64,000 bases of DNA, taken from IMG/VR virus record IMGVR_UViG_3300043395_001986, positions 32,001 to 96,000 of that record; one strand, given 5' to 3'. The position numbers were made by a program, and so were the translations under genes. The notes beneath the pieces were generated by a model. It saw nothing but the letters and a program-made list of their open reading frames with translations. It was not told the DNA's origin and searched no databases. Numbering within the stretch: the stretch's first letter is position 1; each line of letters begins with the position of its first letter. Source of the DNA: a virus (lineage: Duplodnaviria; Heunggongvirae; Uroviricota; Caudoviricetes). Below, piece after piece: positions 1 through 64,000 of this stretch.

Positions 1-1
1 A

Positions 2-1330
2 TTGGCTATTGTTGAAGAAGTAATATTAGATACATCTGCAATAACTTTTGATGCCGAAACAAATGATTATTTGTATTCGGAATTTAATAATATAATACCA
101 TCGGGAGATATAAGAGACCTACAAGAAAGAGCAGTAGACCAAAAAGCAGTAGATGCTCAAAATTATATAAAAGAAAACAAACTTAAAAATCAAAGATACA
201 TAGGGGCAATTAGATATCGTTTATCAACTCAAGCTGGACAAGATACAACTCAATTACCAATTGCCTTTCCATTAAATCCAAATTTTTTTACTATACCTTT
301 ATTAAAAGAAATAGTAGAAATTACAAAAACTGAAAGTGGACATTATTATGAAAGAGTAAAATCAAATAATTCTCCAAACTATTCAACAAATGTGGGTATT
401 TTATTATCATCAGAAACACAGAATGGTAATAATAGTTTTTTACAACAAAAAGGATTGGATTCAATTAAGAGTGCAGAAGCCGGGATACCACAATCTTCTA
501 TAAAAAAAAGGCCAAATAATATACCATCTTCCGAAGTTGGACAATATTTTAAAAGAGATTTGAGATATCATTCATTAACCCCGTATGAGGGTGATACTAT
601 TTTACAAGGAAGATTTGGACAATCAATAAGATTTAGTGGATTTATAAATGAAAATAGAAAAAATGCAAAAAAAGCAAGTCCATCAATAATAATAAGAAAT
701 GGTGAAAATGCAGAATCTCTTAATAATATAAAAATATATGAGACAGTAAAGGAAGATGTTAATAAAGATGGAACATCAATTCATATAACAAGTGGTGATT
801 ATTTAACACCATATACACCAACAACTTCTGTAAAAAAAGAAGCAAATGATGTGTTTCCACCACAAAATAAACTTATAGGTGACCAGGTAGTAGTTAATAC
901 TGGACGATTAATTTTATCTACAAAAGCAAATGAAATATATATATTTTCTAAACTATCTACATCATTTTATTCGGATGATTTCTTTACAATAGATACTGCA
1001 AATGGATATAGAGCCGTAGTTCAAGATGGTGATTATTTTACAAAAATTAATGGACAATCAAACAACTATGTTGTAGAAATAAATGATACGGGCAAAATAT
1101 GTTTAGGAGCAGAACCATCAGAAGTTTCTGCTACATCTAAAGTACAACAAGCTGTAAAAGGAAATGCATTAGCTGAAATTTTAGATAGGTTGGTTATGAT
1201 TTTAACGGATACATATCAAATGAAAACACCATCTGGTATTACTGATTTTGGTCCCGTTGATAAGAGTGAATTAAACGCAATCAAATCGGACCTAAAAAAG
1301 ATTTTATCTAATAATAATTTCCTTATATAA
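2..1330 (+). CDS. Baseplate hub/central-spike (gp5-like) protein, 5'-truncated by window edge
   Basis: Open from window start; 'PYEGDTILQGRFGQSIRF' and C-terminal 'AVKGNALAEILD..TPSG' resemble spike/hub proteins; lies upstream of gp25/gp6-like genes. Confidence 0.5.
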   Translation: MAIVEEVILDTSAITFDAETNDYLYSEFNNIIPSGDIRDLQERAVDQKAVDAQNYIKENKLKNQRYIGAIRYRLSTQAGQDTTQLPIAFPLNPNFFTIPLLKEIVEITKTESGHYYERVKSNNSPNYSTNVGILLSSETQNGNNSFLQQKGLDSIKSAEAGIPQSSIKKRPNNIPSSEVGQYFKRDLRYHSLTPYEGDTILQGRFGQSIRFSGFINENRKNAKKASPSIIIRNGENAESLNNIKIYETVKEDVNKDGTSIHITSGDYLTPYTPTTSVKKEANDVFPPQNKLIGDQVVVNTGRLILSTKANEIYIFSKLSTSFYSDDFFTIDTANGYRAVVQDGDYFTKINGQSNNYVVEINDTGKICLGAEPSEVSATSKVQQAVKGNALAEILDRLVMILTDTYQMKTPSGITDFGPVDKSELNAIKSDLKKILSNNNFLI

Positions 1331-2631
1331 TGAGCTGGTCTAGATTCCGAAATAATATGATTGAGAAAATGAACAATTATCCGTATGAGGATAATAATGG
1401 ATTTGCTCAAGCACTTGCGGACGAATACGATAAATGTATGAAAAGTGGGTCTGATATTGTAAATAAAAACAGACTAAAAGTAGGAAATAAATCCGCATTT
1501 CAAGCAATAATAGAAGCACAGCAAGCAGAAGGAGTTGCATCAACAACCGAAGCATTTTATAGTTTACTTTTTCTTAAAATGGGAAATGCAGCTAAAGCAT
1601 ATTGGGCAGGTGCCAAATTAATGGAAACAAACCCACCAATATTAGTAACACCACCTGCTATAAAAAATTTATATATAATACCGGAAGGAAATGTTGTAAC
1701 AAACCCAGGTCAGTTTGCTACGGCACCTGTTGCACCAATTGATAATGCATTAACATTTCTAAATTCATTTATTTCTTTAGCAAAAGCACATTTGGTTACA
1801 ATTAGTGGTATATGCAATACAATGGCACAATATCCACCACCGGCGCCGCCGGCACCTTCGATAGTACAATGGACAGGATTTAGTGTACCTGACCAGGATG
1901 ATGGAGATAATGATGAACTCACAATGACAGAAAACGAACTATCAGGTGCAAAAGAGGATTTAAAATCAGCACAAGTAGCAGCTAAACAGGCTAAAACAGA
2001 CCCTGCTAAACAGGCAGCATTGGATGCGATAAAATTTTTTAGAAACAAAATAGCGGCAAAGAAAAATAATGCATTAACTGCGGATTCTCAAATAGAAGAA
2101 AATCCACCACCACCTCCACCACCATCTGATGCTGCTATTGGAAATAAAATAGTATATTATGCTAAATTGGATATTGGTAAAACCGAAGACCCATTGCCAC
2201 CTGGTAAACCTGAAAACTGGGGTCCCTTTGTGCAATCGTGTTTAAAATCAACAGGTATAAATGAACCTGCGTTTTGGTGTGCCGCATTTGTAACGAAGAT
2301 TTATAAATCAGCAGGTGCAGCAAATCCAAGTTCAGCAGGTTGTGATGAGTGGAGAGCATGGGCAAAGAAAAAAGGATTATGGAGTAGAACACCAACAATC
2401 GGTGCAGCGATACTATATGGCTCAGAAGCAGATGCACACCATATTGGTATAGTTGAACAAGTAAGTGGTACAAAATTAGTATCTACAATTGAAGGAAACA
2501 CAACCGGTGGAAGGGGATTTAATAGAAATGGATGTGGGTGTTTTAGAAAAACTGGTCCTTTTAGAAATGTATTAGGATATGTATCACCTGTTGATGCAAA
2601 GAGTTTAAAAACAACAAAAAAGAAAAGTTAA
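1330..2631 (+). CDS. Baseplate-associated protein with C-terminal CHAP/NlpC-type peptidoglycan amidase
   Basis: WCAAFV (Cys), HHIGIVE (His), TIEGNT motifs after a Pro-rich linker; TAATG overlap with upstream gene. Confidence 0.75.
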   Translation: MSWSRFRNNMIEKMNNYPYEDNNGFAQALADEYDKCMKSGSDIVNKNRLKVGNKSAFQAIIEAQQAEGVASTTEAFYSLLFLKMGNAAKAYWAGAKLMETNPPILVTPPAIKNLYIIPEGNVVTNPGQFATAPVAPIDNALTFLNSFISLAKAHLVTISGICNTMAQYPPPAPPAPSIVQWTGFSVPDQDDGDNDELTMTENELSGAKEDLKSAQVAAKQAKTDPAKQAALDAIKFFRNKIAAKKNNALTADSQIEENPPPPPPPSDAAIGNKIVYYAKLDIGKTEDPLPPGKPENWGPFVQSCLKSTGINEPAFWCAAFVTKIYKSAGAANPSSAGCDEWRAWAKKKGLWSRTPTIGAAILYGSEADAHHIGIVEQVSGTKLVSTIEGNTTGGRGFNRNGCGCFRKTGPFRNVLGYVSPVDAKSLKTTKKKS

Positions 2632-2658
2632 ATAATTATATATAACAAATAAATTAGT

Positions 2659-3129
2659 ATGGACAATAAAAAATTTATTCAATTAATTAGAGCAGTTATT
2701 CGTGAAGAAGTGAAAACTGCTGTTAAAGAGGTTTTATTAGAACAAAAACAAACACAAACTAAACAAATATCTAAACCATCTTTAAAAGAAATGGTTGAAG
2801 ACCCATTTGAAAAAGCAAATAGAATTTTACAACAAAGTAGAAAAGATGAGCCTGTTCAAAATAAAAGATTAAGTAAAAATCCAATTTTGAATGAAGTTTT
2901 AAATCAAACAATGCCGTTCCAACCGGGTATGAGTAGAGATGATGGTGGATATGGAACAATGAATTTTACGGCAGATATGATTGGGTATGGTGGAATGAAT
3001 ACAGGATTACCAACTACAAATCCAGATGGTCAACCATTGGCTGCAAATCCAGCTAATAAAGAAGTTGCAGCTGTTGCGAAAGCAATGACAAGAGATTATA
3101 GTGAATTAGTGAAAAGATTTAAAAAATAA
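2659..3129 (+). CDS. Hypothetical phage protein
   Basis: 156-aa ORF in operon, preceded by TAATTATA motif, TAATG overlap with next gene. Confidence 0.6.
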   Translation: MDNKKFIQLIRAVIREEVKTAVKEVLLEQKQTQTKQISKPSLKEMVEDPFEKANRILQQSRKDEPVQNKRLSKNPILNEVLNQTMPFQPGMSRDDGGYGTMNFTADMIGYGGMNTGLPTTNPDGQPLAANPANKEVAAVAKAMTRDYSELVKRFKK

Positions 3130-3545
3130 TGGCAATTGTAATAAATAATAAATTTAAAGCAGAAATTGCTCAAAAAGCAATTGGATTATCTTTACCAATT
3201 AGAAAAGGTAATGGTGGTTATTTTGAATCTAATTATGAAACAAGAAAACAAATCCAATCTAATTTAAGAAATTTATTACTAACACAAAAAGGAGAAAGAA
3301 TAGGAAATACTGACTTTGGTTGCAATTTAAAAAAGGTTTTGTTTGAACCACTAATACAAGAAGATTTGGAATCGTTTATTCAATCCGATATTGAGTTAGC
3401 AGTTGCAACATATCTTCCTTATGTTACAATAGAATCAATTGATTATTCTCAAAATGAGGATGAACATAGAATAGAATTAAACATAAATTATTCTTTAAAT
3501 TTTGATACAATTAAAGATATAGAAACAATAAATTTGGTAATATAA
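3129..3545 (+). CDS. Baseplate wedge subunit, T4 gp25-like
   Basis: NLRNLLLTQKGER..DFGCNL..LFEP signature; 138 aa. Confidence 0.9.
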   Translation: MAIVINNKFKAEIAQKAIGLSLPIRKGNGGYFESNYETRKQIQSNLRNLLLTQKGERIGNTDFGCNLKKVLFEPLIQEDLESFIQSDIELAVATYLPYVTIESIDYSQNEDEHRIELNINYSLNFDTIKDIETINLVI

Positions 3546-3546
3546 A

Positions 3547-5571
3547 ATGGCACTGAAACCAATAGATAAAACATTTACAGGAAATAAAAAAGATGTAAGA
3601 TATCTTAATAGAGATTTTTCATCATTTAAGCAGGCATTAACAGATTTTGCCAAAACATATTTTCCAAATACAGCAAACGATTTTAGTGATGCTTCACCTG
3701 GTACTATGTTTATAGAACTTGCATCATATGTTGGGGATGTATTATCTTTTTATACTGATGCTCAATTAAAAGAATCATTTATTAATTTAGCATCGAATAA
3801 AACAAATCTAATAACCCACGCACAAAATTTAGGATATAAACCAAAAATTTCAACACCATCAATTGTTAATTTATCATTATACCAAATATTACCTGCAATA
3901 AAAACCGATGGAGTAGTAGGAACACCTGATTTTAGATATGCATTGAGAATAGAAGCAGGTATGGAAGCGGAAACTGCTGATGGTATTGTATTTAGAACAA
4001 TGGATGTTTGTGATTTCAACGATGAAACGGATAGAGATATAACTCTTTATAATAAAGATAATGGAGAATTTTTAGTTAAAAAAAGAGTTAAGGCTATGAG
4101 TGCGGATGAATTGGAAATGGAAATCAATTGGAGCAATAAAGAATTTGAAGAAAACCCATCGTTTACAATAACAGATAATGAATTTTTAGGAATCACATCA
4201 ATATATGATGATGAAAACAATAGATACTATGAAGTAGATTTCTTAGCTCAAGACTTTGTATATATTCAGGAACCAAATATAAGCATAAACGGAAATAAAT
4301 CATCCGAAGCAACTACAACTCCATATCTACTAAAACAATTAAAAACAAATAGAAGATTTGTTACTAGAGTAATAAATGAAAATACAATTGAAGTTAGATT
4401 TGGAAGTGGAAATGAAGATTTACCTGATGAAATATTAATACCAAATACTAAAAATGTAGGATTAGGATTGAATAATTCAATCGAAAGATTGAATCATGGA
4501 TATGACCCTTCTAATTTTTTATTTACAAATGCATATGGAATTGCACCTCAAAAAACAAAATTAAAAGTTAAATATTTAAGTGGTGGTGGATTAAAATCAA
4601 ACATATCGTCAGATTCTATTACAAAAATTAGAAGCATAACTTTTAATGAAGATGCGAATACATTTAGTAGTACTGAACAAAATACCTATGCATATTATAG
4701 ACAACAATTACAGGTAACAAATGATGAACCTGCTGTTGGTGGTTCTGGTTTTGAATCTTTGGAATTAATAAGAGAAAATTCTATTGCAAATTTTGCATCT
4801 CAAAACAGAGCAGTTACTAAACAGGATTATGAGGTAAGAGTTTTATCATTACCACCAAAATTCGGCAATATAGCAAAAGTATATGTTGAAGCAGATGGTA
4901 ATATTGATGATTTTGGAGCAAGAGCAATATTAAAAGATGCAAATCTTCAAAAAGAATTTTTATCATTTATTAAAAGTTCAAAATCTTTAAACGATAAAGA
5001 AATTGAAGTTGAGCTTAAAAAGTTTTTAAAAAATAAAAAAGATACACCAAATCCGGAAATAAACAATCCATTTGCAATTAATATGTATCTTTTGGCATAT
5101 GATATTAATAAAAATTTAATTCCAATAAATGAGAGTTTAAAACAAAATTTAAAAATATATTTAAATGAACATAGAATGTTGACAGACGCTGTTAATATTT
5201 TAAAAGCATTTATTATTAATATTGGAGTTAACTTTGAAGTTACTGTCTTTAACAATTATAACAAAAGAGAAGTTGTTTTAAATTGTATACAAACGATAAC
5301 TAATTTCTTTGATATAGATAAATGGAAAATAAACCAACCAATTAATTTAAGTGAATTAGAATTAGAAATCGCAAATGTAGATGGTGTATCATCTGTCCCA
5401 TTAGTTGAAATATATAACATATGTAAAAGTTCATCAAATGGAGGAGACTATGCAACTAATTCATATAATATTAAAGAAGCAACTAAAAATAAAATAATTT
5501 ACCCATCATTAGACCCATCTATTTTTGAACTTAAATTTCCAAACGTAGATATAAAAGGAAGAGCTTTATAA
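3547..5571 (+). CDS. Baseplate wedge subunit, T4 gp6-like
   Basis: RDFSSFK..DFSDASPG..ELASYVGDVLSFY, GYKP, FGSG, QNRAVTKQDY motifs; follows gp25. Confidence 0.85.
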   Translation: MALKPIDKTFTGNKKDVRYLNRDFSSFKQALTDFAKTYFPNTANDFSDASPGTMFIELASYVGDVLSFYTDAQLKESFINLASNKTNLITHAQNLGYKPKISTPSIVNLSLYQILPAIKTDGVVGTPDFRYALRIEAGMEAETADGIVFRTMDVCDFNDETDRDITLYNKDNGEFLVKKRVKAMSADELEMEINWSNKEFEENPSFTITDNEFLGITSIYDDENNRYYEVDFLAQDFVYIQEPNISINGNKSSEATTTPYLLKQLKTNRRFVTRVINENTIEVRFGSGNEDLPDEILIPNTKNVGLGLNNSIERLNHGYDPSNFLFTNAYGIAPQKTKLKVKYLSGGGLKSNISSDSITKIRSITFNEDANTFSSTEQNTYAYYRQQLQVTNDEPAVGGSGFESLELIRENSIANFASQNRAVTKQDYEVRVLSLPPKFGNIAKVYVEADGNIDDFGARAILKDANLQKEFLSFIKSSKSLNDKEIEVELKKFLKNKKDTPNPEINNPFAINMYLLAYDINKNLIPINESLKQNLKIYLNEHRMLTDAVNILKAFIINIGVNFEVTVFNNYNKREVVLNCIQTITNFFDIDKWKINQPINLSELELEIANVDGVSSVPLVEIYNICKSSSNGGDYATNSYNIKEATKNKIIYPSLDPSIFELKFPNVDIKGRAL

Positions 5572-5572
5572 T

Positions 5573-6661
5573 ATGTACACATTCATTACAGCATCTAAAG
5601 ATGCAGCTATATATAACGAAGAATCATACCAAAATACAGGATATGATGAAATATTAGAAGTTGGTGCATACATTGTAGATGTTACTAAATATAAAACTCG
5701 TTCTTTAATTAAGTTTGAAACATCACATATATCACAATCATTAGCAATATATAATGCACAATCTGCATCATCATTATTTACCGCATCTTTATTATTAAGA
5801 GCAATTGAATTTAATGAAATACCTGCTACATCTACAATATACGCATATCCCGTTTCTCAAAGTTGGGAAGAAGGTGTTGGTACATTGGTAGATAAGATTT
5901 CCACAAAAGGTGTATCTTGGTGGTATAGAAATGGTGAATCGCAAACACTTTGGCACACGGATGCAGATGATAATATCGGACAAGAATTAACAGGTTCTAT
6001 TGGAACAAGTTTAGATACAGATGGAAGAGGTGGTACCTGGTATACATCATCTTTATCAAAAACATATAGCTATAAAGTAGAAGATTTAGAAATAGATATA
6101 ACTTCATTTGTAAAAAATTGGTTAAGTGGTAGTGTTGCAAACGAAGGAATTGTACTAAAACTATTATCTGATTTAGAATCAGATGATAACGATTATGGTA
6201 AATTTAAATTCTTTTCAAAACAAACAAACACAATATATCAACCTAAATTAATATTAAAATGGGATGAAACTTTCAATGAAGGAACTGGTAGCGTTTTAGG
6301 ACAAAATTATAGAACTTTTACTTCTAATTTAAATTCAGAATACAAATTAGGACAGAGAGTAAAAATAGAAGTAAAAACAAGAGAAAAATACCCAACTACA
6401 ACATATTCTACATTTGGATATGATACATATTATAATTTACCATCTTCAAGTTACTACGAAATTATAGATAGTAAAACCGGAGATGTTATTATTCCATTTT
6501 CATCACAGTCAAAATTAAATAGAGATTCATCTTCTGCTAAAAATTATTTTTACTTAAATTTAAGTAATTTTGAAAAAGGTAGAAATTATACTATAAATGT
6601 AAAAATTGAAGAAGATTTTTCGCAACAAATATTTAATATAGGAAACTTTGATATTGTATAA
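5573..6661 (+). CDS. Putative virion beta-sandwich protein
   Basis: KDAAIY..RSLIKF..SWEEG..DITSFV..W..N.GIVLK..P.L pattern resembles DNRLRE-type carbohydrate-binding-like domains; tail-module context. Confidence 0.5.
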   Translation: MYTFITASKDAAIYNEESYQNTGYDEILEVGAYIVDVTKYKTRSLIKFETSHISQSLAIYNAQSASSLFTASLLLRAIEFNEIPATSTIYAYPVSQSWEEGVGTLVDKISTKGVSWWYRNGESQTLWHTDADDNIGQELTGSIGTSLDTDGRGGTWYTSSLSKTYSYKVEDLEIDITSFVKNWLSGSVANEGIVLKLLSDLESDDNDYGKFKFFSKQTNTIYQPKLILKWDETFNEGTGSVLGQNYRTFTSNLNSEYKLGQRVKIEVKTREKYPTTTYSTFGYDTYYNLPSSSYYEIIDSKTGDVIIPFSSQSKLNRDSSSAKNYFYLNLSNFEKGRNYTINVKIEEDFSQQIFNIGNFDIV

Positions 6662-6663
6662 AA

Positions 6664-7731
6664 TTGGAAGAGATTAAAAAAATAAACATTACAGATTCTA
6701 GTTCATCTACACTAGATGCTAAACTTATCGTTGATACATATAATGTAAACGAATTGGTTAAATCCGTTGATGTAGGTGTAAGGGAGTTAATAAAACCTTT
6801 ACCTACACCAAATTTAGAATTAATACCAAAGCCATTATATGATGAGGCATTATTAGAGATACAGGACCTAACACAAATTATAGCAACACAACAAATAGAA
6901 ATTGACAACTTAAATTCAGAAATTACAATTTTAGAAGATAAGGTTAGAACATTAGAATTTGATATAGATGATAATAAATTACAAAAAGCATTTATTGAAA
7001 ATCAGTTTCAACAAAGTGGTCTTACAATAATAGAAGTAAGACAACAAATTCAAGAATCTTTTTCCAAAGCTATAAATGAAAATATTGAAAGAGGTGCGTT
7101 GGAGGCAGAAAATGAAGGATTAATTGCACAAAAAAATGCATTAATCAAACAAATAGATACTCTAAATAATTTATTAAATCAACAAAATAGTCAAATACAA
7201 AGATTAGAAGGTCAACTATCCGCAAAAGAACAAGCGATATCAGCGGGAGGTGTTGCAACAGGACAATTATCTACATTAGTATTTGATGGAGGAGACCCTA
7301 CAAAAACTACAAATGAAGGTTTTAATATTTGCCAAGATTATGGAGATGGGTATGGTTCTACGGCTAAATATAAGAGTTTTGCACCATCAAATCCACCATG
7401 GAAAGGTTTATATAAATCGTGGGTAGATATTGTAGCTGGTCCAAAGGATATACAAGTTGATTTTGCATTTAAAGACGGTTTAAAAAATTCTCCTTGGGAT
7501 TTTGGAGTACAATTACCCGCAACAATAAAAGCAAATGAAACTTTAAGATTTAAAATGGATGCACCTTCTGGTTATTTAGGAACAATAACAGGTCAACATG
7601 GGGGTGGGTTGTTTTCACATTCACGTGCGACTGTATATGATTATGTAATGACAATTATTGCAAAAGATATTGACCAAAATGGAAAAACAGAAACAAAAGA
7701 TTTTAGGGGAAGATTATATCATCATGGATAA
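6664..7731 (+). CDS. Coiled-coil putative virion protein (TTG start)
   Basis: Long heptad-rich Q/E/L segment followed by a globular C-terminal domain. Confidence 0.55.
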   Translation: MEEIKKINITDSSSSTLDAKLIVDTYNVNELVKSVDVGVRELIKPLPTPNLELIPKPLYDEALLEIQDLTQIIATQQIEIDNLNSEITILEDKVRTLEFDIDDNKLQKAFIENQFQQSGLTIIEVRQQIQESFSKAINENIERGALEAENEGLIAQKNALIKQIDTLNNLLNQQNSQIQRLEGQLSAKEQAISAGGVATGQLSTLVFDGGDPTKTTNEGFNICQDYGDGYGSTAKYKSFAPSNPPWKGLYKSWVDIVAGPKDIQVDFAFKDGLKNSPWDFGVQLPATIKANETLRFKMDAPSGYLGTITGQHGGGLFSHSRATVYDYVMTIIAKDIDQNGKTETKDFRGRLYHHG

Positions 7732-7743
7732 TTATATTAAGTA

Positions 7744-9255
7744 ATGGCAATAACAGATTTAAAAAATATAGAAAATATAAATCTACGAACTGAAACAAAA
7801 GGTCAGTTAATAGAATCAAAAGATTTGAATATCTTTAAGAGTTCCGCTGCTGTTATTAGTCAATTTGGGCAAAGTAAAAACGATGTTATTGAATTTAGAT
7901 TATACGATAAAGCAAATAACTTACTTACTCAAAAAGATAATAAAAAAGTAAAATATATAAAATATATTGAATTTAATAACTATTTAAAAACAGGAATAGA
8001 TTCAAATGGTGAAAAAGTATATTCTGTTGATATAGAAAAATTAATATTAGATTCTGGAAATGGAAATGGAGAATATAGAGTATCTCTTAATTTTGTTAAA
8101 AACAAATTAGGAACAGATAATGAAACTGAAAAAGTATGGATTGAAGAAATATCTCCATCTAGAAAAGAAATAAGAGTTTTACCTTTATTAAAAGATGGTT
8201 CTAATTATAATTCTATAATAGAAAAAAGATACAAAAGTTTTGGAAATAATACAGCAGAGTTAAGAAGTAGTGTATCAAAGGTAACACAAAAAATTGATTC
8301 AATACAATTACAGATTACTAAAATAATAGATGATTATTTTACTTCTAAATATGGATTGAATTATGTTGACACAATTAAAAAAGATTTTGGAATAAATAAT
8401 AATTGGGATTTTGTAAAAACAAAAATACTAACAGACTTTAAAGAATCTTTATTAAATCAAATAAATGGAAAAGAATACAAATTAGGCGCACCCTCATTTG
8501 GTTCACCAATTAATCAAAAACTTGATTTTGATGAATATGAAGAATTTACTCCATATATCCAACAAAGATTAACAGAAGCAATTGATTATAATTTAAAATA
8601 TTTTGTAGAAACCAAATTCCCACCTTCTGTTCAAGAAGAAATTAATAATAGTGATGAGGTTAAGTTATTGGAAAGCTTAATTGAAAAACCATTGGTATCA
8701 AAATCTATTATAGAAGGAAAACCTGCGGTAAGAAAATTACCACCTGATACATTAATGGAATTACTAAAAGGAGTAAAAAAAGTTGATGGAGGGTTAACAA
8801 TAGATGTTACTGACCCTGCAACAGGAAAACAAATAACAATTAAAGCAACTACACCGGAAGAATTAGCATCAAAAATATCGGATATTAAACCATATAAAGC
8901 AAGTCCAAATGACCCTGCTTTACCAACAACAAATCCTGCAAGAAAAAGCATTCAGGATACAATATCTGCTGTTAATAATAAAATAGATGAAACCAAACAA
9001 CAAATCAATGATGCTATTAATAAGGCAAATGAATTAAAAGAGAAAGGTACAAAGGCAATTGCAGATGCACAAGCAGCAGCAAATAAAATAGCAGGATTAA
9101 AAGATGAAGCTTTAGGTAAGATTGGTGATTTAAAAGGAAAAGCAGATGAATTAAAAGGAAAAGCAACCGAAGGATTAAATAAAGTGAAGGGATTGTTAAA
9201 AAAACCAAAGAAAAAAATTGGTCAATCTAAATTTAAAATTCCTAAAATATTTTAA
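7744..9255 (+). CDS. Putative baseplate/tail protein with amphipathic K/A/G-rich C-terminal repeats
   Basis: EISPSRKEIR motif; C-terminal LKGKADELKGKA repeats. Confidence 0.55.
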   Translation: MAITDLKNIENINLRTETKGQLIESKDLNIFKSSAAVISQFGQSKNDVIEFRLYDKANNLLTQKDNKKVKYIKYIEFNNYLKTGIDSNGEKVYSVDIEKLILDSGNGNGEYRVSLNFVKNKLGTDNETEKVWIEEISPSRKEIRVLPLLKDGSNYNSIIEKRYKSFGNNTAELRSSVSKVTQKIDSIQLQITKIIDDYFTSKYGLNYVDTIKKDFGINNNWDFVKTKILTDFKESLLNQINGKEYKLGAPSFGSPINQKLDFDEYEEFTPYIQQRLTEAIDYNLKYFVETKFPPSVQEEINNSDEVKLLESLIEKPLVSKSIIEGKPAVRKLPPDTLMELLKGVKKVDGGLTIDVTDPATGKQITIKATTPEELASKISDIKPYKASPNDPALPTTNPARKSIQDTISAVNNKIDETKQQINDAINKANELKEKGTKAIADAQAAANKIAGLKDEALGKIGDLKGKADELKGKATEGLNKVKGLLKKPKKKIGQSKFKIPKIF

Positions 9256-9257
9256 AG

Positions 9258-9836
9258 ATGAGAACAACTGATGCATTAGACCAATTATATAATCCAACCG
9301 CTGATTTTTTAATCAGTCAATATCCATGGGTTTCTAGTTTAGAAATGGGAGCACCTTCTGCGGGTGGCTCTACTTTTGGTGGTGGAGGTGGTGGAGGTAA
9401 TATATCAATTGTACCTTCCGTGGAGCCACCATTTTACACAACACCAATAATCACACCAGAATTACCAATAACACAACTTCCAAAAATTAATCTAAAACTA
9501 ACTGGATTAAAAAATGGATTCATAAAGTATGATAATAAAGTATATTATGATGATAATACAATAGAGTTTAATGTTTTATCATCATTAGATTCTGTTACAT
9601 TAAAAGGAGAGGGAGCTAAATATGGAGAGTATTATGTTATTTCATTTGAAAACGTTTCAATAGAAGCACCTGTTAAGGATGCAATCGTATCACCACCAAC
9701 AATGGGCGGGGTAAGTAGTGGTGGAGGAGGAAGAACCGGCGGATATGTATATACTGGAGGACAGTATAATCCTGGATCACCTGGATTTAATTCAAATTTA
9801 GCAGAAAGACCTATTGACCAAAATGCACAAAAATAA
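9258..9836 (+). CDS. Hypothetical Gly/Pro-rich protein
   Basis: 192-aa ORF in operon with poly-Gly tracts. Confidence 0.5.
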   Translation: MRTTDALDQLYNPTADFLISQYPWVSSLEMGAPSAGGSTFGGGGGGGNISIVPSVEPPFYTTPIITPELPITQLPKINLKLTGLKNGFIKYDNKVYYDDNTIEFNVLSSLDSVTLKGEGAKYGEYYVISFENVSIEAPVKDAIVSPPTMGGVSSGGGGRTGGYVYTGGQYNPGSPGFNSNLAERPIDQNAQK

Positions 9837-9838
9837 AG

Positions 9839-9846
9839 TATTTATA
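9839..9846 (+). promoter_or_regulatory. Putative phage late promoter TATTTATA
   Basis: Recurrent intergenic motif upstream of structural genes. Confidence 0.5.
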
Positions 9847-9850
9847 AATA

Positions 9851-12800
9851 ATGCCAACATATCAAGACATATTAAATTCAATAAAATTAACCAACAACCC
9901 ACAGGGTTCATTGGATGCTTTTAATAAACAATTTGGAACTAATTTGTCTCTAACAGATTTTAATAATCCAACATTAATTAATACATATTTTTCTAGTTCA
10001 GATACATTGGCAAATCCTGACTTATTAAAAACAATACAAACAACAAATACCCAAGTTGAAAAAAAGATAGTAATTAGAAGATTTTCTAAAGATGATACTT
10101 TATTAGAATCAACTACCCATAATATTGGTGATACTATAACTTTATCTTTTAATAAATTAGCAGACCCCCCTCCTATACCTGTAAGAAAGGATATAACAAT
10201 AACATTTAATTCTACATTAGATTATAAAAAAATACCAAACTCTATTGTAAAATTAAATTCAAAAAATATAGATGGAGATTATCAACAAGTAAAATTAGAA
10301 AAAGAAAAAACTGTCAAATTAAGCACATTTGCTAATTCTTTTGAAAATATAAAAATAGAAGTTGATGGTCTTGGCGATTATATTGTAAATTCTATAAAGT
10401 ATCAAAAGGTCGATAGATATGATTTAAACAATTATACAGAATCCGAATTTAATATTATAAAATCAAATTCTTTAGAACTAACCCCCAACAGTCTTTCAGA
10501 AGATTATATAGTAACATTTGATATAATTTATAATCCAGAATTATTACCTAAAATAGTATTAGATTCTCCAACAATTTCAGTTGATGTTGACGAAACATAT
10601 TTGAATAGTGGAGTTGGTGAAGATTTTTTAGCTATATTTTCTACAAAATACGCAGAAAGTTTTAAAGTAGAAACTCCAAATGGAACAAATGAATACTTGG
10701 TTAATGAAGTAACAACTACATTAAAACAACAAATTTTACAATTAAACTCACTATCCGATTTTCAAAACAAATTCGGTACAGCAAATATAATATTAACTCC
10801 ATATTCGGAAAAAGCAGGTTATGGTGCACCGGTAACATTATTAGTTACTATTGGTAAAGAATACGAATACCCTAGATTAAAACAAATTGAGTATGAAGAT
10901 TATATTTACATACCTTCTTATTCCAATAGAGATGTAAATACAACAATAACATATGAATATGTTTTAACTGATTATGTTTATGTTTATGTTTCAAACGAAG
11001 ATGATAATGGATTGGTCTATAAAGGTGGTTCAAAAGGGTCTGTAACACTTAATTATAAAGAGTTATATCAAAATGGTAAATTAAAATTCAATTCTCCAGG
11101 TAAAGCAGAAATTATAATCGTACCATACAACGTAAGAGATAGTAGAGTTATAAAAGGAGATAGAGAAAAATTTACAATAACATTTGATGAAGCAGAATAT
11201 ACAATATCAAAAGAATCATTAAAAAATGATTTATTTGCTGCCATTGCAAAAGAATTAACATTAGATTATTCAGATGACCCTAGATATTTAAATCATATTG
11301 TAGAAATAGGTGATGATAAACAATTATTAATTGCCAATTGGGATGTAGACCCTTCAAAATTCACAAATTTTAAAATAGATGAATTAGGAAATACAATACC
11401 TGATGGTGAAATTAATAATTCAATTGTAATAAGATTATATGAAGAATTGGATGGACAAATAGAAGTTCACACACCTGTATGGATTTCTAAATTAATGTCT
11501 TTGCCAATCATAACAGATGTTGTGGTTACTGGATACCAATCAATGCAGTGCCCTCCTTTACGAGCACCAAATTTTACAGCAGATGTTGATTTTGTAAAAT
11601 CAAATAGTTTAGGGTATGAGTCGTATGATGAAATAATTTTAAGTGGGTCTCAAACATCTGAACAAATAGTTCAAAAATATTTATCAAATAACAATGTAGA
11701 TGCTTCTAAAATAAATGTAGATTATAAGAGTGGTTCATTATATCTTTGGGATAATTTTGTAAAATATAGTTCGGCAAAAGAAAGAATAATTAATTTTAGA
11801 TATAAACAGGAACTAACCGAATACTACTCACATAGTGTATTTGTTTTAGATAATCATCCGAGTTCATCTCTTTTAGAATATAAATTAGAAAGAGAAACAA
11901 ATCAAAAAAAGAAAGATAATTTAGTTTCTGGATATGATGGATTTGAAAGATTTTTGACAACAGAATTATCATCTAGTGTTAGTGGTGGTAAATTTGTATC
12001 AAATTGGAGTAGTAGTGGGAGTATTTTATCATACAACCCAACCGCAACAAATTGGTATGATTTATTAGTTAATGATGCATATTTGTTTGATAAAGAAAAT
12101 AGAAACTCATTAAAAAATAATTTACCACAATATATTCAAGAAGATTCTAATTACGAAGAATTCTTATTATTCTGTGATATGATAGGTCAACATTTTGATA
12201 CAATTCATTTGTATATCAAAAATATGACACAAATAAGAAACATAAGTGAAAGATATGGTGATGGTGTACATGATGATTATTTATATGTTTACTTAAAACA
12301 ATTCGGATGGGATACTAAAAATTTAGGAAACACAAATGAATTGTGGAAATATTTCTTTGGTATAGATAAAGATGGTAATAATCCAGGAAGAACACTCGAA
12401 AATGGAGAATCATTATCGGATGGAAACGGATTTTTAAGTGGAGAAAAAGCTACTAAAAGAGTCTGGAGAAGAATTGCAAATAATATACCTTATCTATTAA
12501 AACACAAAGGTTCTAGTAGAGGTATTAAAGCATTATTAAGTTGTTATGGTGTTCCTGAATCACAATTATCTATTGTAGAATTCGGTGGACCAAATGACAT
12601 ATCAACAGAAACAACAAAATTTACATATGAAAATGTAACAGCTGCTTTGAAATTTGATACAAATACACATTTTTCAATGAGTTGGAATGGTGATGTAAAA
12701 GCAATTGAAACAAGATTTAGATTAAATGAGTTTGATGAATATGATATAATAAATGGTAATACATTTACAATAAGTTTATTAAATAGTAGTTCATTCTCAA

Positions 12801-14656
12801 CATCATCTGCTCAATATGAAAAATGGGGATGTTTGGTATTTAGTGGAAGCGGTGTTTCAGTAACATCATCACAATATCCTATATATGATGGGAAATGGCA
12901 TACATTATTAGTTCAAAACAATAATAATACAACAGAACTATATTTAGAGCATTCGGATAATGAATTTATAACACAAACCGCATCACTTAATTTTACATAT
13001 CCAACTTCGGATTGGAATAGTGGAACTTCAATTGAATTAGGATATTTTAATGGTGAATTGGATGAGGTTAAAATATGGGATGAACCATTATCTCATTCTG
13101 TATTTGAATCACATGTAATCGGACCAGAAATGATAAATGGTAACAATTACAATTCATCTACTGAAAATTTATTATTAAGACTTGATTTTGAAAGACCTCA
13201 AAATTTTAATAATGATATAACAATCAATAACATTGCACCAATAGATGTATTTCAAGATTATGTAACAATATTTGGAGCAACGCCGGTTTCATCATATCCA
13301 TATAATTTTAGTGTATATGATAGGAAACTTGTTATAGAAATACCAAATTCTGGAGCAAGTAGATTTGTAAATAATAAAGTTAGATTTGAAGAACAAACAT
13401 TAATAAATGACCTTTCTCCTTTAAAAAGAGCAACTGCTAAACAATACGACCAAGCAGCAGCCGATTCAAATAAATTAGGAATATTCTTTTCACCAAATAA
13501 AGATTTGGATTTAAGTATAGCACAATCGTTTGGTGGGATTCAATTTGATGATTATATAGGAGACCCATCAGATGATAATGAGTATGAATATAAAACATTA
13601 AAATCAATAAGAAACTATTGGTTCAAACGTATTGATTTAAATAAACGCAACATATACGATTACATAAGATTAATACGTTCATATGATAAATCATTATTTG
13701 AAAATATAAAACAAATGTTACCAGCGAGAGTAGCAACCAATATAGGATTGTTGATTGCTCCGCATATGCTAGAACGTTCAAAAGTTGATATAAATACAAA
13801 ACCACAAATAGAAAATTTATATTATAGTGGTACATATGAATACCATAATGATTATAATGTAACAATGGATGCTGATTTGTATAAGGAAGCATTGATTGGT
13901 GCTAAACAATTATTACCAACCTTCAACGCATCAGATGAAACAATAAGTGGTACTATTAATTTAGAAATAAATAAAAGTTTAGAAACTTATATTTCAAGCC
14001 TAGAAGGGACGATAACGGAAACCCAAAAAATAGATACATTTTATGCATCAAATGAATATTACACAGCAAGTATAGATGCCGGATTAAGGCAACCAACATT
14101 GTTGGGTTCTATTGGTTATCAAGATGCACAAAAAATAGTTGGAGTTGGAAGTAATTTTATAGATTATGGATTTGGAAACTATTTTACAAATGGATATTTT
14201 GATTACAAATATTATGAAAATGGAAAACTTAATCATAAAAGATATAAAGGTTCGTTAGTAACAACAACATCAAAAACATTTACAGGATTATACACCGGTT
14301 CGGAAGGTAAAACAACATTTAAGTATGGTGGTGCAAAACCTATATTTATATCTGGTTCGGTTACTGAATTGATATTACAAGAAAGTGGCTCTAATTCATT
14401 AAATGTTGGTGATGAATTTAACAAACAGATAATATCTAATGTTAAAACAATCAATGGATATTTACCAACGCATTATAAAAATGTTGGTGACTTAACAACC
14501 GGTTTAAAAAATAGTTATTATAAAGGTTCAAAACAAACAAGTAATACAACTATTGATGGAAAATCACCGGTTGAAATATTCATATCTAATCCGACTGTAT
14601 TAAGAGTTAATAAGCAAGGTAGAGTTAGTGGTGAACCAATTTTAGAAGTTGATTAA
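9851..14656 (+). CDS. Large baseplate wedge protein (gp7-like) with LamG/ConA-like domain
   Basis: LPQYI..F..MIGQHFD and YLLKHKGSSRGIKALL baseplate-type motifs; YDGKWH..FNGELDEVKIWD LamG motif. Confidence 0.65.
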   Translation: MPTYQDILNSIKLTNNPQGSLDAFNKQFGTNLSLTDFNNPTLINTYFSSSDTLANPDLLKTIQTTNTQVEKKIVIRRFSKDDTLLESTTHNIGDTITLSFNKLADPPPIPVRKDITITFNSTLDYKKIPNSIVKLNSKNIDGDYQQVKLEKEKTVKLSTFANSFENIKIEVDGLGDYIVNSIKYQKVDRYDLNNYTESEFNIIKSNSLELTPNSLSEDYIVTFDIIYNPELLPKIVLDSPTISVDVDETYLNSGVGEDFLAIFSTKYAESFKVETPNGTNEYLVNEVTTTLKQQILQLNSLSDFQNKFGTANIILTPYSEKAGYGAPVTLLVTIGKEYEYPRLKQIEYEDYIYIPSYSNRDVNTTITYEYVLTDYVYVYVSNEDDNGLVYKGGSKGSVTLNYKELYQNGKLKFNSPGKAEIIIVPYNVRDSRVIKGDREKFTITFDEAEYTISKESLKNDLFAAIAKELTLDYSDDPRYLNHIVEIGDDKQLLIANWDVDPSKFTNFKIDELGNTIPDGEINNSIVIRLYEELDGQIEVHTPVWISKLMSLPIITDVVVTGYQSMQCPPLRAPNFTADVDFVKSNSLGYESYDEIILSGSQTSEQIVQKYLSNNNVDASKINVDYKSGSLYLWDNFVKYSSAKERIINFRYKQELTEYYSHSVFVLDNHPSSSLLEYKLERETNQKKKDNLVSGYDGFERFLTTELSSSVSGGKFVSNWSSSGSILSYNPTATNWYDLLVNDAYLFDKENRNSLKNNLPQYIQEDSNYEEFLLFCDMIGQHFDTIHLYIKNMTQIRNISERYGDGVHDDYLYVYLKQFGWDTKNLGNTNELWKYFFGIDKDGNNPGRTLENGESLSDGNGFLSGEKATKRVWRRIANNIPYLLKHKGSSRGIKALLSCYGVPESQLSIVEFGGPNDISTETTKFTYENVTAALKFDTNTHFSMSWNGDVKAIETRFRLNEFDEYDIINGNTFTISLLNSSSFSTSSAQYEKWGCLVFSGSGVSVTSSQYPIYDGKWHTLLVQNNNNTTELYLEHSDNEFITQTASLNFTYPTSDWNSGTSIELGYFNGELDEVKIWDEPLSHSVFESHVIGPEMINGNNYNSSTENLLLRLDFERPQNFNNDITINNIAPIDVFQDYVTIFGATPVSSYPYNFSVYDRKLVIEIPNSGASRFVNNKVRFEEQTLINDLSPLKRATAKQYDQAAADSNKLGIFFSPNKDLDLSIAQSFGGIQFDDYIGDPSDDNEYEYKTLKSIRNYWFKRIDLNKRNIYDYIRLIRSYDKSLFENIKQMLPARVATNIGLLIAPHMLERSKVDINTKPQIENLYYSGTYEYHNDYNVTMDADLYKEALIGAKQLLPTFNASDETISGTINLEINKSLETYISSLEGTITETQKIDTFYASNEYYTASIDAGLRQPTLLGSIGYQDAQKIVGVGSNFIDYGFGNYFTNGYFDYKYYENGKLNHKRYKGSLVTTTSKTFTGLYTGSEGKTTFKYGGAKPIFISGSVTELILQESGSNSLNVGDEFNKQIISNVKTINGYLPTHYKNVGDLTTGLKNSYYKGSKQTSNTTIDGKSPVEIFISNPTVLRVNKQGRVSGEPILEVD

Positions 14657-14678
14657 TAAAATAAAAATATTTTTTGAA

Positions 14679-14692
14679 TACTTATATTTATA
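14679..14692 (+). promoter_or_regulatory. Putative phage late promoter(s) TACTTATA/TATTTATA, overlapping
   Basis: Intergenic, 21 nt before ATG 14714. Confidence 0.55.
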
Positions 14693-14713
14693 ATTTAGAA
14701 ATATATACACAAT

Positions 14714-15334
14714 ATGGCATATTTAGATAACACATCATTGACAGTAGATGCAATTCTTACTAAAAAAGGTAGAGAAAAATTAGCAGCAGGACAACCATTA
14801 GGTATTACTCAATTCGCATTGGGTGATGATGAAATTGATTATTCATTATACGAACCAGCACACCCATTGGGGTCTGCGTATTATGATTCTGCAATATTAG
14901 CAACTCCAGTATTAGAAGCATCTCCAGATGAAACACAAGTTTTAAAATACAAATTAGTTACATTACCAAAAGGTAGTACAAAGATACCTGTGGTATCATT
15001 AAATGTAACAGCAATTACAGGAAATACAAATTCTGGTAATTTCCCAATAAACCCATCAACATCTCCAGCCGGAAATAGAACAGCTGGTTACACTGCTATT
15101 TTATCAAATAAAAATGCAGGTTCGTTAATAGGTGAGGGTATTACTGGTAATGTAGGAACTATTTCAACATTCTTGGGTGATAGTACAACTGCAACTGCGG
15201 AAGTAGCGAAAGGATTAACATTTACATTCATACCTAACCTATCATTAACATCAACTATTAGAACTACAATTACAATATATGGTAATGAAACAGGAGGTTC
15301 GGTAACTATTCCAGTAACAATATCAAAAGTTTAA
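14714..15334 (+). CDS. Baseplate/tail-fibre attachment protein
   Basis: ILTKKGREKLA..ITQFALGD resembles the N-terminal half of tail-collar/fibre attachment domains. Confidence 0.55.
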   Translation: MAYLDNTSLTVDAILTKKGREKLAAGQPLGITQFALGDDEIDYSLYEPAHPLGSAYYDSAILATPVLEASPDETQVLKYKLVTLPKGSTKIPVVSLNVTAITGNTNSGNFPINPSTSPAGNRTAGYTAILSNKNAGSLIGEGITGNVGTISTFLGDSTTATAEVAKGLTFTFIPNLSLTSTIRTTITIYGNETGGSVTIPVTISKV

Positions 15335-15343
15335 TAAAAATAT

Positions 15344-16561
15344 ATGGCACAATTAGGACAAAATACGGGTACCCAACTTACAACTGATTTATCAGCGTAC
15401 CTTTTGCAACAAAAAACAAATGCAAACGGAGCAGTAGATACAACAGAGTTGGCAAGTATTATCAATAGATACTTAACAACAGGTGAACAATTAATAAGTG
15501 AGACAGTTGCCTTAACAAATCAAATTTATAAAAGATTTAATACATCTGATATTGTAACTGCAAAAACTGAAATAGTAACAACTGGATTATGGAGTAATGG
15601 AAGTGGTAGTTTAGTATCATTTTATACAGGCTCGGATTCAGATATTGCAGGACATAGTGGCTCAGCAGCATCTAAATTTTATTTTAATGTATATGGAAGT
15701 ACAAATACCGGTTCAGCAGATGTAGAATTTGCTATTGCATATGGACATTTTAATGGTAGTGGTTCTCCTGATTTAGCAGATGATGACCAATCTAAACAAG
15801 AATCAAAAGTAACATATTCTCAATATAGATTAGCACTATTAGGAACTGCAGATGCCAAATTCAGCGTTTACAGCGGTTCTACTGCAGGTGGATGGGATAC
15901 TAATGATATCTATGTAATAAACATTGCTCGTTCAAATTATAGAGAAAAATTGGATGCTGGTAATTTACAATTAACATTATCTGGTTCTAATGGAATTTAT
16001 AAATTTATTGATGATAGCGGAATGGCAGATGCAGATACAGCAAATGGCCAAAGAGTATTCAATATTATTAGTGGTTCTATAAATTTAGGAAGTGGAGTTG
16101 GCTCAACAGAATTAACACCAACTGCATCTAATCAACAAGGATTTGGATTATTCTATCCAGATGCAGGTATTATAGTATTAAACCCAGCAGCGTTATCTTC
16201 AATGGTAGGTAGTGAATTATCACCATCAGATAGTGGTGTTTCTGAATATAATCACAAAAAATTATTAAAAGCTATTCAAGGCGGAGGTGATTTCCAGGCA
16301 AGAAGAACTGAAAATGTTTCTACATCTCATTATTTTGTAAGAGTTCAAAATAGAGAATTTAATTTCTCAAATAACCCTACATTTGCAGATTCAACTGGTT
16401 CTTTCTCTCAAGATACATTCAAAACAGACCCTAAAGTTTATATTACAACAATAGGATTATATAACGATTCAAACGAACTTTTAGCAGTAGCTAAAACATC
16501 ACAACCAATCAGAAAAACTTTTGATTCAGAAGCTCTGATTAAAGTTAAATTAGATTTCTAA
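15344..16561 (+). CDS. Baseplate/tail structural protein
   Basis: C-terminal EFNFSNNPTF..YITTIGLYND.NELLAVAK; very rich in SGS/TGS. Confidence 0.6.
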   Translation: MAQLGQNTGTQLTTDLSAYLLQQKTNANGAVDTTELASIINRYLTTGEQLISETVALTNQIYKRFNTSDIVTAKTEIVTTGLWSNGSGSLVSFYTGSDSDIAGHSGSAASKFYFNVYGSTNTGSADVEFAIAYGHFNGSGSPDLADDDQSKQESKVTYSQYRLALLGTADAKFSVYSGSTAGGWDTNDIYVINIARSNYREKLDAGNLQLTLSGSNGIYKFIDDSGMADADTANGQRVFNIISGSINLGSGVGSTELTPTASNQQGFGLFYPDAGIIVLNPAALSSMVGSELSPSDSGVSEYNHKKLLKAIQGGGDFQARRTENVSTSHYFVRVQNREFNFSNNPTFADSTGSFSQDTFKTDPKVYITTIGLYNDSNELLAVAKTSQPIRKTFDSEALIKVKLDF

Positions 16562-16581
16562 AAATCGTATTGGTATGTGAT

Positions 16582-16610
16582 AAACCCAACCCCGTAAGGT
16601 TGGGTTTTTT
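16582..16610 (+). terminator. Rho-independent terminator
   Basis: Stem AAACCCAACC / GGTTGGGTTT, loop CCGTAA, ends in T tract, 20 nt after a stop codon. Confidence 0.85.
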
Positions 16611-16631
16611 ATTTCAATATATTTATTTTAT

Positions 16632-18086
16632 ATGATAAAAACTATTCCACAAAGCGATATTAGAATTAGGCCGTTTAAAGTATATAAACGATTTCAACTA
16701 ACACAAGATAATTTAAGCACCGGTTCTTTATCTGGACATCAAAAATTAATTGCAAAGAAAAATGAAGTTGTTGGGGATTTACTAACACCTTCTGCTTCGT
16801 TATGGGCATCAATACATAGAATGTATTACGATGATATTTACAATCCAATAACAACTTTTGGTACTATATCAAAAAATGTAAATAATTCACCATTATTACA
16901 ATTTAGAAAATTAGAAGATAATGCAATTGTATTTACAATACCTCAAGTAAAATTTGGAGAAAAAATAAAACCAGGTTCTTTTACAATTTATGATTCGGAT
17001 AGAAATAATACATTTACGGATAGTTACAACGCCGATGGTGTTTTGTATAGTGATATAGTAGATACAACATGGTCATTATTTAATGCAGAAACTAATAAAT
17101 TCATATTTGTAGATGCTGCATTGGTTGAATATGAATTAGAATTAATTAGTTTTAATGCAGATACCGGCCTTTTAGATTTAAAATATAATGGTAATCCAGG
17201 TACATTGAAAATAAAATATTTAAATACAAACACAGGTGGTATTGTTATATTTGATGTTACACAATATACATTTGATTTTATTACAGGATTTCAAATTGCA
17301 CCAGCAGGTAATATTTTTTATGAGCATGGTATAGCAGTAGTTACTCAATTAGAAGATGTTAATACGGATTTCTTAAATTATCAAATTGATTATAAATCAA
17401 CAAAAACAATTTATGAAAATGAATATTTTATAAGCGTTGATTCGGATGAATTTAATTATTCCACAAATCCAACAGCTTATTATGAGGTAGGTGCTATAAC
17501 TGATTCATTTATTACTGGAGATAAAATAAAATATAGAATTAATGCAGGCTCTACTGCCGGTGGTTTTGTTAACTATTTGGATGATAAAGGAAGTGAACAG
17601 ACTATTTTTATTGAACCAAATAATGTATATACAATTAGAGTATCCAAATTTTATGATTATGAACCAATAAATTGGTCATTCGAAGAAATACCAGATGGTG
17701 GTTCAAATGTATTATATAAAATTCCTGGCGAACAGCGCATGATTCAAAAAGGAACATTACCGGATGGAACGGAATACGATTACAGAAGACCTTTTTCTAG
17801 AACATTTAATTCAGGTTCCAAATACATGGGTATTAATTTAACTGGCTCATTAGAAGTTAGTGGTAAATATGGATATGGTCAATGTGAAATAACAAAATCA
17901 TTTGATGGTGGTAATAGATTTGAATATACATCATCTATTGAAATTGAAAACTCTTTAACACCTTATGTAACAACAATTGGTTTATATGATGAAAACTATG
18001 ATATGATTGCTGTTGCTAAATTACCAACACCAATAAAAGTATATCCAGATTATCCTGTAAACTTTTTAGTAAGAATTGACACTTAA
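16632..18086 (+). CDS. Baseplate/tail structural protein, paralogue of 15344..16561
   Basis: Shared GNIFYEHGI/GLFYPDAGI, EFNYSTNPT and YVTTIGLYD..IAVAK motifs. Confidence 0.6.
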   Translation: MIKTIPQSDIRIRPFKVYKRFQLTQDNLSTGSLSGHQKLIAKKNEVVGDLLTPSASLWASIHRMYYDDIYNPITTFGTISKNVNNSPLLQFRKLEDNAIVFTIPQVKFGEKIKPGSFTIYDSDRNNTFTDSYNADGVLYSDIVDTTWSLFNAETNKFIFVDAALVEYELELISFNADTGLLDLKYNGNPGTLKIKYLNTNTGGIVIFDVTQYTFDFITGFQIAPAGNIFYEHGIAVVTQLEDVNTDFLNYQIDYKSTKTIYENEYFISVDSDEFNYSTNPTAYYEVGAITDSFITGDKIKYRINAGSTAGGFVNYLDDKGSEQTIFIEPNNVYTIRVSKFYDYEPINWSFEEIPDGGSNVLYKIPGEQRMIQKGTLPDGTEYDYRRPFSRTFNSGSKYMGINLTGSLEVSGKYGYGQCEITKSFDGGNRFEYTSSIEIENSLTPYVTTIGLYDENYDMIAVAKLPTPIKVYPDYPVNFLVRIDT

Positions 18087-18090
18087 CATA

Positions 18091-18098
18091 TATTTATA
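18091..18098 (+). promoter_or_regulatory. Putative phage late promoter TATTTATA
   Basis: Intergenic, before ATG 18114. Confidence 0.55.
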
Positions 18099-18113
18099 TA
18101 AAATAAACGAATT

Positions 18114-18365
18114 ATGGCAATTAGTTGGAAAGGAAATATAGCAGATACATACGAAAGTAATAAATTCAACGAAAAAGATGCAAACAAACAAACATCAGAT
18201 GTAATTAAACCAAAAATTGATGGTAAAATTGCAGTTGAAGGATTTACTCAATTTCAAACAAAAGATAAATCTGGATTTAATTTAGATGATAAAATTTTAG
18301 ATTTAGTTAAAGGCCCAGGCCAAAACAAATACTCTGCTAATAAGAGATACGAAGGCGGTAAATAA
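18114..18365 (+). CDS. Hypothetical protein
   Basis: 83-aa ORF after a TATTTATA motif. Confidence 0.5.
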   Translation: MAISWKGNIADTYESNKFNEKDANKQTSDVIKPKIDGKIAVEGFTQFQTKDKSGFNLDDKILDLVKGPGQNKYSANKRYEGGK

Positions 18366-18370
18366 TTTTA

Positions 18371-18784
18371 ATGGCTAAAAAAGTTACAAAAAAGAACAAC
18401 TCTAAATGGGTTGCAAAAAAGCATGGATTTAAGTCAGGTCTTGAAGAATGTATATCTCAACAAATCGAAGGTAGAGGAATTAAGGTTGAATATGAGACCG
18501 AAGAGGTATCTTATATTATACCTGCTTCTGAACATAATTACCATCCTGATTTTAAGTTACCAAATGGTATTAGGGTAGAAACAAAAGGTAGATTTGTTTT
18601 AGCAGATAGAAAGAAACATCTTTTAGTGAAACAACAACATCCCGAATTGGATATTAGATTTGTTTTCACAAATTCCAAAAATAAAATAAATAAAAAATCC
18701 AAAACTACTTACGCAGATTGGTGTGATAAGAACGGATTTAAGTATGCTGATAAGGTAATACCAGATGAATGGTTTGGTGAATAA
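18371..18784 (+). CDS. Holliday-junction resolvase, T7 endonuclease I family
   Basis: FKSGLE, YHPDF, VETKG, DRKKH, PELDIRFVF, KTTYADWC match T7 gp3 motifs. Confidence 0.92.
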   Translation: MAKKVTKKNNSKWVAKKHGFKSGLEECISQQIEGRGIKVEYETEEVSYIIPASEHNYHPDFKLPNGIRVETKGRFVLADRKKHLLVKQQHPELDIRFVFTNSKNKINKKSKTTYADWCDKNGFKYADKVIPDEWFGE

Positions 18785-18786
18785 TT

Positions 18787-18818
18787 TTTGGTAATTTCAC
18801 GATTTTGTTGTATATTTG
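18787..18818 (+). promoter_or_regulatory. Bacteroidota housekeeping-sigma promoter for primase
   Basis: TTTG (18787-90), 20-nt spacer, TATATTTG (18811-18); fits the -33 TTTG / -7 TAnnTTTG consensus. Confidence 0.75.
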
Positions 18819-18824
18819 TTATCT

Positions 18825-19844
18825 ATGACTAAATCTATAAATTTAGAACTCGCAAAAGGTATTATTACAAACTATTTAGGTAGTTCACACACATTAAAAG
18901 GAGGTGAAGAAGCATATCATTGCCCATTTTGTAATCATCACAAACCAAAATTACAGGTAAATTTTAGTTCTCAAAAATGGCATTGTTGGGTATGTAATAG
19001 TGGTGGTAGAAGTATTTTATCACTTGCTAAAAAATTAGATATATCCAAAAAAGAATTAGAAGAAATTGGTGGAATATATTTTGAAGAAGCTAAAAAGAAA
19101 TTTAGAAAAAACGGAGTAATAACAGAAGAAACATTTGGAGATACATTAAAAGCATTGTGGGAAGGATTAGAGGAAGAATTGGATAAAGAAACTCAAATTA
19201 ATTTTAGACTACCAGAAGGATTTAAATCTGCGTTAGAACTAACACATAGTCAAGAAAACCCAATAGAAGGGCATGCAATACAATATCTGAAAGAAAGGGG
19301 TATTGACAAAAAAACAATAATAAAATATAATATAGGATTTTGTGCAGATGGACCATATCAAGGAAGAATAATAATTCCATCATATGATACAAATGGTATG
19401 CTTAATTATTTTGTAGGAAGGTCAATATTTGCAGATTCTACAATGAAATATAAAAATCCACCAATATCAAAAGATGTTTTGGCATTAGATTCAACAATAG
19501 ACTGGAGTGAACCAATCATACTCTGTGAAGGTATGTTTGATGCAATTGCTATAAAGAGACAGGCGATACCACTTTTGGGCAAGTTCATACCCACCAAATT
19601 ATTCAATAAAATACTGGACAATTCATCAGAAATATACATAGCATTAGATAATGATGCAAAAGAAGATGCTATAAAATTAGTAGAAAAATTAGAAAAATAC
19701 GATAAGTCAGTGAAAATCATTGAGTTAGATGATAAAGACCCATCGGAAATAGGGTATCAAAATTTTTGGAAATATCAGAAAAATTCCGTAACTTTGAGTT
19801 GGGATAAAAAGCTTAAAGAGAAGTTAAATTCTCTTTTTAATTAA
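18825..19844 (+). CDS. DNA primase (Zn finger + TOPRIM); ATG at 18825 preferred over TTG at 18816
   Basis: CPFC..HCWVC Zn finger, YLKERG, RIIIP, KYKN, CEGMFDA, ALDND; TTG at 18816 lies inside the promoter -7 box. Confidence 0.9.
   Translation: MTKSINLELAKGIITNYLGSSHTLKGGEEAYHCPFCNHHKPKLQVNFSSQKWHCWVCNSGGRSILSLAKKLDISKKELEEIGGIYFEEAKKKFRKNGVITEETFGDTLKALWEGLEEELDKETQINFRLPEGFKSALELTHSQENPIEGHAIQYLKERGIDKKTIIKYNIGFCADGPYQGRIIIPSYDTNGMLNYFVGRSIFADSTMKYKNPPISKDVLALDSTIDWSEPIILCEGMFDAIAIKRQAIPLLGKFIPTKLFNKILDNSSEIYIALDNDAKEDAIKLVEKLEKYDKSVKIIELDDKDPSEIGYQNFWKYQKNSVTLSWDKKLKEKLNSLFN
19765..19796 (+). promoter_or_regulatory. Bacteroidota housekeeping-sigma promoter for Mre11-Rad50 gene, inside primase 3' end
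   Basis: TTTG (19765-68), 20-nt spacer, TAACTTTG (19789-96). Confidence 0.65.
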
Positions 19845-19853
19845 AATGTATAT

Positions 19854-22800
19854 ATGGTAGTAAAAAAGATTTTACACATAGCTGACGTACATATTCGTAA
19901 TATTAAAAGACACGAAGAGTATCGTCAGGTATTTAACAAATTGTATAAATCATTAAAAGAACAAACTGATGATAATACAATTATTTATTTGGGTGGAGAT
20001 ATTGCGCATGCAAAATTAGAAATGTCTCCTGAATTAGTTAAGGAAATTGCAGATTTTTTAACTAATTGTGCAAATATTGCTCCAACATATTTAATTACAG
20101 GTAATCACGATTGTAATATGAATAATGTTGGTAGATTAGATGCATTAACACCAATTGTTAATTCATTAAAATTACCAAATTTAGTTTACCTAAAGGATAC
20201 CGAAATAGCGGAATTTGAGAATGCTAGATTAGTATGTTTTAGCATATTTGACCAAAAAGAAAACTGGCCAAAAGCAGAAACATTAGGAAATGATAAATTA
20301 AATATTGCATTATTTCATGGTGCAGTAGATAAATCACAAACTGACATAGGATATAAAGTTTCTTCAAAGAATTTTCCTATTGAAATTTTTGATGGATATG
20401 ATTATGCTTTGTTAGGTGATATTCATAAAAGACAAATTATGCAAGAGAAAGCAGATGGTAAACCATTTGTTGCATATTGTGGCTCATTAATTCAACAAAA
20501 CCATGGAGAAACTTTAGATAAACATGGATATATGGTATGGGATTTGGAAAACCATACTTATACTTCAATAGATATTCCAAATGATTATGGTTACTATACT
20601 TTACATATCGACAACGGAATCGTACCAGATGTGGATGATATACCTAAAATTCCTCGTCTTCGTGTTTTTGTGTCTAATACTGATAGTTCTCAAATTAAAA
20701 GAGTTACTACCGAAATTAAAAAGAAATATAAGGTTGATGATTTTACAATTACAAGAACAGATACTTTATCTAAACTCAAAAGTGGTAATAGGGATGGGCA
20801 ATTGGATATCGGGAATATTACGGATGTTGAATTCCAAAATGGGTTAATAATAGATTATCTTAAACGAAATTATCCAATAGATGATGAAATGCTGGATAAA
20901 GTTGCATCTTTAAATAGAGAAACAAATAAGAAACTTAAAGATGAAGATTTGGCTAGAAATATACACTGGAAGCCAATCCGTTTTGAGTTTTCTAATATGT
21001 TTAGTTATGGTGAAGATAATATAGTTGATTTTGATAAAATGAAAGGTATTATGGGATTGTTTGCAGCTAACGCTCAAGGTAAATCTTCATTATTTGATGC
21101 CCTTTCATTTTGTATATTTGATAAATGTAGTAGAGCATTTAAAGCATCTGCTATCCTAAATAATAGAAAATCAGCATTTCGTTGTAAATTACATTTTCAG
21201 ATAAACGGAGAAAATTTCTTTATAGAAAGAATAGCAAAGACAGTTAAGAAAGGAGAAGCAGTAAAGGTTGATGTACAATTTTGGAAAGAAGATAGCGGTG
21301 AAGTTGTTGTCCTAAACGGAACAGAACGCAGAGATACTGATACTATTATTTCGCAATATCTGGGAACATACGAAGATTTCGTTTTAACTGCATTATCTTT
21401 ACAGGGTAATAACTCATTGTTTATTGATAAATCACAATCGGAGAGAAAAGATTTATTGGCTCAGTTTATGGGCATTAATATATTTGATAAATTATATAAT
21501 ATAGCAATTGAAGATACAAAAGAAGTTTCTACTTTATTAAGAAGATTTAAAAGTGAAGATTTCACATCTGAACTTGCTCAAAATGAAAAGGATTTAGAAA
21601 AATTAGAAGATGATTTTGAAGAATTGGAAATTGAGAAAGAAGGATATGAAGACAGGCAAGAAGAATTAAATGAAGAAATAGCAGAACTTGCCGCTCAATT
21701 AACACCAATTGATGGAAATCTCAATCTTAATTCTTTAACAAAATCTAAAAGTAAATTAGAAGATGAAATAGAAAATATAATTTCATTGATTTCTACAAAA
21801 GAAAATAATATTTCTATATTAGAAGGAAAGGTTCAAGAAATTTCACAATCAATAGATGATAAGAAATCATTTGGTGGAACTATTGAGATAGAAACAGCAT
21901 ATTCAAATTATCAGAAAAAACAAAAAGAATTAATCGAAGCAACAAAAGTTTATGATAATGCAAAATTACATTTAAGTTCTGCAGAAGAAAAGATTAAACA
22001 TTTGGATAATCATAAATACGACCCAAATTGTAAATTTTGTTGTGATAATGAATTTGTTAAAGATGCAATGAGAGCAAAAGAAGCATTGCCTCAATTAGAA
22101 GGAATTGTTAAGCAAGCAATGATTGATTGTGTTGGTATTCAACAAAACATAGATACAATGGAAGGTGTTGAAGAACAATATAATGAATGGAATGAACTTA
22201 AATTAAAATTTTTAAAAGGAAATTCATTAATAGATACTGCAAAAATTGAATTAGGTAGTCAAAGAACATCTTTACAACTTAAACAAAATCAATTATCTAC
22301 AATAGAAAGTGATATTGAAAGATATCATACTAATGAAGTAAGTATTCAAACCAATGAAAGATTAAATTATGAAATAGAAGTTAAAAGGGGTGAACTTGCA
22401 AATATAACAAAAGATGTAAGAGAAGTAAGTAGTAAATTAATGGAAGCAAATGGAACAATTGGCTCATTAAAATCAAAAATACAATCCATATATACAAGAA
22501 TGGAAGAGGTATCCACTTTGGAAGATAAGTTCAAAACATATGAATATTATATCGACTCGATTAAGAGAGATGGTGTTTCATATGAACTTATCTCCAAAGC
22601 TCTTCCTGTAATTGAAGGTGAGGTAAATAATATTCTACAACAAATTGTAGATTTTGGTGTTACACTTCAAATGGATGGTAAAAGTATAAATGGAAAAATT
22701 GTCTACGAAGACCAAGAGTGGCCATTGGAAATGTGTAGTGGCATGGAAAAGTTTATTAGTGGATTGGCAATTAGGGTTGCACTCATTAATGTTTGTCACC

Positions 22801-23009
22801 TTCCTCGTCCAAACTTTTTAGTAATTGATGAGGGATTTGGTACATTAGATAGTGAGAATTTAACATCTATGTTTATGTTATTTGATTATCTTAAAACTCA
22901 ATTTGATTATATAATTGTTATTTCACATTTAGACCAAATGAGAGATATTGTTGATAATTTAATTGAAATTAAGAAAACAGATGGCTTCTCCTCTATAATT
23001 TATAAGTAA
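19854..23009 (+). CDS. Fused SbcD/Mre11 (gp47) nuclease - SbcC/Rad50 (gp46) ATPase
   Basis: ADVH, GDIAH, GNHD, FHG, GDIH phosphoesterase motifs; then Walker A NAQGKSS, coiled coils, CKFC hook, CSGME signature, IDEGFGTLD, ISH. Confidence 0.93.
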   Translation: MVVKKILHIADVHIRNIKRHEEYRQVFNKLYKSLKEQTDDNTIIYLGGDIAHAKLEMSPELVKEIADFLTNCANIAPTYLITGNHDCNMNNVGRLDALTPIVNSLKLPNLVYLKDTEIAEFENARLVCFSIFDQKENWPKAETLGNDKLNIALFHGAVDKSQTDIGYKVSSKNFPIEIFDGYDYALLGDIHKRQIMQEKADGKPFVAYCGSLIQQNHGETLDKHGYMVWDLENHTYTSIDIPNDYGYYTLHIDNGIVPDVDDIPKIPRLRVFVSNTDSSQIKRVTTEIKKKYKVDDFTITRTDTLSKLKSGNRDGQLDIGNITDVEFQNGLIIDYLKRNYPIDDEMLDKVASLNRETNKKLKDEDLARNIHWKPIRFEFSNMFSYGEDNIVDFDKMKGIMGLFAANAQGKSSLFDALSFCIFDKCSRAFKASAILNNRKSAFRCKLHFQINGENFFIERIAKTVKKGEAVKVDVQFWKEDSGEVVVLNGTERRDTDTIISQYLGTYEDFVLTALSLQGNNSLFIDKSQSERKDLLAQFMGINIFDKLYNIAIEDTKEVSTLLRRFKSEDFTSELAQNEKDLEKLEDDFEELEIEKEGYEDRQEELNEEIAELAAQLTPIDGNLNLNSLTKSKSKLEDEIENIISLISTKENNISILEGKVQEISQSIDDKKSFGGTIEIETAYSNYQKKQKELIEATKVYDNAKLHLSSAEEKIKHLDNHKYDPNCKFCCDNEFVKDAMRAKEALPQLEGIVKQAMIDCVGIQQNIDTMEGVEEQYNEWNELKLKFLKGNSLIDTAKIELGSQRTSLQLKQNQLSTIESDIERYHTNEVSIQTNERLNYEIEVKRGELANITKDVREVSSKLMEANGTIGSLKSKIQSIYTRMEEVSTLEDKFKTYEYYIDSIKRDGVSYELISKALPVIEGEVNNILQQIVDFGVTLQMDGKSINGKIVYEDQEWPLEMCSGMEKFISGLAIRVALINVCHLPRPNFLVIDEGFGTLDSENLTSMFMLFDYLKTQFDYIIVISHLDQMRDIVDNLIEIKKTDGFSSIIYK

Positions 23010-23011
23010 AA

Positions 23012-23019
23012 TACTTATA
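23012..23019 (+). promoter_or_regulatory. Putative phage late promoter TACTTATA
   Basis: Intergenic, before tail fibre. Confidence 0.5.
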
Positions 23020-23038
23020 TTAAAGTATTTACCAAAAT

Positions 23039-26000
23039 ATGGCAGTAGAGAAAAAACAGGTTTTTAAACAGAATTTAAAAAGCTATAGCACATTCATCCA
23101 AGATACGGCTGCAAATTCTACCTATTTTAAAGTAACAGAATTACCAGATACATTAACAGGTGGTAAAAATGCATTCTTAATAGAAGGTTCTGATTTACTA
23201 CAATTGGGTAGTGAAATTAAAATTGAAATTTTAGATTCAACGGGTGTACCTGTTTATATAGAAGCAGCAGACGGTTATGCTACATCATCATTTGATTCAA
23301 ATGGTAATCCAATAATTACCGAATATTACGAAGGTACTTCTAAAATAGTATCAATGTATGTTTATACCGATACATCATACGGTCCTGCTCAAATTACAAT
23401 ATTAGGTGAAGCAAAATATTATTTAGACCAAAATAATATTAAACAAGAAATACCTGCAGATTGGAAAGGTGTTTATAATGTTAAATGGCAACGAAATTTA
23501 ACAATAAATCCGTCATTAGCTAATACAACAAAGGTAAGATTTTATAAAAGGCCAACTGCTAATATTACTGAAATACTTTCACCAATTTATAGAATTGAAA
23601 GTGGTTCAAAAGTAGCATCAAACGTTACGGCTTCTTTTGCAAATATTATTTTATCTCAATTAGATACCTTTGCAGGAGATGTAAAAAGAGTAAAAGTATT
23701 TAGAACATCAGCGGGCGATATATCCGATTACGATTTGATACAAGATATATATGTCGAATCAAAGGAATTATTAACTACACTTAATATAAGTGGAAGTGTT
23801 AAAGGAGAAGCGGGTTTATTGACGGCCGATACATTAAAAAATACATGGAATACTGGCTCATTAAACACATATTTAACGAGTAGTAGAATTGATAATGGAT
23901 GTAGACTTACAGGTAGTGGATATTTTACATTTACAGGTTCATTGAACATCAGTTCTACAAATGTTTATGAATTAACATTAGATGCATTTTATTCATCATC
24001 AACCGCTAGTAATTTGGGAATTTATATTAGTGGTTCTAATAATGGTGAAATTTTATTAGCATCACTAAATGGAATAACTCCTGTTAAGAATTTAGAAAAT
24101 CAATTGATATCATTTACACTATCAAATGATGAACCAAGTGCTAGTCTATATTTATCTCAATCACAAGGTGAATGGCATATAGGTAATTTAAGTTTAAAAC
24201 TAACAGAAGATACTGCATTTTCTCCAACTGAAATAAGTTTTGTTACATCAATGCCAACTGTCATTGGTAATGAGACGTATAATTTCAAATTTGAGTTTTA
24301 TGATGTAAATAATAACTATGTTCCAATATCAGTTACACAATCGGCAACATTTACTGGTGGTAATAATAATATTGGTGGCACAATTACATTAATTAGTGGT
24401 TCAACGAGTGCATTATCACAATCAGTATCTTATGATTTATGGTTCAATCCAACTGGTAGTTTAACAGCATCGGTTTCACATTCATATTCATCATCATTAG
24501 GATATACCGCAGCAGCCAGTGCGTCATTACAAAGTTCATCTTTATATATAAGTTCATCTGTTAGTGGGACAATTTCAAATGTAAGTTCATCATTAAGTAG
24601 TAGTATATCAACATCACTTTCACAATCATACGCATACACGGACGAAATTTCAGCATCTAATTTTTTAGAATTTACAGATGTTAATAGTAGAATATTCACC
24701 GATTCAACTGGATTGGTAAGTAGAACACCTTCAACCGGTGTTTCTGGTTTATATTTAGGTCAGAGTTATTTAGGTTATCACAACGGAAATGGGCTAGTTA
24801 CCGGTTGGAAAACATATATGTCTAATACTGGTAATTTCTTTTTAACATCATCACAAACAAATGGAGGATATTTAGTTTGGGATAGTGCAGCAGCAACCTT
24901 ACAAATAAAAGGTGCAATTGATATAACAGGTGGTTCAGCAAGAACTGATATAGATAACGCAGCCCTATCTGCTTCAAATGCATTTGATTCTGCAAGTTCG
25001 TATAGTGCATCAATATCCGCATCAACATTCTTTACAACAAATTTATTAGATGGTAGAATATTCACAGATTCAACGGGTAAAATAGTAAAACCACCAGTAA
25101 ATACTGCATCTAATTATGGATTATATTTAGGTTCTTCATATATGGGGTTTTATAGTGGAAGTGGTTGGAGAACCTATATGGATAATTTAGGAAAATTCTA
25201 TTTAACAGGCTCTCTAACAGATGGATATTCAAATTATTTAACGTGGGATGGTGCAGGAACATTGACTGTAGCGGGTGCAATTAATATAACAGGTGGAACG
25301 GCAAATGATAGAATTAATGGAGTAGCAGATTCCGCATCAGCAGCAAGTGCAAGTGCTTTTAATGCAAGTGGAAGTGCATTTGCAGCAGATTCAAAAATAT
25401 TCACAGATGCAAATGGTAGAATAGTAAAAGCACCTTCAACTGGTGTAGCCGGCTTATTTTTAGGAAGTTCTTATTTAGGTTATCACAACGGAGATGGTAC
25501 AGCATTAGGTTGGAAAACCTATATGGCTAATAATGGTAATTTCTTTTTAACAGGTTCAACGGGTGGTTGGTTAAAATGGGATTCAAGCGCAGGAACATTG
25601 GATATAAAAGGTTCTATTAATATCACAGGTGGAAACGCAGCAACTCAAGATTATGTAAATACTGCAACATCTTCATTATCGGGTTCAGTAGCAACATCTG
25701 TAAACGCTGCACAAACAACTGCAAATTCAGCAAATTCAGCAGCAGCTTATGCATTACAGAATGCAAACACATCTTCAATTAATTCATTAGATGATAGAAT
25801 TTTTAATGATGCTGTTGGTAAAATAAATAAAACGGCAACTCCTGGAACCGGTACTGGATTATTTTTAGACCAAAAAAAGTTAGGGTTTTATGATGGTGCA
25901 GATTGGAAAACATTTATGAGTTCTTCTGGTTTGTTTTATTTAACAGGAAGTGCAGGTGGAAACGCTTTACTATGGGATGGTGCAAACTTAATAATAAGAG

Positions 26001-27355
26001 GACAAATCAAAGTATCAGATGGAAGTGAAGTTACATCAACAACTATATCAAACGCAGCAAGTGCATTACAAAATGGTCAAACAAATAAATCTTTAGGATT
26101 AAGTGGTGGTAGTATAGGTGGGGTAACAATCGCACCATCTAGTATATATATTGGAAACGGAAATTGGGCGAATTCTGATACTGGTTTTTTCGTTAATAGT
26201 GGTGGATATTTTTCTTTAAAAGATAAACTAACATGGGATACAAATAACCTTAAAGTACAAGGTGAAATAACCGCAGATAGTGGTATAATTGGGGGATGGA
26301 CAATTGGTGGAAATAAATTATATAGAACAAATAAATTAGAATTAGATGCAGGTGCAACATACCCAGCAATTAATGTATATGGTTCAGATAACATACCAAG
26401 AGTAATTATAAATAACAGCCCAACTCTTTCATCATTAACTGGTGGTGGAGCTGGAAGTGCAAACGTAGCTCAATATTCAATTGGAAATAGTACATCTGGA
26501 GTACAAAGATATGCTCCACCAATAAGTATACCGACAGTAGCAGGAGCAGTATATAATCTTACAATTACATTTATAGAACCAGATGGTAATGAGATTTGTA
26601 ATTTTAGTCTTGATACTTCAACCGGTAATATTATTACACGAATGGATATATGGGATACTGCATTATCTACTCAATTGCAAAATATTTGGTACGATACATC
26701 AGATACCATATATAACGATTCGTCCTGGACATGGACAGATGCGGGTGGAATTTATAATAGGACAATAACAACATCTGTGGTAGGAGATGGTACTATCTTA
26801 AAATTAAGACCAGGAATAATGTATAATGGTAGTAGACAGACAGCAAGAAGCCTTGTATTCCCTGCATATTCATATAGTTACCAACAGACGGTTTCTAAAA
26901 CGGAAATTATTCCAGGCGGGATGCAAATTGTAAATAGTACAGCAGCATATTTAAAAGCAGATAGAACTGTCACCGATAGTGCAGCAACACCTTGGATGAC
27001 ATCAGCGGGAAACTGGTCACATAATGGAACATTAATAACAACATCTGATAGAAATATTAAAAATAATATAATACCAATTGATTTTGATTTGACAAAATTA
27101 AATGAAATAGATGGATATTCATATAATAAGGCAATTGATTATGATGAAGATGGTAATCCTGATACAATTATTTCTACATATGGTGTGATAGCACAAGAAA
27201 TAGAAACTATATTACCAAATGCAGTATCAACAAATACTAATACTGGAATTAAAGGAGTTGATTACAACGCGGTAACCGGTATGTTAGTATCCGCAATAAA
27301 AAAGCTATACTTAAAAGTAAATCAATTAGAAGCACAAATTAGTGGCTCAAAATAA
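23039..27355 (+). CDS. Tail fibre with internal repeats and C-terminal S74 autocleaving chaperone
   Basis: TSDRNIKNNI..YGVIAQEIE..LP.AV..VDY..L..AIK chaperone; Ser/Gly/Thr-rich repeats. Confidence 0.85.
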   Translation: MAVEKKQVFKQNLKSYSTFIQDTAANSTYFKVTELPDTLTGGKNAFLIEGSDLLQLGSEIKIEILDSTGVPVYIEAADGYATSSFDSNGNPIITEYYEGTSKIVSMYVYTDTSYGPAQITILGEAKYYLDQNNIKQEIPADWKGVYNVKWQRNLTINPSLANTTKVRFYKRPTANITEILSPIYRIESGSKVASNVTASFANIILSQLDTFAGDVKRVKVFRTSAGDISDYDLIQDIYVESKELLTTLNISGSVKGEAGLLTADTLKNTWNTGSLNTYLTSSRIDNGCRLTGSGYFTFTGSLNISSTNVYELTLDAFYSSSTASNLGIYISGSNNGEILLASLNGITPVKNLENQLISFTLSNDEPSASLYLSQSQGEWHIGNLSLKLTEDTAFSPTEISFVTSMPTVIGNETYNFKFEFYDVNNNYVPISVTQSATFTGGNNNIGGTITLISGSTSALSQSVSYDLWFNPTGSLTASVSHSYSSSLGYTAAASASLQSSSLYISSSVSGTISNVSSSLSSSISTSLSQSYAYTDEISASNFLEFTDVNSRIFTDSTGLVSRTPSTGVSGLYLGQSYLGYHNGNGLVTGWKTYMSNTGNFFLTSSQTNGGYLVWDSAAATLQIKGAIDITGGSARTDIDNAALSASNAFDSASSYSASISASTFFTTNLLDGRIFTDSTGKIVKPPVNTASNYGLYLGSSYMGFYSGSGWRTYMDNLGKFYLTGSLTDGYSNYLTWDGAGTLTVAGAINITGGTANDRINGVADSASAASASAFNASGSAFAADSKIFTDANGRIVKAPSTGVAGLFLGSSYLGYHNGDGTALGWKTYMANNGNFFLTGSTGGWLKWDSSAGTLDIKGSINITGGNAATQDYVNTATSSLSGSVATSVNAAQTTANSANSAAAYALQNANTSSINSLDDRIFNDAVGKINKTATPGTGTGLFLDQKKLGFYDGADWKTFMSSSGLFYLTGSAGGNALLWDGANLIIRGQIKVSDGSEVTSTTISNAASALQNGQTNKSLGLSGGSIGGVTIAPSSIYIGNGNWANSDTGFFVNSGGYFSLKDKLTWDTNNLKVQGEITADSGIIGGWTIGGNKLYRTNKLELDAGATYPAINVYGSDNIPRVIINNSPTLSSLTGGGAGSANVAQYSIGNSTSGVQRYAPPISIPTVAGAVYNLTITFIEPDGNEICNFSLDTSTGNIITRMDIWDTALSTQLQNIWYDTSDTIYNDSSWTWTDAGGIYNRTITTSVVGDGTILKLRPGIMYNGSRQTARSLVFPAYSYSYQQTVSKTEIIPGGMQIVNSTAAYLKADRTVTDSAATPWMTSAGNWSHNGTLITTSDRNIKNNIIPIDFDLTKLNEIDGYSYNKAIDYDEDGNPDTIISTYGVIAQEIETILPNAVSTNTNTGIKGVDYNAVTGMLVSAIKKLYLKVNQLEAQISGSK
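24689..26010 (+). repeat. Four ~115-135-aa repeats within tail fibre
   Basis: Units start RIFTDSTG (24689), RIFTDSTG (25055), KIFTDANG (25394), RIFNDAVG (25796); each has GL(Y/F)L..G..W(K/R)T(Y/F)M..G.F.LT.S..L.WD; identical 22-mer at 24766-24787 and 25471-25492. Confidence 0.85.
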
Positions 27356-27361
27356 TCAGTT

Positions 27362-28375
27362 ATGCTAGATGTTTTAGTTACAACAGGTGCCGGAAATGTA
27401 CCAATCGGTGGAAGTGATATATGGGTTAATATGTTCTTAAACGAAGTGTTACCATATTTACAAAGTAATGTTGTATTGTATATAGATAACAAACTACCAG
27501 TAGGATTTGATATTAAAAGTTTACCTGTACGCTATGTTGTAACAAATGAAGATGAAAGAATAGTTGATTTAGTTTTAAACAAAGCAGATAGAATACATTT
27601 TCTTCATAACAATTATTTTGAAAGACCTAAATTGTGGAAATATAAACAAAAATTTCACACATATTTTTGTCACGCATATATTCAAGAAATTATAAACACA
27701 AATATAGAATTAGGGCTTGATAAAATTTATTTACCAACAAAAATGGATTTAAATTGGGAACAAAATGTAATTAAAGAATGTAAGAAAGTTGTATGGATTG
27801 GGTGTAATGATGGATTGGTTGAAAAACAACACAAAGATAAATGTATTAGAATACCAAACTACTACCAATTCACAGAAAATAAACCATTTGAATATAAGAA
27901 CGATAAAATAGGATATGCAGCAAGAATTGAAACAAGAAAAGCACCACATTATTTAAGTGGCAAACAGGCTTTAATTTGTTCAAATGCAATGGATTGGGAA
28001 AATTACAAAGAGTATTTTAAAATAAATGATAGGAAAATAAAATTTTACCATTATAATTTGGAAAATCACAAAAATTTCTTTAATTTAGACTTCTCTGTAT
28101 TCCACGCTTGCTACTTAAATGAGCCGTTTGGATATTCTATATTTAACGCAGTAGATTATGGAAAATTACCAATATTACATTCCGATTGGTGTCCAGAATT
28201 AGAGTACAAATATAGAGCAAGTACGAAAGAAGAATTTGATAATGTTTATGAAATTATTAAATTAGATTCGTTTGAAGAAAAAGAAAAAGAGTTTTATAAT
28301 TTAAAATTCTTTTTACAAAGATTCACCAGCAGAGAAAAATGGATTGGAAAAATAGTAAGTGTTTTAAATAAATGA
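27362..28375 (+). CDS. Glycosyltransferase, GT-B fold (GT4-like)
   Basis: N-terminal GGSDIW, GYAARIETRK, EPFGYSIFNAVDYGKLPI. Confidence 0.75.
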   Translation: MLDVLVTTGAGNVPIGGSDIWVNMFLNEVLPYLQSNVVLYIDNKLPVGFDIKSLPVRYVVTNEDERIVDLVLNKADRIHFLHNNYFERPKLWKYKQKFHTYFCHAYIQEIINTNIELGLDKIYLPTKMDLNWEQNVIKECKKVVWIGCNDGLVEKQHKDKCIRIPNYYQFTENKPFEYKNDKIGYAARIETRKAPHYLSGKQALICSNAMDWENYKEYFKINDRKIKFYHYNLENHKNFFNLDFSVFHACYLNEPFGYSIFNAVDYGKLPILHSDWCPELEYKYRASTKEEFDNVYEIIKLDSFEEKEKEFYNLKFFLQRFTSREKWIGKIVSVLNK

Positions 28376-29127
28376 TAACAAATAAAGATTACATTAAAAA
28401 TTATATCACCAATAATTTAGAATTTAATGAGGTTGGTGAAGAAGTGTTAAAAGATGTCCCATATCGTTGGTCACATGGTGCAACAGATGAACATTTAGGC
28501 GATGGACTAATTATATACTCTATTATTCAGTATATGAGAGCAAAAGTATGTGTATGTTTAGGCAGTGGTGGCGGATTTATACCTAGAATTATGACACAGG
28601 CTAGAATTGATTTACATTCTCAAAATATATTAGAAGGTAATAGAGATTATAATTGGGGTGATATTGGAACAACATATGTAGTAGATGCAATGAATGGAAT
28701 TGGTGGTAATGTAAATTGGTTTAAAGAAGAATCTTTCTTTAGAAGAACATTTTATCCAAGAATTATTAATGATACAACTGCAAATGCATTTCATAATTTT
28801 TTTGTATTAAATGATATTAAGATTGATTATTTGCATATTGATGCAGGTCATTCATACGAAAACGTAAAAGAAGATTTTGAATTATATTCTCAATTAATGA
28901 GTGAGAATGGTATTATATCAATTCACGATACAGACCCGAATTACGCGGATAAATACATAGTTACAAATGAAGTAAAAGATAGAGGAGACCACGATGATTG
29001 GAGTGGACCAATTAAATTAGCAAAAGAAATAGATACTGAAAAATGGCAAGTTTTTGACCTATTTAATTTTGGCATTATAAAAAACAAACCAGCTTCAACC
29101 GGATTAACTTTAGTAAGAAAAAAATAA
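28372..29127 (+). CDS. Class I SAM-dependent methyltransferase (Methyltransf_24-like)
   Basis: LGSGGG, IDYLHIDAGHSYENVKEDF, GIISIHD. Confidence 0.85.
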   Translation: MITNKDYIKNYITNNLEFNEVGEEVLKDVPYRWSHGATDEHLGDGLIIYSIIQYMRAKVCVCLGSGGGFIPRIMTQARIDLHSQNILEGNRDYNWGDIGTTYVVDAMNGIGGNVNWFKEESFFRRTFYPRIINDTTANAFHNFFVLNDIKIDYLHIDAGHSYENVKEDFELYSQLMSENGIISIHDTDPNYADKYIVTNEVKDRGDHDDWSGPIKLAKEIDTEKWQVFDLFNFGIIKNKPASTGLTLVRKK

Positions 29128-29981
29128 TGAAACCAAAATTAGTTACTGTCACAGGGCATAGAACAAATACATTATGGCATCAACTAAACCATTATAAAGA
29201 TATGGTTAGTGATATTTTTGTTATTACATATGAAAACGAAGATTCTCCAAAAAATATAAAAGGAGAAGTTGAATATATTTGCAAACAATTTGGAATTACA
29301 CCACATACTGTCAGAACACATAGACCTTTTGATTGGGAATATGTAACACAATTATATAATGAAACAAAAATGTTACACCCAAATGATTGGTGGATTGTAT
29401 CAGATGATGACGAGTTTCAAATATATAATGATTTAGTTGAAAACATAATTGATGAGTGTGAAGAATTTGGATATAAATTTGTAACGGGTGGATTTATAGA
29501 TAGAATTGGGTTTAATGGTGATTTTCCAAAAATAAAAGAGAAAGAAGACATTTGGAAGCAATTTCCAATGGCTGGATTTTTTCGATATCCAATGAGTGGA
29601 GCGTGTCCAAATAAAGTTACCTTAATGAAAGGATGGATAGAACTTACACCTGGACAGCATTATGCAAAAATAGATGGTCAAACAACTTGGAGATGGCAAG
29701 GTTGGAACCACCCACTTCGATATCCAGTAGATAGAAACTTTACGCAAGTGCATCATTTTAAATGGGATTCAACCGTCGTAGATAGATTGCAAGATGTTGC
29801 AAATATTGGTAAAGTTTATGCATTTTCAAAAGAATATAAAGAAATGTATGAAGCATTAAAAGAAAATAATTTTATGCTTGATATTTATGATAAGAAATAT
29901 ATGTTTGAAGAAGTAAATAAAATTGGATATCACTACTATAAAAGTTGGGGTAAACTTTCTAAAATAATTCAATCAATATAA
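29127..29981 (+). CDS. Glycosyltransferase, GT-A fold (GT2-like)
   Basis: LNHY, WWIVSDDDEF (DxD), HHFKW. Confidence 0.7.
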   Translation: MKPKLVTVTGHRTNTLWHQLNHYKDMVSDIFVITYENEDSPKNIKGEVEYICKQFGITPHTVRTHRPFDWEYVTQLYNETKMLHPNDWWIVSDDDEFQIYNDLVENIIDECEEFGYKFVTGGFIDRIGFNGDFPKIKEKEDIWKQFPMAGFFRYPMSGACPNKVTLMKGWIELTPGQHYAKIDGQTTWRWQGWNHPLRYPVDRNFTQVHHFKWDSTVVDRLQDVANIGKVYAFSKEYKEMYEALKENNFMLDIYDKKYMFEEVNKIGYHYYKSWGKLSKIIQSI

Positions 29982-30013
29982 TTTGTTTATTTGAAATAAA
30001 TTCGTTACATTTG
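29982..30013 (+). promoter_or_regulatory. Bacteroidota housekeeping-sigma promoter for the main glycan operon
   Basis: TTTG (29982-85), 20-nt spacer, TACATTTG (30006-13), 4 nt before ATG 30018. Confidence 0.75.
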
Positions 30014-30017
30014 TAAA

Positions 30018-31508
30018 ATGGAAAATAAAAGATTAGGTCTAATAGTTCCGTGGAGAGGAGATTACCAAGACCTTCATAAGTTTTTAGGTCATATAGAATA
30101 TTTCTTAAATAATAAAGAGATAAATTATAAATTCTATATAATTGAACAGGTTGATAAAAAACCTTTCAATTATGGTGCGTTGTGCAATACTGGCTATGAA
30201 TTGGCAAAAGATGAATGTGATTATTTTATTTTCCACAGCCCTTATTTTATTCCAGTTGATGATACATGTGATTATTCTTATTCCACAAAAGTTCAACATC
30301 TATCATCGGTAGTAGATGCATTTGGATATAAAAAACCATATGCAGAATGGATAGGTGGTGCAATAAAATTTACACACGAAACATTTGAAGAAGTAAACGG
30401 ATATTCTGATGAATATTGGGGAATAGGTATGGAAGATGTTGATATGTTGTATAGATTAAATCGTAAAAAATTAGTAAGAAATAAAAAATATTTTAATATT
30501 GATATGCTTAAAGAGCATGATTTATTTGATATAAATGAAATTTCAAATCTAAAAAAAGTAAGTTTAACATATTTTGATTTTGATAAAAAATATAAATCAT
30601 GTATGATTAAATCAACAAAAAATACAAAATATGTTTTTCAAGATAGTTTTACTATTGATATGTTTTTGTATGTAGATAGAAATAAAAACTACGATAGTTT
30701 TATTTTTGGAAAACAAGGTTATAACGCCGGCATCTTTTTTAAAGATAACAAAGCATTGAATTTACAATTATGGAATAGTGATGGTAAGGTATGTGAAGTT
30801 TGGTATGAGAATTTTAATTTATTAGAAAGGTGGATGAAAATAACTATGAAATTTGATTTTGATGCACAACATCTTTGGTTATATGTCGATGGTCTACCAG
30901 TAGCAAGTAATTCATTTAATGGTGAAGTATTTGATTATACAGATAAAGATATTTGGATTGGTAGTTTAGCATTCAATCATCAATTTTCTGGTAAAGTTTC
31001 AAACATATTGGTATTTGACTACGCATTATCGGATTCGGAAATATTAAACTTATATAAACAAAATTATATAAACGAAACCGGTAATATTGTAACGAGAGAA
31101 AAGGCAATTATTGATATTCCATTTTCTAAAAAATATAAAGATTTTTATATTGATATGGGATTATATGAATCGCATGTAAGAGATTTATCCGCAACAAAAG
31201 AAGATAATACAAAAACAGAATTAATATCATTAAATTATGATTATAATTTTCCAGAAGAAACACCTGGAAAATACAAATGTTTAGATGTAGATAGAATGAA
31301 TGACTTCAAAAATATTTGGAGATGGTCTGGTAATGTGGATTTAGAAGAAAACAAACATATATTTTTTAATGATGTACTACCATCAAAAACTTATTTTAAA
31401 AAAGTTGGATTATCATCATTGGAATTTAAAAAAGAAAACGAATTTTATCCAAAAGGAGAAGATGGGATGGATAGAAAAAATGTAGAAATATATCAAATTA
31501 AACTATAA
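30018..31508 (+). CDS. GT7 (beta-1,4-galactosyltransferase-like) with inserted LamG domain; DxD motif lost
   Basis: LIVPWR, PFNYGALCN, FHSPY in place of FHDVD, NGYSDEYWGIGMEDVD; LamG LYVDG..IWIG..FSGKVS. Confidence 0.75.
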   Translation: MENKRLGLIVPWRGDYQDLHKFLGHIEYFLNNKEINYKFYIIEQVDKKPFNYGALCNTGYELAKDECDYFIFHSPYFIPVDDTCDYSYSTKVQHLSSVVDAFGYKKPYAEWIGGAIKFTHETFEEVNGYSDEYWGIGMEDVDMLYRLNRKKLVRNKKYFNIDMLKEHDLFDINEISNLKKVSLTYFDFDKKYKSCMIKSTKNTKYVFQDSFTIDMFLYVDRNKNYDSFIFGKQGYNAGIFFKDNKALNLQLWNSDGKVCEVWYENFNLLERWMKITMKFDFDAQHLWLYVDGLPVASNSFNGEVFDYTDKDIWIGSLAFNHQFSGKVSNILVFDYALSDSEILNLYKQNYINETGNIVTREKAIIDIPFSKKYKDFYIDMGLYESHVRDLSATKEDNTKTELISLNYDYNFPEETPGKYKCLDVDRMNDFKNIWRWSGNVDLEENKHIFFNDVLPSKTYFKKVGLSSLEFKKENEFYPKGEDGMDRKNVEIYQIKL

Positions 31509-31512
31509 AATT

Positions 31513-31806
31513 ATGGCAACATCAAAAAAAGAAACTGAAAAAAATGTAGAATCTACATCAGTAGCATTATTAGAAGAAAGAAAAGTTAAAGCATTGGAAA
31601 AAATAGCCAAATCACTGGATGCATTAACATCTTGGGTTGAAGATATAGATAAGGCAGAATGGAGCGAAAGAATCCAGTATTATTTATATGAGTTCTTAAA
31701 TAAAGACCAATCCAAATCGTATAGACAAGATAAGAATACTAAAACACAAGAAGAAGATACAGAAGAAGCAGAATTTGTAAGACCAACTCGTAGAATAGTT
31801 GAATAA
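31513..31806 (+). CDS. Hypothetical small helical protein
   Basis: 97-aa ORF, TAATG overlap with next gene. Confidence 0.55.
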   Translation: MATSKKETEKNVESTSVALLEERKVKALEKIAKSLDALTSWVEDIDKAEWSERIQYYLYEFLNKDQSKSYRQDKNTKTQEEDTEEAEFVRPTRRIVE

Positions 31807-33254
31807 TGAAATTAGGAGTAATCGTACCATATAGAGATAGAGAAGAACATCTTAATATTTTTAAGAAAGAGTTTTGTGCTTTTTTAGAGCAAAAATCTAT
31901 TCCGTTTGAACTTATCATTGTAGAACAATATGATGATAAACCATTTAATAGAGGAAAGCTTTTAAATATAGGTGCTATGAAGGCATCTGAAATCGGATGT
32001 ACTTATTTAGCATTTCATGATGTTGATATGATACCATTGGAGGCAGATTATTCATTTGAGTTTAAACCAATACATTTGGCAACATCATTTGTTAAAGATG
32101 AAACAAATGAGATAGAAACATTGCATTTTGATGAATATTTTGGAGGAGTAACATTATTTCCAGTAGACCAATTTGAACAAATCAATGGGTATTCAAATGA
32201 ATATTGGGGATGGGGATTTGAAGATGATGATTTACTTTTTAGATGTAAAAAATTTAATTTACCATTAGATAAAAAAACATATGGTAAATCTACATTAAAA
32301 GTAATGAATAGTTTTTCATTTACAGGAGATGCATACATATCAATACCAATTCAACCATTAGCAAATGATACTTTATTTGATTGGAGAAAATCACAGACAG
32401 TTTTAATAACATTCCAGCCAAGTAACATATATTGTGATACATCAAAGAAAAAAGATGATTTTACAGTCTTTTCTATACCAGGATATGATACCTGTATTTC
32501 GTATACTTCCGATAGAAGATACAAAGTAGAAACATGGACAGATAGTAATGAGTGTGTATCTATAAATTCTGAACAAATGGATGAACAATGGGTACAGATT
32601 GCATTTGTTATGGATGTAAAAAGAAAAGAAATTAAATTTTACTTAAATAGTAAATTAATTGGAATTGAAAAAATGCCATCATTCTTTAAAGAGTATGTAA
32701 CAGAAGAACCACATTTTTATTTAGGAGTGGGAGACCCATATAGAGAGAAAGACAAAAACTTTTTTACAGGATTAGTATCAGGATTTTCTGTATTTGATAC
32801 TATTTTAGATGATAAAGAAATTGAGTTTTTATATGAAAACATAAATTCTTTTTCTTTATTAAGTAATTTTAAAAAATATAAAAGTTCTGAACATCTTGCT
32901 GTATATTATGATTTTCAACATTATAAAAATGGAAAAATATTAGATATAAGTGGTAAGGGAAGACATGGTGAAATTACAAATGCTTATTTTAAGCAAACAA
33001 AAGAAGTATTTGGTAAAACAATACCTCTTCCATATAGAAGGATATCTAAATTTAAAAAATTAAATCATTATAATAATGGATGGGAAAGAGGAGGATGGAT
33101 ACAAGAAGAAACCCGTTTAAATCAAATTCGTTTTATGAATGATGTTTCAAACAATATGATAGATATAAGAAAGGATGGATTAAATAGTTGCTTATATAAC
33201 ATAGTAAAACAAGAATCAGTAAATAATATTCATCACATATATACAAGAATATGA
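31806..33254 (+). CDS. GT7 glycosyltransferase with inserted LamG domain
   Basis: VIVPYRDREEHL, FNRGKLLNIG, FHDVD, YFGGV, NGYSNEYWGWGFEDDD, C-terminal DGLNS. Confidence 0.88.
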   Translation: MKLGVIVPYRDREEHLNIFKKEFCAFLEQKSIPFELIIVEQYDDKPFNRGKLLNIGAMKASEIGCTYLAFHDVDMIPLEADYSFEFKPIHLATSFVKDETNEIETLHFDEYFGGVTLFPVDQFEQINGYSNEYWGWGFEDDDLLFRCKKFNLPLDKKTYGKSTLKVMNSFSFTGDAYISIPIQPLANDTLFDWRKSQTVLITFQPSNIYCDTSKKKDDFTVFSIPGYDTCISYTSDRRYKVETWTDSNECVSINSEQMDEQWVQIAFVMDVKRKEIKFYLNSKLIGIEKMPSFFKEYVTEEPHFYLGVGDPYREKDKNFFTGLVSGFSVFDTILDDKEIEFLYENINSFSLLSNFKKYKSSEHLAVYYDFQHYKNGKILDISGKGRHGEITNAYFKQTKEVFGKTIPLPYRRISKFKKLNHYNNGWERGGWIQEETRLNQIRFMNDVSNNMIDIRKDGLNSCLYNIVKQESVNNIHHIYTRI

Positions 33255-34708
33255 AATTAGGCGTATGTGTACCATATAGAAACAGAGAAGAACATTTAGC
33301 AAAATTTTCACCTCATGTTCATGAATTTCTTAAAAAAAGAGGAATAGACCATAAGATTTATTTTGCACACCAATGCGACGATAAATTGTTCAACAGAGGT
33401 AAAATGAAAAATATTGCAGCGGATATTGCATTTAAAGATGGGTGTGATTATATCGTATGGCATGATATTGATATGTTACCAGAAGATGATTCCTGTGATT
33501 ATAGTTACAATCCTGATACTCCAAAACATTTGGCAGTAAGAATATCACAATCAGATTATAACCTCAAATATGAGGAGTATTTTGGTGGCGCCGTATTGTT
33601 TACAAAGGAGCAGGTTATGAAAACCAATGGTTACTCAAATGATTATTGGGATTGGGGTATGGAAGATGATGATTTGTTTTGGAGATGCGTTGTGAACGGA
33701 TACGCTGACCAAAAGTATTTACACGACAAATATGTTCAAAAAGTTTTACATTTTAATGGAAAAAATTCATCAGTAGAAATACCTGTAAGTAGGAATATTA
33801 GGGGATTATGTTCACGTTCTCATACTGTCTCAATTTTAGTAAAAGCAGAACAGCAATTAGATAAGGCTCCATTGTATTTAATTGGTGATGATGAAAGAAG
33901 ATTTGTGGAATATCCTATAATAAGAAGACCTGGATATGATTGGGGATTGAGTTATAATAATAGTAGAGCATATACAACTATGTTATGGAATTATGAAAAG
34001 GAATTTTTATATATGTGGATGAAAAGATACGAAGAACAATGGACATGGGTAACATTGACAGTTGATGATGAAACAAAAGAAATTCGTTTGTATTTAAATG
34101 GAAAGGAAAGTGATAGTAGATTTGGAACAGGTGTGCCATCACCATTAAAATATAATGGATTATTGAAACGATATGCAAGTGAACCATATATATTAGGAAC
34201 AACAAATTCATTAGCAGATTCACATCCTGCAAAATGGTTTAAAGGTTCAATTGCAAAAGTTGCAATGTGGGACAGATGTTTATCAGAAGAAGAAATTCAA
34301 CAAAGTATTTTAGGTGAACCTATTAAAGAAGATTTGCAATTATATTATGATTTTGCAAAATCTAGATTTGGATTAATAAATGATTTAAGTGGAAATGACA
34401 ACTATGGAAATATATTTAATATAACTGAAATAGAAGATGAAATTGCAATTCCATATACAATATTACCACATCGGAGAGATGGTAAATTCTTTTGTTTACC
34501 ACACCAAACAGAAGGATTAATCCAAATAGATGGTGTAGATAAATGGGCTAAAGGAGAAACAACTGCAAGAAATGAAAGAAGATATGTTCTTCAAATGCAA
34601 CAAGGTGAATGGGATTGGAAAAATGATGGGATGAATAACTTAACCTATGAGTTATTATCAATAGAAGATATAGGTAACAATTCAGTAATAATAAATTGTA
34701 AATGCTAA
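33251..34708 (+). CDS. GT7 glycosyltransferase with inserted LamG domain
   Basis: VPYRNREEHL, FNRGKMKN, WHDID, YFGGA, YWDWGMEDDD, DGMNNLTY; LamG LYLNG..FKGSIAKVAMWD..LYYDF..DLSGN. Confidence 0.88.
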   Translation: MKLGVCVPYRNREEHLAKFSPHVHEFLKKRGIDHKIYFAHQCDDKLFNRGKMKNIAADIAFKDGCDYIVWHDIDMLPEDDSCDYSYNPDTPKHLAVRISQSDYNLKYEEYFGGAVLFTKEQVMKTNGYSNDYWDWGMEDDDLFWRCVVNGYADQKYLHDKYVQKVLHFNGKNSSVEIPVSRNIRGLCSRSHTVSILVKAEQQLDKAPLYLIGDDERRFVEYPIIRRPGYDWGLSYNNSRAYTTMLWNYEKEFLYMWMKRYEEQWTWVTLTVDDETKEIRLYLNGKESDSRFGTGVPSPLKYNGLLKRYASEPYILGTTNSLADSHPAKWFKGSIAKVAMWDRCLSEEEIQQSILGEPIKEDLQLYYDFAKSRFGLINDLSGNDNYGNIFNITEIEDEIAIPYTILPHRRDGKFFCLPHQTEGLIQIDGVDKWAKGETTARNERRYVLQMQQGEWDWKNDGMNNLTYELLSIEDIGNNSVIINCKC

Positions 34709-34711
34709 TAA

Positions 34712-36106
34712 ATGATAAGTAATAATTTTTTTGATGATGTAAGATATAAACTCAATTCAGTAGGACCTGGATTTTGTTTGGCTAAATGGAAACAGGTTAC
34801 ATTACATCTACACATTGGTCACAATCATAGTTGTCACCACCCGGGTACACATAAAATTTCTGAAAGAGAAATAGCAGAAGACCCATCGCATCTTCACAAT
34901 ACTCGATTTAAAAAAGAGAGAAGAAAGGAAATGTTAGAAGGTAAAAGACCTAAAGAGTGCGATTATTGTTGGAGAGTAGAAGATAGTTCCGATGCGTTTT
35001 CCGATAGAACATTTAAATCAGCAGAACCATGGGCGTTACCATATTATAATCAAATAAAAAACCTACCAGCAGATGCGAATGTATTACCATCATATGTAGA
35101 AGTATCATTTAGTAATGCATGTAACTTTAAATGTTCATATTGTGCACCACCATTTTCAACACAATGGATGGAAGAAATTGAACAATTTGGTGCATATCCA
35201 ACTGCGGGTAAATTTAATGGATTAGAACATTTCCAATTAAGTGATAGAATGCCAATACCACAAAATCAGCACAATCCTTATGTAGAAGCGTTTTGGAAAT
35301 GGTGGCCTGAATTATATAAAGGATTACATACATTTCGTATAACTGGTGGTGAACCATTTATGCATAAAGATACATTTAAGGTATTGGATTATATTTTGGA
35401 AACACCAAATCCAAATAAAAACTTAGCATTAAGTATGAATAGTAATTTGGGAGTTCCTGATAAGTTATTCAATAAAGCAAAGGAAAAATTAAAAGAGATA
35501 AGTGATAGAGGATTGGTTAGAGAATTGATTTTATTTACATCAGTAGATACACATGGTGCACAGGCCGAATATATTAGAAATGGATTAGTATATAATCAAT
35601 TGATGGATAGAATGGATATTTTGTTAAAAGAAATACCAAGATTAACAATTATCATTATGAGTACATATAACGCATTATCTGTTCCAAAATATAAAAAATT
35701 AATTCACGAAGTATATGATTTAAAAGCATTATATGCAGATGAAAATCGTTATTATCAACAATCGGTTTTATTGGATAGTTCATATCTTCGTTGGCCATCA
35801 CATCAACATATTAAATTATTAGATAATCATTGGTCAAAAGAAATAATGGAGCAGGCACAACTTATGGATTTTTATGAGTTTAGTAGAGTTGGAGCAGGCT
35901 GTTGGGGATATAGTGATGTTGAAATTGTTAAAATGAAAAGAATAGCTGATTATATGAAATCAGTAGAAAATGAAGAAGCTATAAAATACGATAGACAAGA
36001 TTTCTATCGCTTTTTTAGCGAACATGATAGACGAAGAGGAACTGATTTTTGTAAAACATTCCCCGAATTAGAAGAATTTTATAATAAATGTAAAGAGTTA
36101 TGTTAA
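34712..36106 (+). CDS. Radical SAM enzyme with N-terminal twitch/SPASM-like Cys cluster
   Basis: CNFKCSYC (CX3CX2C), TGGEPF; N-terminal FCLAKW..SCHH..CDYCW. Confidence 0.9.
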   Translation: MISNNFFDDVRYKLNSVGPGFCLAKWKQVTLHLHIGHNHSCHHPGTHKISEREIAEDPSHLHNTRFKKERRKEMLEGKRPKECDYCWRVEDSSDAFSDRTFKSAEPWALPYYNQIKNLPADANVLPSYVEVSFSNACNFKCSYCAPPFSTQWMEEIEQFGAYPTAGKFNGLEHFQLSDRMPIPQNQHNPYVEAFWKWWPELYKGLHTFRITGGEPFMHKDTFKVLDYILETPNPNKNLALSMNSNLGVPDKLFNKAKEKLKEISDRGLVRELILFTSVDTHGAQAEYIRNGLVYNQLMDRMDILLKEIPRLTIIIMSTYNALSVPKYKKLIHEVYDLKALYADENRYYQQSVLLDSSYLRWPSHQHIKLLDNHWSKEIMEQAQLMDFYEFSRVGAGCWGYSDVEIVKMKRIADYMKSVENEEAIKYDRQDFYRFFSEHDRRRGTDFCKTFPELEEFYNKCKELC

Positions 36107-36936
36107 ATGAATATGTAAAATTTACGGATAATCTTTCCGTACAGGTCTATGAAAATAGTAAACATGGTACATCTATGAAAGATGATGCTGTTAAAACTTT
36201 TTTTAATAAAACATTTAGCATATACGCTAAATTTAAATTAGATAAAACTGCCTTTTGTAATGCAGAAAATACATATGGTGTATTTGCTAAACAAGGAATG
36301 CACTCTGGTGTTTGGTTAAGAGATAGTTGCGTTGTTGGTTTGGTTTTTACTCAAGATGAAAAAAATAATGTTAAAGAAATAGCGTTACCAATATGGATAG
36401 ATGAAAAAGAGTTTTATGGTGAGATACAAATTTTATTTCAAGTAGATAATGAAAATAAAAAAGTAAAACTATATGTAAATGATAAAGAAGCAGAAGCAAC
36501 ATTGGATAATCCAGTAGTAGATTATTCACAGGCACCTTTTTGGATTGGAGCATGTGCACCCTGGTATACCGAAGATTTACAATGGTTTTTTAATGGGGAA
36601 ATATATGAATTTGCAATAAATGAAAAATTCTTAAATGAAGAACAAGTAAAAACAATATTTGTAAATAAAGGATATACTAATATTGTTAATTCTGAAATAA
36701 ATGAATCTTTATTTGCTTGGTATGAATTTACTATTAAAAATTTTAGTAGATTTAAAGTGTTTGATAAAAGTAATAATGGTAACCATGGAATAGTACCAGA
36801 TTGGCATTTTTTAGAGGTTAGAGATAAATTACAAGCATATAGTAGGGATAAAATAGAAATAAGCGAATTTGGAAAAAAATTAATACCAAAAAAAGAAGAA
36901 GTAAAAAATAAAAGTAATCCATTTAATCTTATATAA
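36100..36936 (+). CDS. Stand-alone LamG/ConA-like domain protein
   Basis: KLYVND..FWIG..FNGEI..FDKSNNGNHG; similar to the GT7 inserts (GKQGY/AKQGM, DY..(K/A).(I/F)WIG). Confidence 0.7.
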   Translation: MLNEYVKFTDNLSVQVYENSKHGTSMKDDAVKTFFNKTFSIYAKFKLDKTAFCNAENTYGVFAKQGMHSGVWLRDSCVVGLVFTQDEKNNVKEIALPIWIDEKEFYGEIQILFQVDNENKKVKLYVNDKEAEATLDNPVVDYSQAPFWIGACAPWYTEDLQWFFNGEIYEFAINEKFLNEEQVKTIFVNKGYTNIVNSEINESLFAWYEFTIKNFSRFKVFDKSNNGNHGIVPDWHFLEVRDKLQAYSRDKIEISEFGKKLIPKKEEVKNKSNPFNLI

Positions 36937-36937
36937 A

Positions 36938-37906
36938 ATGAAAATATTAATCACCGGTGGCGCGGGATATTTAGGTTCAGTTATAACAAAAAAAATGTTA
37001 GATGTAGGACATGAAGTAACGGTCGTAGACAATCTTTCATTTAAGCAGTTATCACCATTAAATCATACAGCAAATCCAAACTATAATTTTATCAATGTTG
37101 ATGTAAGACAAAAATTAGTGTTAAAAAGATTGGTAGCGTTTCATGATGTTATTATACCATTAGCTGCAATTGTTGGATTTCCTGCGTGTAAAGCAGACCC
37201 ACAATTAGCATGGGATGTAAATTTTCATCAAATTGAAACAATATTAGAAGCAGTAGATGACCATCACATAATACTTTATCCAAATACAAATAGTGGATAT
37301 GGTATAGGTGAAGGACAAACCGAATGTACAGAAACATCACCATTAAATCCAATTTCAGTTTATGGTGAAAGTAAAGTAGCGGCTGAAAAATTATTATTAG
37401 AAAGTTCATCTGCTGTATGTTTCCGTTTAGCAACTGTCTTTGGTACATCACCAAGAATGAGAACAGATTTATTAGTAAATGAATTTGTTTACAAAGCAAT
37501 GACAGATAAATATATTACCGTCTTTGAGAAGAATTTTAAAAGAAATTTTATTCATATTCAAGATGTTGCAAATGTATTTTTACATGCATTAAACAATTAT
37601 GATAAAATGAAACATAATGTTTATAATGTTGGATTGAGTGATGCAAATTTAAGTAAACAAGAATTATTAGAAAAAATTAAAGAACATATACCTGATTTTG
37701 CAATTACATATTCTGATTTTTATGAGGACCCGGATAAAAGAGATTATATTGTATCAAACTCAAAAATAGAAGCAACTGGTTGGAAACCGCAATATACATT
37801 AGATGATGGTATATTAGAATTGATGAAAGGGTATAGAGTTTTAATACCAAGAATGACATCGGAATTTAGAAACGGATTTCCTTTGGGATATGCACAAAAC
37901 TTTTAA
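36938..37906 (+). CDS. NAD-dependent nucleotide-sugar epimerase/dehydratase (extended SDR)
   Basis: TGGAGYLGS, LAAIVG, YGESK, FRLATVFG, RNFIHIQD. Confidence 0.92.
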   Translation: MKILITGGAGYLGSVITKKMLDVGHEVTVVDNLSFKQLSPLNHTANPNYNFINVDVRQKLVLKRLVAFHDVIIPLAAIVGFPACKADPQLAWDVNFHQIETILEAVDDHHIILYPNTNSGYGIGEGQTECTETSPLNPISVYGESKVAAEKLLLESSSAVCFRLATVFGTSPRMRTDLLVNEFVYKAMTDKYITVFEKNFKRNFIHIQDVANVFLHALNNYDKMKHNVYNVGLSDANLSKQELLEKIKEHIPDFAITYSDFYEDPDKRDYIVSNSKIEATGWKPQYTLDDGILELMKGYRVLIPRMTSEFRNGFPLGYAQNF

Positions 37907-37908
37907 GT

Positions 37909-38445
37909 ATGAGTAGCAAATGGGACGAGTTCAAAATAACTCCATCAAAAAAATTTGGTATAGAAGTTCCACAATTTCAACCATCGGTATTTAGAGAATA
38001 CAGAGGCGAGATATTTACAACCTTTCATTCAAAAGAACACCCTGTAATGAATTATGTGAGTGATGGATGTGAAATACATGGTAGGTTTTCTCGTTCATAC
38101 AAAGGTGTATTGAGAGGATTGCACTGGGATAATAAGACTTGGAAATTAGTTCAAGCAGCAGTTGGTGATATCTATTTAGTTGTATTAGATATGAGAAAAA
38201 ATAGTCCTACATTTGGTGAATGGGAAAATTATATTATAAGTGAGAGATTAAGAAATCAAGTATTAGTTCCACCAGGATTTGCAAACGGACACTATGCATT
38301 AACCGATTGTATGTTTCATTATAATTTATTTTATAAAGATGGTTATGTAGATGCGGATGAGCAAGGCGTAGTGAAGTGGAATGACCCGGAATATCAAATT
38401 GAATGGCCAACAAATAATCCAATATTACAAAAAAGAGACAGATGA
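37909..38445 (+). CDS. rmlC: dTDP-4-dehydrorhamnose 3,5-epimerase family protein
   Basis: GVLRGLH, KLV, DMRKNSPTFGEW, VPPGFANG, WNDP..IEWP. Confidence 0.9.
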   Translation: MSSKWDEFKITPSKKFGIEVPQFQPSVFREYRGEIFTTFHSKEHPVMNYVSDGCEIHGRFSRSYKGVLRGLHWDNKTWKLVQAAVGDIYLVVLDMRKNSPTFGEWENYIISERLRNQVLVPPGFANGHYALTDCMFHYNLFYKDGYVDADEQGVVKWNDPEYQIEWPTNNPILQKRDR

Positions 38446-39074
38446 TAAAAAATTTAGAAAAATATCCAGTTGTATCTGAAGCTAGATTTACAAAGGATGA
38501 ATTAGTTAATTACGAAAGAATGATTGCTGACCATTGGGAAGCAGGTAGAATTAAAGGACCAGTTCATTTAAGTGGTGGTAATGAAGAACAATTAATTGAA
38601 ATTGGAAAAAGAATTAAAGAAACCGATTGGGTATTTTCAACCTGGCGTTCTCACTATCATGCACTAATCAAAGGTGTATGCCCGGTTTGGTTAGAAGAAG
38701 AAATATTAGCAGGTAGAAGTATTACCATTGTTAGCGAAGAACAAAGATTTTATGCAAGTGCAATTGTAGGTGCAATTATACCAATAGCAACCGGTGTAGC
38801 AATGGTAAACAAACGTGATGGTAAAGATGATAAAGTTTGGTGCTTTGTTGGTGATATGGCATTTGAAACGGGTGGTTTCTATGAAATGCATAAATACGCA
38901 GTAAATTTTGACTTACCAATTGTATTTGTAGTTGAAGATAACGGAGTATCAACAAATACACCAACAGAAGCAACTTGGAATGTTAAAAAAGATATTCCTT
39001 CGGAAAAAGTTATTTGGTATAATTATGAAAAAGTGTGGCCGCACTACGGAACAGGAAAATGGGTAATTTTTTAA
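38442..39074 (+). CDS. Short ThDP-dependent enzyme, E1-alpha-like subunit
   Basis: HLSGGNE, STWRSHYH, AIVG, GD..EDN ThDP-binding motif; only 210 aa. Confidence 0.85.
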   Translation: MIKNLEKYPVVSEARFTKDELVNYERMIADHWEAGRIKGPVHLSGGNEEQLIEIGKRIKETDWVFSTWRSHYHALIKGVCPVWLEEEILAGRSITIVSEEQRFYASAIVGAIIPIATGVAMVNKRDGKDDKVWCFVGDMAFETGGFYEMHKYAVNFDLPIVFVVEDNGVSTNTPTEATWNVKKDIPSEKVIWYNYEKVWPHYGTGKWVIF

Positions 39075-40549
39075 ATTTAGTTTTTGATAAAGAAATAGAT
39101 GGGTGTTTTATTCCAAACGGAAATACCGATGATATTATAAAATCTTTAGATAAAGTTAGAGAATTTTATGATAATCAAAGTTGGGAAGATTTTACACGCC
39201 ATTGTCACGATGGAATGTGGGATGCATATGTAAAAAATAAAAATGAAAAAGTTTACAATTATGTATATAATAAACCATATAAATGGTATGGGTATTGGGA
39301 AGGTATTGATGAAAGAAAATATAGGTTTAAGTTACAGAATTCAGAAGATAGATGGACGGTTCATCTAAAAAATATAGATGATATTGTAGAAGGTGAACAA
39401 AACATATATTTGGTAGATTTTAAAGGTAATGTTCTTTTTATTTTTGCAGAAGAACCAGAATGGATAGAACCAAATGGTAGGGGTTACAGACCTGGTAAAT
39501 TATTTAATTTAAGTGATAAAGTTTTAACGGCATTAAAAGATAGAAAAATAAAGTTAGTTTTATCAAATATAGAAGAAGGTGGTGGTGATATAAATTTATT
39601 CTTTGATTGTGTATATTCTTCTATAAAATTTTATGATTTACCTGCTGATTTAATTTATATTATACATGGTAATCATAATATAGAAGAATTATACGAAGAA
39701 TACTGCATAGAAAATAAAATAGATAATAAAATAAAAGTTTATAAATCAGAATATCTTTTTGAAATAATATCAAAAAGTATGCAGATGAATATCGGTAGAG
39801 TAGATAAATTGGGATATGATATAAAAGACCTTACCGAAAAAGAAGTTTTAGATAACTTGGATAGAAATAAAAAATTTATTTTATTAAATAGAAATGCATA
39901 TAAACCTCACCGATTTTATTTATTATCTAAATTAAATCAAATAGGAGCGTTGGATGATAGCTATTTTTCTTGTCTTTTTAATAACGAAGGAGATATTAAA
40001 TACGAAAATTATTTAGAACCAATATTAAGTAAAGAAGATTTTGAAAAAGAGCTACCGATAATGAAAGCCTTTCAAGATTTAGGCTCCGTAAAAATACCAG
40101 AAGAAAGAACACAATTGGAAAATTTAAAAGAATTTTTTGATGTATTTGCAAATACAGATTATACATTGTTTAAAAATTCATATTTTTCAATTGTATCAGA
40201 AACTTGCTTTGAAGATAATTCTGCCCATTTGACAGAAAAAACTTGTAAAGCATTATATTATTTTCATCCATTTATAATTGTTGGTGGTTATAAACATTTA
40301 TATCATTTAAAAGAAAGAGGATTTAAAACATTTGATAAATGGATTGATGAAAGTTATGATTTGATAAAAGACCCAAAGGAAAGAATGAAAGCGGTTTTAA
40401 AAGAAATTGAAAAAATTAATAACATAGAAACACTTAAAAAAATCTATATAGAAAGTTTTGATATATTAAAACATAATCATGACATGTATATGGATTTAAA
40501 AAATAAATCTTTTTTATCTAAAATTTTAGTTCAAATTGCAAACGATTAA
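39059..40549 (+). CDS. Putative glycosyltransferase (remote GT10-like), paralogue 1; ATG 39059 preferred
   Basis: KKFILLNR..HR, SIVSET..LTEKTCKAL..PFII.G..GFKTF..IDESYD. Confidence 0.55.
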   Translation: MGNFLNLVFDKEIDGCFIPNGNTDDIIKSLDKVREFYDNQSWEDFTRHCHDGMWDAYVKNKNEKVYNYVYNKPYKWYGYWEGIDERKYRFKLQNSEDRWTVHLKNIDDIVEGEQNIYLVDFKGNVLFIFAEEPEWIEPNGRGYRPGKLFNLSDKVLTALKDRKIKLVLSNIEEGGGDINLFFDCVYSSIKFYDLPADLIYIIHGNHNIEELYEEYCIENKIDNKIKVYKSEYLFEIISKSMQMNIGRVDKLGYDIKDLTEKEVLDNLDRNKKFILLNRNAYKPHRFYLLSKLNQIGALDDSYFSCLFNNEGDIKYENYLEPILSKEDFEKELPIMKAFQDLGSVKIPEERTQLENLKEFFDVFANTDYTLFKNSYFSIVSETCFEDNSAHLTEKTCKALYYFHPFIIVGGYKHLYHLKERGFKTFDKWIDESYDLIKDPKERMKAVLKEIEKINNIETLKKIYIESFDILKHNHDMYMDLKNKSFLSKILVQIAND

Positions 40550-41834
40550 ATTATATTACAAAGATTGGTATGATGGAAAATATCCAATACCAAATGGAAC
40601 ATCAAATGATGATATACAAAAAATGAATTTTCATAATTTGGAGTCATTTAATGAATTTAAAAAATATATACACATAAATTTTAATTCAACACGTCACACA
40701 GAATTTGTTGCAAATCAAAATGTAGAAGAAGAAAGACCTGGTTTAATTAAACTTTCTCTTGATAATGAAAGAAAGATTTATCTTACAAACAATCATGAAA
40801 ATTGTCATTTCATTTTATTTTGTGGAAAGGTTAGATATGATAGTTTAGATTTTGAAAAAGTAAAAGAACTTAAAAGTTTAGGAAAGCCATTTTTGTTTAT
40901 TAATATGCACGAAGGTAGTTATGATGATTGGTCTCATAATAAATTAAAAGAGCAAATTGGATATGATAATTGTATATTTGTTTCGGGTAATACAATATAC
41001 GAAAGTTTAGAAACCGATAAAGGAATATGGTTTCCATTTTTCGCATATAGTATGGGACAAGAAATAAAACAATATGAAACAACAACACGTCAGTTTTATT
41101 TAAATGATAATCTAATTAAAATTGGAGAGGTTGATAGGTGGATATCTCAACCAAAAGAAAAAAAATATTATTCATTAAATAAAAGTGCAAATAGAGCACA
41201 TAGAGCAGTTTTATTGTTGTGGTTGTATAAAAATGGATATTTGGATGAAGGATATGTATCTGCTTTATTATGTGAACATATAGATTATTCCGATGAACTA
41301 TTTAAAACAATGAAAGGATATAGGAATATGCGAGCGTTGACTAAAGAAATTTCTGATGAATTTATAAAAATATTACCACTAACATTAGATGCGACAACAC
41401 CAGAAGAAATATCAGAACATGCATCACCAAAGTATAATATTGCAAACTATTATGAAAATACTTGTTTTAATATTGTAACCGAAACAGATTTCTTTTCAAA
41501 AGGATGTAATATAACGGAAAAAATATTTAAACCAATTCTTAATGGACAATTTTTTATACCAATTGGTAATAGGCATTTAGTAAAAAATTTAGAAAAATTA
41601 GGATTTAAAAAGTATACTATTTTGGATTATTCTTTTGATGAATGTGAACATGATTTTGAAAGATTAGATATGGTTTTATCCCAAATAGATAAATTTATGA
41701 AATTATCAAAAGAAGAATTGGTTGAATTAATAAAAAAAGATATAGATATTATTAGAGAAAATCAAAAACATTTCTTATCTTTGAATATTAATGATGGATT
41801 TAAAGTTTTATTTGACAAAATAAATAATTTATGA
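40536..41834 (+). CDS. Putative glycosyltransferase (remote GT10-like), paralogue 2 (TTG start)
   Basis: KKYYSLNK..HR, NIVTET..ITEKIFKPI..FI.IG..GFK. Confidence 0.55.
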   Translation: MQTIKLYYKDWYDGKYPIPNGTSNDDIQKMNFHNLESFNEFKKYIHINFNSTRHTEFVANQNVEEERPGLIKLSLDNERKIYLTNNHENCHFILFCGKVRYDSLDFEKVKELKSLGKPFLFINMHEGSYDDWSHNKLKEQIGYDNCIFVSGNTIYESLETDKGIWFPFFAYSMGQEIKQYETTTRQFYLNDNLIKIGEVDRWISQPKEKKYYSLNKSANRAHRAVLLLWLYKNGYLDEGYVSALLCEHIDYSDELFKTMKGYRNMRALTKEISDEFIKILPLTLDATTPEEISEHASPKYNIANYYENTCFNIVTETDFFSKGCNITEKIFKPILNGQFFIPIGNRHLVKNLEKLGFKKYTILDYSFDECEHDFERLDMVLSQIDKFMKLSKEELVELIKKDIDIIRENQKHFLSLNINDGFKVLFDKINNL

Positions 41835-42769
41835 AAAAGGTTTTAATAACAGGATGCAGTGGATTGGTGGGAACACATTTAGTAAAAAAATGTATAGATT
41901 TAGGATATAAAGTAATTGGTGTAGATATCAATAGAAGTAAAAATCTACCAGATATTGGGTGGCAATTTATACAGGATGATTTAACTAAACCATTTGCAAT
42001 AGAGAGTTTATTTATGAATAATAAATTCGATGCGGTATTTAATACATTTGGTGTAAAAGGTTCACCAATGAGAGCAAAAAATCAACCAGTAGACTTTCTA
42101 TACCCATCATTTAAAATTAATACAGAGATTATCAACCAATGTGCAAAGAATAATATTTGGTTGATATTTGTAAGTTCGGTTGGAGTATATGCACCAGCTG
42201 AAAAGTTTGTAGAAGATAGTGTATGGAAAACACTTCCATCCGAAGCAGATTGGTTTCCATCTTGGAGTAAAAGAATGGGTGAAATATTATTAGAAGCATA
42301 TAAAGTTCAATATGATTATACTAAATGGTCAATAATTAGACCTGCAAATATTTTTGGAGAATATGATGATTTCAGCGGAAAGGGGACAGTTATTGCATCC
42401 ACAATTAAAAAGATTTACGAAGCAGATTCGGATTCAATAGAAGCGTGGGGAGATGGTTCACCAATTAGAGATTTTGTTTACGGCGGTGATGTAGCAGATG
42501 CAATTTTACAACTATATCAAAATGGTAAAAACGAAATTGTAAATTTTGGTGCAGGCGAAGAAATTACAATTAAACAAATGATTGAAACTCTTATTAAAAT
42601 TAGTGGTAAAAATTTATCTATAAATTGGGATACTACAAAACCAAATGGAGACCTTCGTAGACAAATGGATACAACTAAACAAAAAGAAATTAGTTTATTA
42701 CCAAAGTTAGGTTTTGAAAAAGCATTGGAAAAAAGTTATAACTTTTATAAAAAAAATTTAAATAAATAA
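41831..42769 (+). CDS. GDP-L-fucose-synthase-like SDR, non-canonical active site
   Basis: TGCSGLVG, RPANIFG, WGDGSPIRDFVY, WDTTKPNG; PSWSK in place of YxxxK. Confidence 0.8.
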   Translation: MKKVLITGCSGLVGTHLVKKCIDLGYKVIGVDINRSKNLPDIGWQFIQDDLTKPFAIESLFMNNKFDAVFNTFGVKGSPMRAKNQPVDFLYPSFKINTEIINQCAKNNIWLIFVSSVGVYAPAEKFVEDSVWKTLPSEADWFPSWSKRMGEILLEAYKVQYDYTKWSIIRPANIFGEYDDFSGKGTVIASTIKKIYEADSDSIEAWGDGSPIRDFVYGGDVADAILQLYQNGKNEIVNFGAGEEITIKQMIETLIKISGKNLSINWDTTKPNGDLRRQMDTTKQKEISLLPKLGFEKALEKSYNFYKKNLNK

Positions 42770-42783
42770 TTATTAAAAAAGAT

Positions 42784-43527
42784 ATGGAAATTTTAGAAAA
42801 AGGATTTTCTGTAAGAAATATAAAAGATGTTTTATCAGAAGAAATGATTAATTATTTAATACAACTTACTGATATTTTTCCATTTGTAGAAAATAATAAA
42901 GAAGAAATTTTAAGAAAAAGAGTTAGTTCAAATTATTCGGAAAGAAGTGCAGATGATACATATGATTATAAGGAAGGTGTAGAAAAACAACAATATCTTT
43001 TTAATAATGCATATCACATTTCTCAAGCCTGGTCTTTTTTAAAACCATTTGAAATGTTCAAAGAAGCAGGAAAAGATGGAAGATTTGTAACAGAATTTGG
43101 AAACAACCTACAAAAAATATCAGAAGATTTAATTAAATTTGAATATCCAAATTTTGATATAAACCCACAGGATGTTAGAAGTAGAGGAGGTTTAACTTAT
43201 TATGAAGATGGTGATTTTATAGAAATGCACGCCGATGGTAAAAATGAAACTCGTCTTTGTGTTATTTTATTATATCTAAACAAAGATTGGAATAGTGAGT
43301 GTGGTGGAGAATTGGTATTAGAAGATTCTGGACATAATAAAATAGCAGTAGTTCCACCTAAATTTGGTGATTATGTTATTCTAGATTTTGTTCAAAATAA
43401 TGTAAGACATGCAGTTAATCATATTAAGAATGGGTTTAAAAGATTTACCTTTGCTCATTTTATCGAATTAAGAGAAAATGAAAGGTCAAATTGTTGGAAC
43501 GAATTCAAAAAAATAAAAGTAATATAA
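42784..43527 (+). CDS. 2OG-Fe(II) oxygenase (prolyl-4-hydroxylase/EGL-9 type)
   Basis: HAD, LLYLNKDW..GGEL, HAV, KR. Confidence 0.85.
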   Translation: MEILEKGFSVRNIKDVLSEEMINYLIQLTDIFPFVENNKEEILRKRVSSNYSERSADDTYDYKEGVEKQQYLFNNAYHISQAWSFLKPFEMFKEAGKDGRFVTEFGNNLQKISEDLIKFEYPNFDINPQDVRSRGGLTYYEDGDFIEMHADGKNETRLCVILLYLNKDWNSECGGELVLEDSGHNKIAVVPPKFGDYVILDFVQNNVRHAVNHIKNGFKRFTFAHFIELRENERSNCWNEFKKIKVI

Positions 43528-44240
43528 TGGAAAACTTTTTTGAAAAAGGATATCATATTGGTAGTATCTACGATATATTAAATGATTCGGAAATAGAACA
43601 ATTAAAAGAAATAAAAAATAAAGTTATAGAACAAAGTAAAGATGATAATAATATATCCGGTAGATACGACCATTCGGGTGGAAATTATGAATCAAATAGA
43701 GTTACGATTGATGAATTAAAACAAAGAGATATAGAAGTTTTTGATAATGATTATACAATTTATCAAAGATGGAGAGAAATAGAAGGCATATATGACCAAA
43801 CTATTCAAGAAGAAATAAACAGATTAACTTTCAAATTATTAAATCATTTATATTCGGAATATGAATTTGAAGAATCTGATTTAAATTTAGGAGGACCATT
43901 TACTTTATATGTAGAAGGTGATATGCAAAATCCACATAGAGATGGTAACGGAGGAAATATATTATGTGCAGTTTTAATTTATTTAAGTAATCCAGAAGAT
44001 TGGAAAGAAGAAAATGGTGGAATGTTATATATAAGAAATAAAGGTGAGGATAAAATGGCAATAGAACCTGTATTTGGAAATTATGTTGTATTGGATATGT
44101 TAAAGAATGATGTAGAGCATGGGGTATCGCATGTAAATGGAGATTTTAAAAGATACGCATCAATACATTTTCCATCGGTATATGAAACAAGCCAAAAATA
44201 TAAAAAATTTATAGAAAACAAAGTTATAATAAAAAAATAA
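43527..44240 (+). CDS. 2OG-Fe(II) oxygenase, tandem paralogue; ATG 43527 preferred
   Basis: HRD, LIYLS..W..GG.L, HGV, KR; TAATG overlap; N-terminus MENFFEKGY parallels MEILEKGF of the upstream copy. Confidence 0.85.
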   Translation: MENFFEKGYHIGSIYDILNDSEIEQLKEIKNKVIEQSKDDNNISGRYDHSGGNYESNRVTIDELKQRDIEVFDNDYTIYQRWREIEGIYDQTIQEEINRLTFKLLNHLYSEYEFEESDLNLGGPFTLYVEGDMQNPHRDGNGGNILCAVLIYLSNPEDWKEENGGMLYIRNKGEDKMAIEPVFGNYVVLDMLKNDVEHGVSHVNGDFKRYASIHFPSVYETSQKYKKFIENKVIIKK

Positions 44241-44241
44241 T

Positions 44242-45219
44242 ATGATAAACAAAGATTCAAAAATCCTAATAACAGGTGGTTCCGGATTAGTAGGACAAAA
44301 TTTAACCAACAGATTATACAGAGAAGGTTATACAAATTTAAGAGTTAATTTACACAGAAGAGGTGTAAGAAAAAAATTAGATGGAGTTGAGTACACTCAC
44401 TTAAATTTAAAAGACCATAATGAATGTTTAGAAGCAACAAAAGGAATTGATGTTGTATTCCATTGCGCAGCAAGTACATCAAACGCAGTTGATACTGTCG
44501 TTGACCCATTGGCACATGTTACACCAAATGTGGCAATGAATAATTTCTTAATTGATGCTAGTTGGAGAAACAAAGTTCAACATTACATCTTCTTATCATC
44601 TAATACAGTCTATCCACCAAAAGGAGATACACCGGTAGTTGAAACGGATTTCTTATTTGATGAACCATATCCTGTATATTTTCCAGTAGGTTGGATGAAA
44701 AGATATGCAGAAGTTCAATGTGAATTATATGCAAAGTATTTGCCTGAAAAAATGAAATGTACAATTATTAGACCTGCAAACTTATATGGGCCACATGATA
44801 AATATGATTTCAATAAATGTCACGTTACTCCTGCAACAATCCGTAAAGTAGCTGATAAGATGAATCCTATTCCAATTTGGGGTGATGGTAGTGAATTGAG
44901 AGATTTATTATATATTGAAGATTTTGTAGAAGCATTACAAATAGTAATGGAAAAAGAAACTGAAGATTTTCAAGTTTATAATATTGGTTCTAACCGAGTT
45001 TATTCTGTATTAGAAGTATTGGAAGCAATGAAAAGAATTGCAAACTTTGATGCACCAACCGAATTTATTAAAGGAAAACCATCAATGATTCCAACTCGTA
45101 AAATTGATTCATTTAAGATTTATGATAATTTGGGATGGCAAGCAACTACTAAATTAGAAGATGGTTTAGCAAACGCATATGAATGGTATTTAGAAAATAA
45201 AGAAGAATTTAAAAATTAA
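44242..45219 (+). CDS. GDP-L-fucose-synthase-like SDR, non-canonical active site
   Basis: TGGSGLVG, RPANLYGPHD, CHVTP, WGDGSELRD; VGWMK in place of YxxxK. Confidence 0.82.
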   Translation: MINKDSKILITGGSGLVGQNLTNRLYREGYTNLRVNLHRRGVRKKLDGVEYTHLNLKDHNECLEATKGIDVVFHCAASTSNAVDTVVDPLAHVTPNVAMNNFLIDASWRNKVQHYIFLSSNTVYPPKGDTPVVETDFLFDEPYPVYFPVGWMKRYAEVQCELYAKYLPEKMKCTIIRPANLYGPHDKYDFNKCHVTPATIRKVADKMNPIPIWGDGSELRDLLYIEDFVEALQIVMEKETEDFQVYNIGSNRVYSVLEVLEAMKRIANFDAPTEFIKGKPSMIPTRKIDSFKIYDNLGWQATTKLEDGLANAYEWYLENKEEFKN

Positions 45220-45222
45220 GTT

Positions 45223-45768
45223 ATGAGCTCACCAGAATATACTCCATATAAAGATGCATTAACAAATGCAATGACGGAATTGGCAAAAAAAGATGATATC
45301 GTTTTTATTGGACAACAAATAGTTTATCCAGGCAATCCTATGAGTACAACATTGGGTAATGTATCTAAAGACCTAATGATTGAAGTTCCTGTTATGGAAG
45401 AATCACAAATGGGTATGAGTTTAGGAATGGCGATGGCAGGTAAATTTGTAGTTACATTTTATCCACGTTGGGATTTTATTATTTGTGCAGCAAATCAATT
45501 AATAAATCATGTTGATAAAATTGGTTTGATGAGTGGCGGAAAATGGAAACCAAATTTATTAATCAGATTAGGCAAGGGTTCTGATAAACCATTAGATCCA
45601 GGACATCAACATAGAGGTAACTATTTTGAAGAGTTTAAATCTATTTGTAAAAATATTGAATTTCACGATTTAAAAACACCTATTGATATTGAATTAGCAT
45701 ACAAATATGCAACAAAAGAAGGTGGTATACATGTATTGGTAGAATATCCTGAATTATATTATGCGTAA
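45223..45768 (+). CDS. Short ThDP-dependent enzyme, E1-beta-like pyrimidine-binding subunit
   Basis: YKDAL..AM, VFIGQ, PVMEESQMG...GMAM.G, DF..A.NQ..N, GHQH; lacks the C-terminal domain (181 aa). Confidence 0.82.
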   Translation: MSSPEYTPYKDALTNAMTELAKKDDIVFIGQQIVYPGNPMSTTLGNVSKDLMIEVPVMEESQMGMSLGMAMAGKFVVTFYPRWDFIICAANQLINHVDKIGLMSGGKWKPNLLIRLGKGSDKPLDPGHQHRGNYFEEFKSICKNIEFHDLKTPIDIELAYKYATKEGGIHVLVEYPELYYA

Positions 45769-47104
45769 TTTTGATAGACTTTATTTAGTATATGATAACT
45801 GGAACATAAATGGATTCATTCCAAATTGTGTTGAAAAGGAAGTGTTTCAAAAAATAGATGAAACAATACACACAATAGGAAATGGATTAGAAAATTTTTT
45901 AGGTAGAGAATTTCCACCAGAAAAATTTAATACATGGACAAACTATTGTGGGTTTAAAAAAACACACCAACAATTAGTAGATTTTGTTCCATATTATTAT
46001 GCATCAACCGGTGCATGTAATCATTGGTTTTATGCAATAGAACCATGGGGGCATTGGTCTTATTCTATTTTTGAATCAAATGTATTTAATAAAATAGATA
46101 ATAAAATAAAGAATAATATAAACAATGGAAATGCTACTTTGATAATTAATTATTCACATGAAGGAAATGTTAGTGATTTTTTCATAGATAGTATAATTAG
46201 AAAGTTGAAAGAAAGACAAATAGATTTACGAAATGTATTGATTATCGTAAATGATTTTGATATTGATAATAAAATAAAAAAATATAAAAGTGAAAGAGGA
46301 AGCGGATTATTATCCGAAAGATACTTTCCAACATTTTTTAATTTTTCTTGGTATTTACTAAATAGTTCAGAATATTACATTGAAACATCAAAATACATTT
46401 TATCAAAAGATAACATTCAAAAAAAAGATATTAAGTTTTTATCATATAATAAAAATATGTCTCAACATAGAATAATGTATTTGATGGAACAATATGAAAA
46501 ACTAAAGGATAATTCTTTAATTAGTTTTGATAAAACATTGTTAAGCAATTTATGTAAAAGATGGTTAGATGAAGAAGCGAGTGATGAAATAAAAGAAAAA
46601 TATAAAAATTTTAAAGAAAGAGAGGTGTTGGATATAACCGATATGAATAATGTTCATGGCTATGGTTGTGATGTGTTAGAGCATTATGATAAAACATTAA
46701 TTAATATTACAACAGAAACTTCATTTTTTGATGAAGCAAATTATATAAGTGAAAAAATTTGGAAACCAATTTGGTATGGGCAACCTTTTATTTTAATCGG
46801 AAGACCTGGTACATTAAAATATCTCCGTTCTTTAGGATTTAAAACATTTGGTTGGTTAATAAATGAAAGATATGATGACATTGAAGATAACGATAAAAGA
46901 TTTACTTTATTAATGAATGAAATTGACAGATTAAATTCAATGGATATAGAAGAAATCAAAAACTCAATATCAATAAATTTTTTTGATTTAGAACATAATA
47001 GAAAATTATTAGAAAAAATTGGAAAAGAACGTGATAGTTATGAGTACAAACTTTATAAAAAAATTAAAAATTATAAAAATGAAAAAGATTTTAATGTATT
47101 TTAA
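45761..47104 (+). CDS. Putative glycosyltransferase (remote GT10-like), paralogue 3
   Basis: KFLSYNK..HR, NITTET..YISEKIWKPI..PFILIG..GFKTF..INERYD. Confidence 0.55.
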   Translation: MRNFDRLYLVYDNWNINGFIPNCVEKEVFQKIDETIHTIGNGLENFLGREFPPEKFNTWTNYCGFKKTHQQLVDFVPYYYASTGACNHWFYAIEPWGHWSYSIFESNVFNKIDNKIKNNINNGNATLIINYSHEGNVSDFFIDSIIRKLKERQIDLRNVLIIVNDFDIDNKIKKYKSERGSGLLSERYFPTFFNFSWYLLNSSEYYIETSKYILSKDNIQKKDIKFLSYNKNMSQHRIMYLMEQYEKLKDNSLISFDKTLLSNLCKRWLDEEASDEIKEKYKNFKEREVLDITDMNNVHGYGCDVLEHYDKTLINITTETSFFDEANYISEKIWKPIWYGQPFILIGRPGTLKYLRSLGFKTFGWLINERYDDIEDNDKRFTLLMNEIDRLNSMDIEEIKNSISINFFDLEHNRKLLEKIGKERDSYEYKLYKKIKNYKNEKDFNVF

Positions 47105-47198
47105 AAAATTATACAAAGAATATAAATTAAGAAAAGAGTTCAAAAAGAAAATAAAAGAGCTTCGCAAAAGAGACCCATTTATTTATAAGAATATGTAA
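47079..47198 (+). CDS. 39-aa basic micro-protein, not in the ORF track
   Basis: MKKILMYFKKLYKEYKLRKEFKKKIKELRKRDPFIYKNM; fills the gap, stop is 2 nt before the next ATG. Confidence 0.65.
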   Translation: MKKILMYFKKLYKEYKLRKEFKKKIKELRKRDPFIYKNM

Positions 47199-47200
47199 TT

Positions 47201-47995
47201 ATGAATGTATTTCTTTTTTTAGGGTGTTCTTTTACGTGGGGTGAAGGATTGCAATATTATTCTGAACTACCATCTGTTATATTTCATACACATCATATAT
47301 TTGATAGTAGAGAAATAACATACCCACAATATCAATTTATTAAAAAAAATAGATTTGCAAGATTAGTTGCGGATAGATTAAATGGTATAGAAATAGTAAC
47401 TGCGGTAAATGGTGGAAATCATACTACAATGACAAATATGCTATTTAGACCAACTGAATTTATACCAGATTACATAAACGGAGACCCTAAAAATTATAGA
47501 AAAGAATCATTTTTTAATAAAAATGAAATAACACATATTGTAATCCAATTTACAGATGTATATAGAGATAACTTTGAAAGTTGTGGAGCAAGCATCAAAT
47601 GGAATAGACCTGCGCAGCATCAGTACTGCATAGAAAAAGGAATTAGTACAGAAGAATTTGAAAAAGACGGTATCAGATATATTTTAAGAAATTTTAAAAA
47701 AGAATTAGAACCATACATTGAATTAAATGTAAAATTTGCTTTTTTAATGTGGAGACATAAATTTTGGTATGATGTGATATTAGAAGAAGAGTTTGAATTT
47801 TTTAAAAACAATTTAATAGAAATACAACAGAATAATAATATATGTTATTCAATTGATGGTTTAACAAATACTGGAAAGAAATTTACAATACATTCTGATT
47901 TTTGCGAAAAAGGTTATCAATGTGGTGACGCTCATCTTTCATTAGAAGGGCATAAAATAATTGCAGAAAGTATAATTAAGAAGTTTTCTAATTAA
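47201..47995 (+). CDS. SGNH/GDSL-fold esterase/acyltransferase-like protein
   Basis: FLGCSFTWG block I, C-terminal DAHLSLEGH (D..H). Confidence 0.65.
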   Translation: MNVFLFLGCSFTWGEGLQYYSELPSVIFHTHHIFDSREITYPQYQFIKKNRFARLVADRLNGIEIVTAVNGGNHTTMTNMLFRPTEFIPDYINGDPKNYRKESFFNKNEITHIVIQFTDVYRDNFESCGASIKWNRPAQHQYCIEKGISTEEFEKDGIRYILRNFKKELEPYIELNVKFAFLMWRHKFWYDVILEEEFEFFKNNLIEIQQNNNICYSIDGLTNTGKKFTIHSDFCEKGYQCGDAHLSLEGHKIIAESIIKKFSN

Positions 47996-48012
47996 AATGA
48001 TATTTATCTATA

Positions 48013-51000
48013 ATGAATAATTTATCCAATTTTTTAGTTGAGCAAATTTTAAAAGAAGCAAAAGAAATGCAGCCTGTGGTTGTATATTCTGGTCGTTTTC
48101 AACCATTTCATAGAGGTCACTATGCAGCATACCAAAGATTAGTATCTAAATTTGGAAGTAATAATGTATTTGTTGCATCATCAAACGCACAGGATGATAC
48201 TAAATCTCCATTTTCTTTTAAAGATAAAAAAGAGATTGCAAATAAAATGTTTGGAATTCCAACTTCTAAATTTGTACAAGTTAAAAACCCATACGCACCG
48301 GAAGAAATATTAAGTAAATTTGATAAAAAGAAAACTTATTATGTGGCAGCAGTTGGTGATAAAGATGCAAGTAGATTAAAAGGTAACTATTTTGTAAAAT
48401 ATACAAATAGTGGTGAGAAAGAAGGGTATTTGGATAAGGGATATTACTATATCATACCACCTGAACAGGATGTATTAAGTGGAACGGAAGTTAGAAACGC
48501 ATTTAAAAAAGGCACCGATAAAGATAAAAAAAAGTTTTTTACAAATGCATTTGGTAAAATGGATAAAGGAATATTTGATTTAGTTAAAAGAAAATTACAA
48601 GAAGAATTTATACCAGGCGGAAAATCAGAGGGCAAAACATTGGAAGATATTGCAAGAAAATATGCCGGTCAATATTATGATTGGAGAAATGTAATGCAGA
48701 TTGTAAAAGAAGAAATGAAAATCGGTATTAAAATTGAAATGGAACACACAACCGATATCAGAATTGCAGCCGAAATTGCAAAAGACCATTTATGGGAAGA
48801 TTTGCATTACTATACTAAACTAAAAAAGGTAGAAGAAGTTGGGATTGGAACAGGTGGTGTTACTGCACTTTACAAAGGTTACCCTGGAAAAGATGAGTTA
48901 AGAGCAAGAATGAAAAAAGTAGCGGATTATAGAAAGAAAACCGATACCGATAAAGAATATTGTTATGACCCAATAAATGAGGCAAGTTCCGATGGAACTG
49001 GATATAGTGAAGAAATTTTAAATCAGACAGTAGAAAATCCTCATACAAAACAAAAAATTAAAGTTAAAACCGCTCTTAATTATTCGGATGCTAAAGATCC
49101 AGGAATGAGAGCAGCCTATAAAGCTGCATTGGCATTAGTACAAAAGAAAGGAGCACAAAAACCAGTAGAACCAAATGGCAAACCAAAAACAGCAAAACAA
49201 GAACCAACAGGTCAAAAAGGAGCAGAAGCACCAACAACCAAATCAGCTTCTACTGAAAAACCTAAAGCCCCAACAAAAGCCGGTGACCAACAAAAAGATG
49301 AACTTCCGAAGAATGGGGTAGAACAGCCACAAGGTCAAGGTGGAGAAGAACAACCTCAACCAAATATATTTAAACCAAGCTCAAATAAAGCAGAATTAAA
49401 ACCTTATGGTGATGACACTAATTCTAAAATAAAAGTATTCAAAGGAAAATCATCAGGAGAAGAAATTAAAACTCTTTCATTTAAAGGCGGTGGATATTTG
49501 TATGGAACTATTCATAGAAATACAAAAATGGTTGATGATATTCTTAATCAAGTTAAAGCAACAATACCGGAAGAAAAGTGGAAAGATATTGTATTTGTGG
49601 GTGAAGGTGGTGCAACCGGAGATGATGGTGAGTTAGTATTTCATGATGAAATGGAATACGCAGCACCTAAATTTAAAGAAATTGGTGCATCAATTGATAC
49701 ATTTGATGGTGATGAATTGGATGTACATAATCCGGATTCCAATTTATATCAAATGCAACTTAAGGCAACAGGTCTTAGCCACTCACAAGTAAAGGCTGGA
49801 AACTGGGCAAGTATGATTGGACAGGGAGAAGGAACGGATACTATGAGTCCAGATATTTTTTTAGATGATGAAGGAAAAAAATTCTTACAAGATTCTGCCA
49901 AAGAAGCAGGATTTAAGCCAATAGAAAATTGGGAAAATCCAACCGAAGATGATAAAGATACGCTTTATAGATTATCATTTCCAGAAGATAATTCCGATAA
50001 AGAAACAAAAGTAAACGATATTCAGGTTGCATTTAATAAAGCTAGAGACCTTAATTTAATTAAAAAAACAAAAGAATTAGCATCACAGGGTAAGATACCA
50101 GTAACAATAGCAGGTGATGGGCACGTTGATTTAGTAGGAAGTGGATTGAAAGTAGCAGGAACTTCAATAGACAAAGAGCCTAAATTACAAGATGTACCGG
50201 AAGATTTTAAAAAGCAAGTTGCCACAAAAATAAACGATTTGCAAAAGATGTTTGATGATGATAAGAAAAATGGAGTAAAAAGAGAAGTATATAATTTATG
50301 TCAAATTTCAGTACCTGGAACAAACTTATACTGCGATGATAACAAAAATATAAAAAGAGATGCAATGCCACAATTCAAAGGAAAACCAATTCCAGGAACC
50401 CCGGCAGCTGAAATGGAATTAAATAAAGATGGTGAAGTTGATACTGAACCAATGTTCAAAAAAATGTTAGCAGATAAGGGAATCAAAGTTACAAATGAAG
50501 AAGTACCTGTTGAATCATTAAAAGCAACACAAAACGAATTAGTTGGACAAAAGGTATTGGGTATGGAAGGAGCATTAGAAGAAAATCCAGAAAATCCAAA
50601 TATAACAGCACCTATATACGTTTCAAATGATGGATATGTGGTTGATGGACATCATAGATGGGCAGCGGTTACATCTTATAACCTTAAACACCCAGATAAA
50701 CCAATACCAATGAAAGTAATGATTATTGATGATACCATTGATAATATTATTCCAATGGCAAATAAATTTGCAGAGGATATGGGTATTGCAGCAAAATCGG
50801 GTTCAGATAAAACAAAAACAGAAAGCTATATTTCATTATCGGATTATTTAGTTAAAACTCTTTTAGAAGATATTAAAAATGAAGATATCCTATTAGAAGG
50901 TGGTGCATATGGACATATGAATCATCCATTTGACATTCAAATGAATCTTACATTTGGAGATTTAAAAAATATTATTAATAATGCATTGGATGGTAATTTG

Positions 51001-52095
51001 GGTGTAGTTAGAGAAAAAACAGATGGTCAAGCCTTAGCAATCAGTTGGAAGAATGGTAGATTAATTGCAGCAAGAAATAAATCACATTTGTCAAATGGTG
51101 GTGCAAATGCATTAGATGCATCTGCGTTATCTGATAAATTTAGTGGTAGAGGACCTTTAGCTGATGCATATAATTTTGCAATGAAAGATTTGGCAAGTGC
51201 AATAAGTTCATTGGGCGAAAAAGATAGAAAAGCAATATTCAAAGATGGTTCTGCGTTTTGTAATCTAGAAGTAATATATCCTAAAAATGCAAATGTAATT
51301 CCATATGGACAAAACTTATTAGTGTTCCATAATGTAGTTGAATATGATATAAAAGGAAACGCAATTGGTGTGGTAAAGGGTGGTGAAAGTAAATTAGCTA
51401 ATATGATTAAAAAAGTAAATGCTGATGTACAATCAAAATATGTAATACAAGGACCACCTATTACAAAATTACCAAAAGATGAAAAATTGAGTTCTCAAAA
51501 AAGTAGATTTAATTCTATGTTATCTAAATTACAATCTGAATTTAAACTATCGGATAGTGATGGTGTAGCAGATTACCACTTTGCTTGGTGGATGAAATTT
51601 GTAAAAGATTCAAAGAAAAAATTATCTCAATTAGAAAAAGAAGGATTAGCAAGAAGATGGGCTTTTGATAACAAATCATTTACAATCAAATCAATCGTTG
51701 ATGAAGATGCTAGAAAATGGGCAGATGGTGTAGATAAAGATGCGAAGGATAAAATTATGAAAGGAAATCTTCGTAAGTTTGAGGATATCTTTTTAGGAGT
51801 AGGCGCGGAAGTTCTTTCATTTATGAGCTCAGTATTAACCGCACAACCAGATAAGGCATTACAATTAATAAAAACATCATTGGATAGTACAATATCACAA
51901 ATCCGCTCACAGGGCTCTGCTGAACAAATTAAAAGATTAGAAAAAGAATTATCTAGATTAAATTCAATTGGTGGATTTGATAAATTAGTTCCAAACGAAG
52001 GATTGGTATTTTTCTACAATGGAAATACATATAAATTAACTGGAACATTTGCTCCTTTAAATCAAATACTAGGAATTTTTAAGTTTGGCAGATAA
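48013..52095 (+). CDS. Multidomain protein: HxGH nucleotidyltransferase + DUF5661-like + TraB/Tiki-like + ParB/Srx-like + RNA-ligase-like domains
   Basis: GRFQPFHRGH; GIKIEMEH..IAKDHL.E..YYTKL; YLYGTIH..E..RD..IAGDGH; LKATQ..VVDGHHRW; EKTDG..EGLVF..YKLTG. Confidence 0.75.
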   Translation: MNNLSNFLVEQILKEAKEMQPVVVYSGRFQPFHRGHYAAYQRLVSKFGSNNVFVASSNAQDDTKSPFSFKDKKEIANKMFGIPTSKFVQVKNPYAPEEILSKFDKKKTYYVAAVGDKDASRLKGNYFVKYTNSGEKEGYLDKGYYYIIPPEQDVLSGTEVRNAFKKGTDKDKKKFFTNAFGKMDKGIFDLVKRKLQEEFIPGGKSEGKTLEDIARKYAGQYYDWRNVMQIVKEEMKIGIKIEMEHTTDIRIAAEIAKDHLWEDLHYYTKLKKVEEVGIGTGGVTALYKGYPGKDELRARMKKVADYRKKTDTDKEYCYDPINEASSDGTGYSEEILNQTVENPHTKQKIKVKTALNYSDAKDPGMRAAYKAALALVQKKGAQKPVEPNGKPKTAKQEPTGQKGAEAPTTKSASTEKPKAPTKAGDQQKDELPKNGVEQPQGQGGEEQPQPNIFKPSSNKAELKPYGDDTNSKIKVFKGKSSGEEIKTLSFKGGGYLYGTIHRNTKMVDDILNQVKATIPEEKWKDIVFVGEGGATGDDGELVFHDEMEYAAPKFKEIGASIDTFDGDELDVHNPDSNLYQMQLKATGLSHSQVKAGNWASMIGQGEGTDTMSPDIFLDDEGKKFLQDSAKEAGFKPIENWENPTEDDKDTLYRLSFPEDNSDKETKVNDIQVAFNKARDLNLIKKTKELASQGKIPVTIAGDGHVDLVGSGLKVAGTSIDKEPKLQDVPEDFKKQVATKINDLQKMFDDDKKNGVKREVYNLCQISVPGTNLYCDDNKNIKRDAMPQFKGKPIPGTPAAEMELNKDGEVDTEPMFKKMLADKGIKVTNEEVPVESLKATQNELVGQKVLGMEGALEENPENPNITAPIYVSNDGYVVDGHHRWAAVTSYNLKHPDKPIPMKVMIIDDTIDNIIPMANKFAEDMGIAAKSGSDKTKTESYISLSDYLVKTLLEDIKNEDILLEGGAYGHMNHPFDIQMNLTFGDLKNIINNALDGNLGVVREKTDGQALAISWKNGRLIAARNKSHLSNGGANALDASALSDKFSGRGPLADAYNFAMKDLASAISSLGEKDRKAIFKDGSAFCNLEVIYPKNANVIPYGQNLLVFHNVVEYDIKGNAIGVVKGGESKLANMIKKVNADVQSKYVIQGPPITKLPKDEKLSSQKSRFNSMLSKLQSEFKLSDSDGVADYHFAWWMKFVKDSKKKLSQLEKEGLARRWAFDNKSFTIKSIVDEDARKWADGVDKDAKDKIMKGNLRKFEDIFLGVGAEVLSFMSSVLTAQPDKALQLIKTSLDSTISQIRSQGSAEQIKRLEKELSRLNSIGGFDKLVPNEGLVFFYNGNTYKLTGTFAPLNQILGIFKFGR

Positions 52096-52101
52096 TTTAT
52101 A

Positions 52102-52109
52102 TATTTATA
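52102..52109 (+). promoter_or_regulatory. Putative phage late promoter TATTTATA
   Basis: Intergenic, before terminase operon. Confidence 0.55.
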
Positions 52110-52131
52110 TATACAAATATAAATTAGTTAT

Positions 52132-52827
52132 ATGGCAAAAAGAAAATCGTTTGATGAAAAGAATAAGCACATTCATAAGTCAAGACAAAAAATTATAGAT
52201 ACTGTCTATGGTAGAGCATCGAATACCAAAGATACATTTGGTTGGACACCTGAAGTTGAGAAAAAAAGAGAAGTAGGTGAAAGATGGATAGATAGTGATG
52301 GAAAAGAGTGGGAACAAAAAGATGGATTTAAAATAAGCGTTTCCAAATATGATGATGTTCGTCAATACATAGAATCACTTTCAAATTGTAAAGCAACAGA
52401 TTGTAAAACAATTAAATTAAATTCATATGACCTGAAAATGGTTAGAAGAACAGGATTTTGTTTAGATTGTTTATCAAAAAGAGAAACTGAAATTAGAAGA
52501 TTAAATCTATGGAAAGAATATGAAGATTGGAAAATATCCCAAAATGAAATAGGATATTTTAATGATGTTCTAAATAAGTTAGAGCAGGCATATAAAGATG
52601 CCAAACAAACTACTGAAATTGTAAATGAAGATGGAACATTTGAGAAATGGAATTTTGAAGGAAATATCGAAGATTTGAAAAAAACAATTTTAGATGATAT
52701 TGAAAAAGTTAATAATTTACTAACCGACTTGAGAAATTTGAGGGATGCAAGTTGGGAAAAAATAAAAGATTTATATATTCCTCTATTTATAGAAAACAAT
52801 TATTATGAAAAAACTATTGAACATTAA
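52132..52827 (+). CDS. Hypothetical protein with four Cys (possible Zn) and coiled coil
   Basis: CKATDC..CLDC; upstream of terminase. Confidence 0.6.
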   Translation: MAKRKSFDEKNKHIHKSRQKIIDTVYGRASNTKDTFGWTPEVEKKREVGERWIDSDGKEWEQKDGFKISVSKYDDVRQYIESLSNCKATDCKTIKLNSYDLKMVRRTGFCLDCLSKRETEIRRLNLWKEYEDWKISQNEIGYFNDVLNKLEQAYKDAKQTTEIVNEDGTFEKWNFEGNIEDLKKTILDDIEKVNNLLTDLRNLRDASWEKIKDLYIPLFIENNYYEKTIEH

Positions 52828-53452
52828 GAACATTGCAATAGCAGTTTTGATTGCAATCATTTTATTAGAGTATTTTAATCCAGGTGGCAAAATGCCAGGA
52901 AGAACCATCAGAATTGAAGGTAAGAAGTATGAAGTTATCAAACATGATATAGATACACTTGAAGTTGTTAAAACTAAAGTTGTAACTAAAAAAGGAGCAG
53001 ATATCTATCATGAAACAATTGTTGAGAAAGAAGTTAAAATTCCTGCAATAGTAGATACTGCAGCATTATTAAAAGATTTCTTTGCTAAAAATGTTTACAA
53101 AGATACTTTAAGATTACCTGATTCATTGGGTATGGTAGCAGTAACAGATACTATTACACAAAATAAGATATTGGGTAGAACTTTCAATGCAAGTGTAAAA
53201 CAAAGAGAAATTAAAGAAACTCTTATTGTTAAAGAATTACCTAAAACACAAGTATATTATGGATTCAATGGTGGATTCAATAAAGCAGATGTGGTATCTA
53301 ATATAGGAGCGGGTGTTATAGTAAAGACTAAAAAAGATAAAATTTACCAATTAGGTGCCGGTGTTGCAAATAGAGTAGTAGATGGTACAAATGGTTCATT
53401 ATCTCCATACATCGGTGCAGGTGTATATTGGAAGATTAAGTTGAAAAAATAA
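52805..53452 (+). CDS. Membrane-anchored protein with C-terminal amphipathic beta strands (lysis/spanin-like candidate)
   Basis: N-terminal IAIAVLIAIILL hydrophobic helix; ends YIGAGVYWKIKLKK. Confidence 0.5.
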   Translation: MKKLLNIKNIAIAVLIAIILLEYFNPGGKMPGRTIRIEGKKYEVIKHDIDTLEVVKTKVVTKKGADIYHETIVEKEVKIPAIVDTAALLKDFFAKNVYKDTLRLPDSLGMVAVTDTITQNKILGRTFNASVKQREIKETLIVKELPKTQVYYGFNGGFNKADVVSNIGAGVIVKTKKDKIYQLGAGVANRVVDGTNGSLSPYIGAGVYWKIKLKK

Positions 53453-53454
53453 TT

Positions 53455-55059
53455 ATGGCTAAAACCCTTAAAGAAGTAATTAGGGAGGAATATGGTAAGT
53501 GTGCGATAGACCCTATTTACTTTATGAGAAAATATTGTAAGATTCAACATCCAATTAAAGGTAAAATTCCATTTGACCTTTACCCATTTCAGGAGGATGT
53601 TTTATCCGATTTCAAAGACAATAGATTTAATATCGTATTGAAATCTCGTCAGCTAGGTATATCTACCTTGGTGGCGGGATTTTCGCTTTGGAAAATGATT
53701 TTTAATAATGACTTTAACGTGTTGGTTATTGCAACAAAACAAGAAGTTGCAAAAAACCTTGTACTTAAAGTTAGAGTTATGAATGAGTTTCTTCCATCTT
53801 GGTTAAAAGTAACTGAACAGGAAGATAACAAACTTTCACTTCGTTTTACAAATGGTTCTCAAATCAAAGCAATTTCATCTAAACCAGATGCAGGACGTTC
53901 AGAAGCGCTATCATTACTTGTATTTGATGAGGCAGCATTCATTGACTATATTGATGATATTTGGACTTCAGCACAATCAACTCTTTCAACGGGTGGTAGT
54001 TGTATTGCACTTTCTACTCCTAATGGTGTGGGTAACTGGTTCCATCAGATGTGGGTAGGTGCTGAAAATCACGAGAATTTATTTAATACAATAAAACTCC
54101 ATTGGACGGTTCATCCTGAAAGAGACCAAAGTTGGAGAGATGAACAAGAAACACAATTAGGAAAAAAAGGAGCGGCACAAGAATGTGATTGTGACTTTAT
54201 TTCAACAGGTGATACTGTCATAGATTCAGAAATTCTTATTAAATATTTAGATAACCATATTCAGGAACCAATAGAGAAAAAAGGATTTGATGGAAACTAT
54301 TGGATATGGAAAAGACCAGATTACACTAAAAATTATTTATTGTGTGCGGACGTAGCGAGAGGCGATGGTGCGGATTTTTCTGCATTTCATGTAATAGAAT
54401 TGGATAGTTGTGAACAAGTTGCCGAATATAAAGGGAAAATAGAACCAACTGAATTTGGTAATTTTTTAGTAATGGCAGCAACCGAATACAATGATGCTTT
54501 ATTGGTTATAGATAATGCAAATATTGGATGGGCAACAATACAAAGAGTTTTGGATAGAGATTATAAAAATTTATTCTATTCAAATGATGATATAAAATAT
54601 GTTGATATAGATACACAATGGACAAATAAATGGTATCGTAAAGAAAAGAATATGACACCTGGGTTTGGTATATCATCAAAAACACGTCCTTTGATTGTTT
54701 CTAAAATAGATAACTATATGAGAGAAACATCTGTTATTTTACATAGTAAAAGATTGATAGATGAATTTTTTGTATTCATATGGGGACCAGCAAGTAGAGC
54801 AGAAGCAATGCGAGGATATAATGATGACCTTATATTTGCATTAGGTATTGGATTGTGGATTAGAGATACTGCATTAAGATTAAAACAAGAAGGAATTGAT
54901 TTAACAAGACAGGCTTTAAATGGCATAACACAAACCAAATATGAAATGTTTTATTCATCAACAGATTTTCAGGAAAATCCATACAAAATGAAAATAGGAG
55001 GACAAGAAGGAGAAGAAGATTTAATGTGGCTAATTGATAGGTCCTCAATTCGTAAATAA
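53455..55059 (+). CDS. terL: Terminase large subunit (T4 gp17-like)
   Basis: LYPFQ, KSRQLGIST Walker A, VFDEAAF Walker B, STPNG, ADVARG, NDDL. Confidence 0.95.
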   Translation: MAKTLKEVIREEYGKCAIDPIYFMRKYCKIQHPIKGKIPFDLYPFQEDVLSDFKDNRFNIVLKSRQLGISTLVAGFSLWKMIFNNDFNVLVIATKQEVAKNLVLKVRVMNEFLPSWLKVTEQEDNKLSLRFTNGSQIKAISSKPDAGRSEALSLLVFDEAAFIDYIDDIWTSAQSTLSTGGSCIALSTPNGVGNWFHQMWVGAENHENLFNTIKLHWTVHPERDQSWRDEQETQLGKKGAAQECDCDFISTGDTVIDSEILIKYLDNHIQEPIEKKGFDGNYWIWKRPDYTKNYLLCADVARGDGADFSAFHVIELDSCEQVAEYKGKIEPTEFGNFLVMAATEYNDALLVIDNANIGWATIQRVLDRDYKNLFYSNDDIKYVDIDTQWTNKWYRKEKNMTPGFGISSKTRPLIVSKIDNYMRETSVILHSKRLIDEFFVFIWGPASRAEAMRGYNDDLIFALGIGLWIRDTALRLKQEGIDLTRQALNGITQTKYEMFYSSTDFQENPYKMKIGGQEGEEDLMWLIDRSSIRK

Positions 55060-55064
55060 TATTA

Positions 55065-55072
55065 TATTTATA
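55065..55072 (+). promoter_or_regulatory. Putative phage late promoter TATTTATA
   Basis: Intergenic, before portal operon. Confidence 0.55.
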
Positions 55073-55096
55073 TAAATAAGACAAAATATATTAACT

Positions 55097-55333
55097 ATGA
55101 CAAATTATAGAGCATTTAAGAGTGTAGCAGTAACATCAGCAGAATCACCTTATAATATGAAAACAAATGCACCAAAACATTGGGGTATTTTACTTGGAAA
55201 AAATGCAAGTGGAAGTATCACATTAGAAGGTGGTGGAACTATTCTTATGGTAGATATTGATGACCATAATGTTTTTCCTTGCTATGGACAAACATTGTCC
55301 GTATCTAGTGGGACTGTTTATGTACTTCAATAA
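55097..55333 (+). CDS. Small putative virion protein
   Basis: 78-aa beta-rich ORF after TATTTATA motif. Confidence 0.55.
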   Translation: MTNYRAFKSVAVTSAESPYNMKTNAPKHWGILLGKNASGSITLEGGGTILMVDIDDHNVFPCYGQTLSVSSGTVYVLQ

Positions 55334-55343
55334 AAATTAAAAA

Positions 55344-55931
55344 ATGATAAAGTTAAAAACATTATTAAATACCCAAGAAAATGTACAAAATAATTTGTTT
55401 GATACAAATAAATTAAGTATATTTGAAGGATTGGTTTATCATATTAGTAAACAAATTCCATTGGAAGAAAACATTTACAGATATGAAAGCCAAAATTATT
55501 TTAAATTATTTGTTGAAGCTAGAAAATTGTGGAAAGAAGGAATATTAGAAGTAACAAATAAAAATGATTTGTTCTTTTTAGAAAGTAATTTAGGTGAAAC
55601 TGCACTATATGAAGGTAAGCAGGTTTATTTAGATTTTCCGTACATAAACGAAGAAGAAGAAAAAAAAGAACCACTTAATCAACCAAAAAGAGGTGGTCCA
55701 AAAAAATTCTATGTTTATGTTAAGGATGGCGATAGTGTAAAGAAAGTAACATTTGGTGATACAACAGGTCTTTCTGTTAAAATAAATGATTTAGAAGCAT
55801 CTAAAGCATTTGCAGCAAGACATAAATGTGACCAAGAGAAGGATAAAACATCAGCGAATTATTGGGGATGCCATCTACCAAGATACGCAAAACAATTAGG
55901 ACTGGGTAAACCGGCATATAGATATTGGTAA
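55344..55931 (+). CDS. Putative internal head protein with MIKL leader
   Basis: MIKLKTLL leader; C-terminal KKFYVYVK..KKVTFGD..FAARHKC..YWGC phage domain. Confidence 0.65.
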   Translation: MIKLKTLLNTQENVQNNLFDTNKLSIFEGLVYHISKQIPLEENIYRYESQNYFKLFVEARKLWKEGILEVTNKNDLFFLESNLGETALYEGKQVYLDFPYINEEEEKKEPLNQPKRGGPKKFYVYVKDGDSVKKVTFGDTTGLSVKINDLEASKAFAARHKCDQEKDKTSANYWGCHLPRYAKQLGLGKPAYRYW

Positions 55932-55932
55932 T

Positions 55933-56199
55933 ATGAAACCATATAATGAATTTCCGTTAGCGGAAAATGAAAAATTAAGGTTATTTAAAATGGATGTTAA
56001 CGAAGAAGAATTGAGTTGGCATTTGGATGAAAAAGATAGAGAGATTCAAATAATAGAAGGATATGATTGGAAGTTACAATTTGAAAACGAACTTCCAATA
56101 GAATTAAATAAAGGTTTCAATATCAGAATACCAAAACAAACATGGCACAGAGTTTGGAAAGGTACAACTGATTTGATGATAAAAATAAAAGAATTGTAA
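55933..56199 (+). CDS. Cupin-fold protein
   Basis: WHLD...R.I..G, IP...WHRV cupin motifs. Confidence 0.7.
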   Translation: MKPYNEFPLAENEKLRLFKMDVNEEELSWHLDEKDREIQIIEGYDWKLQFENELPIELNKGFNIRIPKQTWHRVWKGTTDLMIKIKEL

Positions 56200-58022
56200 T
56201 GGCAGATACATCATTATTTGGTAGGTTAAAAAAGTTATTTACTGGTCAAATTATTATTCGTAATGTTGGCGGTAATAAACTTAAAGTGGTTGATTACGAC
56301 GAAACACAAGCAGTAGCAACAAATTTAAGAGATAGATTCTTAAGAATGACTACTTCTGCTACCCAATACAATTATGAAAACTATATAGCATATCAGCAAG
56401 TTAGACAGGAGTTATTCAGAGATTATGATGCAATGGATAATGACCCAATAGTTGCATCTGTATTAGATATCTATTCCGATGAATGTACAACTAGAAATGA
56501 ATATGGAAAAGTACTTACAATCAAATCACAGGATGACCAAGTAAAAGATATTTTAGAAAATTTATTCTATGATATTTTAAATATTGATTTCAATTTATGG
56601 CCTTGGATTAGAAACCTTTGTAAATACGGAGATTTCTTTTTAGTATTAGAAATTGCACCGGAATTAGGTATTGTATCAGTTCAACCTGTTTCAACTTATG
56701 AAATGAATAGAGTTGAAGAATATGATAAAGACCATTTACAAAAAGTTAAATTTATTCAAACACCAATAACTGTCCGTTCAACTTATACGGCAGGACAAAA
56801 GATTGAATACGAAAACTACGAGGTTGCTCATTTTAGACATTTAGCAGATACAAACTGGCTACCATATGGTAAATCAATATTAGAAGGAGCTAGAAGAGTT
56901 TGGAAACAATTAACTATGATGGAAGATGCTATGTTAATCCATCGTATCACGAGAGCACCAGCTAAAAGAAAATTCAAAATTGATATTGGTAATATACCTC
57001 CTCATGAAGTTGAAAACTACATGAAGAGAATTATATCACAATCTAAAAAGCAACCATACATAAATGAAACTACTGGAGATTATAACTTAAAGTATAATAT
57101 TCAAAACATTATGGAAGATTTTTATTTTCCGGTGAGAGGTAGTGATAGTGGAACTGATGTTGAAAATTTAGAAGGATTGGAGTATGTTGCAATTGATGAC
57201 ATAAATTATCTTAAAAATAAATTTATGGCTGCTTTAAAAGTTCCAAAAGCATTTTTAGGATATGAGGAAAATGTAAGTGGTAAAGCAACATTGGCAGCAG
57301 AAGATGTTCGTTTTGCTAGAACAATAGATAGATTACAAAAGATTGTTATTAGTGAATTGTATAAAATAGCGATAACACACTTATATGCACAAAATATAAC
57401 AGATGATAGATTAGTTAACTTTGATTTAGAATTAACAAATCCTTCAACAATTGCTGAGCAGGAAAAAATTAACCTATGGTCAAACAAAGTTAATTTAGCA
57501 AGAGATATGCAAGATAACAAAATTGTATCAACAGATTGGATATATAAAAATGTATTTCATTTTACAAATGATGAATGTGAAGATTTGAGAAATCAATTAA
57601 TTGAAGATGCAAAAGAAAGATTCCGTTTAACACAAATTGAAACAGCAGGACAAGACCCTAAAGCAGAAGCAGAACAACAAAAAACAGATGTTAATGGTGA
57701 ATTGGGAAAATTTAAAGGAGAGGATGAACAACAGGGTGATGATACTGGTGTAGATGAAGATGAAAAAATTAAAGAATTAGAAAATGATTTAGGTGTTAGT
57801 GAAGCTAATAAACCAGCAGGAAGACCTAAATCTGCAAACAGATACGAAAAAGATGATTCTAAATTTGGTAGAGACCCATTAGGAAAAAAAGAAAACCAAA
57901 AAGTATTTGAATCCGAATTCCGTAAGAAACTTATTAAACAATTAAAGGACCAATATAATCCAAAACATATAATTTTAGAAGGAAAGAATATGATGGATGA
58001 GAATAATATTTTTGAAATTTAA
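56199..58022 (+). CDS. Portal protein (T4 gp20-like)
   Basis: DYDAMD, MMEDAMLIHRITRAP..F.ID.GN, EDFYFPVRG, ALKVPK, DVRF. Confidence 0.95.
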   Translation: MADTSLFGRLKKLFTGQIIIRNVGGNKLKVVDYDETQAVATNLRDRFLRMTTSATQYNYENYIAYQQVRQELFRDYDAMDNDPIVASVLDIYSDECTTRNEYGKVLTIKSQDDQVKDILENLFYDILNIDFNLWPWIRNLCKYGDFFLVLEIAPELGIVSVQPVSTYEMNRVEEYDKDHLQKVKFIQTPITVRSTYTAGQKIEYENYEVAHFRHLADTNWLPYGKSILEGARRVWKQLTMMEDAMLIHRITRAPAKRKFKIDIGNIPPHEVENYMKRIISQSKKQPYINETTGDYNLKYNIQNIMEDFYFPVRGSDSGTDVENLEGLEYVAIDDINYLKNKFMAALKVPKAFLGYEENVSGKATLAAEDVRFARTIDRLQKIVISELYKIAITHLYAQNITDDRLVNFDLELTNPSTIAEQEKINLWSNKVNLARDMQDNKIVSTDWIYKNVFHFTNDECEDLRNQLIEDAKERFRLTQIETAGQDPKAEAEQQKTDVNGELGKFKGEDEQQGDDTGVDEDEKIKELENDLGVSEANKPAGRPKSANRYEKDDSKFGRDPLGKKENQKVFESEFRKKLIKQLKDQYNPKHIILEGKNMMDENNIFEI

Positions 58023-58029
58023 TTCTGTA

Positions 58030-58037
58030 TATTTATA
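58030..58037 (+). promoter_or_regulatory. Putative phage late promoter TATTTATA
   Basis: Intergenic, after portal. Confidence 0.55.
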
Positions 58038-58055
58038 TATTAGGAAAATAACATT

Positions 58056-58934
58056 ATGAAATCAATAAAACATTCCAAATTTAGAAACACAGGGTTCATA
58101 TTTGAACTTTTAGTTAGACAAGTGACCTCTGATATTCTAAATGGCAGACCAAAATCTATTGCTGAAAATTTATTAAAAAAATATTTTAATTCTAAAACTG
58201 AATTACATAGTGAATTAAAATTATATCAATTTTTGGTTAATGAAAAATACAATGCAGAAAATAGAGCAGAAAAGTTCATTAGTGCTATTTTAGAAACACG
58301 TTCTAAATTAAATGAAAAAAAAATCCTCAGGGAAAAATATGAATTAATAAAAGAAATTAAAGAGAATTATAATTTGGATAGTTTTTTAAATACACAAATT
58401 CCTAATTATAAAGTTTTAGCTTCTATCTATAAAATATTTGAATATAGCTCTACAAAAGATTCATCTGCAATATACGACCCTAAAGACGTATTAAATACAA
58501 AATTAACAATTGTAGAACACATTATTTCTAAACCAGCCGGAAAAGGAAATTCAGAAGAAAAAATATACGAATCTTTTAAAAAAGAAGATAAAGATATTAG
58601 AGATTTGAGTTATAAAATTTTAGTTGATTCATTTAATAAAAAATATAAAACATTAGATGAATCTCAAAAAAGTTTATTAAAAACATATATCAATTCTTAT
58701 ACAAATGAAGATTCTTTATCTGAAAACATTAAGAAAAAAGTAACCGAACTTAAGAATGAATTTATAGCTATTTCAAAAAACATCAATGATAAAGTAACCA
58801 AAATTAAATTGGCCGAAACTGTCAATCAACTTAAAAAAATTGGTGAAACTAAAAAAATCAAAGATTCTCATATTTCAGCTATAATGATTTCTTATGAATT
58901 AAAAAAGGAATTATTAAATGCAATTGGAAAATAA
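58056..58934 (+). CDS. Hypothetical head-module protein
   Basis: 292-aa ORF between portal and protease, with its own TATTTATA motif. Confidence 0.65.
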   Translation: MKSIKHSKFRNTGFIFELLVRQVTSDILNGRPKSIAENLLKKYFNSKTELHSELKLYQFLVNEKYNAENRAEKFISAILETRSKLNEKKILREKYELIKEIKENYNLDSFLNTQIPNYKVLASIYKIFEYSSTKDSSAIYDPKDVLNTKLTIVEHIISKPAGKGNSEEKIYESFKKEDKDIRDLSYKILVDSFNKKYKTLDESQKSLLKTYINSYTNEDSLSENIKKKVTELKNEFIAISKNINDKVTKIKLAETVNQLKKIGETKKIKDSHISAIMISYELKKELLNAIGK

Positions 58935-59607
58935 ACATCTTTTAAAACTTAAAGAGTTAATAAATAAATTAGCGTTAGAAGAAGATGGTGAAGCCGCGAC
59001 AACCGGTAACACTACATCTTCTTTCGACATTTATAATACTCCAAATGCATTTTCAAAAGGCAAAGACCAAAAGAAAAGACACGATAAGAAATTAGCGGAT
59101 TTGGCTCATGGCCAAGTTGTTTCAGAAAATAGATGGATTGAAATGAAAAGTAATCCAAACTATTCCCCAAAACAAAAGATAGGATTAGGTATCAGAGAAG
59201 TTCGTAAACAAATTGATGAAATCGAAAAGTTTATGAAATGGTATGGTATGCTAAAACATGAAAACAATTTATCTAACGAATCTTTTTGGAAACGCACAAA
59301 TAATCATATTTATAAGATAAAGGAGAGATTGGGTAAATTGGGTAATCATATTAATGAATTACAACAAGACCCAAAAAAACTTCGTAACGATATAGAATCT
59401 CTTATTCATAAGTGGGATTTGAAAAGTTACGATACAATGAAAATTCTACCGAATGGTGGATATGCTTTTGTTTTTTCTGACATAAAAGAAGCAGAAAGAC
59501 TACGAAATTTGGGAAGACCAATATTTAAAGCATATGGGTTTGAAGATATAAATTCAAAATCTACACTTAAAGGTGGGGTATTAATAATAAAAAAGATACA
59601 AAACTAA
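58918..59607 (+). CDS. Hypothetical head-module protein
   Basis: 229-aa ORF with LxE sites (LALEE, VVSE). Confidence 0.6.
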   Translation: MQLENKHLLKLKELINKLALEEDGEAATTGNTTSSFDIYNTPNAFSKGKDQKKRHDKKLADLAHGQVVSENRWIEMKSNPNYSPKQKIGLGIREVRKQIDEIEKFMKWYGMLKHENNLSNESFWKRTNNHIYKIKERLGKLGNHINELQQDPKKLRNDIESLIHKWDLKSYDTMKILPNGGYAFVFSDIKEAERLRNLGRPIFKAYGFEDINSKSTLKGGVLIIKKIQN

Positions 59608-59612
59608 ATAAA

Positions 59613-59912
59613 ATGGGAAAACTAACCAGAGAAGCTCTTAAAGGAATTGTAAGAGAAGTAATGAAAGAAGAAGAAGATTACCAAAAAGTATTTCGTAAAG
59701 TAATGGCAAAATATGGTATTAACTCACCAGATGAATTGCAATCAGATGATGAAAAGAAAAAATTCTTTACAACTGTCGATACTATTTACAAAGCAAAAAC
59801 GGAAGCATTAGTTGGTGGACAAAAAGAATTAGATGTTGATGGTGATGGTAAAATTGGTGGCGATGATTTGGCAAAATTAAGAGCAAGTAAGAACGAAAGT
59901 AAAAAGAAATAA
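59613..59912 (+). CDS. Small prohead-core-like protein with EF-hand-like loop
   Basis: ELDVDGDGKIGGDDL (DxDxDG); immediately upstream of the protease. Confidence 0.6.
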   Translation: MGKLTREALKGIVREVMKEEEDYQKVFRKVMAKYGINSPDELQSDDEKKKFFTTVDTIYKAKTEALVGGQKELDVDGDGKIGGDDLAKLRASKNESKKK

Positions 59913-59916
59913 TTAA

Positions 59917-60501
59917 ATGAATAAGAATTTAATCATTGAACATAGATTATTCGAAGGAGTAGTTGAAGAAAAAGATGGTTCTTTTTTGGTTAAAGGTGTC
60001 TTACAAAGAGCAGATGCTGAAAACCAAAATGGTAGAGTATATCCATTTCCTATATTACAAAGAGAAGCTACAAAATACGAAACTTTAATAAATGAGCGTA
60101 GAGCATTGGGTGAATTAGACCATCCAGATTCTGCGGTTATTAATTTAAAAAATGTTTCCCATAATGTAAGAGAAATGAAATGGGATGGTAAAGATTTAGT
60201 TGGAGTAGTTGAAGTATTATCAACACCAGCAGGAAATATTTTAAAAGAATTATTTAAAAATAATATTCGTTTAGGTATTAGTAGTAGAGGATTGGGGTCT
60301 GTAAAACCTATTGGAGAAAACAAAGTAGTAGTTCAAGAAGATTTTGAATTAATTGGATTTGATTTTGTATCTAATCCATCAACACATGGTGCATTTTTAT
60401 CACCTGTAAATGAAAGCGTTAACAAAGGAATAGTAGATGAGTGTGGTAAGTGGTGCAAGGCACAAGATTTAATGAGAAACATTATAGAAGAATTAAACTA
60501 A
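59917..60501 (+). CDS. Prohead protease (T4 gp21-like)
   Basis: NGRVYP, GELDHP, VSH, GISSRGLGS, DFVSNPS. Confidence 0.95.
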   Translation: MNKNLIIEHRLFEGVVEEKDGSFLVKGVLQRADAENQNGRVYPFPILQREATKYETLINERRALGELDHPDSAVINLKNVSHNVREMKWDGKDLVGVVEVLSTPAGNILKELFKNNIRLGISSRGLGSVKPIGENKVVVQEDFELIGFDFVSNPSTHGAFLSPVNESVNKGIVDECGKWCKAQDLMRNIIEELN

Positions 60502-60505
60502 AAAA

Positions 60506-60877
60506 ATGGAACAACTAGCATCTTTATTTTTTCATAGTAGAACACAGGCACATGTATTCCATTTAGGAGTTAAAGGACCTGGTTCATTTGCAGCACATAA
60601 AGCATTACAAGAATATTACGAAGGTATCGTTGATTTGATTGATGGTTTAGTTGAATCATATCAAGGTAAAAATGGTTTAATTAAATTTCAAGTAGTAAAT
60701 GGAATTGATAACAATTGTGATATCAAAAACATAATTTCTTATTTTGAAAAACTATGTAAAGCATTAGAAAAATTAAGAAAAGATGATAAATTGCAAGATA
60801 GTTGGATTCAAAATGACATAGATAATATAGCAACATTGTTATATTCAACAAAATATAAATTAGAAAATTTAGCATAA
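60506..60877 (+). CDS. Ferritin/Dps-like four-helix protein (DUF5856-like)
   Basis: HVFH..SFAAHKAL..YYE..D.L.E.YQG, TKYKL. Confidence 0.7.
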   Translation: MEQLASLFFHSRTQAHVFHLGVKGPGSFAAHKALQEYYEGIVDLIDGLVESYQGKNGLIKFQVVNGIDNNCDIKNIISYFEKLCKALEKLRKDDKLQDSWIQNDIDNIATLLYSTKYKLENLA

Positions 60878-60878
60878 T

Positions 60879-61145
60879 ATGATAAAGTTAGGAGCAATGG
60901 TTACTTCGATAGTAACACCAAAAGCAGTAGGAGTAGCATCAACGGCCCCAATGGTAGCAGAAAAAAAAGAAATAGTAGTTGAAGCATTTAGCAGACAACA
61001 CTATGAAGAAGTTGCTAAAATAATTAAAGGAATAGGTAGTTCTTCTATGAGAGAAGAATTATGTGGTAAGTTTACAAATCTATTTAAAAAAGATAATAGT
61101 AGATTTGATTCAGATAGATTCGCAGAAGCGTGTAATGTAAAATAA
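60879..61145 (+). CDS. Small protein with MIKL leader
   Basis: Leader then FSRQHY..VA..DNSRFDSDRF..AC. Confidence 0.6.
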   Translation: MIKLGAMVTSIVTPKAVGVASTAPMVAEKKEIVVEAFSRQHYEEVAKIIKGIGSSSMREELCGKFTNLFKKDNSRFDSDRFAEACNVK

Positions 61146-61148
61146 TAA

Positions 61149-61156
61149 TATTTATA
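61149..61156 (+). promoter_or_regulatory. Putative phage late promoter TATTTATA
   Basis: Intergenic, before 61161 and bS21. Confidence 0.5.
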
Positions 61157-61160
61157 TACA

Positions 61161-62009
61161 ATGATAAAGTTAAAATCACTATATAAAGAAAATTTCAATA
61201 ATGATATTCGTAGAAACTTTTTAGAAATAATTTCTACGTTTAATCAATATGGAAAGCAATTAAAAAGAGAACAAGATATTTCTAGTATTGCAGAAAATTT
61301 AAGCGGCATAGCAAATGCAGCTAGAATGTTTTCAGTAAATGAAGCAGAAGATTGGTTTGATGGCATGACCGTTAAAAAAAATATGGAAGCTTTGGGTAAA
61401 ATTGCAGAAGAATTTAAAAAAGTAGCAAGTGAATCAAAAGTGCATGAAGATAGAATGAGTGCATTGTATGATGATATGGGTCACATATTAGGTAGATATT
61501 TTGAAATTGCAGATTTACCAGACGATGCAAAAATAGCACAAGAAGAAGCAGATGCTGAAATGGCTCAAAAACAAGATACATACGATAGAATTAGTGGAGC
61601 GTATGAAAAAGTTAAATCGTATAAAAATAGATTAAAAGAAGTTGCAGCTAAATTGAAGGAAGAGAAGGGTAGAATACAAAATGCTACAACTCACGTTCAA
61701 ATGCACAAAGAAAGATTAAAAGCGGCTAATGAAGATTTAAAATTAAAAAAAGAAAGAATCAGAGAAGCTAATAAAAAAATAAAAGAATCTAAATTAAGAT
61801 TAAAAGGTTTATACGAAAAATACAAAACACCAACAGAGTCAGTAAATGAAATGGAAAATCCTTGTTGGAAAGGATATGAGATGGTTGGCACTAAAATGAA
61901 AAATGGCAGAGAAGTTCCTAATTGCGTACCTAAAAACGAAATAAAAGAAAACAATTGTGGATGTAACAAAAATCACGATTGTGGATGTGGTGGAGTACAT
62001 AAGCACTAA
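61161..62009 (+). CDS. Coiled-coil putative internal head protein with MIKL leader
   Basis: MIKLKSLYKE; long coiled coil; NPCWKGYEMVG.K.K.GREVPNCVP motif; Cys/His tail. Confidence 0.65.
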   Translation: MIKLKSLYKENFNNDIRRNFLEIISTFNQYGKQLKREQDISSIAENLSGIANAARMFSVNEAEDWFDGMTVKKNMEALGKIAEEFKKVASESKVHEDRMSALYDDMGHILGRYFEIADLPDDAKIAQEEADAEMAQKQDTYDRISGAYEKVKSYKNRLKEVAAKLKEEKGRIQNATTHVQMHKERLKAANEDLKLKKERIREANKKIKESKLRLKGLYEKYKTPTESVNEMENPCWKGYEMVGTKMKNGREVPNCVPKNEIKENNCGCNKNHDCGCGGVHKH

Positions 62010-62012
62010 TAT

Positions 62013-62249
62013 ATGTTGATAATAGACGTTAAAGAAGGTAACATAGATAAGGCATTAAAAAAACTTAAAAGAAAATGGCAAGATTCTAAAGCCGTTGAGC
62101 AATTAAGAGATAGAAAAGAATATACTAAGCCATCCGTTACAAAAAGATTAGAGAAAGAAGATGCTGTTAGAAAAAATTTAAAACAGATAAAGAGTACTCT
62201 AGATTTTAAAAAATCAAAAAATATTCCTACAAAATATAAAAAAGTTTAA
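62013..62249 (+). CDS. rpsU: Phage-encoded 30S ribosomal protein bS21
   Basis: MLII.VK..NIDKALKK.KRK..LRDRKEYTKPSVTKR. Confidence 0.92.
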   Translation: MLIIDVKEGNIDKALKKLKRKWQDSKAVEQLRDRKEYTKPSVTKRLEKEDAVRKNLKQIKSTLDFKKSKNIPTKYKKV

Positions 62250-62284
62250 TCTTTTTATAAACTTTGATATATGTATATACAATA

Positions 62285-62430
62285 AATCCTCACAATAGGA
62301 TTACATTTTTATTTTAAGGTTAGTTGATGAATATTTTATCTCTATATAAAATCAACGAAAAACTAACTTAACCGAATTGAAGTTCCCTTTTTATATTTAA
62401 TGACTTCAGAAGACCAAGGACAAATTAACC
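62285..62430 (+). ncRNA. Candidate structured leader RNA of scaffold/capsid operon
   Basis: Largest intergenic gap; three successive stem-loops (62285-302, 62314-371, 62378-408). Confidence 0.45.
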
Positions 62431-63570
62431 ATGGCAAATTCAAAATTATTGAAAGAAGCAATCGCTGATGCAAAAGCTGTAAAAGAAACTGCATTAGCAA
62501 ACGCAAAAATCCAATTAGCTGAAGCTTTCGCCCCAAGATTGTCATCAATGTTATCTAAAAAATTACAAGCAGAAATGCAAGATAATGAAGAAGATGTTGA
62601 AGATGTAAAAGAAGGTGAAGAGATGGATGCTGAAAAGGATGAAGAAAAGCCAGAGAACGTTTATGAGGAATTGACTTCATCAGGAATTGGTAAAGCAGGT
62701 GCGGGTTCTGGTACAGACGGTAAACAACCATCTTACACAGACGATAGTAACACTTTACAATTAGGTTTATCTGATACTGACAAGAAAAATTCAGAAGTAG
62801 GTAAAGAAGATGAAGAATATACTGAAACAGACGATTTAATGGAAGGTGATGAAATGGATTCACAAGAAGATGACGAAAAAATGGCATACGAAGGTGAAGA
62901 AATGGATTCAGAAGAAGATGATTTAGATTTAGACGAAATCATCAAAGAATTAGAAGACGAATTATCTAAAAGCGATGAAGCTGAAGACGCATCTGAAGAA
63001 GAGTGGAAAAACGAAGCAGAAGATGAAGCATCAGCAGAAGACGCTGCAGAAGATGCAGCTGAATACAAAGCTGAAGGAGAAGACGCTGAAGATTCTAAAG
63101 ATGACATGATTGACATCGAAGAAATCATCAAAGAATTAGAAGATGAAGAAGCTGCTGAAAAAGCTGGTGAAGAAGAAAAATCTAAAGTAGATTCATTATC
63201 ATCAGATTTGGAAGAAGCGTACGGAGTGATTAAGCAATTAAAAAGCACAATCAACGAAGTAAATCTTTTAAACGCAAAATTATTGTTCGCTAACAAATTG
63301 TTTAGAGCATTTAACATGACAAATGAGCAAAAATCTAAAGTAATTGATACATTAGATAGAACTTCAAATGTTAGAGAAGTTAAATTGGTTTATTCAACTT
63401 TAGCAGAATCAATGAAGTTTGGTGCAAATACTCCAGCTAAAAAGAATATCACAGAAGGTATTGCTTCTAAAGCACAAAAGAGTACTGCTCCAGCAAAAGA
63501 AATCATCAGCGAAAACAAATCTGAAGCATTTGCAAACAGATTCAAGCAATTAGCTGGTATTATTAAATAA
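62431..63570 (+). CDS. Prohead scaffold/core protein (T4 gp22-like)
   Basis: Very acidic, many xxE sites, duplicated EIIKELED (62935-57, 63121-43), C-terminal RFKQLAGI; directly before MCP. Confidence 0.85.
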   Translation: MANSKLLKEAIADAKAVKETALANAKIQLAEAFAPRLSSMLSKKLQAEMQDNEEDVEDVKEGEEMDAEKDEEKPENVYEELTSSGIGKAGAGSGTDGKQPSYTDDSNTLQLGLSDTDKKNSEVGKEDEEYTETDDLMEGDEMDSQEDDEKMAYEGEEMDSEEDDLDLDEIIKELEDELSKSDEAEDASEEEWKNEAEDEASAEDAAEDAAEYKAEGEDAEDSKDDMIDIEEIIKELEDEEAAEKAGEEEKSKVDSLSSDLEEAYGVIKQLKSTINEVNLLNAKLLFANKLFRAFNMTNEQKSKVIDTLDRTSNVREVKLVYSTLAESMKFGANTPAKKNITEGIASKAQKSTAPAKEIISENKSEAFANRFKQLAGIIK

Positions 63571-63592
63571 TTAAACAAAAAATTAAATAACA

Positions 63593-64000
63593 ATGGCACA
63601 ATTCGATTTATCAAAATTGATGGAAGGCAAAAACCCACAATCAGTAATGCTTGAGCAAACTAGAGGTTTGAGAAGCAAGTGGGAAAAAACTGGCCTTTTA
63701 GAAGGTATCGGAACTGCAACTGAAAAAGCAGGTATGGCGGTACTTTTAGAAAACCAAGCAAAGCAATTGTTGGATGAAGCAAACTATACTTCAACAACAG
63801 CTGGTAACGAAGAATGGTCTGGAGTGGCTTTACCACTTGTAAGACGTATCTTCGGTGAAATTGCAGCAAAAGAATTCGTTTCAGTACAACCAATGAACTT
63901 ACCTTCAGGTTTGATTTTCTATATGGATTTCAAATATGGTTCTAACCAACCAGGTAACCCATCTTTCCAAAACTCATCATTATTCGGTAGTGGTGGTTTA
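63593..64000 (+). CDS. Major capsid protein (T4 gp23-like), 3'-truncated; not in the ORF track
   Basis: MAQFDLSKLMEG..KWEKTGLLEG..MAVLLENQ..LPLVRR..VQPMNLPSGLIFY, open to window end. Confidence 0.93.
   Translation, partial: MAQFDLSKLMEGKNPQSVMLEQTRGLRSKWEKTGLLEGIGTATEKAGMAVLLENQAKQLLDEANYTSTTAGNEEWSGVALPLVRRIFGEIAAKEFVSVQPMNLPSGLIFYMDFKYGSNQPGNPSFQNSSLFGSGGL

Follow-up and report, generated by a model that had tools for sequence, protein, structure and literature searches.

Motif-bearing proteins of the tail module

The window, by which we mean the whole 64,000-nucleotide stretch analysed, comes from a large aquatic T4-like phage (G000) and carries five genes, all on the plus strand, whose products repeat the tripeptide [ST]-[GA]-S more often than their composition predicts. 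These encode a 362-residue baseplate-module protein just after a gp6-like wedge protein (positions 5573 to 6661; three [ST]GS and three [ST]AS, 6 motifs against 1.0 expected), a 1601-residue baseplate/fibre protein with a LamG (ConA-like) domain (9851 to 14656; 9 against 2.3), a 405-residue outer baseplate protein (15344 to 16561; 10 against 1.8, with 9 [ST]GS against 0.95), a 484-residue protein (16632 to 18086; 4 against 0.6) and a 1438-residue tail fibre with a C-terminal Peptidase_S74 intramolecular chaperone (23039 to 27355; 15 [ST]GS and 13 [ST]AS, 28 against 8.0). Directly after the tail fibre gene, on the same strand, lies a 20-kb accessory glycan island (27362 to 47995) whose products are all soluble. 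It comprises a GT2-like gene, a methyltransferase, three GT7(N+C)-LamG fusions, a radical SAM gene, three SDR epimerases, RmlC, a split ThDP enzyme and two 2OG oxygenases, and it holds no transmembrane, flippase or polymerase genes.

Summed over the five proteins, we counted 57 motifs where 13.7 were expected, which bears out the recurrence in tail and baseplate proteins described by an earlier sequence-only reading. Comparison with composition-preserving shuffles, which that reading had proposed, gave an excess in every protein (p ≤ 0.003 in 5 of 5 for whole-protein shuffles; p ≤ 0.005 in 5 of 5 when blocks of 10, 20 or 40 residues were shuffled so as to keep local composition), ruling out an artefact of global or local composition. 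Its ten copies in the 405-residue protein and its ISGSK ending of the tail fibre were found again on recounting. The eight motifs it named for the 1601-residue protein stand, one short of the full count, and the SQS, SHS and SSS triplets it named alongside are merely about 1.8- to 2.1-fold over-represented, on small counts. It had seen no copies by eye in Mre11-Rad50 (19854 to 23009), TerL (53455 to 55059) or portal (56199 to 58022), and our recount gives zero for each of these, as it does for almost all remaining ORFs of the window.

The five proteins are mutually unrelated by BLAST save for short terminal modules, yet each is enriched; the only stretch common to the 405- and 484-residue proteins is 39 C-terminal residues. 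Motifs are restricted to residues 598–1512 of the 1601-residue protein, with none in its N-terminal 597 residues, and in the tail fibre they lie at residues 188–971, followed by an empty segment (972–1434) and the terminal ISGSK. Sequence searches of the PDB matched the C-terminal chaperone domain of the tail fibre and nothing else, and a Foldseek search with an AF2 model of the 405-residue protein likewise returned no PDB match.

Across the whole genome, 13 proteins account for 237 motifs against 72.5 expected, while the remaining 270 ORFs showed neither excess nor depletion (62 against 60.9). Capsid, tube and portal were not enriched (2 motifs against 1.3 expected in the major capsid protein), and the sheath proteins were mildly enriched. 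The excess is confined to outer virion proteins, namely those of the baseplate, the fibres and, mildly, the sheath.

As the sequence-only reading had held, the pattern resides at the protein level: hexamers such as AGTGGT and GGTTCT occur in frame 0 only, which excludes a DNA repeat or DNA word. A special codon signal was rejected since the use of AGT for Ser ahead of Gly is a genome-wide codon-pair habit, found at 60% in non-virion genes too. Masking collagen-like G-x-y arrays left the ratios unchanged, and a low-GC effect is excluded by the persistence of the excess at 42–44% GC and by a motif-poor clade at 30–39% GC. Mutagenesis by a diversity-generating retroelement was dismissed by reasoning, the motif being spread over whole proteins and many families.

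Specificity and structural setting of the motif

Position-by-position specificity was determined on 81 non-redundant motif-rich related loci (414 k residues). SGS was observed 1578 times against 273 expected (5.8-fold) and TGS 1138 times against 222 (5.1-fold), with [ST]-A-S weaker at 2.7- to 2.9-fold. No excess was found for SGT, TGT, NGS, DGS, AGS, GGS, SGN, SGD, SGA or SSG, all of which fell between 0.8 and 1.2 (SGT 0.9, NGS 1.1, DGS 1.2; NGT likewise reached 1.2). The core motif is [ST]-G-S, and all three of its positions are sharply specific. Within this phage's own enriched set, SGS, TGS and SAS are the top three over-represented tripeptides (3.5- to 3.7-fold), permutations are depleted (SSG 0.17, SGT 0.54, SAT 0.41, ASS 0.38), and D and N are depleted ahead of G-S. 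The NGS, NGT and DGS ratios reject an N-x-S/T or a Bacteroidota D-[ST]-x sequon, and the dipeptide ratios (NG 1.08, DG 1.24) show no avoidance of deamidation-prone N-G or D-G. A generic type I'/II' beta-turn was also rejected: although the sites are turn positions, enrichment is limited to S/T at position 1 and S at position 3.

The 405-residue protein served as the reference family for comparative work. Its AF2 model places all ten sites in loops or at the ends of strands, with one site forming a two-residue hairpin (177–179) and one a helix N-cap; the sequence-only reading had expected surface loops. Over 2713 sites, hydrophobic residues are enriched at −1 (51%) and +3 (53%) relative to a 34% background, and the surroundings of the motif are poor in charged residues and Pro. 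Within the family, three or four anchor sites are conserved in position and other sites turn over, 36% of motifs falling in alignment columns where under 8% of homologues have one. In motif-poor homologues (42–48% identity) the anchor turns read DG, DK, GG or GQ instead, and because the same turns are filled in this way the fold can do without the motif; homologues lacking it occur in phage RM378 as well as in the motif-poor clade.

A purely structural idiom, in which the tripeptide would be this clade's preferred tight turn or strand end, with a left-handed Gly, Ser capping and no modification, is a possibility that we place at well under even odds. It would account for the modelled sites at strand ends, in the hairpin and at the N-cap, for the hydrophobic flanks depleted of charge and Pro, and for anchor sites that are conserved in position and held by classic turn formers in motif-poor homologues. 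It also sits well with two further results, namely that no enzyme tracks the motif and that cytoplasmic proteins do not avoid it. However, turn propensity predicts D or N at position 1 and T, N or D at position 3, neither of which is enriched, and the lack of excess in non-virion proteins of the same genome is left unexplained.

Distribution across relatives

The aquatic phage clade concerned is very large, one marker protein having thousands of homologues. In the motif-rich clade (90 rows) observed-to-expected ratios run from 2.7 to 8.6, with 82 of the 90 at 4 or above, whereas in its sister clade (30 rows), whose baseplates are syntenic, they run from 0.5 to 1.8, with one subclade at 2 to 3.4; a single branch with SH-like support of 100 splits the two. 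Genome-wide, motif-poor genomes show ratios of 0.9–1.4 with 0–1 significant proteins, compared with 2.5–3.6 and 6–10 significant proteins in motif-rich ones. Phage RM378 (24% identity) shows no excess, and neither do the T4 fibres used as a control, so the excess is not typical of T4-type fibres in general. At least 8 unrelated protein families have shifted together in the motif-rich clade, and this joint shift, missing from the sister clade, RM378 and T4, is a further result that a structural idiom leaves unexplained.

The nearest cultured relatives are Flavobacterium phage vB_FspM_immuto_2-6A (NC_055915; immuto) and Microcystis phage Mel-JY01 (PP395634), with 47–49% identity in the portal. 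Their baseplate and fibre modules are syntenic with those of the present phage and equal in kind of enrichment, but their genomes are smaller and lack the GT7-LamG island; the motif is nowhere mentioned in either record. The immuto orthologue of the 362-residue protein (84179 to 85288) carries 5 motifs against 0.8 expected, and two motif sites are conserved in position between the two proteins. This distribution is best explained by a single origin of the motif at the root of a large aquatic far-T4 myovirus clade, after which selection would have retained it. On the tree the trait shows essentially one change, so that co-occurrence arguments rest on an n of about 1.

Glycosyltransferases and candidate readers

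The motif behaves like a recognition tag: it combines position specificity, occurrence in unrelated folds of outer virion proteins only, clade-wide retention with site turnover, and absence from the sister clade. The genome encodes at least 9 Pfam-supported glycosyltransferases (GTs), many of them soluble. It lacks genes for a lipid carrier or for export, and it has neither a ThyA-family nor a TGT/DpdA gene with which to make a modified DNA base; taken with the tag-like behaviour, this makes a virion glycan plausible. We assign a probability of roughly 0.4 to the reading in which [ST]-G-S is under selection as a surface-loop tag for a trans-acting factor, with Ser O-glycosylation as the leading candidate, and we infer both the recognition by a factor and the sugar as the modification. 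Under this reading [ST]-G-S, with [ST]-A-S as its weaker form, would mark loops and strand ends in proteins that face outwards on the baseplate, the fibres and, to a mild degree, the sheath, and a factor made in the infected cell would read it. The likeliest such factor would be a soluble GT that O-glycosylates one Ser of the motif before or during assembly, giving a glycan coat on the distal tail, and the GT7-LamG island would at most elaborate or vary that glycan in this strain.

Against the glycan weigh the lack of a GT that tracks the motif and the absence of enrichment in the major capsid protein. A further point against it concerns a linear sequon acting in the cytoplasm, since cytoplasmic proteins show no motif depletion and a bare sequon read there would also hit enzymes.

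No GT family that we tested tracks the motif, and motif-poor relatives carry comparable GT clusters. A conserved GT4-GT4-GT2 triad, located elsewhere in the genome, is intact in motif-poor G015–G018, and its second GT4 also occurs in motif-poor G021 and G023; the GT4 pair (L013, 5105 to 7763) matches the generic Glycos_transf_1 model only. Retained in motif-poor phages as well, the GT4 pair and the 207-residue GT2 find no support as readers, and motif-poor G015 has its own cluster of GT2/GT-A, UDP-glucose dehydrogenase and epimerase genes. Homologues of a 400-residue GT2 were found in 6 of 9 motif-rich genomes (absent from G006, G027 and Mel-JY01) and 0 of 6 motif-poor ones, a partial contrast, and one confounded by phylogeny. 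A GT9/BAHT reader was rejected since PF01075 had no match in this phage, immuto or RM378; only Mel-JY01 has a GT9 match (32.5 bits), with a sub-threshold TibC_1st hit. When the proteins of this phage were profiled against three motif-rich and four motif-poor genomes, no modifying enzyme was present in all of the former and none of the latter, and the genes limited to motif-rich genomes were of the housekeeping kind, coding for RNR, a DNA ligase, an HNH protein, a MoxR ATPase and a GroES-like protein.

That none of the tested GTs tracks the motif would also suit a tag read by something other than a GT, be it an enzyme of phosphorylation, acylation or sulfation, an assembly chaperone, or a host polysaccharide bound by the loops. 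Position specificity and the clade-wide shift apply equally to such a reader; nevertheless no candidate enzyme is conserved in motif-rich and absent from motif-poor genomes, and in the tail fibre the distal third, where receptor binding resides (972–1434), is devoid of motif, which speaks against a role in receptor binding. We consider this alternative improbable.

The sequence-only reading had proposed the motif as acceptor for the adjacent GTs, with co-occurrence of enrichment and island across related phages as a check; comparison does not support the proposal, as immuto, Mel-JY01 and the close complete relative G003 lack the island and are equally enriched in kind. The island is nearly private to this phage: its genes have no homologues in immuto or Mel-JY01 and one partial methyltransferase match in G003. 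GT7C is missing above cut-off from all three, PF02709 exceeds its cut-off in merely two of five motif-rich genomes (G000, immuto, Mel-JY01, G003 and G006), and GT-A/7C proteins are present in motif-poor genomes too. Despite the position of the island directly 3' of the tail fibre gene, its soluble products and a GT-A-plus-lectin-like architecture that recalls animal polypeptide GalNAc-transferases, acceptance by its GT7-LamG enzymes is very unlikely, and as the cause of the clade-wide motif the island is largely refuted.

Significance and comparison with known systems

That Ser O-glycosylation in the cytoplasm, directed by a sequon, coats baseplate and tail fibres throughout a very large aquatic phage clade is a tentative proposition, and a rather doubtful one. 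Full-text literature searches returned no description of such a motif; if the proposition were true, [ST]-G-S would have no described predecessor among virions as a short linear O-glycosylation sequon, and sister clades would be set apart by having or lacking it, as if by an on/off switch. Were the motif a modification site, tails coated with glycan would be widespread in the abundant phages of fresh and marine waters, with bearing on host recognition, resistance to proteases and grazers, and the reading of structural proteomes of uncultured phages. Even if unmodified, a 5- to 6-fold excess of three residues that is position-specific, limited to the outer virion and switched between clades calls for explanation, and the motif could be used within the clade to flag exposed virion proteins from their sequence. 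Because two cultured relatives, immuto and Mel-JY01, carry it, the question is directly testable.

In mycobacteriophages, glycans have been placed on capsid and tail-tube subunit C-termini (Freeman et al. 2023, as related in PMC12619734). As far as that account goes, the likeness lies in phage-encoded GTs with virion proteins as proposed acceptors, and the placement of GTs beside structural genes recurs here, where the island (27362 to 47995) adjoins the tail fibre gene; the candidate sites here differ in being internal tripeptides on baseplate and fibres.

The bacterial autotransporter heptosyltransferases (BAHTs; TibC/TibA, Aah/AIDA-I) resemble the proposed system in that a soluble cytoplasmic enzyme hyper-glycosylates many Ser residues, next to small residues, in short loops of a beta-rich surface protein. 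A precedent is TibC, a cytoplasmic enzyme that in the TibA beta-helix heptosylates Ser, but not Thr, at sites reading N-S-G-G and T-S-A-A (PMC4358343). Here all ten modelled sites fall in loops or at strand ends, and position 3 is Ser rather than Thr. By contrast, there is no GT9/TibC-like gene in this phage, immuto or RM378, the motif is [ST]-G-S, and the candidate substrates are virion proteins of many folds.

The general O-glycosylation motif of Bacteroidota, D-[ST]-[AILVMT], is periplasmic and lipid-carrier dependent, and N-x-S/T is a further familiar sequon. Both share with the present motif the form of a three-residue linear signal on surface proteins, and Bacteroidota is the likely host phylum, but the sequence is another one, NGS and NGT being flat here. 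Serine-rich repeat adhesins, built of S-x dipeptide repeats, are glycosylated by the GT4 pair GtfA/GtfB. This phage likewise has a conserved GT4 pair and Ser-rich fibres of S-A-S type (genome positions 100860 to 116825; up to 26% Ser), but its GT4 pair matches the generic model only and occurs equally in motif-poor phages, and the core [ST]-G-S motif of the window lies in non-repetitive beta-rich proteins.

Tripeptide counts in tail and baseplate proteins

Counts of the tripeptide [ST][GA]S exceeded the composition expectation in all five tail and baseplate proteins singled out by the sequence-only reading: 6 versus 1.0 at 5573-6661, 9 versus 2.3 in the 1601-aa baseplate protein (9851-14656), 10 versus 1.8 in a 405-aa outer baseplate protein (15344-16561), 4 versus 0.6 at 16632-18086 and 28 versus 8.0 in the tail fibre (23039-27355). 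Shuffle counts bore out the excess in each protein (P ≤ 0.003, 2000 whole-protein shuffles), and because significance was kept when residues were shuffled within 10-, 20- or 40-residue blocks (P ≤ 0.005), local Ser/Gly richness is ruled out as its cause. As that reading had noted by eye, Mre11-Rad50, TerL and portal held no motif, nor did nearly all remaining window ORFs. Genome-wide, we counted 237 motifs versus 72.5 expected in 13 proteins, and 62 versus 60.9 in the remaining 270 ORFs. In the tail fibre, the last motif falls at residue 971 and none follows until the terminal ISGSK; these motif-free distal 460 residues include the presumed receptor-binding tip and an S74 chaperone.

The core of the motif proved sharper than first written. 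Within the enriched set, SGS, TGS and SAS headed the ranking of all tripeptides by over-representation, and their permutations were depleted; S or T preceded 64% of G-S dipeptides, with no such bias before G-T, G-N or G-D. Across 81 non-redundant related loci (414 k residues), SGS was enriched 5.8-fold, TGS 5.1-fold, SAS 2.9-fold and TAS 2.7-fold, with SGT, TGT, NGS, DGS, AGS, GGS, SGN, SGD, SGA and SSG at 0.8-1.2. Among 150 representatives of the 405-aa family (34-60% identity to the query), [ST]GS occurred 650 times versus 102 expected, compared with 1.5-fold for [ST]AS, 1.3-fold for [ST]GT and 1.0-fold for [DN]GS. The enrichment is real, and its core is [ST]GS. The S-A-S component came largely from Ser/Ala-rich periodic fibre shafts, and motif flanks showed a moderate hydrophobic and aromatic excess at −1 and +3, with K, R, D, E and P depleted. 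More enriched fibres lie just beyond the window (100860-116825 of the source genome); they supply most S-A-S counts, reach 26% Ser and 17% Ala, and carry periodic segments (e.g. SSSV[DN]SR..LE) with the look of coiled-coil shafts.

Collagen-like arrays were rejected as the source of the excess, as masking them left the ratios of the 81 loci unaltered. Two giant proteins of the relative G003 (3069 and 3729 aa; G003:C1:185836-208300, L244-L245) contain long collagen-like G-S-S/G-T-S arrays, the larger with 230 [ST]GS. In Bacillus BclA, collagen-like Gly-Pro-Thr repeats are O-glycosylated.

As originally proposed, the pattern lies at the protein level and is not a DNA repeat: matching hexamers occur in frame 0 only. 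The preference for AGT at the first Ser reflects a strong codon-pair bias found across the whole genome: before Gly, Ser is written AGT in 60% of cases in non-virion genes and in 74% in the enriched set, and TCA in 3-7%; overall, Ser codon use is 30% AGT and 39% TCA. G-starting codons are seldom preceded by A-ending ones, possibly through avoidance of the Shine-Dalgarno-like word AGG.

Distribution across related phages and site turnover

The window (G000:C1:32001-96000) belongs to a 237,307-bp IMG/VR virus record of 30% GC and 100% CheckV completeness; its recognised genes encode gp25-like and gp6-like wedge proteins, a T4-type portal, TerL, a prohead protease, a Mre11-Rad50 fusion and a primase. 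No nucleotide-level relatives of the window were found in the phage collection searched. By protein search, the closest records were Flavobacterium phage vB_FspM_immuto, Microcystis phage Mel-JY01 and an uncultured 484-kb phage (portal identity 47-49%), with Rhodothermus phage RM378 farther off (34%).

Orthologous modules of immuto and Mel-JY01 were likewise enriched, and the observed/expected ratio was 2.7-8.6 in all 80 IMG/VR loci retrieved with the 405-aa family (GC 28-42%). No excess was observed in T4 long and short fibres, baseplate, sheath and capsid (12 versus about 19 expected) or in the RM378 structural region (405-aa homologue, 1 versus 0.7). A further scan that started from a motif-free homologue recovered a lineage poor in the motif, in which baseplate modules are syntenic and ratios are 0.5-1.8, one subclade reaching 2-3.4. 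In a FastTree phylogeny of 120 orthologues, poor and intermediate rows formed one 30-row clade, sister to the 90 rich rows (SH-like support for the split, 100). Genome-wide ratios were 0.9-1.4 in four motif-poor genomes (0-1 significant proteins) and 2.5-3.6 in three motif-rich ones (6-10). The sister clade (loci L113-L141, L153, L179 and L187; genomes G015-G018), with syntenic baseplate modules, its own glycosyltransferase (GT) clusters and no [ST]GS excess, is a natural negative control for experiments.

In an AF2 model of the 405-aa protein (mean pLDDT 70; no fold match in PDB), all ten sites fell in loops or at strand ends, one of them a two-residue hairpin and one a helix N-cap. The family alignment contains three or four anchor sites, each kept in 28-71% of sequences, and 36% of motifs fall in columns where fewer than 8% of sequences have one. 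Since anchor columns read DG, DK, GG or GQ in motif-poor homologues, these anchor sites are turn positions at which S-G-S is not required by the fold.

Candidate explanations

We consider it plausible, at a probability of roughly 0.4, that [ST]-G-S is a tag or O-modification site read by some factor: a trans-acting reader would recognise the motif on outer virion proteins. A purely structural idiom with no reader, to which the turn positions would conform, is somewhat unlikely; a reader is favoured over a fold-intrinsic feature because specificity extends to all three positions, the motif is confined to outer virion proteins whose families are unrelated, one clade but not its sister underwent a joint shift at dozens of turn sites, and individual sites keep turning over. 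O-glycosylation is the leading candidate activity, given abundant soluble GTs and the precedent of TibC, which performs cytoplasmic, Ser-specific hyper-glycosylation beside small residues. Against it, none of the enzymes examined tracks the motif, cytoplasmic phage proteins show no avoidance of it, and the capsid protein lacks enrichment. A reader of another kind, to which the same arguments for trans-acting recognition would apply, is improbable.

Glycosyltransferase genes

Least probable is the original proposal that the motif is the acceptor of the adjacent island's enzymes, as the excess is clade-wide and the GT7 island is nearly private to the source phage. In the island (27362-47995), a GT2-like protein and three GT7(N+C)-LamG fusions are accompanied by a methyltransferase, a radical SAM enzyme, three SDR epimerases, RmlC, a split ThDP enzyme and two 2OG oxygenases, none with transmembrane segments. 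Motif-rich immuto has no homologues of the island genes, complete motif-rich G003 has a single partial methyltransferase match, and PF02709 exceeded its cut-off only in the source phage and G006 among five motif-rich genomes (these, immuto, Mel-JY01 and G003). The source genome lacks both a ThyA-family hydroxymethylase and TGT/DpdA, which makes it less likely that the GTs act in DNA modification. The LamG domain of one fusion (33251-34708) weakly resembles (E 1e-4) an immuto protein annotated as virion structural (139718-140380), and the 1601-aa baseplate protein also has a LamG domain.

A second GT cluster lies outside the window (G000:C1:173104-179302; L013 5105-11303), after a PD-(D/E)XK nuclease gene and in the order GT4-GT4-GT2-GT2-GT2, with GT2 proteins of 207, 219 and 400 aa; its first GT4 matches a 'GT4 in conflict systems' model, barely over cut-off. 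Syntenic orthologues exist for four of the five genes in immuto (49172-59988) and for the first three in Mel-JY01 (83441-86957). This GT4-GT4-GT2 triad was rejected as motif-tracking, being also intact in motif-poor G015-G018 (31-43% identity); its second GT4 also occurs in motif-poor G021 and G023, and G015 also carries GT2, GT-A/7C, UDP-glucose dehydrogenase and epimerase genes of its own. Six of nine motif-rich genomes contain the 400-aa GT2, as does none of six motif-poor ones; it was not found in complete motif-rich G006 and G027 or in Mel-JY01. Comparing all source-phage proteins with three rich and four poor genomes revealed no modifying enzyme confined to the rich; co-occurrence has little power for or against, because the trait changed essentially once.

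In RM378, which lacks the excess, a UDP-galactopyranose mutase-like gene (NC_004735 112985-114136) lies ~2 kb from the 405-aa homologue. Mel-JY01 encodes, adjoining structural genes, a 1226-aa fusion (PP395634 4750-8430, L012) of GT4, Methyltransf_24 and GT9 with a weak TibC N-terminal match, which resembles a protein O-heptosyltransferase.

Follow-up and report, generated by a model that had tools for sequence, protein, structure and literature searches.

What does a phage make with a 20-kb block of glycan enzymes beside its tail-fibre gene, and on which acceptor would the product be built? The question arises at positions 27362-47995 of a 64,000-nt stretch of DNA (the window) from a large uncultured aquatic T4-like phage of lytic type, where an island of co-oriented, tightly packed plus-strand ORFs lies directly 3' of the tail-fibre gene. 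The initial annotation had counted 22 genes; ORF analysis gives 21 (97-504 aa), with g22 used as the downstream boundary marker outside the island count. Intergenic gaps are -40 to +96 nt, starts and stops mostly overlap, and 6 nt separate the tail-fibre gene from g1. The position between tail-fibre and packaging/head genes (downstream lie a 1360-aa polyprotein, terminase and portal) and the nature of the block as co-oriented glycan enzymes were confirmed by ORFs, Pfam/NCBIfam matches and models. GC content and skew are the same as in the remaining genome. The flanking genes are:

23039..27355, + strand: tail-fibre gene, 1438 aa (Pfam Peptidase_S74 and PHROG tail-fibre families)
48013..52095, + strand: g22, polyprotein of 1360 aa, HxGH nucleotidyltransferase at the N-terminus (Pfam CTP_transf_like, DUF5661)

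The fibre has a conserved N-terminal 436 aa, an S74 chaperone domain at the C-terminus, 23.6% Ser+Thr and a poly-Ser tract. Homologs of g22 occur in Mel-JY01 and immuto phages, both of which lack the island.

The island is a self-contained, soluble set of sugar-nucleotide-tailoring enzymes and glycosyltransferases. Eight genes are of glycosyltransferase type: one GT4-like, one weak GT2/GT92-like, three GT7 and three GT-B (GT10-like). Up to eight transferases had been claimed, which held for the GT4-like, GT7 and GT10-like genes; the GT2-like call is weak and one GT7 (g4) is degenerate. Those outside the GT7 family are:

27362..28375, + strand: g1, GT-B glycosyltransferase, GT4-like (retaining type), core gene (AF2 model and Foldseek)
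29127..29981, + strand: g3, probable GT-A glycosyltransferase (GT2/GT92-like), core gene (sub-cut-off Pfam and ESM-Atlas)
39035..40549, + strand: g13, GT-B glycosyltransferase of a GT10-like family without a name (AF2 model, alignment A2)
40536..41834, + strand: g14, g13 paralog of the same GT-B family (22% identity to g13 in A2)
45761..47104, + strand: g20, third GT-B member of the g13/g14 family (21% identity to g13 in A2)

Pfam gave no match to g1. The best Foldseek matches of its AF2 model (pLDDT 90) were the retaining GT4 enzymes tll1591, BshA, MshA, PimA and WaaG. For g3, Glyco_tranf_2_4 (GT2_4) scored 22.6 bits, below cut-off, and ESM-Atlas named clusters gave GT2/GT92 at 0.97. The g13 model (pLDDT 78) has a GT-B fold, with a VIA Z of 11.3 to H. 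pylori and human FUT9 alpha1,3-fucosyltransferases and T4 BGT and TarM tied. Pfam, NCBIfam and PHROG searches with the g13/g14/g20 family were empty, and g13 also had no PDB sequence match. Alignment A2 of this family contains the motif E..TEK, with invariant E/E-K/G/D/N columns common to g13 and g14; members elsewhere are fused to SDR or DegT.

The GT7 genes and two small neighbours are:

30018..31508, + strand: g4, GT7 with nested LamG, degenerate paralog (Pfam GT7N/GT7C/LamG)
31513..31806, + strand: g5, small helical protein (45-aa conserved core; coupled translationally to g6)
31806..33254, + strand: g6, GT7 (B4GalT-like) with nested LamG, core gene (Pfam)
33251..34708, + strand: g7, GT7 (B4GalT-like) with nested LamG, core gene (Pfam; PDB 6fwu match)
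36100..36936, + strand: g9, free LamG/ConA-like protein, weak call (sub-cut-off Pfam)

GT7N, GT7C and Laminin_G_3 all exceed Pfam cut-offs in g4, g6 and g7, which bears out the three GT7 genes of the initial annotation, though g4 has degenerate motifs. Three of its four LamG domains are likewise clear; the fourth, in g9, is below cut-off (Laminin_G_3 21.7 bits, Sialidase N-terminal domain 19.5 bits). The closest known proteins to g6 and g7 are animal B4GalT1/B4GalT7 (CAZy GT7; PDB 6fwu, 2ae7, 1tvy, 3lw6, 4irp), with which they have in common FNRxK, DxD, YFGG, WGxEDDD, the lid histidine and the C-terminal DGLNxLxY. Residues 2-152 of g7 match human B4GalT1 (PDB 6fwu) at E 2e-32 and the C-terminal DGxNxLTY motif resumes at 456-472. 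Unlike the animal enzymes, the phage GT7s have an entire LamG domain (about 250 aa) inserted after the WGxEDDD helix and ahead of the metal-binding lid, lack a membrane anchor or stem and are triplicate, with one apparent conserved pseudo-enzyme. In g7, HDIDM, MEDDD and YFGG are identical in 81 of 81 orthologs (CLPH in 79/81, its His in 81/81), and g6 retains HDVDM, FEDDD, His and DGLN motifs across about 79 orthologs. Compared with these apparently active GT7s, g4 has HSPYF for DxD, FNYGA for FNRxK and EDVD for EDDD, and has lost the metal His; FNRxK and EDDD are degenerate in all 41 of its 41 orthologs. Judging by these motifs, g4 is probably an inactive, conserved GT7 copy. The g7 search gave 1845 metagenome clusters, none of them named; g7 is absent from 50,697 GenBank phage records and the module is in no cultured phage. 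The g5 core LEERKVKALEKIANSLDALT.WFEEIDK.EW..R is kept in 19 sequences and g5 had no match in Pfam, NCBIfam or other family libraries; in most of 70 loci it adjoins g6, with gaps between -65 and +10 nt. The presence of three LamG domains of lectin fold points to a macromolecular acceptor.

The remaining genes are:

28372..29127, + strand: g2, class I SAM methyltransferase, core gene (Methyltransf_24, Pfam 44 bits, E 4.5e-11)
34712..36106, + strand: g8, twitch-domain radical SAM (NF033640 N_Twi_rSAM), core gene (NCBIfam 323 bits, cut-off 170)
36938..37906, + strand: g10, extended SDR, NDP-sugar epimerase/reductase, GalE-like (Pfam Epimerase E 1e-38)
37909..38445, + strand: g11, RmlC-type NDP-4-keto-6-deoxyhexose 3,5-epimerase (Pfam dTDP_sugar_isom 116 bits)
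38442..39074, + strand: g12, ThDP enzyme, PP-binding half, E1 alpha-like, 210 aa (Pfam E1_dh E 1.6e-17, TPP_enzyme_C)
41831..42769, + strand: g15, GDP-fucose-synthase-like SDR (Pfam Epimerase E 2.5e-40)
42784..43527, + strand: g16, 2OG-Fe(II) oxygenase, P4H/PHD-like (Pfam 2OG-FeII_Oxy_3 E 7e-13)
43491..44240, + strand: g17, 2OG-Fe(II) oxygenase, g16 paralog (Pfam 2OG-FeII_Oxy_3 E 2.6e-8)
44242..45219, + strand: g18, GDP-fucose-synthase-like SDR, catalytic Tyr position non-canonical (PDB 1e6u GMER E 1.6e-31)
45223..45768, + strand: g19, ThDP enzyme, pyrimidine-binding half, E1 beta-like, 181 aa (Pfam Transket_pyr)
47201..47995, + strand: g21, 264-aa protein without family (GCSFTWGEG N-terminal motif)

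Pfam and NCBIfam thus confirmed the proposed tailoring set: three NDP-sugar SDRs, RmlC, a split E1-type ThDP enzyme (g12 with g19), a methyltransferase, a twitch radical SAM and two 2OG oxygenases. The best NCBIfam match of g10 is GalE; it has the motifs NSGYG and YGESK, and the TDE dehydratase motif is absent. Two matches were below cut-off, TIGR01221 in g11 (111 bits, equivalog cut-off) and GDPFucSynFcl in g15 (NCBIfam, 134 bits). The ThDP halves matched PDH E1 alpha (g12) and PDH E1 beta (g19) in NCBIfam, and in PDB g16 weakly matched HIF prolyl hydroxylases and Dictyostelium P4H. Aligned to GMER, g18 has Val for Tyr136 and Thr for Cys109 and retains His179. At least 7881 metagenome clusters were found for g8. 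An SGNH label for g21 had rested on the GCSFTWGEG motif and could not be upheld, with nothing found in Pfam, NCBIfam, PHROGs or PDB.

One conceivable acceptor is DNA, where an oligosaccharide on a modified base would defeat restriction and CRISPR. T4-like phages are the classic case, and known systems (T4 AGT/BGT; MT-TET-GT; RB69 and DLP3 arabosyl-5hoC) resemble the island in their GT-B transferases and T4-like genomes, with sugar-nucleotide genes in some clusters. Structural comparison of g1 and g13 with GT-B proteins brings up T4 BGT and AGT, the viral neighbours of g1 include a Bacillus phage SP-15 transferase, and ESM-Atlas puts g1 near a cluster with PF11440 AGT (0.97, rank 22). However, the best structural matches of g1 are ordinary GT4 enzymes, not AGT. 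5hmC, 5hmU and 5hoC come from enzymes of the thymidylate-synthase family, and the acceptor-base makers of DNA-glycosylating phages (a ThyA homolog, or methyltransferase plus TET) are absent here: the complete 237-kb genome contained no thymidylate-synthase-family enzyme (neither a hydroxymethylase nor a hydroxylase of ThyA type), no TET/JBP dioxygenase and nothing that matched the AGT family model. DNA modification is therefore unlikely, since no known route to a glycosylatable base was found. Phage glycosyltransferases add mono- to trisaccharides to 5hmC or 5hoC (bioRxiv 10.1101/2023.12.21.572611; PMC13326640), and eight transferases, LamG domains and branched/deoxy-sugar tailoring exceed by far the DNA glycans in this literature. 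We regard DNA hypermodification as very improbable.

A soluble glycoconjugate (a small molecule, phage-made peptide or free oligosaccharide) would suit other structural neighbours. BshA and MshA, which glycosylate small acceptors, are among the nearest structures of g1, SenB, LmbT and VldE are among the g13 matches, and the A2-family fusions are to sugar-nucleotide enzymes, never to a structural protein. A candidate peptide acceptor is the product of a ligase-Hint-Cys-peptide module some 15 kb 5' of the window, and a separate peptide-tailoring module in the genome includes a second N_Twi-like radical SAM. Yet all relatives have the island joined to the tail-fibre gene rather than to the peptide module, and no carrier, exporter or precursor peptide was seen within it. 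Such a product seems improbable to us.

The initial annotation had seen no flippase, Wzy, PGT or membrane segment, as Kyte-Doolittle analysis and family searches bear out. With a 19-residue span there was no membrane segment in the island proteins (the highest means are 1.91, both within Rossmann or ThDP cores), and the only two polytopic plus-strand ORFs in the whole genome matched no Wzx, Wzy or PGT family. A non-lipid acceptor does not follow from this, because soluble transferases fit lipid-linked host acceptors equally. Glycosyltransferases for O-antigen and capsule are normally soluble or peripheral, and the Und-PP-linked acceptors they use lie at the cytoplasmic face; the host carrier and exporters could thus serve a phage as well. 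Host envelope remodelling would extend or replace an Und-PP-linked O-antigen/capsule repeat or the LPS core at this face, relying on a host priming enzyme, flippase or ABC exporter, and ligase; if true, the altered surface would block superinfection or keep progeny off debris. The absent membrane proteins are no argument against it. WaaG and PimA are among the g1 structural neighbours, and the island's enzyme families match the usual stock of O-antigen loci: GT4, GT2, fucosyltransferase-like GT-B, RmlC, Fcl-like SDRs and, for branched sugars, E1-like ThDP enzymes. It is already known from published work that aquatic myophages carry glycosyltransferases in clusters next to their tail fibres. 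Remodelling is the usual interpretation of such clusters in the literature, both for the pelagimyophage 'host recognition cluster' (PMC7029224) and for cyanomyophages S-SCSM2R, S-SCSM1 and P-SSM2 (PMC12801897). In these papers the regions count as hypervariable and are interpreted as modifying the host O-chain (PMC7029224; PMC12801897; P-SSM2). Like the island, they combine many transferases with NDP-sugar enzymes beside fibres, within the structural region of aquatic T4-like phages, with functions predicted from gene content; the passages searched in those papers make no mention of GT7-LamG, radical SAM or A2 genes.

Unlike those regions, the present island is syntenic lineage-wide. The order tail fibre-g1-g2-g3-(g4)-g5-g6-g7-g8-sugar genes is the same in every informative related contig, and g1, g2, g3, g6, g7 and g8 are present, in order, in 61-65 of 61-65 informative IMG/VR loci (per locus g1 64/65, g2 64/65 at 51-95% identity, g3 64/65, g6 65/65). 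At 61/61 loci g8 has a mean of 1.5 copies, up to five-fold in some relatives; g4 was found at 35/65 loci and g9 at 30/61 (identity about 27%). Identity among relatives is 46-94% for g11 and 57-70% for the tail-fibre N-terminus, which always has g1 next; in all loci retrieved by this N-terminus that extend far enough, g1 onward follows the fibre. Three complete 238-287-kb relatives (terL 64-67% identical) contain the entire 20 kb and retain distal genes through g22 and terL; there g19 is 61-79% identical and g20-like genes are the last before g22. A g21 homolog in G003 has 28% identity. The island is not hypervariable, and its lineage-wide synteny is the new point. Host O-antigens are strain-specific and the islands presumed to modify them hypervariable, whereas here module order is constant and identity is 35-95% over hundreds of contigs. 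Fibre C-termini differ among these contigs, and the constancy of a module beside a fibre with a varying C-terminal part fits a phage-encoded acceptor. Also against envelope remodelling are the lytic-type T4-like phage, an island that looks co-transcribed with the fibre gene and the lack of any phage membrane component linked to it. We consider envelope remodelling somewhat unlikely.

Copies of the promoter-like TATTTATA cluster 12-30 nt ahead of structural genes, with 8 of 13 within 3.3% of the sequence (p 1.5e-9). No copy lies between the fibre gene and g20, and g21 has its own at 47180. From this pattern, the 6-nt gap behind the fibre gene and the overlapping starts and stops, co-transcription of the island with the tail-fibre gene is probable, and we infer a late promoter for the island from the motif. 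The same putative transcription unit contains an SbcCD nuclease gene. In T4 this gene is not late, which counts against the late-promoter reading.

The best reading, which we hold tentatively and at just short of an even chance, is virion-protein glycosylation by a lineage-conserved, wholly cytoplasmic glycan assembly line. Lineage-wide synteny and probable co-transcription with the fibre gene favour a phage-encoded acceptor, as do P4H/PHD-like oxygenases (g17 homologs) that immediately precede the tail-fibre gene in seven relatives. A hint of protein-directed activity comes from the cultured relative Mel-JY01, which has a 1226-aa fusion of GT1, a weak TibC_1st and GT9 at the equivalent site, and from the Ser+Thr-rich, poly-Ser fibre. 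Against it, members of GT7, GT10 and GT4 typically elongate sugars, none of the eight belongs to a family known only for protein priming and no protein-priming transferase is recognisable in the island, which leaves no enzyme to assign to the first step, the linkage to protein. The earlier claim of a complex, tailored glycan on virion proteins rather than LPS stands in its enzyme set and missing membrane parts, not in its non-lipid inference.

Virion-protein glycosylation has known counterparts. Freeman et al., whose work PMC12619734 and PMC12801897 cite, reportedly described mycobacteriophage virion O-glycosylation in Cell Host Microbe in 2023, with the glycan proven by mass spectrometry. As in the island, phage-encoded soluble glycosyltransferases adjoin structural genes, and the acceptor there is the phage's own virion proteins; that system differs in having one to few transferases in siphophages of Actinobacteria and a proven glycan, compared with eight transferases, a tailoring set and a predicted glycan in T4-like phages. 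For the chlorovirus PBCV-1 capsid and Mimivirus fibril glycans, the virus encodes sugar-nucleotide enzymes and soluble transferases, and assembly is cytoplasmic, with methylated and deoxy sugars and a conserved core with variable decoration. These are eukaryotic giant viruses with other transferase families, and our homology comparison with their proteins covered generic GT-B matches; the giant-virus-like glycan that had been suggested holds as an analogy and nothing beyond it.

The island must build a complex glycan. Host nucleotide sugars would be the starting material, because the phage encodes no sugar-1-phosphate nucleotidyltransferase. They would be tailored by the RmlC-type 3,5-epimerase and three SDR epimerase/reductases (two GDP-fucose-synthase-like), with the two-piece E1-type ThDP enzyme suited to adding a two-carbon branch to a keto-sugar, and further by the twitch radical SAM, methyltransferase and two 2OG oxygenases. 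Seven apparently active glycosyltransferases and one dead GT7 copy would carry out assembly. In the likely order of action, the inner set (g1, g3, g6 and g7 with methyltransferase g2 and radical SAM g8) would make a common core, the LamG lectin-fold domains of g6 and g7 being nested beside the acceptor lid, and the distal, more variable genes (g13, g14, g20, the SDRs, oxygenases and g21) would diversify the outer part. The acceptor would be the phage's own outer virion proteins, chiefly the Ser/Thr-rich tail fibre encoded just upstream; glycosylation may take place in the cytoplasm, ahead of virion assembly or in the course of it.

The source record is 237,307 bp long and is rated complete by CheckV (estimated 100%), and the window covers its bases 32001-96000, with every gene on the + strand. 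The terminase shares 55-56% identity with its counterparts in Microcystis phage Mel-JY01 and in the Flavobacterium 'immuto' phages, all of them T4-like myophages. The structural and packaging genes around the island are as follows.

23039-27355, + strand, tail fibre with a Peptidase_S74 C-terminus (PHROG and Pfam)
53455-55059, + strand, large terminase (PHROG/Pfam)
56199-58022, + strand, portal (PHROG/Pfam)

The tail-fibre stop is separated by 6 nt from g1, the first gene of the island. Between 27362 and 47995 we found 21 ORFs (g1-g21), with gaps of -40 to +96 nt, rather than the 22 genes counted in the initial annotation. Most of the family labels proposed there were borne out by Pfam and NCBIfam.

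g2, + strand, Methyltransf_24 (Pfam)
g4, g6 and g7, + strand, Glyco_transf_7N, 7C and Laminin_G_3 (Pfam)
g8, + strand, radical SAM protein of twitch family NF033640 (NCBIfam), 323 bits against a cut-off of 170
g9, + strand, LamG, sub-threshold match
g10, g15 and g18, + strand, extended NDP-sugar short-chain enzymes (SDRs), g15 and g18 nearest GDP-fucose synthase
g11, + strand, RmlC
g12, + strand, PP half of an E1-type ThDP enzyme
g16 and g17, + strand, 2OG-FeII_Oxy_3, P4H/PHD-like
g19, + strand, Pyr half of an E1-type ThDP enzyme

Four LamG domains had been proposed; those of g4, g6 and g7 hold, and the one in g9 appears only below threshold. Because g21 had no match in any library searched, including Pfam up to E 5 and PDB, its SGNH label is unverified. 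Pfam searches at E up to 5 with g1, g5 and g21 and PDB searches with the g2, g3, g8 and g21 sequences gave nothing useful. The GC content of the island (24-34%) and its GC skew are the same as in the remaining window and thus give no sign of recent import. The g5 gene (31513-31806) encodes a small helical protein with an almost invariant 45-residue core and variable tails. It has counterparts in ~70 related loci, always directly before g6 with stop and start overlapping or nearly touching, and two copies occur in some relatives. Prediction of a g5-g6 complex from two alignments (A4 and A5) gave a score of 0.00, which means 'no answer' and counts neither way.

Residues 2-152 of g7 match human B4GalT1 (PDB 6fwu) with an E of 2e-32, and the match resumes at residues 456-472 with the motif DGxNxLTY. 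The LamG domain sits between the WGxEDDD helix and the metal-binding lid histidine, from ~residue 160 to ~400. Both g6 and g7 carry the motifs of the CAZy GT7 / B4GalT family (FNRxK, DxD, YFGG, WGxEDDD, the lid His and DGLNxLxY). In g7, HDIDM, MEDDD and YFGG are identical in 81 of 81 orthologs, and CLPH is found in 79 of 81 with its His in all 81; the g6 motifs are kept in ~79 orthologs. In neither protein does an uninterrupted catalytic domain follow a type II membrane anchor and stem, and neither has a hydrophobic segment. With a nested LamG and no hydrophobic segment, g6 and g7 are therefore an architectural variant of GT7 and not standard members. In this phage g4 has HSPYF in place of DxD, reads EDVD and has lost the His, and its type shows FNYGK and a degenerate EDDD in all 41 of 41 orthologs. 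This conservation and loss of motifs across orthologs suggests that g6 and g7 are two live enzymes and that g4 is a conserved pseudo-enzyme. A literature search found no published account of a LamG-nested GT7 architecture. A LamG inside a B4GalT, together with an apparently dead and yet conserved paralog, amounts to a natural experiment on acceptor specificity in GT-A enzymes.

The first gene of the island, g1, had no HMM-level match in Pfam and other libraries, and its profile gave nothing useful against PDB. An AF2 model from a 10-sequence alignment reached a pLDDT of 90, and the top 25 Foldseek matches to it were, with few exceptions, GT4 enzymes or retaining GT-B enzymes related to them (E 1e-10 to 1e-7). 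The best PDB neighbours were the retaining GT4 proteins tll1591, BshA, MshA, PimA and WaaG, and g1 has a conserved C-terminal motif, NEPFGYSIFEA, of the E-x7-E type. In fold, motif and nearest structures the model places g1 among the CAZy GT4 retaining GT-B transferases. An ESM-Atlas lead to T4-type DNA alpha-glucosyltransferase was backed neither by a PF11440 search nor by the PDB profile search or the fold ranking, and was rejected. For g3, a 22.6-bit match to Glyco_tranf_2_4, together with a GT2/GT92 lead from ESM-Atlas, weakly suggests a GT-A transferase.

The g13, g14 and g20 proteins form one divergent family, A2 (32 aligned sequences, 27% mean column identity). They had no Pfam, NCBIfam, PHROG or PDB sequence match, and the A2 profile likewise found nothing in PDB and Pfam. 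The g13 model (pLDDT 78) has a GT-B fold with a TEK-type motif. In VIA-align the H. pylori and human FUT9 alpha1,3-fucosyltransferases came top with a Z of 11.3, tied with T4 BGT, TarM and SenB, so that the label 'GT10-like' is plausible, not proven. In metagenomes, members of this family occur as fusions with NDP-sugar SDR or DegT domains, a link between the family and sugar-nucleotide chemistry.

The complete genome encodes no sugar-1-phosphate nucleotidyltransferase (NTP_transferase), and the TDE dehydratase motif is absent from all three island SDRs. UDP-hexoses, NDP-4-keto-6-deoxyhexoses and such precursors would thus have to come mostly from the host. A fourth SDR is encoded outside the island at 23518-24228 of the complete genome. 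The four-enzyme RmlABCD set for dTDP-L-rhamnose is incomplete; the RmlC-like g11 is present, and the island could modify 4-keto-6-deoxy sugars only if the host makes them. Going by family membership, 6-deoxyhexoses are suggested by RmlC, by the Fcl-like SDRs and by the GT-B proteins that resemble fucosyltransferases. Known branched-sugar pathways suggest by analogy that the split E1 enzyme (g12/g19) may serve a two-carbon-branched sugar, and further tailoring would be done by the methyltransferase, the radical SAM enzyme and the oxygenases. No relevant paper came out of a literature search for a role of twitch radical SAM enzymes in sugar pathways. Compared with E. coli GDP-fucose synthetase (E 1.6e-31), g18 keeps His179 and has Val at the catalytic Tyr136 and Thr at Cys109, so its chemistry may differ. 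The Fcl-like SDRs g15 (41831-42769) and g18 (44242-45219) lack the usual YxxxK spacing and have a W two residues before the Lys; they may represent a non-canonical SDR subfamily. A second glycosyltransferase cluster lies outside the window at G000:C1:173105-176962 (G000 being the complete phage genome). It contains two GT4 proteins (459 and 425 aa, one also matching 'GT4-conflict' PF20706), a 194-aa protein without assignment and a GT2 of 207 aa.

Relatives of g7 were found in 260 IMG/VR contigs and 1845 metagenome clusters (90% identity), none of them named, and in none of 50,697 GenBank phage records. For g8 there were at least 7881 metagenome clusters. The order recurring in 80 fetched loci is g1-g2-g3-(g4)-g5-g6-g7-g8-(g9)-g10-g11-g12-g13..., with g1, g2, g3, g6, g7 and g8 in 61-65 of the 61-65 loci of sufficient reach and g10-g12 in 70-87% within the 10-kb flank. 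When the conserved N-terminal 436 aa of the fibre protein served as query, 39 loci were found, and all of those with enough 3' sequence read u405-u484-SbcCD-fibre-g1-g2-g3..., where u405 and u484 are genes of 405 and 484 aa. Three complete relatives (238-287 kb; terL 64-67% identical) retain g13-like, g15, g18, g19 and g20-like genes, and these distal genes are followed by g22 (the boundary gene 3' of the island), two small genes and terL. The distal variation concerns how many radical SAM and A2 paralogs there are and whether g4, g9, g16/17 and g21 are present. Together, these recurrences show that the island is a stable organ of the lineage, constant in its core and moderately variable in its distal part. 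As a comparison, the hypervariable 'host recognition cluster' of aquatic T4-like myophages has a similar location, but its gene set is non-syntenic and strain-variable, whereas order and content are conserved in the island.

The island is missing from Mel-JY01 and the immuto phages, which are cultured relatives. At the equivalent site, Mel-JY01 (PP395634.1, 4750-8430) encodes a 1226-aa protein with GT1, a weak TibC N-terminal and GT9 matches in Pfam, annotated in the record as 'methyltransferase FkbM', which may be a protein heptosyltransferase-like fusion. A GT9/TibC-type protein heptosyltransferase was sought in the present phage genome with no match. A scan of genome contigs found the module on only two MAG contigs, probably mis-binned phage, and found no cellular homolog context. 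One of them, VHCC01000006.1 (23 kb; g7 58% identical), belongs to a lake-sample MAG assigned to Candidatus Pelagibacterales; as a phage contig that composition probably led to be mis-binned, it gives a weak hint of the host group. The other is in an 'Anaeromicropila' MAG. Three related loci have four or five consecutive g8 paralogs with 20-50% identity to g8, located between g6 and g7 in L030 and right after g7 in L075 and L077, which amounts to a local expansion. The 'moraphage' account (PMC12619734) concerns a different lineage and lists core glycosyltransferases without names. The module has no cultured carrier and no name, and a literature search found no paper on it; it is among the commoner unexplained gene sets in aquatic phage metagenomes.

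The motif TATTTATA (fuller form ATATTTATATA) has 8 of its 13 copies in intergenic DNA, which makes up 3.3% of the window (p 1.5e-9).

9839, 14685, 18091, 47180, 52102, 55065, 58030 and 61149, intergenic TATTTATA copies among structural and packaging genes

Six of these eight stand 12-30 nt before a gene start. One copy precedes g21 and the related ATATTTAT precedes g22; there is none from the fibre gene to g20. We regard TATTTATA as a candidate late promoter of the lineage, replacing TATAAATA of T4. The T4 motif itself has four copies in the window, two of them intergenic, and was set aside in favour of the observed TATTTATA. A generic scan for sigma-70 promoters and terminators was not informative for the island, with 124 promoter-like sites where 148 were expected. 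The lack of any TATTTATA copy from the fibre gene to g20 makes it probable that this gene and the island are transcribed together. The sole clear intrinsic terminator noticed upstream of the island is a strong hairpin with a T-run (AACCCAACCCCGTAAGGTTGGGTTTTTTATTT) at ~16575-16615, between the 405-aa and 484-aa genes. Two 284-nt gaps (18086-18371 and 55059-55344) each contain an unlisted small ORF soon after TATTTATA (ATGGCAATTAGT... and ATGACAAATTAT...), probably structural genes of <90 aa.

The main question is the acceptor of the glycan. A 19-residue hydropathy scan detected no membrane segment in any island protein, as the initial annotation had said, but the step from there to a non-lipid acceptor fails since the host could supply both carrier and export. 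Transferases acting on lipid-linked glycans are normally soluble. The absence of membrane proteins is therefore no obstacle to the idea that the island enzymes act on host lipid-linked glycans and so alter the host envelope. Glycan gene clusters beside fibre genes are already known in phages, and in two published accounts (PMC7029224; PMC12801897) the host envelope is the reading given for similar clusters. The present island differs from the known systems in being conserved across a lineage, in size, in its LamG-nested GT7 enzymes with a dead paralog, and in its unnamed GT-B family and very abundant twitch radical SAM enzyme. The genome had no family match to a priming phosphoglycosyl transferase, a flippase/exporter or a polymerase/ligase of Wzx/Wzy- or ABC-dependent loci. 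Only two polytopic + strand ORFs occur in the whole genome, neither with such a match nor with a meaningful Pfam match.

G000:C1:124678-127701, + strand, 1007 aa, ~10 hydrophobic segments, outside the window
G000:C1:20570-21661, + strand, 363 aa, 5 hydrophobic segments, outside the window

Against an envelope target stands the constancy of the module across the lineage, beside a fibre with a variable distal part, and we think such a target rather unlikely. If the envelope were the target, this would be the first phage surface-conversion system that is conserved and not hypervariable.

Hypermodification of DNA, the alternative raised initially, is very improbable. Thymidylate-synthase-family enzymes, or a C5-methyltransferase with a TET/JBP dioxygenase, are the routes to 5hmC, 5hmU and 5hoC (bioRxiv 10.1101/2023.12.21.572611; PMC13326640), and a search of the complete genome with three family models gave no match to a thymidylate-synthase-family protein (PF00303), TET/JBP (PF12851) or AGT (PF11440). 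A soluble glycoside or peptide as the product has a small chance of being correct.

Virion proteins, the acceptor first proposed, are the one to which we commit, with confidence just short of even. The same constancy beside a fibre with a variable distal part argues for them, as do the fixed position of the island behind the fibre gene, the probable co-transcription of the two and the 23.6% Ser+Thr of the tail fibre. Further support comes from seven relatives (L094, L107-L109, L113, L116 and L122) with a g16/g17 P4H/PHD-like oxygenase homolog directly upstream of the fibre gene. It lies between SbcCD and that gene, ~400-1300 nt before the fibre start (~10001; 7452 in L094), which links oxygenases of this type to the fibre. 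Counting against virion proteins, none of the island transferases is from a family whose sole known role is protein priming. Mycobacteriophages and giant viruses are known to have glycosylated virions, and the transferases here adjoin a structural gene, the tail fibre, as in the mycobacteriophage type.

A fuller and more tentative picture is that a whole, very abundant lineage of uncultured aquatic T4-like phages may, in the bacterial cytoplasm, decorate the tail fibres or outer proteins of its virions with a complex, tailored glycan of deoxy, branched and methylated sugars. Lectin-guided, animal-type B4GalT enzymes would lay down a conserved inner core, and the outer part would be strain-variable. 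If true, bacterial viruses would have a counterpart to the capsid glycans of chloroviruses, and phage host range, stability or grazing and immune evasion would gain a new determinant. With the virion as target, Gram-negative aquatic tailed phages would join mycobacteriophages and giant viruses in building their own glycan coat, with consequences for adsorption, the stability of the particles, grazing and the carbon pool of marine and fresh waters.
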